This document shows positions 1-64,000 of a stretch of 64,000 bases of DNA, in pieces. This stretch comes from Malacoraja senta (Eukaryota). How positions within the stretch are numbered: the stretch's first letter is position 1; each line of letters starts with the position of its first letter. The stretch covers positions 6,262,001 through 6,326,000 of the forward strand of contig CM075979.1 of NCBI GenBank assembly GCA_038087875.1, given 5' to 3'. The position numbers were made by a program, and so were the translations under genes. The notes below the pieces were generated by a model. The model had not been told where the DNA came from, did not search any database, and was given only the letters and a program-made list of their open reading frames with translations.

Positions 1-278
1 ACACCGTGGGAGCGCTGTACTCCAATGCTAATGAATTGTCTTCATTGCAGTTGAATTCATGTGCAATGCATTCAAGGCATTGAATGTTTATTGAGACCCG
101 AGGATTATATATGTAAGGCGCAAGTAACCTTATATAGTCATTTCAATGCGAGACTCTGCTTTCTGTCACGGAGTTGTAACTTCAGAATAGTTGTTACTCC
201 AATGAGACGTCGCAGGGATGTGGCCATACTCCACACTGAGCAGAAATGTAAATGCAAACCTACATTTATTGTAGTATG

Positions 279-400
279 TGTCGGAAGGAACTGCAGATGC
301 TGGTTTCAACCGAGGATAGACACAAAAAGCTGGAGTAACTCAGAGGGACAGGCAGCATCTCTGGAGAGAAGGTATAGGCGATGTTTCGGGTTGAGACCCT
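279..400 (-). mobile_element. Penelope-like terminal repeat fragment
   Basis: Matches reverse complement of the recurrent unit GAAGGGTCTCGACCCGAAAC...AGATGCTGCCTG...GAGTTACTCCAGC...CAGCATCTGCAGTTCCTTC. Confidence 0.75.
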
Positions 401-909
401 GCATTGTGGTATGTTTGTGATTGGTTTTTCTTGCTAGTATTTCTGCGCATCTACTATCCGAATAGCGCACCGCATGCTTTTGAGATTTCGGCATATTTTA
501 CGGGCATTATAGCTGCACAATGCCGTTTCACGGGTTTTATAATGGACATTGTTATTCCTCTATGAAAACAAGATGATTAGTCGGCGGTTCGTTTATCATT
601 GGGTCTTGCAGCTGGTAGTACCTGACTCACCGGAACAGTCCCAACGCGAACATCGGTCCCAATGCGGTTCCCAATGCTGGTTTATTGCGGGTTCTAAAGA
701 AGGGTCTCAACCCGAAACGTCACCCATTCCTTCTCTCCACAGATGCTGCCTGTCCCGCTGAGTTACTCCAGCTTTTTGTGTCTACCTTCGGTTCTAAAGC
801 ACGTTGCCCTGCAAGCATTCGGGGGGTATTCTAAGTCTACCACGTTTCATTAAAGTAAAATACAACACATCGTCCTATTTTGGCTTCTAATGTAATTTAC
901 TTGACTGAG

Positions 910-1090
910 ACTCAGGTTTTCAAGGGAGTGTTAGATTTAGCTCTTGGGGCTAACTGAATCAAGGGATTACGGGGGAAAAGCAGGAACGGGGTTCTGATTT
1001 TGGATGATCAGCCATGATCATATTGAATGGCGGTGCTGGCTCGAAGGGCCGAATGGCCTACTCCTGCACCTATTTTCTATGTTTCTATGA
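910..1090 (+). mobile_element. CR1-type LINE 3' end
   Basis: GATCAGCCATGATCATATTGAATGGCGG...GGGCCGAATGGCCTACTCCTGCACCTATTTTCTATGTTTCTATG tail shared with the coding CR1 copy at 58.3-59.2 kb. Confidence 0.85.
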
Positions 1091-1854
1091 GACTTCGTGA
1101 ATTCCCCTGATCTCCCAGAGTGGAACTGTTCCAGGGTGTGACACATCGGGCCCAGATGCCAAAGGACAAAGTTATCAGCAAAATAATGGCTTGAACCGCA
1201 ACTCTACCCGGTTCCATGTCCGGAGTCGCTGAACTTGTGTTAGGAAATCAATCCGGAGGCATAAGTAGTTTATCTCCAGTAAAGCTGTCATCTTGTTTAA
1301 CCGTCTCTGGAGAAGCCAACCCTTTAGCCACATTTGCAAGGGTTTATCCTCGCACGCGTCACTTCCCATGAAAGCCCACTGACAAAATGCAATCCTAATT
1401 CGTTGCGCCAGCTAGAAACTAGACTCAAATTTGTTTTCTTAAGACCACAAAGCGGTTTAAATTGTTACCGTTCTCTCAACCTTTTGTGCCTTGTGTATCC
1501 CCCGATATCCCATTAAGAGTAATGAACTGCCGCATGGCCTCAACTGGGATTAATTGGAATTAGTAGTTGAATAGGCAGCACCAGAACGTTACACTTATTA
1601 CTAACAGCACAGATTTTTTTATTTTTTATTTAATAACATGGTGATTATCATCGTTTAGAGTACGCAGAAAACAACTCGTGTACTAAGACCATCTTGCAAT
1701 CACCTGTGTCATCTGAGCTTTAATTATCTCAGATGAAAGCAAAGATCTTAAAGGGTTAAGAAGATTTATGGATGTGGAGACCGGCAATAAAAATGGTAAA
1801 CGGAGCGACTGCTTTACCATCTATCTTATTCAAGAGCAAAATAAATAGCGGGAG

Positions 1855-2400
1855 AAAAAGATAGACACAACAATGCTGGAGTGACTCAGCGGACCAGGCA
1901 GCATCTCTGGAGGGAAGGAATGGATGACTCGGGTCGAGTTAGGAAACTTTTGGAAACGTTAGGACAGTTATGACTGAGGCGAAACAAAAAGTCAAAAGAA
2001 CCGCAGAGAACGTTCCCCTGACTCTCAGTCTGAAGTCTGAAGAAGGGTCTCGACCCGAAAAGTCACATATTCCTTCCCTCCAGAGATGCTGTCTGACCCG
2101 CTGAGTTACTCCAGTTTTTATTATTTTTTTGTCTATCTTCGGTTTAAACCAGCATCTGCGGTTCCTTCCTACGCAAAAACAAAGAAGATGCTCCCGTTTG
2201 GAAGTTGTTTGATGTGAAATGCAGTGGGATGTGGACTCTTGCAAAATTAAGGGGGCTCTACTGTTCAAAGTCAATAACGTTCTCTGGAGACTGACACACA
2301 AAAAAAGCTGGAGTAACGCAGCGGGTCAGGCAGCATCCCTGGAGTAAATGTGTGGCTGACGTTTCGGGTCGAGACCTTTCTTCAGACTGAGAGTCAGAGA
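1855..2400. mobile_element. Cluster of three Penelope-like terminal repeats (-,+,-) in fgf3 intron 1
   Basis: Units at ~1855-1940, ~2015-2175 and ~2293-2400; hammerhead-like core CTGAAGAAGGGTCTCGACCCGAAA at ~2037-2060. Confidence 0.75.
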
Positions 2401-2728
2401 AACGTTCTCTGGGGTGGCTTCGACTTTTTGTTTCGCCTTTTAGTCATGACTTTTAAAAAAAAGTTTCCTAACTTTCATAATCATGTGTACACATTGTGTT
2501 TGCCAGCAAAGAATCTCCCTGTGCCTAGTCACATGTGACAATAAAAGTATTCCTATTCCTATTCCTATTCCCACTCCTATTCAGTTCAGTTCATCAGGGT
2601 TTTATATTAGGAATATTTTGGCTGTTAAAATCTTGTTCTGGCGTGTTGTCACAACTCGCGTCTTCCTCTGCTGTTATATCGGGGCATTATTCAAAGCGCG
2701 TATCTTCACCCCCCGTTCCTTCTTTCAG

Positions 2729-2832
2729 GTATCTTGGAAATAACTGCTGTCGATGTAGGAGTGGTGGCGATCAAGGGGTTGTTTTCGGGTAGATATTTGG
2801 CCATGAACAGAAGAGGCCGCGTGTACGCGTCG
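2729..2832 (+). CDS. fgf3: Fibroblast growth factor 3, coding exon 2 (104 bp)
   Basis: Acceptor tctttcAG|GT ATC; translates (S)[34 protein letters not shown]; donor TCG|GTAAG at 2833. The 104-bp phase1/phase0 middle exon is canonical for FGF genes and the peptide matches FGF3. Confidence 0.96.
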
Positions 2833-3969
2833 GTAAGTTGATTATTTCATATTAAATATGTGTTCATATTGCTATGGGGAGGTCATGCCTCGCTAGGTTG
2901 CTATATATATGCAGAGTGCTTGAAGAACTTTTCTTTCCCATCGTCTGTATCAATGAGAAATTCCTTCACTTGTGAATTCGTTCATCCATTCATTCATTAA
3001 ATGGTATTTAATGAAATATCCTAAAATAAAACGAACTCAATATTTTACACGGCTACCTTATGGCAGATGGACAATGCACCTGTTAAAGTTTCTTTATATA
3101 AGGAACTGATGTCTGCTATTAACAATGACACTTAAAAAAAACACACAGCCAAAAAAACTATTGATGAGGGAAAGTGAGGGTATACCAGGTCTGAAGGAGG
3201 GTCTCGACCCGAAACGTCGCCCATTCCTTCTATCCAGAAATGCTGCCTGTCCCGCTGAGTTACTCCTGCATTTTGTGTCTGTCTTCGGTGTAAACCAGCA
3301 TCTGCAGTTCCTTCCTACACATCCCCCATGTCTGTCAACATGTTTTGTCAACTCGCCCCTTCCCACTTCCACTATAATGGGGGGGGGGGGGGGGGGGGTT
3401 CAACGGGGTTGTACAAATATTCATGCTGTTTAGTTTATTTGATGATTCATGAGATCCCGAGAATGCTTTAAAATAATCTGACGAAGAACAGCCCAGCGGA
3501 TGGCAAACCACGAGTTTAAAGTTGATTTCAGAGGGTAGAAGCATTTGAAGTGGTCCGCTGAATACGAAGGAGATGGACAGATCAGTAAAGGGATTCGCCG
3601 GAAGAAAGCTACAAGAAGGAGAGAGAATGGAGATTCTGGTTCTCAAAGTTCCCAACAAACTGTAAATGCTGGAACCTTGTGTAAAACACACAAAGCGGTG
3701 GAACTCATCGGGGCGAGGCAGCATCTCAGCTGGGAAACGGACTGGTGACATTTCGGGTCGGGACACTTCTTCAAACGTTTCCTACATCTTCTGCAACCTC
3801 CTCTCTAGCTCTCACTTGGAAGTACATAAGATGCGACGAAGCAGTGGGCCACGTGTAACTAGAACGCCTTTTTTCGTGAGCAAAACAGAAAGTGGCGGAG
3901 TGACTCGGCGGGTCAGGCAGCATCTGTGGAGGGAAGAATGCACAGGCAACGCTTCTGGTTCGGACCCTT

Positions 3970-4690
3970 CTTTTTTTTTTTAATTGTTATTTTATTGGTA
4001 GCAATTGTACAGAAAAGAATGACTTAAGAGTTCTACAACTCCAGCACAGCTTCAATTTTAACATTTTACAAACAGAATATTAAATTGAAATAAGAAAAAA
4101 AGAGAGAAGAAAGGAAAGAGAAAGATGAAAAGAAGGAGAAAGAAGAGGAGATATGTCCGTCGACCCACCCACGCGCCCCTCACCCAGCCTTACAATCAGT
4201 TTTGAGTTTGTGTTCGACCACTGTATTGTTCAAGAAATTCAATAAAAGGAGACCATATTTTCAAAAATTGATTTGGTTTGTCAGTCAAGACAAACCTATT
4301 TTTTCTAGATGTACATAGATACATAGATACATAGAAAATAGGTGCAGGAGTAGGCCATTCGGCCCTTCGAGCCTGCACCGCCATTCAATATGATCATGGC
4401 TGATCATCCAACTCAGTATCCCATCCCTGCCTTCTCTCCATACCCCCTGATCCCTTTAGCCACAAGGGCCACATCTAACTCCCTCTTAAATATAGCCAAT
4501 GAACTGGCCTCAACTACCCTCTGTGGCAGAGAGTTCCAGAGATTCACCACTCTCTGTGTGAAAACGTTTTTCCTCATCTCGGTCTTAAAGGATTTCCCCC
4601 TTATCCTTAAGCTGTGACCCCTTGTCCTGGACTTCCCCAACATGTAGTGTCTCTGGCGTTTCCGTAATCCACATCTTCACTGAGGGGAGT
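3970..4690 (-). mobile_element. L1-clade LINE 3' end with poly(A), interrupted by a CR1 copy
   Basis: T-run at 3971-3981; minus strand reads LPSVKMWITETPETLH|LEK..RFVLTDKPNQFLKIWSPFIEFL (L1 ORF2 C-terminus style), split at an ATGTA duplication by the CR1 at ~4314-4642. Confidence 0.65.
4314..4642 (-). mobile_element. CR1-type LINE 3' end (young subfamily)
   Basis: MLGKSRTRGHSLRIRGKSFKTEMRKNVFTQRVVNLWNSLPQ..., nearly identical to 58.9-59.2 kb; (TCTATGTA)n tail. Confidence 0.9.
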
Positions 4691-6214
4691 TCGGACCCTT
4701 CTTCACACCCTTAACGCTGCCTGTCCAGTCTCTGAGCAGATGCTGCCTGGCCCGCTATGTTGTTCCAACTCTTTGTGTTTTGGTCAAGTTTCCAGCAACT
4801 GCCGTTCTTGATATCTCCTAGAATGGCTTTCATGGCCGTTTGTGACCGGCGGTAAACGTTTGGCATGAATGTCGCGAATGGAATAGACCGTTTCCCCCTT
4901 TCGCTTCTGAAGTCACCAACACGTTTGCAGCCATTTTCTGACGAGTCGGCGTCTAGTTCAAACCCCTTCCCACGCCACTCCCACCTCTGCAAGAACAAGG
5001 TGGGCGGTGCTCCCACCGTGAGACCCCCCCCCCCCCGGTGGAGAGACGCAAACCAAAGGCCACACAAGTGGCTACACGGCTTGAAGTCTGTGCATAACCA
5101 CTGTGGAAAATCACCCAGCACTTTTGTGCCTATTTCCTTCGCTCCATAGATGCTGCTGCACCCGCTGAGTTTCTCCAGCACTTTTGTCTACCTTCGATTT
5201 TCCAGCATCTGCAGTTCCTTCTTAAACACCACACTTTCAAATCCTGTCTGAAGGAAGGTTCAAGTTTCCCACCCGAAAACGTCACCCATTCCTTCTCTCC
5301 AGAGATGCTGTCTGTCCCGCTGAGTTACTCCAGCACTTTGTGTCTATCTTCGGTGTAAAACAGCATTCTACACACTCTTATTCTGACAAGCAGAAAGACA
5401 CCTTTTGAAGTTGAAGTATATTTCCACCACTCTCTGTGTGAAAACGTTGCCCCTCCGGTTCCTATTAAATCTTCCCCCTTCTCATCTTAACTTCTCACCG
5501 TCGCATCAAACTTTCAAATCAACTATTTCACGGACAAAGGTACACAAAAATGCTGGAGAAACTCAGCGGGTGCAGCAGCATCTATGGAGCGAAGGAAATA
5601 GGTAACGTTTCGGGCCGAAACCCTTCTTCAGATGTTGATTCGCGATTTCCAATTCGCGACCGGGCTAACCGCACTGGAGTCAGACTCAAGCCCGGCTTTG
5701 CTGTATCTTCAAGGCAAATAGTTAGTTGGTTTAAGGCTATGCAGAGTACATGCATAAGTGTGGAAAAGTTAACTGTATGCGTTTACATTCAACATGACAC
5801 TTGAAGTTGGGTCCTGGTCTTTTCACGCCTCCAGTTCTCCTCCCCTACTTTGGTTCTGGATACCCGATCCGAAACATCACCTATCCACCCCCTTTTCTCC
5901 AGCGATGCTGCCTGGCCCCCTGAGTTACTCCAGCAGTTTGTATCTATTTTTGGTATAAACCAGCATCTGCAGTTCCCTTCCTACACAAGCAGCGGTTATG
6001 CATGGACAACACTAACCCACTGACCAAGAGGTCTTTGCTAAAGCCAATGCCTTTCAAACCTGTCCCGCCGAGTTACTCCAGCATTCCTTCCTATCATATC
6101 CGAACTGTTCATTCCCGGTTGCTAGTTTGTACCCTTTTCTCATGTCATTCTGAGATGTGTGCGCCAAGATTTGATCTAAAGAGTGTGGGCACACACGAAA
6201 TTTCCGTTTCAAGT

Positions 6215-6315
6215 CCTCCCTTCCCCCTGCTCCTCCCTCCTTCCCCCTCCCCCTCCTCCCATCCCCTCCACCTCCTCCCATCCCCTCCACCTCCTCCCAT
6301 CCCCTCCACTCCCCC
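6215..6315. repeat. C-rich low-complexity tandem repeat
   Basis: Repeats of CCCCTCCACCTCCTCCCAT; G-rich on the minus strand. Confidence 0.8.
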
Positions 6316-7692
6316 GTACGGTCTTTTCTCTGATATCAGGGGCTTCAAATCTCTTTATCTGTTCAAAGTAGGACTGCACACAGAAACGGTTCACACGCTG
6401 CAACTCTCTTATCTGTGATCAGATTGCTGCAGTCCTAATGGCCGCGTGTTCAATGTGCCCCACTGTTTCAATCAATGCAGTTCTATCCTTGATCGGCTGA
6501 TATCCTCGCAGACACATAAATGAGCAAAAGTGGTGGTTCCCATCAGGGGTTGATAATCTGATGTGTACCATGTACTCTGTTTAGGGGTAAGAAAGCAATT
6601 GGCAATCACCACTTCCGACTATTTTTTTTATTTGATAAGTGCTTTTGAAATTCAATGTGCAATTACTATAACAAAAAAAAGGTCTGTTTTATAAGGTCGA
6701 GGTTGTTAACTTTGAGGGCGGGGGAGTGGGGAGGGGGGGGAGGGGGTGTGAGAGAGAAGCAATATCCTTTACACCTACATAATTAGTACAGCTGTTACAA
6801 AATTGTTGCTAGCCCTGATTGTCATTAATTTACTGGGAAATATTCATGTACTATATTATCTGATTTAATTGGACAGCAAGCAAACAGAAGTTTATTGCCG
6901 TGTTACTTTTTACTGCACATTTGACAATAATAAACCAATCACTGGACTCTGAGTCTGTCAGTGTATATCACTGAAGATAGACATTAAATGCTGGAATAAC
7001 TCAGCTGGTCAGGCAACGTCTCTGGAGAAAAAAAGAGTAGGTGATGTTTCTACAGAAATGCTGCCTGATCCGCTGAGTTACTCCAGCTTTTTGTGTCTAT
7101 CTTCTGTTTAAACCAGGCTGAAGAAGGGTCTTGACCCAAAACGTCACCCATTCCTTCTATGCAGAGATGCTGCCTGTATCGCTGAGTTAGTCCAGCATGT
7201 TGTGTCAATCTGCAGTTCCTTACTACACAGTATATTAGAGGCACCGAACATAGAATATTGAACATAGGACGTAGAACAGTTCAGCACAGGAACAGGCCCT
7301 TCGGCCCACAATGTCCGTGCCGAACATGATGCCGAGTTAAACTGATCGCGTCTGCTTGTACTTGACCCATATCCCTCAATCCCTTGCACTTCCATGTGCC
7401 TATCTCAAAACCTCTTAAATGCCACAGTCATATCTACCTCCATCACCACCGTGGCAATGCTGGTATCGATTTGTATTGCAAAGGAATAAAGGTAACTTTC
7501 GTAACTAAGCTTGAGTTGAATTTGAGAGGGAAATAACCTAAGGAGTCATTATAATCTCAATATGTTATTTCGTTAGCCTTCGTTGAAGTTGGCTAAATTG
7601 GCTTGATATGGGGTCGTCTGGCTGCATATATTTTAATCACCCAATCGGCCGGAGTGCAGTAGGTGACCAAGCGCGGACCATGTTGTTCGCTT

Positions 7693-8478
7693 TGTGTAAG
7701 AAGTGAACTGCAGATGCTGGTTTACACCGAAGATAGACACAAAATTCTGGAGTTACTCAACGGGACAGGCAGCATCCCTGGAGAGAAGAAATGGGTGGCG
7801 TTTCGGGTCGAGGCTCTTCTTCAGACTGAGAGTCAGGGGAGGGGGAGACTTGAGATGCTGGGGTAAGATGTGAAAATGACAGATCAAAGCAGACGAGGGT
7901 TAAGGAAATGTGGTTTGGTCACAAAACGCTGGAGTTACCCAGCGGGTTATTCAGCGTGTCTCGCCGAGCTACTCCAGCATTTTGTGTCTATCTTAAATGA
8001 AACTAGCATCTGCAGTTCCTTCCCACAAAAATGTAGAATGGTTCATTGTTAGCTGAGGGGAAGGTGGCAACGAGGCATACAATCAGTAAAATAGCAGTAA
8101 CATTAATCAGGAGGACAGTGAAACTAGTCTACTATGTTCTGTTGAGCTGAAGCAAAGCAAGAATTTCATTGTCCTATCAGGGACACATGACAATAAACTC
8201 TCTTGAATCTTGAAACTAGTCGGCAAACTAGTGTGGGGGAGGTTCGGAGAGAGAGGGAAAGCAAGGGTTCCTTGAAGTTAGAGAAATCAATAGTCGTACT
8301 GAAGGAAGAAGGGTCTGAAGAAGGGTCTCGACCCGAAACATCACCCATTCCTTCTCTCCAGAGATGCTGCCTGACCCGCTGAGTAACTCCAGCATTCTGT
8401 GTCATACCGCTGGGTTGTAAGCCGCCCAAGCGAAATCTAAGGTGCTGTTCCTCCAATTTGCGTCGGGCCTCACTCTGA
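7693..8478 (-). mobile_element. Penelope-like element 3' portion: GIY-YIG endonuclease C-terminus, 3'UTR and hammerhead-bearing terminal repeat, with nested insertions
   Basis: After removing the nested insert at ~8293-8402, the minus strand reads QSEARRKLEEQHLRFRLGGLQPSGM.IDFSNFK, a typical PLE GIY-YIG C-terminal motif. It runs through a ~430 bp UTR into CTGACTCTCAGTCTGAAGAAGAGCCTCGACCCGAAAC and the abundant short repeat. Confidence 0.8.
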
Positions 8479-8594
8479 TTCGCTTTGTTCCATTCAGGTA
8501 CGAAGTTGTTTTCACTCCTTCCAATGGGGAACTATGAGGTGTAGGCATCCCTGCTATTTAGATATGTGTTTTCCAAATACGTCAAATTGAAAAG

Positions 8595-10000
8595 TTTTTT
8601 TTCCAAAATTAAACTTTATTTGGAATTAAAACATGCAGACAAAATCAAAAACTGTTCAAAAACACATTCTCAATGTCCATACATTCAATAGTGTCATACT
8701 CAGTTTGCATCTATCTTTACACAAAACATCTTTGCCACGCATATGGCCCTTGGGGTGATATGTCTTTCCTTCTTTGAGGGGTGTCTCCACCACACCCTGC
8801 CCCCCCCCACCCCTCCCCCAATGTGCAGCAGCTGAAGGACCCTAGACTGTGGTCCTCCCCCACAGAGCCTTGAAGAGATTAAAACACCAGAAGACAGCTT
8901 GTCCTTACTGAAGGATTTGGATGCTCTCTGTGAGTGGGGGAAAAACCTGGCGGATGTCATTCAATAAAACCGAATGTCATACCATGCATGTCTCACACAA
9001 GACCAAACAACTTTTATCAGAATACAACATGGGTAGCCATACATTGCTTGCTGTCGACCATCATCCATACCTAGGAGTCGAATTAAGTAAAGATTTAAGT
9101 TGGGCGACGCATATTAGTCAAGTGTCCAACAAAGTAATTAGAACTCTCGGCCTACTCAAAAGAAATTTTCACGCATGTAGTACATCCATCAAAGAGAATG
9201 CCTACAGGTCCTTGGTCCAAATTGGAGTATTGTGGAGCCGTATGGGATCCTTTCAACAACAACAACAAGAAGATTACCCTGGAGAAAGTACAACGCCGAG
9301 CAGCCCGCTTTGTGTTTAATGACTACAAGCGCAAATCAAGCGTGAATAATATGCTGACTTCTCTCGGATGGGATACCCTAGAGCTCCGCAGAATCAGGCT
9401 AAGACATATTGCAATTTACAAGGAGATTCACAAAATCACGCCATCAAATCTCCCGTCATCCCAGAGCACCGACTGCCATGAAAAAGGAAAAATAACGGTC
9501 CCTACATCATCAACTAGCTAAATTTCATAAACTTTGCTACCAATATTCCCTTTACCCTAGGACGATAAGGGAATGGAATATGTTACCACCTAACACACAT
9601 GCTGCTCCCGATGTTAAGTAATTTACAAAGGAGATTGAGCAGCTAGATCTCCTCAACTTGGTCAAAAAGGCCCACTTCAAAATGTAATCGCTACTCTACT
9701 CACTTCGACCTGTGCGAGATAACCACTGATGAGATGTTTGCGCAGTAATCAACCAGAACCAGAACCAGACATTGGCTGCACCGAGCTTCAGTTCATCCCT
9801 CAGCATGTACTTCCGTAGCCTGGAGCTGGCCAGTCGGCAACATTCCCTGATGGTCATCTCGTTCTGCTGGGCGATCAACAAGTTTCGGACAGAGCAGAGA
9901 GAGTTGATGACCATCCAGCACCTCTCAGAATGTGCTCCTGGGAACAGACCTGGGAAAAACAGAGAGTCCTCTTCACGGAGCTGTTTGGGATGAATGGTCA
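8595..10000 (-). mobile_element. Tx1/L1-clade LINE 3' end split by a CR1-clade insertion
   Basis: Minus-strand peptide ...ECCRLASSRLRKYMLRDELKLGAAN (ending at ~9770) continues as KALWGRTTV-stop (8871-8842), followed by a UTR with AATAAA. Confidence 0.7.
8873..9769 (+). mobile_element. Divergent CR1-clade LINE 3' fragment (RT C-terminus, frameshifted)
   Basis: WRMSFN..C..M, HPYLGVELSKDLSW..HI, LEYCGAVWDP, LEKVQRRAARFV, LGWDTLELRR motifs; (ACCAGA)n tail at 9752-9769. Confidence 0.85.
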
Positions 10001-10512
10001 AATTGAAAGTCATCACAGTTGTCACCAGTGATGACTTGCGTCTGTTATTGATGGATCATGTGCTCAATTAATGTGATCTCGTCCTGAAACATCACTCATT
10101 CCTTCTCTCCCAAGATGCTGCCTGTCCCGTTGAGTTACTCCTGCATTTTATGTCTACCATCAATGTACAGTATTGGGTGAATACACAGTATTTTGCCCAG
10201 GGTATGGGAATCGAGAACTGGAGGACATAGGTTTAAGGTGAGAGAGGGGAAGGGGGGGGGGGGGGGTAAGATTTAAGAGGAGCCCGATGGGTGCTTTTTC
10301 ACACAAAGGGTGGTGGGTGTATGCAGCAAGCTGCTAGAGAAGGTGCTTGAGGCAGGTACGACATCAACAATTAAAAGTCAGTTGGACGGGTGCATGGCAG
10401 GAAAGGTTTAGAGGGTCTCGACACAAACCATCATCATCCCATTCTTTCTCACCGGAGATGCTGTCTGTCCTGCCGAGTTATTCCAGAATTTAGTGTCTAT
10501 CAAGGCAGAGTA

Positions 10513-10706
10513 CAGGGGTTCCCAACCTTTTTTGTCCCGTTTACCCCTGGCAACTTGAATAGCACGTAACAATGTTATTTCACTTATTGATGAACAACTA
10601 ATGATGAACAGATCCAGAACCAAACACAGTCAGTCAATGAGAAAAAATATGTACAAATCCACAATCAACAAATTTACCCCCTGGGTAGGCGAAATTTAGG
10701 TTGGGC
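10513..10706. mobile_element. Possible hAT/Charlie-like MITE remnant
   Basis: Starts CAGGGGTTCCCAACCT (Charlie-type terminus); only a partial inverted end AGGTTGGG at ~10698-10705; TTTACCCC subterminal motifs. Confidence 0.4.
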
Positions 10707-10910
10707 CGAAGGGCCTGTTTCCTTGCTGTATGACCACAGGGCTATATGGACCACCAGACTAGTGAACACAACACACTATCTCAGCTATAAACCATTATGG
10801 ACTGACTTTGATTGACTTATGGTCAATGGCTTTTTTTGTACTGATACTGTTCTTAACAATTTGTTGATTTTAATGTTTATTATATTTTATCTCTGTGTAT
10901 TGTGTTTATA

Positions 10911-11129
10911 AACAATAGACAAGAGGTGCAGGAGAAGGCCATTCGGCCCTTCGAGCCAGCACCGCCATTCAATGTGATCATGGCTGATCATCCCCAATCA
11001 GTACCCCGTTCCTGCCTTCTCCCCATATCCCCCTGACTCCGCTATCTTTAAGAGCCCTATCCAGCTCTCTCTTGAAAGTATCCAGAGAACCGGCCTCCAC
11101 CGCCCTCTGAGGCAGAAAATTCCACAGAC
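10911..11129 (-). mobile_element. CR1-type LINE 3' end
   Basis: Reverse complement of the CR1 tail, (TATTGTC)n-type end; same subfamily as 15645-16378 and 63378-63768. Confidence 0.85.
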
Positions 11130-11638
11130 ATAGGCATGTTATGTTGCCGCAAGTACGAATTGTTTAGTTGTCGGTACATATGAGAATTGAACACACAAAA
11201 TGCTGGAGTAACTCAGCGGGTCAGGCAACATCTCTGGAGAAAAGTAATAGGTCCTACTCCGTTGTTCCATTGTTCGCATCCTTGTATCCTTCTCGTTAAC
11301 ACATCTTCCCCAGCCAACAATGGGCCATTATGGGCTTCACCCTTCCTGAGGTCATCTGTTGCCGGCTCTGAATAGTTCCGGCCTTCTCTTGCCTCCATTT
11401 CCCCTCTCCCCTCCCACCCCCCTCCCTCCCCACCTCTATCTATCAGCCTGAAGGAAGGTTCCCACCCGAAACGTCACCTTTTCCTTTTTCTCCAGACGTA
11501 CTGTCTGACCCGCTGAGTTACTGCAGCATTTTGTGTCAGTCTGCGGCATAAACCAGCATCTGCAGTTACTTCCCAAATAATTAAACACCCCTGGCAACTT
11601 CCCTAATGATGGGAAGAGGTTAGACTAGATAAGTGGTT

Positions 11639-11840
11639 TGGAAGGAACTGCAGATGTTGGTTTAAACCGAAGATAGATACAAAATAGCTGGAGTAACTCA
11701 GCGGGACAAGCAGCATCTCTGGAGAAGGAATGGGCGATGTTTCGGTTATTTAATGGTCATAAATTGAAACGTCACCCATTCCTTCTCTCCAGAGATGCTG
11801 CCTGTCCCGCTGAGTTACTCCAGCTTTTTGTTTCTATCTG
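11639..11840. mobile_element. Inverted (palindromic) Penelope-like terminal-repeat insertion
   Basis: Minus arm then plus arm; flanked by direct repeat AGATAAGTGGTT (11627-11638 and 11841-11852). Confidence 0.8.
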
Positions 11841-11868
11841 AGATAAGTGGTTAGGTGTATATACCTTA

Positions 11869-12095
11869 AGGGCCTGTCCCACTTTCACGACCTAATTCAC
11901 GACCTTTTTGACTCGTGGACATTTTTCATCATGTTGAAAAAACGCCCCGACCTACTTGATGCCACGAGTACCTACGACTAGCATCACGACCTACCTACGA
12001 CCTCCTACGACCTCGTGATGACCATGCTGCGAGTATGAGTCAAGGTCAAACCCGGCACAGGTCGTGAATTTGGTCGTGAAAGTGGGGCAGGCCCT
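11869..12095. mobile_element. PIF/Harbinger-like MITE
   Basis: TIR AGGGCCTGTCCCACTTTCACGACCTAATTCACGACC / GGTCGTGAATTTGGTCGTGAAAGTGGGGCAGGCCCT; TTA/TAA flanks; internal ACGACC repeats. Confidence 0.8.
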
Positions 12096-12167
12096 TAAAG
12101 AGAAATGTATTTGTATCGACAATGTACGTTCTATAACTGGCTATCCTATGTCTCTCTGGGTTTGCAG

Positions 12168-12500
12168 GAAGTCTACACTCCAGAGTGTGAGTTTGTCGAG
12201 CGGATCCACGAGCTGGGATACAACACCTACGCCTCGAGATCCTACAAGACCATCCCGAGCCCAGCGGGATCAAGGCGGCGGAACAGCGCCGAGAGACTCT
12301 GGTACGTGTCCATCAACGGCAAGGGCCGACCGAGGAGAGGGTTCAAAACCCGCAAGACTCAGAAATCCTCCCTTTTCTTGCCGAGGGTGCTGGACGGCAA
12401 AGATCACGAAATCGTCCGGTTGTTCCGCACGAGCTCCAAATATCGAGAGGACTTGGTGAAATCTCCGAGCAAGGCCGAGAAAACGAGAGCTTCCCAATAG
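12168..12500 (+). CDS. fgf3: Fibroblast growth factor 3, terminal coding exon 3
   Basis: Acceptor tttgcAG|GAA; [24 protein letters not shown]...[39 protein letters not shown]3-diagnostic motifs; stop TAG at 12498-12500; phase compatible with exon 2. Confidence 0.97.
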
Positions 12501-12929
12501 CGGTCAACATCGCTGCAATAACAGGCCCTTGGAGCAGAAAGCTTGGACTCTATTGGGATGGAGATAGGGCATTTTTTTAAATTTCTAGAACGATGTGCCT
12601 AGTACTGCGTCGAAACCATCTATGATATAATAATTAATGTAAATATGTAAATCTGGTTTTTATTTTCAAATTTCCCGCTACTTCCAAAAGGGACAATTAA
12701 TGTATATCATCCTCGATGTCTTATTCGAACTCAGTAGGGACTTGTAGTCAGTGGTTTTTGTTTTGAAACATCTATTTTTGTATCTCAAGAAAATACAATG
12801 GATTAGTAGAACATCTACCGACGACCCATATACTTCCCACGTTTCCCAATGAACACTTCATTATACTCATCCGGTATGATTAATGGTTTACGACTGAGCG
12901 GGTCATTTCAAGAACGACGGGGAGGAACT

Positions 12930-13145
12930 ACCAGTGGAGTGGCGGTGTTATCTGGAAAATCAATTCATGTTTGAATGCCGAAGTGATAGCAATTTTCAAA
13001 AGAGAATTGGATTAATACGTGAATTTGGGGGCGATTGTGGAGTTATGGGGAGAGAGCAAGGGAGTGGGACTGCTTATAGCCCTTTCAAGGAGCCAGCACA
13101 GGCACGATGGGCCGCCTTCTGGGCTGTGCCATTCTATGATACTGT
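12930..13145 (+). mobile_element. Old CR1-type 3' remnant downstream of the fgf3 stop
   Basis: Degenerate TTCAAAAGAGAATTGGAT...GAGCCAGCACAGGCACGATGGGCCG...ATTCTATGA CR1-like tail. Confidence 0.5.
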
Positions 13146-13238
13146 ACTATTAAACTCAGCCGAGCGAAGGAAGTCAGAAAGCGCACTGAATAATGTACTC
13201 AAGAACTGACCTTTATCTGTCCAGTTATATTTATTTTA

Positions 13239-13244
13239 AATAAA
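13239..13244 (+). terminator. Candidate fgf3 polyadenylation signal
   Basis: First AATAAA I noticed downstream of the fgf3 stop, after an AU-rich tract; not verified as used. Confidence 0.35.
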
Positions 13245-13730
13245 TATCTACAAATGGAGTACTTTGGTGTAACGAGTGGTCCGTGGTGCATTATGGAAAC
13301 ACAGAGGTAAAAGGATGAAGCGATCCACACTTTGTTTTTATTCCATTGGTAGAAATCCTTGTGAACCTAGGGACCAAAGATATGCTAGGGACTCTGCATT
13401 CAACTGGAATACATGTCCTTTGTCTTACAAATGGATAGTGGTGCAAGGGTGCCAGACATCCACAAGCAATTCTTTCAGCGAATTACTCTAGGATTTTGTA
13501 CACGATTCAAAGCAATAACCGGGGTCGTTTACTGATGGTCATTATTGGATAAACTGTCCTCTCGATCATCTTGTTTCTCTGAGCATATCTGAATTATACA
13601 TATATATCCACCTTTACACTTAACAAAGTTCCGATTCTGCAAGAGAAAGTGTCCGATGGAGTAGTAGATGTTTCTTCATGTAACCAACTGCCCTCCTTGG
13701 AATATTTCTTTATTTCACTGATTGATAATG

Positions 13731-14050
13731 NNNNNNNNNNNNNNNNNNNNNNNNNNNNNNNNNNNNNNNNNNNNNNNNNNNNNNNNNNNNNNNNNNNNNN
13801 NNNNNNNNNNNNNNNNNNNNNNNNNNNNNNNNNNNNNNNNNNNNNNNNNNNNNNNNNNNNNNNNNNNNNNNNNNNNNNNNNNNNNNNNNNNNNNNNNNNN
13901 NNNNNNNNNNNNNNNNNNNNNNNNNNNNNNNNNNNNNNNNNNNNNNNNNNNNNNNNNNNNNNNNNNNNNNNNNNNNNNNNNNNNNNNNNNNNNNNNNNNN
14001 NNNNNNNNNNNNNNNNNNNNNNNNNNNNNNNNNNNNNNNNNNNNNNNNNN
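13731..14050. other. Assembly gap (320 N)
   Basis: Run of N. Confidence 1.
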
Positions 14051-14375
14051 CTCTCTAGAGTCACGTCTTGTTTCTCAGGTACAGATGAATTTAACAGGAG
14101 GCTTCACATAATGTCCATTCCACTTGATACCTCTACCATCAGCACCAACCGAGACAATACCAAACCCCCAGGGAAATGGTTTAGAGGATGTACCGGTTTC
14201 ACGTGACATGTACTGCGTCTGAAAATAATTGCACTTTAAAGGACATTTAGCTACAAAGCATCGCCATTAAAAAAAATACGTGCATTGATTTGTAGCTTGG
14301 AAATAGATTTGAGTAATTAATTTCCCGTGTTTATTTAGATCCTGATTTGATCTCAGACTGTAGCAGATCCGAGTT

Positions 14376-14585
14376 ATGTGTAGGAAGGAACTGCAGATAC
14401 TGGTTTACACCGAAGATAGACGCAAAATGCCAGAGTAACTCAGCGGGATAGGCGGCATCTCTGGAGAAAAGGAATGGGAGACGTTTCTAGTCGAGACTCT
14501 TCTTCAGTCTGAAGAAAGGTCTCGACCCGAAACGTCACCCATTTCTTCAATCCAGAGATGCTGCCTGTCCCGCTGAGTTACTCCG
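14376..14585. mobile_element. Palindromic Penelope-like terminal-repeat insertion
   Basis: Inverted arms meeting at CTTCAGTCTGAAG; flanked by GCAGATC(C/A)GAGTT (14363-14375, 14586-14598). Confidence 0.8.
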
Positions 14586-14913
14586 GCAGATCAGAGTTGA
14601 CAATCTATTTCGTCCTGTCTTGTTTTGGCGGATTAGCTCCCTTCGAATTAGGTCCTTGTCATTTTTTGGCAAAATCACGTTTCCAGGGCGATCAACAGAA
14701 GCAAACCGCTTCTCCGGCCGCCAAACATCTAATCACTGAACCACATTGACTGGGCTCTGGAAACGTTCCCCGATCCACAGGGAGATTCGTGCTTGAAGCT
14801 CTTAAAGAAGAAACGCGATTCCACAATCTTGCATTTCCACAAAAATGCAATATTCCACGATTATTGCGAAATAGTCGCAAAGTGATCATTTAGAAACCGA
14901 CATGAAACTTATT

Positions 14914-15118
14914 TGTTTAAGAAGGAACTGCAGATGCTGGAAAATCGAAGGTAGACAAAAGTGCTGGAGAAACTCAGCGGGTGCAGCAGCATCTATGGAG
15001 CGAAGGAAATAGGCAATGTTTCGGGTCTGAAGAAGGGTTTCGGCCCGAAACGTTGCCTATTTCCTTCCCTCCATAGATGCTGCTGCACCCGCTGAGTTTC
15101 TCCAGCATTTTTGTGTAC
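14914..15118. mobile_element. Palindromic Penelope-like insertion, second subfamily (UUCG-loop hammerhead)
   Basis: Inverted arms; core GGGTCTGAAGAAGGGTTTCGGCCCGAAACGTTGCCT at 15023-15058. Confidence 0.8.
15023..15058 (+). ncRNA. Minimal type I hammerhead ribozyme motif (representative copy)
   Basis: Helix I GGGU/GCCU; core CUGAAGA; extra A; helix II GGGU-UUCG-GCCC; GAAA; palindromic ACGU in place of helix III; predicted cleavage after GUU. Activity not demonstrated. Confidence 0.7.
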
Positions 15119-15644
15119 ATATGAAACAATTATTATCCACGACACACCTAAACGGTCGCACAAACCAACCATGTCCTATGTCCGATGTCAGATACCTGTG
15201 TGTTAAGTTTTTACCTGGCGTCGTGGTCATTCTTAATTCGTTGATACGCACAAAAAGCTGGAGTAACACAGCGGGTCAGGCAGCATCTCTGGAGAATAAT
15301 AATAGGTGATGTTTCGGGGCGTGGCCCTTCTTCTACCTCGACCCGAAACGTCGTCTATTCGTTCCCTCCAGAGATGCTGCCTGACCCGCTGAGTTACTCC
15401 AGCATATTGTGTTTGTCTTCGGTTTAAACCAGCATCTGCAGTTCCTTCCTACACATACTTAATGTGTAATTCTGACAAGCAGAAACACACTCTTAGAAGT
15501 TGAAGTATATTTCCACTACTCTCGGTGAAAAAGTTGCCCCTCATGTTGCTTTTAAATAGACAATAGACAGTTACGCTTATAGGACTTGATATTACAATCC
15601 CTAGTATAATTGGCACCTTCTCAATATAATAGATAATAGACAAT

Positions 15645-16378
15645 AGACAATAGATAATAGACAATTGGTGCAGGAGTAGGCTATTCGGCCCTTCGAGTCA
15701 GTACCGCCATTCAATGTGATCATGGCTGACCATCCCCAATCAGTACCCCGTTCCTGCCTTCTCCCCATATCCCCTGACTCCGCTATTTTTAAGAGCCCTA
15801 GCTAGCTCTCTCTTGAAAGTATCCAGACAACCGGCCTCCACCGCCTTCTGAGGCAGAGAATTCCACAGACATAGGCATGTTATGTTGCCGCAAGTACAAA
15901 TTGTTTCGTGGTCGGTACATGTGAGAATTGAACACAAAATGCTGGAGTAACTCAGCGGGTCAGGCAACATCTCTGGAGAAAAGTAATAGGTCCTACAGAA
16001 TTCCACAGACTCACAACTCTGTGAGAAAAAGTGTTTTCTCGCCTCTGTTCTAAATGGCTCACCCTTTATTCTTAAATTGTGGCCCCTGGTTCTGGGCTCC
16101 CCCAACATCGGGAACATGTTTCCTGCCTCTTGCGTGTCCAAACCCTTAATAATCTTATATGTTTCAATAAGATCCCCTCTCATCCTTCTAAATTCCAGGA
16201 TATACAAGTCCAGCCGCTCCATTCTCTCAGCATATGACAGTCCCGCCATCCCGGGAATTAACCTTGTAAACCTAAGCTGCACTCCCTCAATAGCAAGAAT
16301 GTCCTTCCTCAAATTAGGGGACCTAAACTGCACACAATACTCCAGGTGTAGTCTCATCAGGGCCCTGTACAACTGCAG
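15645..16378 (-). mobile_element. CR1-type LINE 3' fragment with a 125-bp templated insert
   Basis: LYRALMRLHLEYCVQFRSPNLRKDILAIEGVQLRFTRLIPGM... (CR1 ORF2 C-terminus); interrupted at 15871-15995. Confidence 0.9.
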
Positions 16379-17022
16379 ATGTAAATCTTCTGCCTTCTCT
16401 TCTTAAACCTATATCATCTGATTCTTGATTTTCCTAACCTGGGTAAAAGACTCTTTGCTTTCACACTATGAATTCCCCGCATGATTTTTTTTTCAAAAAC
16501 ACAACTTTATAAGATTTCCTCTTAGCCCCCTGCGCTCCAAGGTGTAAAGTCATTGGTTGCCCAATTTCTCCCAAGAGGTTGGATTCTGGAGTTCTGGCAA
16601 CATCCTCTAAATCTGAGTTGGGTCAGGAGAACCTCACATCTTCACCCGTTTCTTTCATCGTAACTTCATAAATGATGGAAGCAAAACTAGACCATTCGGC
16701 CCACCATGTGTTCACTCGGCCGTTGAATCATGGCTGATCTATCTTTCCCTCTCTACCCCATTCTCCTGCCTTCTCCCCATAATCCCTGACACCAGTTATT
16801 TTGATCTGCCTTCACCAATCACCACATGGTTCGTTTTCAGACCTCCACCGCCCTCCCTCCTTCTTCCAGCTCTGCTTGAAAACCCTTAAACCCTCTACTC
16901 TCTGCCTCCTGCCCCCAAGTCTGAGTATAGTAAGGGTCGCCGGCCCGAAACGTTGACTGGTTTCTCTTTCCACATATACTGCTGGATTGGTTGAGATCTT
17001 CCAGAATTTTTGTTTTCCTTCT

Positions 17023-17360
17023 AGTTTAGTTTAGTTTAGCTTAGAGATACAGCGCGGAAACAGGCCCTTCGGCCCACCGAGAAGGCACCGACCAACGATC
17101 CCCGCTTCCTGTGGTGGCCTTTTCTGTGCTGCGTTAGAATGTGTATGTGCTGTGCGATAGAGTGTGTGTGAGAGAATAGGAGAGAAGTTTACATTGACAC
17201 CAACCCAATGATCCTACAAACCTGTGGGAGGAAACCGGAGAAAACCCACGCAGGTCACAGGGAGAAGGTACAAACTCCGTACAGACAGCGCCCGAAGTCA
17301 GGATTGAACCCGGGATTCTGGCGCTGTGAGGCAGCAACTCTACCGCTGCACCAACGCCCC
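17023..17360 (-). mobile_element. tRNA-derived V-SINE (HE1-like)
   Basis: (TTTAG)n tail, GGAAACAGGCCCTTCGGCCCACC, GGGAGGAAACCGGAG central domain and pol III box-like 5' end, all in reverse orientation. Confidence 0.75.
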
Positions 17361-18364
17361 AGTATTTGGATAAAAAGAAAGAACGTTCTTTCTTAAAGTG
17401 CTAGTTCACGGGGCATGGTTTTATAGTAGAGATGAAACTGGATTCGGGGGATTGGTTCTAAGTACCCTGCCATTATTTTTTCTTGCGTTTTGACAGTTCC
17501 AATAAAGCCCCTTGGATAAACTCAAGCGATTGACTGACCCGGGAACCCACCGGCAAATTGAAATGCAGGAGAGGGGATACTTCAGATCGAAGATAGACAC
17601 AAAATGCTGGAGTAAAACTCAGCGGGACAGGCAGCATCTGTGGAGAGAAGGGATGGGTGACGATTCGGGTCGAGACCCTTCTTCAGACCGAGAGTCAGGG
17701 GAGAGAGAGGGAAACACAGAGATAAGGGAGTGTCAGGTGTGACAACGAGACATCAAATGGGAAATGGTGACAAGGACGATCACCGGTCGAATGACAATTT
17801 TGACGGACAACGTTTTACAGCTGACAGCAATATTATATAGTATTGGTAATATGGCCTCATAATCGACCGATACCGCGATTCTAATCGGGTTATTGCACCT
17901 ATTTGAGTGTCAAATGGAAAGGGAGATTTTTCACACAAAGGGTGGTGGGTGTATGGAACAAGCTGCCAGAGGAGGTAGTTGAGGCTGGGACTATCTCAAC
18001 ATTTAAGAAGCGGTCAGACGGGCACATGGATAGGACAGGTTTGGGGGGATACGGAACAAACACAGGCAGGAGTAACTAGTTTAGCTGGGGCACGTTGGCC
18101 GGTGTAGGCAAATTGGGCCGAACGGCTTCTTTCGACACTGTATCTTGAAAGTTCTTCAGCAAATAATCTTTATATATATTTAATTCACATTCATGTAGAA
18201 ATGACAAATCGGCGCTGCACACCCGATTGCTGGAGTTTTACGTGAATTAAAATATAACAGGTTAAAATGTTTTTTTTTAAATTCAACATGATAAAAGATA
18301 CGGCGTAGAAACAGGGTCGTTGGTGGACTGTCCACGCCGACCATTTATCACCGGTTCACACCAG

Positions 18365-18465
18365 AGTGATTGAGTGAGTGAGTGAGTGAGTGAGTGGGTG
18401 AGTGAGTGAGTGAGTGGGTGAGTGAGTGAGTGAGTGAGTGAGTGGGTGAGTGGGTGGGTGAGTGA
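18365..18465. repeat. (GTGA)n microsatellite embedded in a V-SINE (~18290-18765)
   Basis: Direct reading. Confidence 0.95.
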
Positions 18466-19141
18466 AAGATACAACATGGAACCAGGCCCTTCGGTCCATC
18501 AAATCCATACCGTCCATCCATCACCCGTTAACATTACTTCTGCGTTATCCCAATTTCACATCCACAGCCTGCACACAAGGGACATCTTACAGAGGCCAAT
18601 TAACCTACAAACCCTTTGTCTTTGTGGTGTGGGAGGAAACCGGAGCACCCGGAGGAAATCTATACGGTCACAGGGAGAACGAACAAACAGGTAGCACCCG
18701 AGGTCAGGATCGAACCCCTGGTCTCTGGTGCTGAGAGGTAGCAACTACCTCTGCGCCACTGTGCAGCTCTAAGTAAATATAATCGATAAAGTTAATTGAA
18801 TTGAATAATTGAATTGAATACATTTTATTAGCCAAGTATGTATACATACAAGGAATTTGCCTTGGTGTAATCCTGTTATCTGGAGAAATAGCCTGGGTGG
18901 CCGTTGGCCGGTGGGATATTCACACAAATCGACCAGGCAGGACAATATTTTAGCTTCAATATAGTAAAGCCAAGTAAAAGGATGTTTACTTTATAAGAAG
19001 ATTTGCGGGGCAGGTTTTTATTTTCACGGAGGGTGGTGAGTGCCTAGAACGCGCTGCGGGAAGTGGTGGTGGAGGCAGATACAATAGTGGCTTTTAAGAG
19101 ACTTTCGGATAGACACATGGACATGTGGGGAATGGGGGAAT

Positions 19142-19543
19142 GTTTAGTTCAGTTTAGTTTATTGTCACGTGTACCGAGGAACGGTGAAAAGCTTTTGTTG
19201 CGTGCTAACCAGTCAGCGGAAAGACAATACATGATTACAATCGAGCCGTCCACAGTGTAAAGATACATGAAAAGGGAATAACGTTTACTGCAAGGTAAAT
19301 CCAACAAAAGTCCGAACAAAGATAGTCCGAGGGTCACCAATGAGGTAGACAGTAGTTCAGCACTGCTCTCCAGTTGTGGTAGGATGGTTCTGTTGCCTGA
19401 TAACAGCTGGGAAGAAACTGTCCCTGAATCTGGAGGTGTGCTTTTCACACTACTATATCTTTTGCCCGATGGGAGAAGGGGAAGAGGGAGTGGCCAGGGT
19501 GCGACTCGTCCTTGATTATGCTGCTGGCCTTGCCGAGGCAGCA
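19142..19543 (-). mobile_element. Rex1/Babar-like LINE 3' end
   Basis: Degenerate ...LLPSGKRYSSVK... motif, DNA nearly collinear with 59185-59500 where the peptide IIKDESHPGHSLFSPLPSGKRYRS..TSRFRDSFFPAVIR is readable. Confidence 0.75.
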
Positions 19544-20629
19544 TGTGGATTATGTGCAGGCAAGAGTTGGTCTTGGCTTAATGTTCGGCACAGACATTGG
19601 GGGCCGAAAGGCCTGTTCCTGGGCTATTTTCTAAGAGGTTTAAGGGTCCAGGGCAACCTGAGCCACAATATAATGGTGTAACTGACACTTGAATCTGATC
19701 AACATTTCACAGGAACGTGGGCAATGATCAAATTCGAATGTATTCCATTTTCAGCTTTAGAGATGGTTTTAGAGATACAGCGGTGAAACAGGCCCTTCGG
19801 CCCACCGAGTCCGTGCCGACCAGCAATCTGCACACAATAACACTATCCTACACACTAGGGACAATTTACAATTATACCAAGCCAATTAACCTACAAACCG
19901 ATACAGCTTGTATTCAAGATGTGTTCAAGAGAGAGATATACAGTAGTTCTTAGGGCTAACGGTATCAAGGGATGTGGGGAGAAACGTGGATCGGGGTACT
20001 CAGCCATGATCATATTGAATGGTGGTGCTGGCTGGAAGGGCCAAATAGCCTACTCCTGCACCTATTGTCTATGTTTCTAGTTTCTATCTTTGGAGTGTGG
20101 GAGAAAACCGGAGCTCCTGGAGAAAACCGATGCAGATCATGGGGAAAATGTACAAAGTCCGTATTGCCAGCACCTGTAGGAAGGGTCACTGGCGCTGTGA
20201 GGCAGCATCTCTACTGCTGCTTAGAAATACTTAGTGATAGAATTAATGTATCATTTCAAATTTGCTAGATCAAAATATAAAGATGATTTGCCTATCTGTG
20301 CCAATTGTTCTCCAGTAATCGCTAGGGCAACATGAAAGATGTGGGATTAAGCAGGTGAGCACTGTGATCATCAGTGTGAATGTATTGGGAGCTTTCAAGT
20401 CTGGACGAAAGCATGTTACTTTCAAATGAATTGGGTATGTATGGGGCGAGGGGCAAGAGTTGGGGAAACCACAATTTAAAATGAAACACAGCTAACTGAA
20501 CTAAAAACTTTCCCTCCCCCCCCCCAAAACATTCCAAGGTAGAGTTGTTGAAAAGAGGTTAATGAGGCCACCTTGTGTCCATTGCAGTCCACGGGTCAGA
20601 ACATCGTGCAACAAACTGCTCAGCGGCAC

Positions 20630-21290
20630 ATCATAAGGTCATAAGGTCATAAGTGACGAGAGTAGAATTATGCCATTCCGCTTATCAAGTGTACTCCGCC
20701 ATTCAATCATGGCTGATCTATCTCTCCCTCCAAACCCCAATCTCCTGCCTTGGCCCCGTAACACCTGACACCAAAATGTATCTATCTCTGCCTTAAAACT
20801 ATCCACTGACTTGGCCTCAGCCTTCTGTGGCAAAGAATTCCACAGATTCACCACCCTCTGACTAAAGAAATTTCTCCTCATCTCCTTCCTAAAAGAACGT
20901 CCATTAATTCTGAGGCTACGACCTTTGATGCCAGACTCTCCCACTAGTGGGAACATCCTCTCCACATCCACTCTATCCAAGTCTTTCACTGTTCTGTACG
21001 TTTCAATGAGGTCCCCCCTCATTCTTATACACTCCAGCGAGTACAGGCCCAGTGCCGACAAACGCTCATCGTGGGTTAACCTACTCATGCCTGGGACCAT
21101 TCTTGTAAACCTCCTCTGGACCTTCTCCAGAGCCAGCACATCCTTCCTTCGATATGGGGCCCAAAATTGCTCACAATATTCTAAATGCCGTCTTACCAGC
21201 CCCAGCATTACATCCCTGTTTTTGTATACAAGCTCTCTTGAAATAAATGCTAGCAATGAGTTTGCTTCATTTACTACCGATTCGACTTGC
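20630..21290 (-). mobile_element. CR1-type LINE 3' fragment
   Basis: 205-aa ORF LAFISRELVYKNRDVML..HLEYCEQFWAPY..LEKVQRRFTRMVPG...; (TTATGACC)n tail. Confidence 0.9.
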
Positions 21291-21714
21291 TGGGTCTGCT
21301 GGGTTGCTCTCGCCAGCCTCCCACCGACCCCTATTTGTTCTCGCCCCCCGTCAGGCCCCTCTTCATTCTCGGCCTCCCGTCCGCCAGGTTATTCTTGGCA
21401 TGCCGATCACTCAGCTGCACACTGTGCATCCCGGTAATCTCCTACCGCCACAGGTCACAGTCTTCATGGAAGCACCATCTCCACATCAGGCTTGTCAAAC
21501 TCTTCCACAATCTCTGATTCACAACCTCGGCCAGGGCACCTTTTGGTGTCCATTTTACCGAGAAAGGAGCTGCAGCTTGATTAAATCTTTCCTGATACCC
21601 TTAATCTCTGCGTTCTGAGGGAATTCCAGTAAACATTATTCTTGTCCCATCGCCCAATTCTTCCAAAGACGTGCATCTCGGTGGACAGATTGCACAGGAT
21701 TGCCTTTTCAATGA

Positions 21715-22078
21715 GACACACACAAAAAAGCTGGAGCAACTCAGCGGGACTGGCAGCATCTCTGGAGAGAAGGAGTGGGTGACTTCTCAGGGTCGAGACC
21801 CTTCCTCGGACTGAGAGTCTGGGGAGAGGGAAACAAGAGATGTGGAAGGATAAGGTGTGAAAACGAGAGATCAAGTGGGACAAAGATGAAGGAAAGTGTA
21901 GAATAGATTATTGTTAGCTGGGGTAAGGTGACAATGAGGCAGACTATGTAAAATTTAATCAGGAGGGGGACAGTCAGACTGGTCGTAGAACTAGGATGTG
22001 GAGGGGCGGGGAGAGGGAAAGCGAGGGTTAGCTGAAGTTGGAGAAGTCAATATTCATACTGCTGGGTTGTTAGCTGCA
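21715..22078 (-). mobile_element. Penelope-like element 3' end
   Basis: Minus strand QPSSMNIDFSNFS (GIY-YIG C-terminus) then UTR and terminal repeat, collinear with 7693-8478. Confidence 0.75.
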
Positions 22079-23044
22079 ATGAGAGTGGGTAGCACACGTC
22101 AGCTCAGTAGATATCTGCCAAATGTGTGCAGTGCAGACAGATCATGTCATCAGTATGCAAGATGTTCAGATAAACCTTAGCTGGAAAGTTAAGGTCCTGT
22201 AACAAGGCAATGCTGTCATAAAACCCATGTTGCCATCTGCTGACTTCCTAACCTTCTGTTCCACATCCCTCTGGCAGACATTAAGACATGAAGCCAGTGA
22301 CAAGCTACCTGCCCTCATCCATATGGCATCAAAGAAACCCATCCCACAAATGTGCAAGAAGGATCAGCAGATGCTGGTTTACACCGAAGGTAGACACCAA
22401 AACGCTGGCGTAACCCAGCGGGTCAGGCAGCATCTCTGGAGAAAAAGGAATAGGTGACGTTTTGCTCGAGACCCTTGATCAGGCTGAGAGCCAGGGAGGG
22501 GAAAAACTAGAAGTATCTGAAGGCACAGAACAAAGCAGAGCCTGCATCGATAACTCAGGAACGGTGGAGCCCACAATGGTCCATTGTTGGCTGGGGACGA
22601 GGTGATAAGGAAGGATCACAAACGGTGAAATTAGCAAGAGGACTAGGGTGGGGGGTGGGACTTGAAACACTCTCTTAATTCCCTTCAAGTCCAATGGCAA
22701 CCTCAGCAAATCCAGGAGGGTAAAATTTATTTCATGCGTTATCTATTCAGACTAGTATCATTGGTGATAAAACTGGCAGATGCTAAACAACCACCATGTT
22801 GAAATATGAAAACTCAGCATAGATTTTTTTGTTCTTTCAATGTTGGCCAACCTCCAAATACCGATAAAAATAATTCACGATCCACATGAAGAGAGATCAG
22901 GAGGGATGGTAATCACAAAAATGTTTCCACCATATGTACCAAGTTATTCTCTCCACATGGACAATCATCTTGGACATAGTGCTGTCTTCTTTACTGGAAG
23001 GCTGTAGAGGGACCACAAATACACTCACACTGCCCAAACAAGTA

Positions 23045-35636: not shown

Positions 35637-36984
35637 AGTAGAACCCAAGGACTCCAATGGTCTAGGAAGGAACAGCAGACGCTGGTTTAAACCGAAGATA
35701 GACACAAAATGCTGGAGTAACTCAGCCGGACAGGCAGCATCTCTGGAGAGAAGGAATGAAGAAGGGTCTCGAACCGAAACGTCACCCATTCCTTCTCTCC
35801 AGAGATGCTGCCTGTCCCGCTGAGTTAATCCGGCATCTTCGGCTCCAACGGTCCGGTCATGATTCCGTTCCGGTCACAATGTTTACTAATTATTTATGGA
35901 GATTGGGTAAAAATTTTATTTGTCAAAACACAAAATGGAAAATGGAAAATGTAGGAACAGAACATGCTTGTTTACTTTAGTTTAGGGATACAGCACAGAA
36001 ACAGGCCCTTCACCCCACCGAGTCCACTCCGACCAGCGATCTAACACAATCCTACACACACACTAGGGCCAATTTACAATTTCTCTGAAGCCATTTAACC
36101 CGCAAACCTGCAGGTCTTCGGAGTGTGTGAGGAATCCGTAGCACCCTCTAATCCAGGCATCGTTTCAGTGAACCATCTCTGCATCCTTTGTTTTGTATAC
36201 TCCCCTTATCAATATCCCAGATCTCTGAGTTGTATAATGCAGTTCCAGCCATGTTTCCTTGAGGCTCCTTGAGGATCATCTTACATCTTGAGTTTATCTG
36301 CCTTTGTCCACTGTCCACTTCAACTCATGGTCGGCCTTGACCCATTATCCCTGTACAAAATGTACCAGATATGTCCAGTTGTCTGGACATCTACATGGAC
36401 CTTTCTTTGCTATTCCTGTTGCCACCATTTTATTGCTTATATGTATTTCACCAAGCGAGAGGCCAATTATCTCTTACAATGGACCCAATGAAAGGAGAAG
36501 TTGGATGCAAAATGCTGGAACAACTCAGGGGGACAGGCAGCATCTCTGGAGAAAAGTAATGGGTGACGTTTCGGGTTGAGACCCTTCTTCTGAAGAACGG
36601 TTTTGACCTGAAACATCACCTAGAAGCATCTGCACTTCCTTCCTGCATCAATGAAATGAGAATATCTGAGCTGGCACCATGATCAACATGAATCCTACAG
36701 CGTTGGAACAAGTGACCTTCACAGAACAGGAGACATTACCTTATCCAGCTTCATGTCCTGAGAGACAGGTGAAAACCCTGAGGAAGATAGAACTGTGAAG
36801 GTGAAAATGGTTTAGAATGATCATTTTGCCCTTTACAAATTGTTACTCACCAATGCATGAGTCACACCATTTTAGAGCCCAATCCATCTTAGTGCGCACA
36901 CCTACTTAGTGCCACTGGCAGGCTCCCTCCTTCCATCAGCAGGGAATAGGCCAATCCTGAGACGTCTTACTTTAAACTTCAGAG

Positions 36985-37305
36985 ATTTAGTGTAGTTTAG
37001 CATTAGTTTAGAGATACAGTGCGCAAGCAGGCCCTTCGGCCCACCAAGGCCACGCTGACCAGCGATCCCTGTACACCAGCACTATCCTACACACTGGGGA
37101 CAATTTACAATGTATAGAAGCCAATTAATCTACAAACCTGCACGTCTTTGTAGTGTGGGAGGAAACCTGAGCACCCGGAGAAAACTCACACGGTCACTGG
37201 GAAAAAGTACAAACTCCTTACAGACAGCACCCATAGTCTGGATCGAACCCGGGTCTCTGACGCTGTTCTAAGGCAGTGCTCTACCGCTACTCCACTGTGC
37301 CGCCT
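36985..37305 (-). mobile_element. V-SINE (HE1-like), full length
   Basis: Reverse complement of the SINE consensus from (TTTAG)n tail to GGCGGCACAGTGG head. Confidence 0.8.
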
Positions 37306-38142
37306 TGTGAAGTATCTTTTGTGAAGGCCCCTCTTGTGAAGGCTCTTTACAAGGCATTTCACCTATTGTGAAGTATCTTTACATCTCTGTTCATGTTCAA
37401 CACATTTAATCAATTGCCTCAATAATACACCAAAATTGAGAGTCTGTCATATATATCAAAATGACAGTAGTTTTATATATTGAGGAAAGTTAAGTTGAAC
37501 TAGTTACAGTCATGGCAACAGAGGATAATTGATCAAGAACCATGGAAATAATTGTATCTCAGTTAAGAAGGATATTGAATCCCCAAATAATGCTGCCCTA
37601 GAATTTTGCATTTCTCAGCAATTTGCTCACAAATTTGTTCCGGTGTTCTCCGCAGACAGTTGAAGTTCTTGAGTAGACACAAGGAACTGCAGATGCTGGT
37701 TTACAAAAAAAAAGACACAAAGTGCTTGAGTAACTCAACGGGTCAGGCAGAATCTTGTGAGGACATGGATAAAGAAGGGTCCTGACCTGAAATGCCATCG
37801 ATCTATGATTTCCAGAGATGCTGCTTGACCCGTTGAGTTACTCCAGCACTCGGTGTCTTTTTTTAGAACTCTTGATTACAATCCAAGCATCGTGTGTCCC
37901 ATTTCACGACTTCAATTCCCATGGTCGTATTTGACGATTCTTCTCTCATCCCTCTCAAAGTTGGGCATGTTTCTCCAACCAAAATTGCCACTGCCCCCCT
38001 CTCTCCTTTTATAGTGTCTCAATCCTATTAGAAAAAAATATTAAGCTGTCCCTCTCTTTTTAAGCCATCTTTCAGGATTTGCTAAAGCATCATATTTCCA
38101 TGTATCTTTCAGTGTCATCTGCGCATCCATCTTGTTCTCCAG

Positions 38143-38435
38143 CTTAACTTAGCTTAGGTGAGAGATACAGTGTGGAAATAGGCCCTTCGGCCCACCGAGT
38201 CCATGCCAACCAACGATCACCCATACACTGGTTCCATCGGGCCAATTTACAGAAGCTAATTAACCTACAAACCTGCACATCTTTGGGATGTGGGAGGAAA
38301 CTGGAGAATCCTGGAGAAAACCCATGCGGTCACAGGAGAATGTACAAACTCTGCACAGACAGCACCCGTGGTCAGGATCGAACCTGGGTCTCTGGCTATG
38401 CAAGGCAGCAACTCTACCGCTGCCACTGTGCCACT
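38143..38435 (-). mobile_element. V-SINE (HE1-like)
   Basis: Same consensus as 36985-37305. Confidence 0.78.
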
Positions 38436-39219
38436 CCACAAATCTCCTCGCATATAGGTCTATACCATTAAATCCAGCAAGATCCTTCTATTTTTCGGTT
38501 TTATTTTCCAGTTCTTGTTTGCTTTGCTCACAGGTCAAAGCTTCCTCGTCATTTTTGCAACATTTGGATACGCAATATTTCAGGTCAAAGGCGAGGCAAT
38601 GTTTCAGTTCAGGACCCTTTATCGGACCTGAAATGTCATCCGTCCATTCCCTACAAAGATGCTGCCTGACCCGCAGAATTTTTCCAAGATGTTGTTTCTT
38701 AATCCTGAACGAATGCTGAAGTCTCTTGTAAGATTTGCCATCTTCCAGATAAGATGTTAAATGGTGGCTCACTGGATGGAGATAACTTACCCAGGGAACT
38801 TACTCCAGAATAGCAGAATTCGGCAAGATAATAGTGAGTAGTTTGAAAAGGTACTTCATTCTAGAATGAAGTTTAGAGATTGCGAAAAGGCTCCTAATCA
38901 TTTTAAAATCCACATCAGGGTTTATAGTTCAGTTTAGTTTAGAGATGCAGCATGAAAACAGGTCAGAGAAAGGCACAAAGTGTTGGAGTAACTCAGCTGG
39001 TCAGGCACCATCCCCGGAGAATGTGGATAGGTGACGGTTTAGGTCGGGACCCTTCTTCAGGCTGATTGCAGGGGTGGGGAATTGAGCAGCGAATCGGGCC
39101 AGGTCAAAGCATGCCAGGAAACAGGCCAATCGGCCTGCTGAATCCACACAACCATCGATCAGCGTTTCAAACTAGTTCTACCTTGTCTCGCTTCCAATTT
39201 CCCAGAGTCGCTGACCCAA

Positions 39220-40250
39220 CGCTTGGGCAGCTTACACCCCGGCGGTATGAATATTGATTTCTCTAACTTCAAGAGACACTTGGTATCCCCTCTCTCTCTG
39301 TCCCTTCCTTATCCTAGTCGTCGCACTAGTTTCACTGTTATCCTGTTGAGTTTCACTGTCTGCATAACTCGTTATCACCTGGCCCACAGTCAACAATGTA
39401 CCATTGTGGTCTCCACCATTCCTTGATCATCGTTACGGTGGAAGGCAGGAACGGGGTACTAATTGGGGATGATCAGCCATGATCACATTGAATGGCGGTG
39501 CTGGCTCGAAGGGCCGAATGGCCTACTCCTGCACCTATTGTCTATTGCCTATTGTTACTTTTTTGCATATCTTTCATTCATTTGTTCTATATCTCTCTAT
39601 ATCTATGTTGTGAGCAAATTTGGCACTGGCTCTGGAGAGGGTCCAAAGGAGGTTAACAAGAATGATCCCAGGAATGAGTAGGTTAACATATGGTGAGCGT
39701 TTGACGCCAATGGGCCTGTACTCGCTGGAGTTTAGAAGAATGAGGGGGGACCTCATTGAAACATACAGAATAGTGAAAGGCTTGGAGAGAGTGTATGTGG
39801 AGAGGATGTTTCCACTAGTGGGAGAGTCTAGGATTAGAGGTCATAGCCTCAGAATTAAAGGAAGGAAATGAGGAGGAATTTCCTTTAGTCAGTGGGTGGT
39901 GAATCTGGGAAATTCTTTGCCACAGAAAGCTGTCAATGGATATATTTAAGGCAGAGATAGATAGGTTCTTGATTAGTATAGGTGACAGAGGATATGGGGA
40001 GCAGGCATGAGAATGGGGTTAGGAGGGAGAGATAGATCAGCCATGATTGACTGGCAGAGTAGACTTGATGGGCCGAATGGCCTAATTCTGCTCCCATCTC
40101 TTATGATCTTATGATCACCGTCTATATCTCTCATTTCCCTTTCCCCTGACTCTCAGTCGGAAGAAGGGTCTGGACCCGAAACGTCACCTCTCCCTTTTCT
40201 CCAGAGATGTTGGCTGACCCGCTGAGTTACTCCAGCTTTTTGTGTCTATC
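39220..40250 (+). mobile_element. Penelope-like element 3' end with two nested CR1 fragments (~39437-39552, ~39610-40115)
   Basis: RLGSLHPGGMNIDFSNFK (GIY-YIG C-terminus) at ~39220-39275, UTR, then CCTGACTCTCAGTCGGAAGAAGGGTCTGGACCCGAAACGTC terminal repeat at ~40145-40250. Confidence 0.8.
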
Positions 40251-42074
40251 AATGCTCATCTAAACCCTCGAGACAATGGAGGGAAGATTTACTGACTCTT
40301 GCTTAGCTGCCCAGTATCATTCACCTCCATCTGTTTGGGGCATTATCCACTCTCAGGTTGCTGGGATCCCCTACACCTGTTTGGACACGTCCAGCTCTTT
40401 ATTAGTCGTCTGTGTCTGGACTGACCGGAGTCAGGCCCTTGAGCCAATCAGTCTTTGAAACCGCCAACCTTCCTGGCAACTCTATGCTTTCCAAGCAAGT
40501 TCTGTCTGATCGCAGCTATCGTCAACAACAACACACATGTAAAATACAGATGAAGCTAAGGAGGTGATGGAATAAAGGCATTGAAGACTGATGTGCAGTG
40601 CGCATGGTGGTGGGATTAAATAACATAACAGCCCAGACCTGGAAGATGGGAATGGGATGTAATAAATCTTCCACAGGGATTGTTGCAATCTTGCTTGGCC
40701 CACCAGGAGAGAGACCAACATTCCTGGCCTAACCTGCATGTAAATTGACTTCTTGTATGAATTATACAGAATTGGCCCGTTGTGAATGCGAGAAAACATT
40801 GTAGGTCTAATCGTCCAGGTGCGGCTTCCACCTCGCATTATCCTGTATCTGTACACTGTAAATGGCTCGATTGTAATCATGTATTGTCTTTCTGCTGACT
40901 GGTTAGCACGCGACAAAAGCTTTTCATTGTACCTTGGTGCCCTTGATAATAAACTAACTGATAATATCTACTGAAATGATTCTTAAAGTCTTGTAGGGAC
41001 ATCCTTAACAATGGAACAAACTCAGGCTGACTGGTTTTTTGAAGATAGGGCTGGATTAGATAATTTTATTCTCCAAGAATATCAAGACTCCTACCACCTA
41101 TGTCCAATCGAAGCATTGAATAGAGAAGGATTATAAACAAGTTGATGGGTTTTGGGACATCCCAGAAAATGGGCCCCATCTTGCCGGTGCTAGTTCGTTT
41201 GAAGGCCCATTCACCCCACTGCTTTCTTTATACCCCTCCACGCCCCCATCTCACAACATGCACTCCTTATAAAAAGGTAAATTCACGCTTTTGCATAACT
41301 TTTGATCAATTTGATAGAGGGAGGTGAATCTGTGGAATTCTGCGCCACAGATGGCTGTGGAGTCCAAGTCAATGGGTATTTTTACGGTGGAGATTGATGG
41401 ATTCCTGATTAGTATGGGTGTCAGGAGGAGAAGGCGGGAGAATGGGGTTGAGAGAGGATGATAGATCAGCCATGATTGAATGGCGGAGTAGAGTAGATGG
41501 GCCGAATGGCCTAATTTGCTCCTACAACGTTTGAACTTGTGAACTTATAATTTCTACATTGTTCAGAATGTTTCATCCAACTAATTAACATTGTTGACAC
41601 AAGGAACTGCAGGTGCTGGAATCTTCAGCAAAACACAAAGTGCTGGAGGAACTCGGCGGGTCAGGCAGCATCTGTGGAGGGAGTAAATAGGAAGCAAGGT
41701 CTAAAGAAGTGTCCGAACCCAAAATGTTGCCTGTCCATTCCCTCCACAGATGCTGCCTGACCAGTTTTGTTCCTCCAGCACTTTGTGTTTTGCTCAAGAT
41801 TGCAGCATCTGCAGTTCCTTTCACCAACATTTTCTTTTATTGGCCTTGCAGATGACCCTTGAAAACTGTAAAGTCCAGGTTCAGGAGCAACTTATGTCTG
41901 AAGAAGGGTCTCGACCCGAAAGGTCACCTATCCTTTTTCTCCAGAGATGATGCCTGACCCGCCAAATTACTTCAGCACGTAGTGCCTATCTTCAGGAATA
42001 GCTTCTTCATTACAACCATCAGGCTATTAAACACTACATCCTCTAAATAGGCTCACAACTATATAGACGGGGCA

Positions 42075-42118
42075 TTATTTTTGATTTTGCACTATTATTC
42101 TTAATTTGTCTGTTTTTG

Positions 42119-42181
<63 letters not shown>

Positions 42182-42241
42182 TATATATATATATATATTA
42201 TTTTTGATTTTGCACTATTATTGTCTTAATTTGTATTTTGT

Positions 42242-42301
<60 letters not shown>

Positions 42302-42392
42302 ACAAAAATACAAATTAAGACAATAATAGTGCAAAATCAAAAATAATATATATATATATATATATATATAATAATATATATATATATATATA
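42075..42392. repeat. (AT)n tracts with a tandem plus inverted duplication of a ~48-bp unit
   Basis: TTATTTTTGATTTTGCACTATTATT unit at 42075 and 42198, and its reverse complement at ~42295-42347. Confidence 0.9.
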
Positions 42393-43111
42393 CTGAAATT
42401 TTGTTTAAGAAAGAACTGCAGATGCTGGAAAAATCTAAGGTAGACAAAAAATGCTGGAGAAACAGCGGGTGAGGCAGCATCTATGGCGAGAATGAATTGG
42501 CGTCGTTTCAGGAGAGTCTGAAGAAGGGTTTCGACCCGAAACATCGGCAATTCCTTCTATCCATAGATGCTGCCTGACCCGCTGAGTTTCTCCAGCATTT
42601 TTTGTCGCCCCTGAACTTTTGTTGTTTATGATGGGTTTTATGGAGTACTGTGTTTACTATGTTGAGTTGGAAGAAGGGTCTCGACCTGAAACATCACCCA
42701 TTCCTTGTCTCCAGGGATGCTGCCTGTCCTGCTGAGTAGGGTGGTGAATCTGTGGAATTCTTTGCCACAGAATGCTGTGGAGGACAAGTCAATGGATATT
42801 TTTTAAGGCAGAGATAGATATATTGTCGATTAGTACGGGTGTCAGTGGTTATGGGGAGAGGGCAGGAAAATGGGATTAAGAAAGATAGATCAGCCACGAT
42901 TGAATGGCGGAGTAGACTTGATGGACCGAATGGCATAATTCTGCTCCTATCATTTATGACCTTATGAATTCTCTTATGAACTTCAGCATTTTGTGTTCAT
43001 CTACAATGTTTACTTATCTGTTGTGTTAAGAATGTCATCGTTCCATTTGGGGGACATATGACGGTAAAAACACTCTGGACTCTTTGCGTTTTGCCCAACA
43101 ACAAAGAAAGT

Positions 43112-43238
43112 CTGAAGAAGGGTTTCGGCCCGAAACGTTGCCTATTTCCTTCGCTCCATAGATGCTGCTGCACCCGCTGAGTTTCTCCAGCATTTTTGTG
43201 TACCTTCGATTTTCCAGCATCTGCAGTTCCTTCTTAAA
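43112..43238 (+). mobile_element. Solo Penelope-like terminal repeat beginning at the hammerhead core
   Basis: CTGAAGAAGGGTTTCGGCCCGAAACGTTGCCT...GCAGTTCCTTCTTAA flanked by AACAAAGAAAGT (43100-43111, 43239-43250). Confidence 0.85.
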
Positions 43239-44292
43239 AACAAAGAAAGTTCGTGATTTAGAAGCGCGCTGGAGCAAATTGATGCAATTGCGTCAAATTT
43301 CACCGTCAAGCCTTTCAGAATGAAGGGAGCCGTGCATATTAATGGTGACTGCACCAAATCCAACTCTGAAGGCCAATCGATTCATGTATACAATATTCTG
43401 TTGTGCTGCAGCAATGCAAGGATTTCATTGTCCTATCTGGGACACATGACAATAAAACTCTCTTGACTTGACTTGACTTGGTATATGCTGGACGCTGACA
43501 AGGGGGTGGGGGGGGGTGGGGGTGACACACGTTCTAACGCTCACTGATAAATGTGTCAGGACTAAAAAAAGACAAAGCGCGGCATCAGAAGGTCACTCAC
43601 TCGGTTCAGGCAACTCCACTAGGCTGTCGCCTGCCTCACCGGTGGCAATTGCAATGCATCTCGCCCGGGCCAGCGGGGAGTCCCCCATCAACGGCGTTGC
43701 GCCTAAAGTGACAAAGACAGGATTGCCGCTGAGCTACGGCAAGACCTGACTCACTTTTAATACGTCGCGCGTCCAAACCGCTGCTTCGTCCAAGCGATCC
43801 GACATGTGCGGCAGCTGTTGGCTTTAAAACACTGGCGCTCCGTGCATTTGTCACGCAGAAGATGACATTTGGTGCGCCTTTTGAAAACAAATTCAACGCA
43901 TTTCATTCTGCTGAGAAAAAATGCCATACCTTACCATAACTCATTTGATCCAAAAACAGACCAATATGAAGGATTTTGCAAAGGGTTTATTTAATCTCAA
44001 CTCACTTGTGCGTTCTGAATGGTGCATCTGAATTCGACATTTTTCAAGCATAAATATTACGGGAAAGTTTCAAAACCCGAATCGTAGTACCGTATTCTGT
44101 AGATACAAGGAACAGCGAACTGTCTTGGTTGCAACTGAGACTTCGAGTTTTTATTTTGCAATTATATAAATATTTGTAGCTTATTTGACTTTTTTTTGTC
44201 TATTATGTTATCTGTGAGTATTGTGTTTGCAGACCTGTTGTTCTAATGCAAGTGAAAACAATTCATTGTTCCGTTTGGTTTCGGTACATGTT

Positions 44293-44548
44293 TTAGTTCA
44301 GAGATACAGCGCGGTAACAGGCCCTTCGGCCCACACCGACCAGCGATCCCCGAACACTAACACTACCCTACACACACGAGGGAGAATTTACATATATACC
44401 AAACTAAATAACCGACAAACCTGTAAGTGTGGGAGGAAACCGGGGCACCCGCAGAAAACCCCACGCAGGTCGCGGGGAGTACGGTACAGGCAGCCCCCGT
44501 AGTGAGGATCGAACCCGGGTCTCTGGCGCTCTGCCGCTGCGCCACCGT
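44293..44548 (-). mobile_element. V-SINE (HE1-like)
   Basis: Reverse-complement SINE consensus with GGATCGAACCC B box and CCGCTGCGCCACCGTG head. Confidence 0.78.
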
Positions 44549-44962
44549 GACATACGACAATAAAACACACTTGACTCTTGATCATTGAGCGTAGATACCG
44601 TTTTACAAACCAAAACATATTCTGTATCACAGTAACTTTATTTCAGGTTACTGGTGTCCGTTAGGAGCTATTATGCAATAGAAAGGCAACCTTTAAGTGA
44701 GAAAGTGAGTAACACAAGGGTTTAATTGTGTACCGAGGGCACTACCGTGAGCTTTAACAGCGGTTAAAACACTGAACCTGGCACCTCTCCGAAGCTGTGA
44801 TTGGGACATGCACCCTGTCGGTGGTGAGAAGCCTCGCCGTTCACTCTTCCTCACAACTTGCCCGAGTGAGGAGACTTAACTTCAATTCCTCGTCTGTGGT
44901 TATGGATATGGATATATGTTTCACTAACAAATACGTTGCTGTTCGCATTCAAGGCCATTATT

Positions 44963-45110
44963 NNNNNNNNNNNNNNNNNNNNNNNNNNNNNNNNNNNNNN
45001 NNNNNNNNNNNNNNNNNNNNNNNNNNNNNNNNNNNNNNNNNNNNNNNNNNNNNNNNNNNNNNNNNNNNNNNNNNNNNNNNNNNNNNNNNNNNNNNNNNNN
45101 NNNNNNNNNN
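44963..45110. other. Assembly gap (148 N), followed by AT-rich low-complexity DNA to ~45520
   Basis: Run of N; (TA)n-rich flank. Confidence 1.
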
Positions 45111-45539
45111 AGTGTATGTATACAAACACATATATATATATGTATATATATGCACACACGCATATATATATTTATATACATAGCGTATGTACATAAATAT
45201 ATGTTGTTGCGCGCACGTGTGTGTGTATATATAACTATATATATAACAATACATATATAAACTGCTATATATATATAGTTACATTTATATCTTTATTGTT
45301 ATATATTGTTATTTATATCAGTTATACTATATATAACTATATATTGAATTGCTAATACATATATATGTATTGCACATATATGCAGCTATTTGCTATATAT
45401 ATAGCCACATTTTACAGAATATGTACAGTTAAATTTACAAAATATAGCCCCTCGTGTAAATGACTATATAGATATATCCGAATATGCGCTACCATATATA
45501 CTCTGCTTATATATTAAAATATACGCTTGTGCACATATT

Positions 45540-46090
45540 CTTGCACACGGGCGGGCGCACACACACGCATGAACACACATGCAGGCAAAGTTTTTTTTAA
45601 AAATAAGTTCACTTCAAAACAAGTCTATTCAGCGTGAAACCACTGGCCCGTGAGTCTGCCGATGATGCGGCTCCAGTGACTAGGAGTGAGTGAGCGAGCG
45701 AGCGTGGAGTGGGCTAGGTGGTGATGTAATAGGTAACCGTACATATGGGTATAAATATCATGGTCAGACGGTAAGTCAGTATGGCCGTAGCGTCGGGGGA
45801 AGAACACTTGACAGAGGGCTTCCCCCCTCCCCACCCTCCCCACCACCACCACCCCTCCCCTCCCCGAGTCCAAAGTTGACCATTTGGAGCGGTTGGCAGG
45901 TTGGAATCAAGGCAGCTGTTGCGGACGGACCTTCAACGCAGCCCCGCAATGTAAAGAGCGCATCCACTACGCCTTGAGCATTTGCCTTTAATTTTAATGT
46001 GCGCTCGGAATAAAAGCGAGAAAGTGGAGCTAGAGCCGAGGTATTTTTAGTGCAATAGATTCCCAACCACGTGTGCGCACGCTGATCGAG
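45540..46090 (+). promoter_or_regulatory. Putative fgf4 promoter/5'UTR region
   Basis: CpG-rich, repeat-free stretch directly upstream of the fgf4 ATG, with TATAAA at 45750-45755 and a C-rich (G4/Sp1-like) tract at ~45822-45865. Confidence 0.5.
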
Positions 46091-46397
46091 ATGTTCTGCA
46101 ACACAGCGATTCAGTCGGCCTCCTTGCCAATCCTGTTCCTTGGACTTGTGTCGGATTTGGTGCGCTGCGCTCCCCTCTCCGCCCGGCACAACACTACCTC
46201 GGAGCGCAAATGGGAGACGCTTCTGTCGCGCTCCATGCCTCGACTACCGGGCGACAGGAGGGCCATCAGCCGGGAGACGGACTATCTGCTGGGCATCAAG
46301 CGACTGCGACGCCTTTACTGTAACGTGGGCATCGGCTTTCACCTCCAAGTGCTGCCCGACGGGAAGATTAATGGCACACACAGCGAGAATCTACACA
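46091..46397 (+). CDS. fgf4: Fibroblast growth factor 4, coding exon 1 (signal peptide and start of FGF core)
   Basis: ATG at 46091; MFCNTAIQSASLPILFLGLVSDLVRCAP (signal peptide)...ERKWETLLSRS...DYLLGIKRLRRLYCNVGIGFHLQVLPDGKINGTHSEN; donor A|GTAAGT at 46398. N-terminus resembles fish/amphibian FGF4; position downstream of fgf3 argues for fgf4 rather than fgf6. Confidence 0.95.
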
Positions 46398-46449
46398 GTA
46401 AGTTGCGCTGCCACTAACTCTTGTCCCAACGGTATTCAGTATCTCCCCG

Positions 46450-47795
46450 GTCCGAAGGAGGATCCCGACCCGAATCATCACCTGCCCAAGACTTTCAGAG
46501 ATGCTGACTGACCCGCTGAGTTACTCCAGCACTTTGTGTGTGTGTGTGTTTTTCCCCTGTAAACCAGCATCTGCAGTTCCTCGTGCCAATACATGTCAAT
46601 GTTTGTTGAAGAAGGGTCTCGACCCATTCCTTCTCTCCAGAGATGCTGCCTGTCCTTGAGTTACTCTGGCATTTTGTATCTATCTTCTTTTGTTCTTTAT
46701 AGATATGTGTAGGAAGGAACTGCAGATGCTGGTTTACACCGAAGATAGACACACAAATGCTGGAGCAACTCAGCGGGACAGGCAGCATCTCTGGAAAAAG
46801 GGAACAGGTGACGTTTCTGGTCGAGACCCTTCTTCGGACCCTGTTCTCCAGAGATACTGGCTGGCCAGCCGAGTTACTCCAGCAGATAGATACAAAATTC
46901 TGGAGTAACTCAGCGGGGCAGGCAGCATCTCTAGAGATAAGGAATGCAGTTACTCTATCTGTATTTACAGCTAGATAAGTTGTAACTTTTTTGGGGACAC
47001 CTATTATGCATCCAATATTTATTTATTTATCATTCACCAAAAAAAAACGTTGTCAGTCTTATGGTTGGCTTTTACAGTCAACAGTTTTGTTGAGCGTGTC
47101 GGAAGGAACTGCAGGCGCTGGTTTGCACCGAAAGATAGACATAGAAAGGCTGGAGCAACTCAGCGGGTCGGGCAGCATCTCTGAAGAGAAGGAATAGGTG
47201 ACGTTTCGGGTCGAGACCCTTCTCCAGACTGAGTGATTCCACATGCAGCGCACCAGGAGAAGAAAGGGAGAACCAAATATTTTTGTCTATTTATGTGTAA
47301 ACATACAAATCGCAGACAAATAGACTGTCGCAGCGTTACAAGTGCCCTTTGGCGATAGGGTTTGAAGCGTGAGTTATTGCATGGGCGCCCTGGGACTGTG
47401 AGATTCGCGGTACAACTTGTTGCTGTTGTGTCTCCGTGGGATTGCTAAGCATTGGGGATTCTGATTTAATGTTCTTAAAGGGGCAGGACATGCACGTTGT
47501 CTCTGCTCCGCGTACAATGGGGATTGGAGTCGGGATAACCCCCTTGCAGGGCACCTTGCATTGTTATATCTCTCAATATCACGGTCTACGCCTCCCGTTT
47601 CCCCTCTCCCCTGACTCTCAGTCTGAAGAAGGGTCTCGACCCGAAACATCACCTGTCCATGTTCTCCAGAGATGCTGCTGCCTGACCCGCTGAGTTACTC
47701 CAGCATTTTCTGCGGTAGACAAAAGTGCTGGAGAAACTCAGCGGGTGCGGCAGCCGCTGAGTTTCGGGCCGAAACCCTTCCTCAGACTGTGTCTA
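46450..47795. mobile_element. Cluster of Penelope-like terminal repeats in both orientations, fgf4 intron 1
   Basis: Units at ~46450-46585(+), 46608-46685(+), 46706-46945(-/+), 47098-47232(-), 47560-47710(+; intact core at 47623), 47715-47790(-). Confidence 0.8.
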
Positions 47796-48123
47796 TCTGT
47801 GTCTATGTCTTTCTGTGGCTTTCTTCCCACTAAACTTTGTGCCTGCTTGAAATCCTAAAGGCGTCTTAATTTTGAAGTGATGTCGCTCCCCCTTTCTCCC
47901 CTCTCTCCCTCCCATCCACACAGACGCCGTGACCGGTTCAGATGCCCTTACCTCAGAGGCGATTTAAAACTACCAGCGTTTCACCGTTTGCATTCAGCCT
48001 TTTTTTTTTAAATCATGCTCTATTGTTGTGGCGGCTTCTGAACACCTCAGCTGGCGGAGTTCTTTGCAACGAACGTAGACAGCGCGCTTAATGTGTGTCT
48101 GTCTCTCTCTTTTCCCTGCACAG

Positions 48124-48227
48124 GCATTTTAGAGATTTCTCCGGTGGAAAGGGGGGTCGTCAGTCTCCTGGGAGTCAGAAGCGGCCTATTTGTAGCCATG
48201 AACGGCAAAGGCAAACTTTACGGATCG
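48124..48227 (+). CDS. fgf4: Fibroblast growth factor 4, coding exon 2 (104 bp)
   Basis: Polypyrimidine tract plus cAG|GC; (S)ILEISPVERGVVSLLGVRSGLFVAMNGKGKLYGS; donor TCG|GTAATT. Confidence 0.97.
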
Positions 48228-48941
48228 GTAATTATACCAAACGAGTTATTTAGTGTCGGTCTGCGAGAAAGTTCACACCGCGCGAACTGGAGACGCCACT
48301 CATGAACATCTATTATGCATTATACTTTTTTGTTGGACAAGATTTGCATTCTTGAATCCCGTATCGGGTCTATTGTGGGCGGTGGATGAAATATAGATAG
48401 AGGCTACTGCCACAGATCCGCATGTCCGTCTTTCAAGTGCATACCATTCTTTGCATTTCCAGCCAGCACACGCATCCACTGTCCTCCCCAGTAAAACATA
48501 GGATCAGTCAAAGTGGACCACCCATATTGTAGCCTTCCCACATATGAAGTGATTTCTTCCCCTCGAGAATTGAGTCTAGTAGCCTCTCTTTCTTTCTGAA
48601 CAAGTCGTGCCACGACTTACCTGCCGCAGAAACATCAACAAAAAAAACTGTTCAAAAGGAACTTGCAGCGGTAGTAATCTCACAAATGACACTACGTGTG
48701 AAGTTTTCAGTAAAATAATGTTTTCTCTGAACTGAATTGTGTAGACTTTAACTATTATTGGCGAAGAATGTCCCCCCTTTTTTCAACCCGTTTAAGTATG
48801 GGGAAGAGAAGGTTTCAGCATTAACATGCATCAGTAATGCCAAAAATTAATGTGAAATGACTTATTTGTATAATTACCAAATATAGCTACAAATATATAT
48901 ATATATATCTGCAGCCATCGATCGGTAGTTATGCAAACGAG

Positions 48942-49341
48942 NNNNNNNNNNNNNNNNNNNNNNNNNNNNNNNNNNNNNNNNNNNNNNNNNNNNNNNNNNN
49001 NNNNNNNNNNNNNNNNNNNNNNNNNNNNNNNNNNNNNNNNNNNNNNNNNNNNNNNNNNNNNNNNNNNNNNNNNNNNNNNNNNNNNNNNNNNNNNNNNNNN
49101 NNNNNNNNNNNNNNNNNNNNNNNNNNNNNNNNNNNNNNNNNNNNNNNNNNNNNNNNNNNNNNNNNNNNNNNNNNNNNNNNNNNNNNNNNNNNNNNNNNNN
49201 NNNNNNNNNNNNNNNNNNNNNNNNNNNNNNNNNNNNNNNNNNNNNNNNNNNNNNNNNNNNNNNNNNNNNNNNNNNNNNNNNNNNNNNNNNNNNNNNNNNN
49301 NNNNNNNNNNNNNNNNNNNNNNNNNNNNNNNNNNNNNNNNN
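48942..49341. other. Assembly gap (400 N) in fgf4 intron 2
   Basis: Run of N, ending in (CA)n. Confidence 1.
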
Positions 49342-50071
49342 CACACACACGAAGGGCCAAAGTTTTATCCAATAATGGCCCTGCCGGGAATGCTTTACGA
49401 ATACCACGCTTGCACACCACCATGCACCAATATTGTTTTCACAGCAACCCCTTATGAAAGATCAGAGGCAACAAAGTATGGCGAGTAAGTATTTAAAGTC
49501 ACCTGTAGTGATGCCGAGCAAATTGGCTATCGGTTTCTCAAGTGGCTGCTGGGAATCGGACCATTTACAATGGCTAAGATTGGCCTTTATATGTATTTCT
49601 TTGTTCCGTCCATTGGGTGGGAGAATGAGTGTGTTTTTTCTCACGTCCGTAAGAGCGTAGGAAATGGGAACAATAGCAGGCCATTTGGCCCTTGGAGTCT
49701 ACTCCGCCGCTCATAAAAGGGCATAACCCATTCTCCACCTTAATGCCACTTCCGACACTATCCCTTGAAATCCAGATATCTCTCATGGAACTCCCAGAAA
49801 ATGCACTTAGGTGCATGCAATGGAGGGATGAAGTATAAGGCATTTAATCCTATTTCAAACTAATGGAGAAAACGACATTTTATGGGAGCTTTCATTCCCC
49901 AGACCCAGAATAATGTAATCTGTTCCGTTTTTAAAGCAAATTTCCCGAGCCTTTCCAGCCTTCCACGTGACTTTGCATGCATAGTTTTTTTCTGTAGCTT
50001 TTGGAATAAATGCTTATCTATCTATGTCCTTGCGATAATGGATTCGGCAGATGCAGAGTTGCCACTAAGAA

Positions 50072-50268
50072 CTGTGTAAGAAGGAACTGCAGATGCCGGT
50101 TTAAACTGAAGATAGGTACAAAAAGCTGGAGTGACTCAGCGGGACAGGCAGCATCACTTGAGAAAAGGGAATAGGTGACTTCTGAAGAAGGGTCTCGACC
50201 CGAACCATCGCCCATTCCTTCTCTCCGGATATGCTGCCTGTCCCCCCGCTGAGTTACCCCCAGCTTTC
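50072..50268. mobile_element. Palindromic Penelope-like insertion just upstream of fgf4 exon 3
   Basis: Minus arm 50072-50180, plus arm from CTGAAGAAGGGTCTCGACCCGAA (50182); ends ~45 bp before the acceptor. Confidence 0.8.
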
Positions 50269-50314
50269 TCGGGTCAATCTCCCCTGCTAAGAACGGTCTT
50301 ATTTTATGTTCCAG

Positions 50315-50491
50315 GCACGCTACAGCGACGAATGCAAATTCAACGAAACTCTCCTGCCCAACAACTACAACGCCTACGAGTCCAGAGAGTACCCCAACAT
50401 GTACATAGCGCTGAGCAGGAATGGCAAAACCAAGAAGGGCAACAGGGTGTCTCCTGTTGTGACAATGACACATTTTCTACCGAGAATGTGA
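50315..50491 (+). CDS. fgf4: Fibroblast growth factor 4, terminal coding exon 3
   Basis: ttccAG|GCA; [58 protein letters not shown]-stop. Joined CDS 307+104+177=588 nt = 195 aa plus stop. Confidence 0.97.
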
Positions 50492-53450
50492 GAGCGGCGC
50501 CCCTCAGAAATGACCTCGGGAGGGCAGAAGAATGATGGGGGTGGGAGTCAATGCCTCGGTCGGTGCACTTTCAGGAAAGCTTTATGCAAGACGAATAGGT
50601 GTATCATATATTTAACTTAATTGTGACTAAATATTTAAATCTGTATATTTTGTTCAGAAAGTCTATTTATAGTTTTGCTGATTTTTTTTTTAAAGTTTAT
50701 TTGTCGGCCAGAACATAAGTGGTGCATTGTGCTTGTGTTTGAAATTTGTCCTAAGTGTGCGGTTATATTTTATTTTAAAAGGTGAAACGGAAGATCGGGT
50801 ATGCGCCGTTATGGTCAATGTTGTGTGATGGAGATCCCTGGTGTGTTTGCCTTTAAAAAAAATTATAAATCTAATTGTTTCTCAAAGTATAAAGTCTTGG
50901 TCTTCACCCCTGACGTTTTTTTATGTGTCTGCTTGTAACAATGTTTGGTATCTGTCCTTTTTGTGTGTCGTGGTAGCTGTGTAATTTCAATGGAATCCGT
51001 CCACTTCTGATACGGAAAGTACAGTCTTGCGGGTGCTAACCCACAAATCTGTTTTTAGATCTGTCACTGCTGAACTTTGAACTCCCCTGCAGTCAATCTT
51101 TGTCAGATCTTCAGGTCAGAAGCTTTCCTTAACCTGCCTGCAAGCTTCGGCAATTCAGTCTCACAAATGACCACACAAATGCTTTTTAAAGGAAGACTTT
51201 CTGCCCCATTCGTGGCACCACAGAGGATAACCAGAGTTGGGACCATGTACCATTAGTGTACCACTACACAAAAGCTCCTCAAAAATCACTTCACACTCAA
51301 GGTCTTTTGAAGAGGAAGACAATATATTTGCTCAGCACCCTCAGGATATTTTTATTCCAGCAGTATTGTCGAGGAGGTACATACATTCTTTTTTTTATAT
51401 ATATACAAGAATACATATTCTTTTTTTAAAAATAGTTTTCCATTCCTTAATTCGATGAAATTATCTACCTCATTTTAAGACCCCTGAATAAAATAGTCTC
51501 CTCCCAAAGGCTGCGCAGAATGCTGGACTGAGTGCTTGTCCCTGAAATATTGTTGGTGATCTTAAGTCAACATGCTACCATATGTAGCCACAAGTAGCCG
51601 GGAGGGCGTCCATTGCATCCTAGTTGAGCCTTGTCACGTTTGAGCTATCTTTACCCAGTGATTTACTTTTAGTAGGGATAATCATGGTGAAAATATTTGC
51701 AGACAGCTGTTGGACTGCACTATATGGCCATTGCGTAACCCTATATTTTCTTTATATATTTTTTTCAAACCCCCCACCTACCTCTGGTCTCCATGCAGAA
51801 GAAAACAGCAGCAAACTTTAAATTCAAACTATCTGTTCGGGAGAAATGCGGAGGGAGAGGAAACAAACACTCTTTTCATAGTTTGAAGAGACAAGGAAAC
51901 AAAAAAAATGCCATCCCATCGTGTGTTGGATTTGGAGGGTCTGGTTACGTGGTTCATATAGGGACTGCCATAAATTGCAGACAGAAATTCTGAAGTCCTT
52001 GTTAAAATGTCTTCTGCTGTTCTCTTTGCTGCTAAGATGGCAAAGCAAGAAAAAATAAAAATGTCACAATAAATCTTGGGTTTGACGCTTATGGATCTGA
52101 CATTAGCAACGATTAGTTCAGTTTTCAACATTCCTTTCGATAAGCTGCTACTCATCTTACTCGAACTTTTAAAGCTGTTAACTCTTTTAGGTAGATTGAC
52201 CTTGGGGAAGAAAGCTACTCAGAACCAAAACATACAGAGATATGAGGAAAATATTCCAGGACAAGGCCCACCCTTGCTGCATGTATGTGGTCTGCATGTT
52301 AAAGCATCTACTTTCTAATCCTCTGCTTGTCCCTTGGTGAGGTTAGTCTGTGAACGTTTGGTGACTGAATTACTGGTGTTATGTGCTCCTTCCAATATTA
52401 TACAGTATGTACAAAGTGAACCATTGTCGCAGCATCCGAAGGCATAAAGGTCTACTGGTTGTTAAAGGGCCTGCAAGGCTCTCGGTTGTTTAATCGTTTA
52501 TACGGCTTTAAGCATTACCAATAAAAAACTTAAGATTCAGGTCATAACTGAATGGAACAATGGAATTGGGAACCTTGTGGGACTAAAATTGCTTACCAGC
52601 AGTGAATAAAAATATAGAATATTTTTAGGATATTGGATTAAAAATACTGAAAGCTTATTGGAAAATGTAAATGAAGTCCACAATATTTTTGAGGGGAAAT
52701 GAAAAAAATCATATCGATTAATATCTTAGTGATGTCCTGTAAGAATTTTAATTTTGACATATAATTTACGCATCATTTACAGGAAAATATAATGTACAAT
52801 TTATATTTTCACACAAATGAGAAATTCTGATAACATGCCAATTACATAGTTTTCTGAACTCTAATCAATTTGTTATAATGCGAAAAATCTCAGTGGAACC
52901 CACGCTGCTTCAAAACTTGCAAGTATATTTTCAGCTATTGTTCCTATTCTACAAAGCTATTTTGGTTTTGGTCAAGGTTAGTACAGCGTTTTGAACAGAC
53001 ACTTGGTACATACAGTCACTGGTTCAGTGATAGCCAACTGTTTAAACATACTCAACTGACCGGTTGTCTTGTAACATCCCCATTAGTTATGCCTTGGGAT
53101 GTATTGGCAATTGAGTTTTTTTAATGTATTACTTGATATAGTTGTCATATGATATTTAAACTTTAAACCCATCGATATGTGTCTGTAGTTTTATACAGCA
53201 TGTTTAATATTGTGGTGTATGTGCTGTGCACATTGGAAGGAATTATATAAATGAAAGCTTATCTTTTACATGTGTCAGTGTATGAATTAAAAGTAATTTT
53301 AAAGTACCTTCCAAAATTTGTGTTGTCGTTTGAAATTTAAATCTAAGCACAATCATGAAAATTCCACGTGATGAAGGGAAAGAACTATAATGTCCAATCA
53401 TAAATAAATCATTTCTAAATTGTTGTCCTTCTTTGGGTTTCTGCTGTATC
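50492..53450 (+). other. Probable long fgf4 3'UTR / 3' regulatory region
   Basis: ~3 kb AT-rich stretch with no recognisable repeat copies and several AATAAA hexamers (~51487, ~52068, ~52520, ~52605, ~53403). Confidence 0.5.
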
Positions 53451-53559
53451 CATCTTTTGTTTCGGTGACTAGAAAGAGAGACAAGCTTGAAAATTTGAAA
53501 GCTATACTGAAAATGGTCCAGGATTATTCCCTAATATGAGAGCGCTGGATTTGTTTATA

Positions 53560-54222
53560 GATAGAGATAGAGATGCAGTGTGGAAACAGGCCCTTTGGCC
53601 CACCAAGTCCGTGCCAACCGGCCATCTCCATATACTAGCCCTATCCTACACACTAGTGAAATTTACATTTATACCAAGCCAATTGACCTACAAACATGTA
53701 CGTCTTTGGAGTATGGGAGGAATCTAACACGATCAAGGGGAGAATGTACAAACTCCATACAGACATCATCCGTAGTCAGGATCGAACCCGAGTCTCTGGC
53801 GCAGTAAGGCAGCAACTCTACCGCTGCGCCACTGTGCTGCCCCTTTTTAAGAGAAACAGTTGAGGTTTGTTTTTCAGCCTAGAAAGATGGCAGATAGGAC
53901 ATGAGCATATACAAGTGAATAGTTTCGTTTAGTTTAGAGATACAGCATGGAAACAGGCCCTTCAGCCCACCACATCCACGCCGACCAGCGATCCCCGCAC
54001 ATTAACACTATCCTACACACACTAGGGACAATTTACACATGCACCAAGCCAATTAACCTACAAACCTGCACGTCTTTAGAGTATGGGGGGAAACTGAAGA
54101 TCTTGGAGCAAACCCATGCGGGTCATGGGGAAGACATACAAACTCCGTACAGACAGGTCTCTGGTGCTGCAAATGCTGCAAGCGCTGCAAGGCAGCAACT
54201 CTACCGCTGCGTCACCATGCCG
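53560..54222 (-). mobile_element. Two tandem V-SINEs (~53560-53843, ~53925-54222)
   Basis: Both match the SINE consensus in reverse. Confidence 0.8.
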
Positions 54223-56179
54223 AATAAGATGCAACAAATTCAGGCCCTGGGCTTTATTGTGTATTTACAGTCACAAGATAGACAGAGGAATTTGTCTTGG
54301 CGATCTGCATGCAAAACCGTTGTAAACACTTGAGTTAAAAGTAGTAACACATCATTGCTGGTCAAACTCATACAGCACATTGCAACATAATTGAAATATC
54401 ACAATCTTTATAAGTTGATACCTCCTATTCCAAAATAGTATTATTTAATGCAATGGACGTTATTAAGAAAATGATCCTTTTTTTGGTGATATTATGTAAA
54501 GGACATACTTGGAAAATACTAAATCGGGTCTAAAGAAGGGTCTCCACCCGAAACGTCACCTATTCCTTTACTCCATAGATGCTGCCTCACCCGCAGAGTT
54601 TCTCCAGCATTTTTGTCTACTTTGGAAAATACTGGTACTATCCATCCATTCTGTCCTAGGCTTATATTTATAGCCACATATGTAATACCATCATCACCTT
54701 GGATCCCATCCCAAACTCTATCCCAGTCTCCATTGCTTTATTCTGCAGCAACTAAACAAAGGTAATGGACAAACGGGTGGAGGAAATCTTCAAGAATGAT
54801 ATTCTTTGAGTCATTGCCATTCATAGAAAGAATATTAATATGCATGATATTTCAATAACGTTGAACAGTTGCTCAGGGAAAAAAGATCTCTTCTATACTT
54901 TAGATAGACAAAGAATGCTGGAGTAACTCACCGGGTCAGTCGGCATCTCTGGGGAAAAATAATGGGTAACGTTTCGGGTCGAGGTCACAAAGTCAGGTCT
55001 TCAGGTCTGAAGAAGGGTCTTGACCTGAAACGTCATCTATTCCTTTTCTCCAGAGAAGCTGTCTGACCGGCTGAATCACTCCAGCTTTTTGTGTCTATCT
55101 TTGGTTTAAACCAGCATCTGCAGTTCCTTCCTGCACATTTCATTTTCTATACTATGCATATTTTAGTTGGCTTTGATATCAGTCTTCTTTTCTAACCCAT
55201 TCCACAGTAAACAAACTTCTTGATTCAAATTCTGATAAGACACAAAGGAGCAAAGAAGAAACAGACATTTAGTTTGATCTAATGAAAAGGAATTACAGAT
55301 GTTGGTTTATACCAAAGATAGACACAAAATGTAGGAGTAACTCAACAGGTCAGGTGGCATCTCTGGAGAAAATGGACAGGTGACGTTTCGGGATGGGACC
55401 CTTCTTCAGACTGAGAGTCAGGGAAAGTTCAGTTCAGTTTATTGTCTTGCGTACCTTCTGAAAAAGAGACCCAATCCGAAATGTCACGTGTCCATTTTCT
55501 CCAGAGATGCCACCTGACCTGCTGAATTACTCCAGTATTCTGTGTCTTTCTTTGAATTGATCTTTAGTAAAACAGTTCACGAGAATCACTGACATATGTA
55601 GTATTTCAGCTGTTCAACCACTTTTCTTCATTTAACTAATTTCAAGTCTTACGACATGGCTGAACTGATTAAATCTGATGGAAATTAATTTGTCTTCTTA
55701 TCCAGTATAATCTTTACCATTTATGAAAGTGTGAATTATAGTTTGTATATTCGCTTGTATGAGTACTTTTGTTATCCCAGTGATAATAGAATTGCTTATA
55801 TTTCAAATTTGCACAATTTCAATAGTTTCAATAGTATTACAATTGTTTACTAGAGTTTCTTATTTATAAATGACATTCTGACAAAATAAACAAATTAAAT
55901 AAGTTATATATAATGTAACGGAAGTAAGTGGACTGAACAAAAGAAAACGATTCTCGACACAAAATGCTGGAGTAACTCAGCGGGTCAGGCAGCATTTCTG
56001 AAGAGATGCTGCCAGTCACGCTAAGTTACTCCAGCATGTTGTGTCTTTCTTAGGTGTAAACCAGCTTCTGCAGTTCCTTCCTACAAATAAATGATTCCAT
56101 ACATAAAATTAACCCAGACTATTTTAATAAGATCAAACTGTTTGAATCAATATGATCTCTTGAATTCCTGGTAGATTCC

Positions 56180-56488
56180 AAGCAGTGGTGCAGTGGTAGT
56201 GTTGCTGCCTTACAGCGCCAGAAGCCTGGGTTTGATCCTGACCACGGGTGCTGTCCGTATGGAGTTTGTAGGTTCTACCCGCGATCGCGTGGGTTTTCGC
56301 CAGGTGCTCCGGTTTCCTCCTACACCCCAAAGACTTAGAGGTTTGCTAGTTAATTTGCTCTGGTAAAATTGTAAATTATTCCTAGCATGTAGGATAGGGC
56401 GAGTGTATAGGGATCGCTGGTCGGCGCGATCTCAGTGGGCCGAAGGGCCTGTTTCCACCCTGTATCTCTAAACTAAACTACACTAAAA
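56180..56488 (+). mobile_element. V-SINE (HE1-like), full length
   Basis: GTGGTGCAGTGG head, GGTTTGATCC, central domain, GGGCCGAAGGGCCTGTTTCC...(TAAAC)n. Confidence 0.8.
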
Positions 56489-56494
56489 TAAATT

Positions 56495-57382
56495 TGAACA
56501 GGTGCATGATTCCTTCAAGGTCGAGTCGCAGGTAGGTAAGGTGGTCAAAAAGGCCTTTGGCATTCATCAGTCAGAGTATTGAGTATAGAAGTTGGGAGGT
56601 CATGTTGCAGTTGTATAAGACATTGGTGAGATCACATTTATAATATTGTGTTCAGTTCTGGGCACCATGTTATAGTAAAGATATTGTCAAGCTGGAAAGG
56701 GTTCAGAGAAGATTTACGAGTTTGTTGCCAGGACTAGAGGGCGTGAGCTATAGGGAGAGGTTGAGTAGACTGGGTCCCTATTCCTGGGAGTGCAGGAGGA
56801 TGAGGGGTGATCTTATAGATGTGTATAAAATCATGAGAGGAATAGATCGGGTAGATGCACAGAGCCTCTTGCCCAGAGTCGGGAATCTTGGACTAGAGGA
56901 CATAGGTTCTAGGAGAACGGCAAGAGATTTAAAAGGTAGACAAAAATGCTGGAGAAACTCAGCGGGTGAGGCAGCATCTATGGAGCGAAGGAAATAGGCA
57001 ACGTTTTGGCCCGAAACTTTGCCTATTTCCTTCCCTCCATAGATGCTGCCTCACCCGCTGAGTTTCTCCAGCATTTTTGTCTACCCTCGATTTTCCAGCA
57101 TCTGCAGTTCCTTCTTGAAAGACTTAAAAGGAATCTGAGGGGTTACTTTTTCCACACAAAGGGTGGTGGGTGTATGGAACAAGCTGCCAGATGAGGTAGT
57201 TGAGGCTGGGACTATCCCAAGGTTTAAGAAACAGTTAGACAAGTACATGGATAGGACAGGTTTGGAAGGATATGGACCAAGCGCAGGCAGGTGGGACTAG
57301 TGTAGCTGGGACATGTTGGTCAGTGTGGGCAAGTTGGGCCAAAGGGCCTGTTTCCCGGTTGTAACACTCTATGACTCTATGA
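56495..57382 (+). mobile_element. CR1 3' fragment with nested palindromic Penelope-like insert (~56935-57118)
   Basis: LPGLEGVSYRERLSRLG..RRMRGDLIDVYKIMRGIDRVD; insert flanked by AGA(T/C)TTAAAAGG. Confidence 0.85.
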
Positions 57383-58259
57383 GAAGTTAGATTAAGAGGG
57401 ATCTCTTAGGTAATATTATAGTCCAATCTGTATTCACACCTTCAGTTTTTACTTTTCAACTTCCGTCATGGACCTCTAAGGAAACTACCTGCGTCAGCTT
57501 GTCATGGTGTAACTGTGTATATTTCTGCGAACGATGGTGTGGTAGTGTCTATGACAGGTATGGGGCAATGGAGGAGCCACTTACAACATGATCTGTTTGC
57601 ATAGACAAATGTTTCCGAGACAACATTGTTCATAGACAACACTGTTTCTATTACAAATGTTCACAAGGAAATGTATGATGCAAAGGAGGAAGTTGCAATA
57701 AACTGGCACCTTTCATGAACAAGAATCCCCAAAGGGCATTATAATTAATTAAGTACTTATGAAGTCTAGTCAATGTTGTCATCTAGGACAGGGCAACTAA
57801 TTTGCGCAATGGGGAAGAGTTGGCAGAAAGGACGTGTGATAGTAAATATTAACAGACTATAAATGAAGCACAAAATTCATGGAGAGGGAGCGGCCAAGTT
57901 GTAAAAAGGTACTAAAAATCAGGGGTCATATTGATTGTGAAAGATTGAACAGCTGATGACCATTAGAGGAGTTTATAAAACATTAGTTTAGTTTATTGTC
58001 ATGTGTATCGAGGTACAGTGAAAATTCTTTATGTTGTGTACTATCCCATCAGCGGAAAGACCATGCTATACCATAGGGAAAGACCAAGATTAAAATCAAG
58101 CCGTCGACAGTGTACAGATACAGGATAGAGGGACTAATTTTTATGACAAGATAACGCTTACGTCTGAAGAAGGGTCTTGACGCGAAACGTCACCTATTCC
58201 TTCGCTCCATGGATGCTGCCTCACCCGCTGAGTTTCTCCAGCATTTTTGTCTACCTAAC

Positions 58260-59183
58260 GATGACACTAAGCTGGGGGGGCAGTGTTAGCTGTGAGGAGG
58301 ATGCTAGGAGACTGCAAGGTGACTTGGATAGGCTGGGTGAGTGGGCAAATGTTTGGCAGATGCATTATAATGTGGATAAATGTGAGGTTATCCACTTTGG
58401 TGGCAAAAACGGGAAGGCAGACTATTATCTAAATGGTGGCCGATTAGGAAATGGGGAGATGCAGCGAGACCTGGGTGTCATGGTACACCAGTCATTGAAA
58501 GTAGGCATGCAGGTGCAGCAGGCAGTGAAGAAAGCGAATGGTATGTTGGCCTTCAGAGCAAGAGGATTTGAGTATAGGAGCAGGGAGGTTCTACTGCAGT
58601 TGTACAGGGTCTTGGTGAGACCACACCTGGAGTATTGCGTACAGTTTTGGTCTCCAAATCTGAGGAAGGACATTATAGCCATAGAGGGAGTGCAGAGAAG
58701 GTTCACCAGACTGATTCCTGGGATGTCAGGACTTTCATATGAAGAAAGACTGGATAAACTTGGCTTATACTCGCTAGAATTTAGGAGATTGAGAGGGGAT
58801 CTTATAGAAACGTACAAAATTCTTATGGGGTTGGACAGGCTAGATGCAGGAAGATTGTTCCCGATGTTGGGGAAGTCCAGGACAAGGGGTCACAGCTTAA
58901 GGATAAGGGGGAAATCCTTTAAGACCGAGATGAGGAAAAACTTTTTCACACAGAGAGTGGTGAATCTCTGGAACTCTCTGCCACAGAGGGTAGTTGAGGC
59001 CAGTTCATTGGCTATATTTAAGAGGGAGTTAGATGTGGCCCTTGTGGCTAGAGGGATCAGGGGGTATGGAGAGAAGGCAGGTACGGGATACTGAGTTGGA
59101 TGATCAGCCATGATCATATTGAATGGCGGTGCAGGCTCGAAGGGCCGAATGGCCTACTCCTGCACCTATTTTCTATGTATCTA
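58260..59183 (+). mobile_element. Young 5'-truncated CR1 LINE, uninterrupted ORF2 C-terminal ~270 codons
   Basis: LQGDLDRLGEWANVWQMHYNVDKCEVIHFG...RPHLEYCVQFWSP...QRVVNLWNSLPQ without stops; inserted within a Rex1-like element (57985-58154 and 59185-59500). Confidence 0.95.
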
Positions 59184-59184
59184 T

Positions 59185-59500
59185 GGCAAGATAAAGTCCA
59201 GTAAAGTCCGAGGGTCACCAATGAGGTAGATAGTAGTTCAGGACTGCTCTCTGGTTGTGGTAGGATGGTTCATATGCCTAATAACAGCTGGGAAGAAACT
59301 GTCCCTGAATCTGGAGGTGTGTGTATTCACACTTCTGTACCTCTTGCCTGATGGGAGAGGGGAGAAGAGGGAGTGACCGGGATGAGACTCATCCTTGATT
59401 ATGCTGCTGGCCTTGCCGAGGCAGCGTGAAGATGGAGTCAATGGAAGGGAGGTTGGTTTGTGTGATGGTCTGGGCTGCGTCCATAATTCTCTGCAATTTG
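59185..59500 (-). mobile_element. Rex1/Babar-like LINE 3' region (continues at ~57985-58154)
   Basis: RCLGKASSIIKDESHPGHSLFSPLPSGKRYRSVNTHTSRFRDSFFPAVIR. Confidence 0.8.
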
Positions 59501-60065
59501 CTGTTATGTGTTTGTTTATATTTTTGATGGGTTCACCACTAGAATACAAGAGTCAAGATCCAAGTCAAGGGTGTTTATTTGTCATATGTACCGAAATGAA
59601 ACCATGAAATACTTACTTGCAGCAGCACAACGGGTTTGTGAACACAGTTCTCATAGGTAACAAAAGAAACTTAATATTAAGGCAAAACAAAAACCTTACA
59701 AGTTTGGATACACTTCAACCTTTTGGGAGAAACCAATGTTAAAAAGCATTAATACCACAGAGTCAACAATATACCCAATGTGGAAACTAAAAACTGTAGA
59801 TGCTGGTTTATACAAAGATAGACACAAAGTGCTGGAGTAACTCAGCGGGTCAGGCAGCATCTCTGGAGAAAAGAAATGGGTGACGTCTTCAAACTGAAGA
59901 AGGATCCCGACCGGAAACATCACCCATCCTTTTCTCCGGAGATGCTGCTTGTGCCACTTTGTGTCACTTTTGTCACTTTGTGTCTATCTTTGGTATACCC
60001 AATGCAACCTGTGGCAGAGACTGTGTAGGGAAGAATGGCAGATGCTGGTTTAAACTGAAGACAGA

Positions 60066-60360
60066 CGCAGCGATTGAGTTACTGCCTTACAGCGCCTGAG
60101 ACCCCGGGTTCGATCTTGACTACGGGTGCTGTATGTACGGAGTTTGTACAATTCCCCCCGTGACCTCGTGGGTTTTCTCTGAGATCTTTGGTTTCCTCCC
60201 TCGTTCCAAAGACCTACAGGTTTGTAGGTTAATTGGCTTGGTGTATGTGTAAATTGTCCCTAGTAGTGTTTATGTGCGGGGATCGCTGGTTGGCACGGAC
60301 TCGGTGGGCTGAAGGACCTGTTTCTGCACTGCATCTCTAAACTAAACTAAACTAAACTAA
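60066..60360 (+). mobile_element. V-SINE inserted in a Penelope-like repeat
   Basis: GGTTCGATC B box, central domain, (TAAAC)n tail; host repeat resumes at AGACACAAAACGCTGGAG. Confidence 0.78.
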
Positions 60361-61657
60361 GCAGACACAAAACGCTGGAGCAAAAACCTGGACCCGCTGA
60401 GTTACCTCTAGCTTTTTGTGTCTGTCTGTGGCACAGACATCTTTTCATAAAGATATCTGGGTTGAAACCTCAGTGGAACATCTGCACTCTGTCTGATCCA
60501 AAACATCACCTATTCCTTTTCTCCAGAGATTCTGCCTCACCTGCCCAGCTACGCCAACATTTGTGTCTATCTTCGGTGTAAAGCAGCATCTGCAGATCCT
60601 TCCTACACATGTATGCAAACCAATTGGGATACTTCGATGCTGCCATTTCCACATGATATAGGTTGTGAAGCATTTGTCTAGCATCTGCGCTTTGTTTAAT
60701 TTAGTTTAATTTTAGAAATACAGCACGGAAACAAGCCCTTAGGCCCACCAAGGCTACACTGACCAGCGATCCCCGCACATTAACACTATCCTACACACAC
60801 TAGGGACAATTTACACTTATCCCAAATCAATTAACCTACAAATTTGTACGTCTTTGGCGCGTGGGAAAAAAATCAAAGATCATAAGATCACGTGATAGGA
60901 GCAGAATGAGGCCATTCAGCCCATCAAATCTATTCTGCCATTCATTCATGGCTGATCTATCTTTTCCTCTCAACCCAACCTCCTGACTTCTGCCATAATC
61001 TCTGACGCCTGTACTAATCAAGAAAATCTGGGAGAAAACCCACGCGGCATTTGAAATTGTCCGTCACGCCCCTTCTTCTTTTGTAAAGCAATGCTATTTT
61101 GTCTGCACGTCTCTCAACATAACTTCAGGTCACAAGGAATACCGCAGGCAATTACGACAGTAATTGTAACCCAGTTTGTGCAATGAACAGACAAATTGGA
61201 ATTACCACGTTAACTCATATGGTCCCACCCTATCAGAGAATTCCCTTTGTAGTATCCATGTTCCCCCCACCTTCACTGCTACTGAAAATTAACTCGCTTT
61301 TCCTCTTTACCAAGTCCGGCGAAGGCATTGGGACCTAAAATTTTAATTATCCTTCTTTGTCCATCGATGCCGCCTGACCTGCCAATTGTTTCCAGAATAG
61401 CTTTTGTTTTTATTTAACGCAATAAAATTTTTTCGATTATAGATTATGTTATATGTGACAGAAGCGAGAGCAGTGGGAGAGTCTAGGACCAGAGGGCACA
61501 GCCTCAGAATAAAAGGACGTACATTTAGAATGGAGAAGCGGAGGAATGCCTTTAGTCAGAGGGTGGTGAATCTGTGGAACTCATTGCCACAGACGGCAGT
61601 AGAGGTCAAGTTATTGGGTATTTTTATAGTAAAGATCAATAGTTTATTGACTAATAA

Positions 61658-61969
61658 TGGGCCTGTCCCACTTACGCGACCTTTACAGGGGACTGCCGCG
61701 ACCCGTGAAAGGTCACCAGAATTTTCAACATGTTGAAAATTCAGCGGCGACCAGAAAGACGCTACGACTCTTTGAAGACCATAGGAGACCTCTCACGACC
61801 ATACAGGCGAGCCCTGGCGACATGTCGCGGGTGACCTCTCACGACCATAGGAGACCTCTCACGACCTCTTACGACCATAGGCGACCTCTCACGACCACTC
61901 ACGACCTCTCACGACCTGTCACGGGTCACGACACACGCCTGTAAAGGTCGCGTAAGTCGGACAGGCCCT
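61658..61969. mobile_element. PIF/Harbinger-like MITE nested in a CR1 3' end (~61470-62100)
   Basis: TIR GGGCCTGTCCCACTTACGCGACCTTTACAGG / CCTGTAAAGGTCGCGTAAGTCGGACAGGCCC; TAA TSD (61655-61657, 61970-61972); internal GACCTCTCACGACCATAG repeats. Confidence 0.88.
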
Positions 61970-63214
61970 TAAGGGTGTCAATTATTATGGGAGAAGGCAA
62001 GAGAATGGGGTTGAGAAAGGAAAATAGATCAGCCATGATCGAATGGAGACTTGATGAGCCGAAGAGCCTAATCATGATCCTATTGTGAACAATGATCCTA
62101 TTATATAAAAAACATCATTTATTAGAAATTAATTCCTGGTTAATTGATGACACTATACTGTACATTGCCTCTGAAATGCAGTTCCATTTACATCACAGAA
62201 TACAAGTGACAAAGTGTAATATACGAAACACTGCTGTAAAGCACAATTCAATGATTCAATGATACTTTATTGTCATTTAGTTTAGATTCATTTTCGTTTT
62301 TATTAATCACATCGACAATGAGTTTATAAACCAGGATGGCCTCATAACCAATGGTAAAATAATTCACCAGTCAGATAATCCATGTGTAATGTGGGATCTG
62401 CAATTGAATGTACACTGTTCTTAATGTTTAATGCAAAATAAATATATATTTTACTCAGATTTTACAGTAAATTATTGCAAAATATGCATTCAGAATTTAG
62501 CAATAACAGCAATGAAATTTCAGAAGATTGAAGCTACAGGAGAAGGATGTATGTTTGGGCAAGAACGGATTTGCAGAGTCTATCTCAGTCGCAAATTCCG
62601 TTCAAACAGCAAAGATTCTGAAAAGCAAAAAATAAGCTGATGCTGGAATTTGAAACCACAACAGATGGTTATCATAAGGATCATAAGACATAGGAGCAGA
62701 ATTCATCCATTTGGCCCATCGAGTCTGCTCTGCCATTCGATCATGGCTGATCTATTTTTCGCCTCTCAACGCCATTCTCCTGCCTTCTCCTCTTATAAGC
62801 TCTCGACACCCTTACTAATCAAGACCAATCTCTGAATCTCTATCTGACGAAGAGTCTCGGCCCGAAACATCACCCATTCCTTGCTCCAGAGATGCTGCCT
62901 GACTCGCTGAGTTACTCCAGTATTGTGTGGCTATCTCCGAATCTTTGAGATACCCAGCGGGTCAGGCAACGTGCGAGGATGAATTAACATTTCAAGACAA
63001 TGGCCTCTCATCAGAACGGGTCCAATAAGAGATCATTTGACCAGAAAATGTAAATATCTTTCTCCCCTTCACACATGCCAACAGAGACACTGAGTATTTC
63101 CTGTGCTTTGTGTTTTTACACCAATATATATTCCTCTATTTTTCGTGCACTGGGTGTGGACAATGTGATAACAAAGGCTCTGCACGAGCAAGTAAACATA
63201 TTTTGAATAAATTA

Positions 63215-63906
63215 GTCCAGTTTAGTTTAGTTTAGAGCTACGGCGCTGAAACAGGCCCTTTGGCCGACCAAGTCCGCTCCGACCAGCGATCCCTACAGAG
63301 ACTAGGGTGAATTTGCATTTCCATCAAGCCAATTAACGCATATACCTTTACGTCTTTGGAGTGCGGAGGAAACCAAAATAGACAATAGACAATAGGTGCA
63401 GGAGTAGGCCATTCGGCCTTCGAGCCAGCACCGCCATTTAATGTGATCATGGCTGATCATCCCCAATCAGTACCCCGTTCCTGCCTTCTCCCCATATCCC
63501 CTGACTCCGCAATCTTTAAGAGCTCTATCTAGCTCTCCCTTGAAAGCATCTAGAGATCCGGCTCCACCGCCATCTGAGGCAGAGAATTCCACAGACTCAG
63601 TGTGAAAAAGCCATTCCTCAACTCTGTTCTAAATGGTTTCCCCCTTATTCTTAAACTGTGGCCCCTGGTTCTGGACACCCCCAACATCGGGAACATGTTT
63701 CCTGCCTCTAGCGTGCCAAACCTTGAATAATCTTATATGTTTCAATTAGATTCCCTCTCATCCTTCTAGGTTCTCGGAAAAAACCTCCCCCACCATCGCG
63801 CGGAGAACGTAAAACTCTGCACAGACGAGCACCCGGAGTCGGGATCGAACCCGGGTCACTGGCGCCGTAGGGCAGCAATTCTACCGCTTCGCCACCGTGC
63901 CGCCCT
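63215..63906 (-). mobile_element. V-SINE split by a CR1 3' fragment (~63378-63768)
   Basis: SINE tail at 63215-63375, SINE head CCACCGTGCCGCCC at ~63892-63905, CR1 in between. Confidence 0.8.
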
Positions 63907-64000
63907 AAATAGAGAAGATTTAGAAAGATCCCTTTGATCTGGTATTTTGTTGGTTCACATGCTTGATCAATGGTGTTTTATCATTAATGTTTTATTATTA

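What the first reader, a model, noticed from the sequence alone, without database searches (positions are those of the whole stretch)
279..62970. The dominant repeat of the window carries a minimal hammerhead-ribozyme core and derives from a Penelope-like retroelement
Seen: more than 40 copies (by eye) of a ~130-200 bp unit whose least-decayed members read CTGAAGA-A-GGGT-CTCG-ACCC-GAAA-CG-TC-ACC (e.g. near-intact + copies at 8315, 47623; - strand at ~47198-47232, with further near-intact copies at ~17657-17700). A second subfamily reads CTGAAGA-A-GGGT-TTCG-GCCC-GAAA-CG-TT-GCC (15027, 43112, 5605-5632 minus). Between subfamilies helix II keeps pairing (U-A to U-G, CUCG to UUCG tetraloop) and the base after the cleavage triplet still pairs with the U before CUGA (A to G). 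At 7693-8478, 21715-22078 and 39220-40250 the unit is contiguous with a GIY-YIG endonuclease C-terminus. Established: the hammerhead core is CUGANGA...GAAA...NUH, and Penelope-like elements carry minimal type I hammerheads in their pseudo-LTRs, where a short palindrome (here ACGU) replaces helix III so that cleavage needs a dimer. Inference: this genome is seeded with such motifs at roughly one per 1-2 kb, as a non-autonomous retrozyme-like family that may be unannotated as ribozyme-bearing in chondrichthyans.
Basis: partly seen in the sequence, partly recalled or inferred. Interest (0 to 1): 0.85.

Follow-up and report, generated by a model that had tools for sequence, protein, structure and literature searches.

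The report
Penelope retroelement tails carrying hammerhead motifs
The commonest repeat in this window is the roughly 95-134 bp 3' end of a Penelope-like retrotransposon that carries a minimal hammerhead-ribozyme motif; this kind of element has been known in vertebrates since 2014, nearly all copies here are decayed, and no cleavage was detected.

Summary
102 arms of one unit cover 15% of the read bases; 33 match the hammerhead string within 3 mismatches (0 expected). The consensus meets the published sequence criteria for Penelope (PLE) minimal hammerheads: CUGAAGA, one extra A, G10.1-C11.1, GAAA, palindromic ACGU and GUC.

The PLE origin rests on insertion footprints: heavy 5' truncation, an optional ~38 bp tail, TSDs, and 23 head-to-head pairs, of which 20 of 21 classifiable ones join a long-tailed arm to a short-tailed arm (p=1e-5). 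Four copies are collinear with an ORF end plus 3'UTR.

Caveats:
- Pfam, HMMER and BLASTP could not confirm that ORF end as GIY-YIG.
- Rfam hammerhead models do not score the motif.
- Only 5 motifs are fully intact, as neutral decay predicts.
- Poly(A) RNA reads from a related species show both-strand, chimeric transcription and no ends at the cut site.
- There are no tandem arrays, so "retrozyme-like" is not supported.

First readers noted this family in at least 7 other windows of this genome. Verdict: a new member of a known kind; modest interest.

The parts
277..62939 (.). Span of the repeat family: 102 arms (9,523 bp). 53 arms include the hammerhead part. 23 head-to-head pairs, 6 tail-to-tail, 6 tandem adjacencies.
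   Evidence: blastn with the computed consensus; pair classification
43110..43236 (+). Best single example: subfamily-B long-form unit with a fully intact min-HHR (43112-43139), flanked by the 12-bp TSD AACAAAGAAAGT (43100-43111 and 43239-43250).
15027..15054 (+). Intact subfamily-B min-HHR inside the head-to-head pair 14914-15116.
5604..5631 (-). Intact subfamily-B min-HHR in a solo short-form arm (5542-5632).
30852..30879 (+). Intact subfamily-A min-HHR; helix II has one G.U pair.
55007..55034 (+). Intact subfamily-A min-HHR inside the pair 54902-55137, which has the 9-bp TSD TTCTATACT.
7693..8301 (-). Parent-element 3' end: ORF end (..IDFSNFK, stop near 8270), then 3'UTR, then a long-form unit (7847-7693). 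A nested inverted pair sits at 7923-8027.
8403..8528 (-). 42-codon remnant of the parent ORF (…RRKLEEQHLRFRLGGLQPSGM). It is separated from its last 8 codons by a nested unit at 8312-8403(+).
   Evidence: No Pfam, HMMER or BLASTP confirmation.
21714..22061 (-). Second collinear copy: ORF end, ~230 bp UTR, unit.
25582..25921 (-). It is 5'-truncated at the ORF end and inserted into a CR1-type LINE.
39245..40250 (+). Fourth collinear copy. The ORF end is at 39245-39334, an unrelated CR1 fragment is nested at about 39463-40100, and the unit is at 40136-40250.
28531..28693 (.). Head-to-head pair, both arms truncated at position 35. One arm is long-tailed and the other short-tailed. 13-bp TSD TCCAACATGGTGT.
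29547..29759 (.). Head-to-head pair of near full-length arms (5' ends at positions 3 and 1). One short and one long tail. 13-bp TSD CTTTGAGTTACTC.
11640..11839 (.). Head-to-head pair, long plus short tail, 12-bp TSD AGATAAGTGGTT.
23913..24140 (.). Young head-to-head pair (96-97% identical to the consensus), short plus long tail, 10-bp TSD.
17588..17748 (-). Short-form unit with 60 nt of parent UTR, used as the reference for RNA reads. The predicted cut lies between 17659 and 17658. This copy has GAAU in place of GAAA.

Best explanation
The repeat is the 3'-terminal module of a Penelope-like retroelement (PLE) family.

Anatomy of the 134-nt consensus:
- Positions 1-2 are GU.
- Positions 3-30 are a minimal type-I hammerhead motif: C3UGAAGA9, an extra A, helix II GGGU/ACCC capped by CUCG, G12AAA, C15.2-G16.2, and U16.1-C17. 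There is no closed helix III, so the ACGU palindrome can form helix III only between two copies.
- Positions 31-100 are a conserved region that ends at a first 3' terminus.
- Positions 100-134 are an optional 'tail' that ends at a second terminus.

Inferred mechanism, following published PLE biochemistry: the PLE RT-endonuclease starts cDNA synthesis internally at either of two sites about 38 nt apart and copies towards the 5' end. It usually stops early or ends exactly at G1. It can prime on both nicked DNA strands, which yields TSD-flanked head-to-head pairs with one long and one short tail.

Shown here: the family anatomy, the two 3' end classes, the sharp 5' end, the TSDs, the pair asymmetry, collinearity with a longer element, and the motif's fit to the min-HHR definition.

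Inferred, not shown: that the parent ORF is RT plus GIY-YIG, and that the hammerhead cleaves. If it does cleave, it would do so only in multimeric PLE transcripts as a dimer, possibly assisted by protein. The copies in this window are dead insertions that decay neutrally and are transcribed passively.
For: Motif:
- 33 matches against 0 expected.
- A strict descriptor finds 5 intact copies against 0 in 200 simulations.
- The consensus meets the sequence criteria listed in PMC4209133: a nucleotide between A9 and G10.1 (A in 55 of 55 copies), G10.1-C11.1, and palindromic 15.2-16.2.
- Architecture and the GAAACGUC string are the same as in the Anolis Poseidon PAc junction read from its GenBank file.

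PLE footprints:
- The 3' ends are bimodal, at about 86-100 and 122-134, and the extra 38 nt are a fixed sequence.
- There are 23 head-to-head pairs against 6 tail-to-tail and 6 tandem. 20 of 21 classifiable pairs are long plus short (binomial p=1e-5).
- TSDs of 9 bp or more occur in 26% of pairs and 11% of solo arms, against 0.5-0.8% in mismatched-flank controls.
- These are the features described for PLEs in PMC8557442 and explained by internal, two-site, both-strand priming in PMC11167929.

Parent element: four loci are collinear over ORF end, UTR and unit.

Independent raw reads from a related species reproduce the 5' boundary (1,165 loose ends at 17688), the tail sequence continuing from the short-form end, and the inverted joints.
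Against: - No tool recognised the ORF remnant as GIY-YIG or PLE: Pfam found nothing at E up to 10, phmmer found nothing against 1.84 billion proteins, the ESM Atlas gave no usable hit, and BLASTP against the PAc EN C-terminus gave no alignment.
- No PLE RT or EN domain is present in the window.
- Rfam hammerhead models do not hit, even on 161-nt stretches holding an intact copy.
- There is no covariation with changes on both sides.
- Intact motifs number 5 against 4.9 expected from neutral decay.
- Only 2 of 102 arms start at the predicted post-cleavage position 31.
- RNA reads show continuous depth and no excess of ends at the cut site.
- The minimum-free-energy fold of the consensus monomer pairs GAAGAAGGG with CCCAUUCCUUC, which sequesters the CUGA box.
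Confidence: 0.78

Rival explanations
1. The family is PLE-derived and the hammerhead-like sequence is real, but it is not a working ribozyme in this lineage. It would be kept or carried along for another reason, such as forming part of the RNA 5' end or promoter, being an RT/EN recognition element, or being a mere passenger.
For: - No read ends at the cut site in poly(A) RNA.
- No excess of genomic 5' ends at position 31.
- The dominant 5' end lies at G1, upstream of the motif, so most templates were uncleaved.
- An alternative fold sequesters the core.
- Blocks outside the core are equally conserved.
- Published PAc work found that HHR mutants do not affect insertion and found no RNA-seq ends at the site.
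- Craig 2021 suggests hammerheads may simply parasitise PLEs.
Against: - All 13 core positions plus the accessory PLE-specific features are present in the consensus of both subfamilies.
- No subfamily-diagnostic substitution falls in the catalytic boxes.
- Related PLE motifs do cleave weakly as dimers or with protein.
- Poly(A) RNA-seq of passively transcribed monomers is a weak assay for dimer-dependent cleavage.
Confidence: 0.35
2. The unit is the 3' tail of the CR1-type LINEs that are abundant in the window, or of a SINE that borrows their tail. The hammerhead-like string would then be a coincidence.
For: - CR1-type ORF2 C-termini lie near units at several places.
- One CR1 fragment sits directly upstream of the unit at 40136.
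- The only RT domain in the window is LINE-type.
Against: - Complete CR1 3' ends at about 20500-20700(-) and 59100-59250(+) lack the unit.
- Where CR1 and unit touch, the CR1 ORF is cut off in mid-sequence (15932-15991, 56940-57114), which indicates nested insertion.
- The unit is collinear with a different ORF end in four places.
- The tail and the long/short inverted pairs are not LINE features.
Confidence: 0.03
3. The head-to-head pairs are fold-back or MITE-type DNA transposons whose terminal inverted repeats happen to contain the motif, and the solo arms are their broken halves.
For: - 23 palindromic pairs flanked by TSDs.
- They score as hairpins against miRNA models in Rfam, below threshold.
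Against: - The inner junctions fall at many different positions (5' ends from -11 to 63).
- The outer ends are asymmetric, long on one side and short on the other, in 20 of 21 pairs. TIR elements have symmetric ends.
- TSD length varies from 7 to 13 bp.
- Solo arms have their own TSDs.
- 16 arms continue upstream into a longer element with an ORF end.
Confidence: 0.03

Closest known systems
Minimal hammerheads (min-HHR) of metazoan Penelope-like elements (Cervera & de la Pena 2014, PMC4209133), including fish Xena/Poseidon/Neptune, coelacanth and Xenopus families
   Same: Both have the CUGANGA...GAAA...UH core, one unpaired nucleotide between A9 and G10.1, the G10.1-C11.1 pair, no closed helix III but palindromic 15.2-16.2, and a short helix I. 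Both are massively and widely dispersed as single motifs from truncated PLEs, with pairs on opposite strands noted.
   Different: Helix II here is only 4 bp with a tetraloop; 6-8 bp was reported for Schistosoma and Drosophila. Only two close subfamilies are visible, so the 'families full of compensatory changes' criterion could not be met. Chondrichthyans were not among the taxa named in that paper.
Poseidon_Ac (PAc) of Anolis carolinensis (Frangieh et al. 2024, PMC11167929)
   Same: The hammerhead at the pLTR/ORF junction has the same layout and the identical GAAACGUC string. RT starts internally at two sites 30-40 nt apart about 60-105 nt downstream of the cut site, which gives the optional tail. 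Both DNA strands are nicked and extended. No RNA-seq ends were seen at the cut site.
   Different: No detectable similarity exists between the ORF remnant here and the PAc EN C-terminus. The PAc ORF starts inside the hammerhead, whereas no ORF start can be placed here. PAc is young (99.9% identical copies), whereas these copies are 75-97% identical to the consensus.
Metazoan non-LTR retrozymes (tandem HHR-bearing repeats giving circRNAs; Li, Clavereau & Pollet 2026 preprint, 10.64898/2026.07.22.740005)
   Same: Both are short non-coding sequences with type-I hammerheads, derived from PLE pLTRs and present in non-avian, non-mammalian vertebrates including one chondrichthyan. Dispersed 'monomer' derivatives are reported.
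   Different: Retrozymes are defined by head-to-tail tandem arrays. Here there are none, only 6 chance-like tandem adjacencies, and the typical compound form is head-to-head. The unit, at 95-134 nt, is far shorter than the 363-bp average reported for Chondrichthyes.
L1 twin priming (5' inversions of LINE-1 insertions)
   Same: In both, a single TSD-flanked insertion holds two copies of the 3' part of the element in opposite orientation, produced by priming on both target strands.
   Different: Here both arms start at defined internal RT start sites rather than at a poly(A) tail. The two arms use different start sites (long against short), and the arrangement accounts for 45% of all arms.

Membership tests
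PLE minimal type-I hammerhead (Cervera & de la Pena 2014) | Catalytic boxes C3U4G5A6N7G8A9, G12A13A14, A15.1-U16.1 and H17 in type-I order | tested here: met
   The consensus has CUGAAGA...GAAA-CG-UC (subfamily A) or UU (subfamily B). The strict descriptor finds 5 copies against 0 in simulations.
PLE minimal type-I hammerhead (Cervera & de la Pena 2014) | One unpaired nucleotide between A9 and G10.1 | tested here: met
   Position 10 is A in 55 of 55 aligned copies.
PLE minimal type-I hammerhead (Cervera & de la Pena 2014) | G10.1-C11.1 base pair closing helix II | tested here: met
   Position 11 is G (89%) and position 22 is C (80%; it is a CpG site).
PLE minimal type-I hammerhead (Cervera & de la Pena 2014) | No closed helix III, with positions 15.2-16.2 palindromic so that two copies can form helix III | tested here: met
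   A15.1-C-G-U16.1 reads ACGU in both subfamilies.
PLE minimal type-I hammerhead (Cervera & de la Pena 2014) | Consensus families related by covariation or compensatory changes in the helices | tested here: inconclusive
   Only two close subfamilies are present. The changes are one-sided (U-A to U.G in helix II, A1.1-U2.1 to G.U); there are no double changes.
PLE minimal type-I hammerhead (Cervera & de la Pena 2014) | Self-cleavage after H17 | tested here: inconclusive
   No excess of read ends and continuous depth at 17659/17658 in poly(A) RNA raw reads of a related species. 2 of 102 genomic arms start at position 31. These are weak assays for a dimer-dependent ribozyme, and a bench test is needed.
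Rfam hammerhead clan CL00010 (Hammerhead_1 and others) | Covariance-model score at or above the gathering threshold | tested here: not met
   No hammerhead hit on any unit at gathering threshold or at E up to 10, including 161-nt stretches around a near-intact and an intact copy. This is expected, because the models include a closed helix III.
Penelope-like element (EN+) | [quoted passage not shown] | tested here: inconclusive
   Only remnants of 42 aa or less of the ORF end survive. Pfam, phmmer against 1.84 billion proteins, the ESM Atlas and BLASTP against the PAc EN all gave nothing. There is no PLE RT in the window. The resemblance of ...EEQHLxFRLGxLxPxGxN... to the last GIY-YIG motif is from my memory only.
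Penelope-like element (EN+) | Optional 30-40 bp 'tail' extension at the 3' end, described as unique to PLEs (PMC11167929) | tested here: met
   There are two 3' end classes, at about 86-100 (53 arms) and about 122-134 (42 arms). The extra ~38 nt are a fixed sequence. Reads from a related species continue from the short end into the tail sequence.
Penelope-like element (EN+) | Heavy 5' truncation, with an inverted 5'-truncated copy adjacent and the tail at one end only (PMC8557442) | tested here: met
   There are 23 head-to-head pairs, 20 of 21 classifiable ones being long plus short (p=1e-5). TSDs are enriched against controls.
Penelope-like element (EN+) | Partial tandem arrangement forming pseudo-LTRs around an ORF | tested here: inconclusive
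   No full-length or ORF-flanking tandem copy lies in this window; only 3' fragments are present.
Non-LTR retrozyme | Head-to-tail tandem arrays of the hammerhead-bearing unit | tested here: not met
   Tandem Repeats Finder finds no array containing the unit. Same-strand spacings are irregular, from 154 to 9759 bp.
CR1-type LINE tail or a SINE sharing it | The unit forms the 3' end of the CR1 element | tested here: not met
   Intact CR1 3' ends lack the unit, and contacts between the two are truncating nested insertions.

The most novel reading that the evidence does not exclude
The 95-134 nt unit may be more than debris of truncated PLEs. It could be a self-contained, SINE-like 'mini-PLE' RNA that starts exactly at G1, two nucleotides before the CUGA box. 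38 of 102 arms start there, some with extra 5' G residues as expected from a capped end, and 1,165 heterogeneous loose ends fall there in another species. Such an RNA would be mobilised because the PLE RT initiates internally on its recognition module. On this reading, the near-obligate pairing of one long-tailed and one short-tailed arm is an in vivo footprint showing that the two RT start sites are used on opposite target strands in one integration event. That rule has not been stated in the in vitro work.
Probability: 0.3. Interest if true: 0.5.

Novelty: new member of a known kind. Interest (0 to 1): 0.3.

Why it matters
The finding documents that one PLE terminal module with a hammerhead motif makes up about 15% of a 64-kb stretch of this genome. 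Read data suggest the family also occurs in several related species. In the held literature this vertebrate lineage appears only as one species in a 2026 preprint on tandem retrozymes.

Practical consequences:
- The inverted pairs form long hairpins that score against miRNA models, so they are a likely source of false miRNA or hairpin annotations and of assembly trouble.
- The sharply regular long/short pair architecture gives a large natural data set for testing the two-site, two-strand priming model of PLE integration, which so far rests on one in vitro system.

The finding does not change what is known about hammerhead ribozymes themselves.

Tried and rejected
- Rfam at gathering threshold on the whole window found nothing. 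In E-value mode it gave only sub-threshold miRNA-type hairpin matches on inverted pairs and one unrelated 19-bit HH9 match at 11303-11370. Two 161-nt stretches gave no hammerhead hit.
- Pfam found nothing on ORF pieces next to units or on the 42-aa and 32-aa ORF-end remnants at E up to 10.
- Pfam on ten long ORFs found only a CR1-type RVT_1 at 34637-35353(-).
- phmmer of the 42-aa remnant against 1.84 billion representatives gave 0 hits at E up to 0.001.
- The ESM Atlas gave no usable hit.
- BLASTP against the PAc EN C-terminus gave no alignment.
- I considered a CR1 origin because CR1 C-termini lie beside several units, and rejected it after reading the junctions.
- I considered a MITE or fold-back origin and rejected it on asymmetric ends and variable inner junctions.
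- I looked for a peak of genomic 5' ends at the cleavage site and found none.
- I looked for excess conservation of the catalytic boxes. Non-CpG core positions are 0.94 identical to the consensus against 0.88 elsewhere. The difference comes from subfamily-diagnostic sites outside the core, and other blocks (52-57, 63-72, 104-127) are equally conserved.
- The count of intact motifs equals the neutral expectation.
- The first request for sequencing runs failed because the machine was busy; I repeated it successfully.
- All runs of the likely source organism are served as contigs only, so RNA ends could be examined only in a related species.
- The other notes of this scan are unchecked first-reader notes and were not used as evidence.

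Full report
**Observation.** CTGAAGANGGGTNTCGNCCCGAAACG has 33 matches at up to 3 mismatches on both strands, against none in 100 shuffles. Printing the flanks showed that the motif lies at the 5' end of a longer conserved unit, and that many copies are head-to-head palindromes. A consensus computed from the best copies is 134 nt long. blastn with it finds 102 arms covering 9,523 bp, or 15% of the read bases. 53 arms include the hammerhead part, about one per 1.2 kb. No arm lies within 300 bp of any of the four assembly gaps, so continuity across the gaps does not matter here.

**Anatomy of the unit.**
- Positions 1-2 are GT.
- Positions 3-9 are CTGAAGA, followed by an A at position 10.
- Positions 11-14 are GGGT, 15-18 are CTCG, and 19-22 are ACCC.
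- Positions 23-26 are GAAA, 27-28 are CG, and 29-30 are TC. The predicted cut follows position 30.

The 3' ends fall into two classes. About 53 arms end near positions 86-100 (...CCAGCATTTTGTGTCTATC). About 42 arms end near 122-134 and carry a fixed extra sequence of about 38 nt.

The 5' ends are sharply peaked. 38 arms start at -3 to +6, usually as GTCTGAAG and sometimes with one or two extra G residues. 16 arms continue upstream. 48 arms are truncated at scattered positions.

**What the unit belongs to.** Two retroelement signatures lie near the units.

The first is a CR1-type LINE ORF2 C-terminus (LEYC..VQRRFTR..RGDLIETY), whose only Pfam hit in the window is RVT_1 at 34637-35353(-). Reading the junctions shows that complete CR1 3' ends lack the unit. 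Where the two touch, the CR1 frame is cut in mid-sequence, which indicates nested insertions.

The second is an ORF end ...RRKLEEQHLRFRLGGLQPSGM/NIDFSNFK. It is followed on the same strand by about 230-470 bp of shared 3'UTR and then the unit. This order is collinear at four loci: 8301 to 7693(-), 22061 to 21714(-), 25921 to 25582(-) and 39245 to 40250(+). The last carries a nested CR1 piece.

I could not confirm by any tool that this ORF end is a GIY-YIG endonuclease:
- Pfam found nothing at E up to 10.
- phmmer against 1.84 billion proteins found nothing.
- The ESM Atlas gave no usable hit.
- BLASTP against the C-terminal EN region of the published Poseidon_Ac protein gave no alignment.

Its likeness to the last GIY-YIG motif is from my memory only.

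**PLE insertion footprints.** The literature gives structural hallmarks that can be tested without the protein. Craig et al. 2021 (PMC8557442) describe PLE insertions as highly 5'-truncated. [quoted passage not shown] Frangieh et al. 2024 (PMC11167929) show for Anolis PAc that RT initiates internally at two sites 30-40 nt apart, which is the origin of the tail and is called unique to PLEs. They also show that the enzyme nicks and extends both DNA strands.

All of this is seen here:
- The two 3' end classes lie about 38 nt apart.
- There are 23 head-to-head pairs, against 6 tail-to-tail and 6 tandem adjacencies.
- In 20 of 21 classifiable pairs, one arm is long-tailed and the other short-tailed (binomial p=1e-5 against 0.5 expected).
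- The pairs are single insertion events. TSDs of 9 bp or more flank 26% of them against 0.8% of mismatched-flank controls, and 11% against 0.5% for solo arms. Clear cases of 10-13 bp occur at 11640-11839, 23913-24140, 28531-28693, 29547-29759 and 43110-43236.

I take these footprints as the main evidence that the family is PLE-derived.

**The hammerhead motif.** Cervera and de la Pena 2014 (PMC4209133) defined the PLE min-HHR. It has the catalytic boxes, no closed helix III, and four emergent features: an extra nucleotide between A9 and G10.1, a conserved G10.1-C11.1 pair, palindromic 15.2-16.2, and families with covariation.

The consensus here has every core nucleotide. It also has the extra A (55 of 55 copies), G10.1-C11.1, and ACGU.

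The PAc junction, read from its GenBank file, has the same layout and the same GAAACGUC string.

A strict descriptor finds five fully intact motifs: three identical subfamily-B copies at 5604-, 15027+ and 43112+, and two subfamily-A copies at 30852+ and 55007+. It finds none in 200 second-order Markov simulations.

Rfam's hammerhead models do not score the motif at any threshold I could apply. That is expected for a motif lacking helix III, but it means the motif is not a member of those Rfam families as modelled.

**Is the ribozyme active or selected?** The evidence here is neutral to negative.
- The number of intact motifs (5 of 43 arms covering positions 3-30) equals the 4.9 expected from independent neutral decay.
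- Core positions are somewhat better conserved than average (0.94 against 0.88 for non-CpG sites), and no subfamily-diagnostic substitution falls in the boxes. However, several non-core blocks and the tail are just as conserved.
- Only 2 arms begin at position 31, so cleaved RNA was not a preferred template.
- The minimum-free-energy fold of the consensus monomer pairs GAAGAAGGG with CCCAUUCCUUC instead of forming the ribozyme.

**Transcript evidence.** Runs of the likely source organism are served only as contigs. A 2026 poly(A) RNA-seq run of a related species (coded organism B) is available as raw reads. I laid it on 17540-17830 at 88% likeness, and 6,173 reads matched.
- The reads lie equally on both strands, and 98% run on into unrelated sequence. 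The family is therefore transcribed passively inside other transcripts.
- Depth is continuous across 17659/17658, and the tool lists no place where molecules begin or end in excess.
- The run independently reproduces three features: the 5' boundary (1,165 heterogeneous loose ends at 17688), the tail sequence continuing from the short-form end (525 loose ends at 17588/17589 reading the tail), and opposite-strand joints.
- It also shows the GAAA box intact in 94% of reads where the reference copy is mutated.

Frangieh et al. likewise saw no RNA-seq ends at the PAc site.

**Retrozyme claim.** Retrozymes are head-to-tail arrays. Tandem Repeats Finder finds none containing the unit, and same-strand spacings are irregular. 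The family here is dispersed, as solo arms and head-to-head pairs.

**Novelty.** PLE min-HHRs and their massive dispersal in fishes, coelacanth, Xenopus and reptiles were published in 2014. The tail, the inverted copies and two-site priming were published in 2021 and 2024. A 2026 preprint reports tandem retrozymes in one chondrichthyan. I found no held paper describing this dispersed family in chondrichthyans. The organism of the window is not disclosed to me.

First readers of this scan noted the same family in at least seven other windows of this genome. Those notes are unchecked, and I did not use them as evidence.

The finding is a new member of a known kind. The parts that go slightly beyond the literature are the near-obligate long/short pairing of arms and the sharp 5' end at G1, which could indicate a discrete short template RNA.

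Noticed in passing
window 35720-35824, 14985-15084, 28577-28689, 56957-57063: The head-to-head pairs form long near-perfect hairpins that score 38-49 bits against plant and animal miRNA precursor models in Rfam. All scores are below gathering thresholds. They are a likely source of false miRNA or hairpin annotation in this genome.
   Followed up: partly
window 34637-35353(-), 20639-21256(-), 58177-59094(+), 39620-39871(+), 15740-16372(-), 56650-56950(+): There are several CR1-type LINE ORF2 fragments (RVT_1 hit, then LEYC..VQRRFTR..RGDLIETY..NLWNSLP). At least three are interrupted by insertions of the PLE unit, so the PLE family was active after these CR1 copies were inserted.
   Followed up: partly
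window 42120-42392 and 42402-42606: A (TA)140 microsatellite ends 10 bp before a head-to-head pair. PLE insertion bias towards (TA)n and AT-rich sites is reported in the literature. The clear TSDs elsewhere in the window are not notably AT-rich.
   Followed up: no
window 8305-8365 and 2014-2062: Two copies carry a short duplication of the first 7-12 nt (GAAGAAGGGT-CTGAAGAAGGGT and TCTGAAG-TCTGAAG). In the first copy the duplicate supplies a helix I strand, and the minimum-free-energy fold becomes the textbook hammerhead secondary structure.
   Followed up: partly
window 17616-17666 (reads of run X40): 57 RNA reads from the related species join position 17666 back to 17616 ('goes back 51'). This suggests a variant of the unit with an internal duplication of roughly consensus positions 23-71 in that species.
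   Followed up: no
window 2014-2175(+) and 2296-2397(-): Two units in tail-to-tail orientation share at least 60 nt of a different upstream sequence (...GGCGAAACAAAAAGTCGAAG..CAGAGAACGTT..CTGACTCTCAGT). This could be a second parent subfamily, a composite element, or a local inverted duplication.
   Followed up: no
window 8921-9521(+): Another LINE-type ORF2 C-terminal fragment (..LEKVQRRAARFV..LGWDTLELRR..) differs from the CR1 family above. It lies just upstream of the PLE remnant.
   Followed up: no
window 13594-14206, 48831-49488: Long 'ORFs' listed here run through runs of N (assembly gaps) and are artefacts.
   Followed up: yes
runs X3-X17: DNA contig sets of at least seven other coded organisms hold 21-26% of the sampled 31-mers of a 4.9-kb stretch and about 50% of a 340-bp PLE 3' fragment. 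This suggests that near-identical copies of the repeat families are shared across several related species.
   Followed up: no
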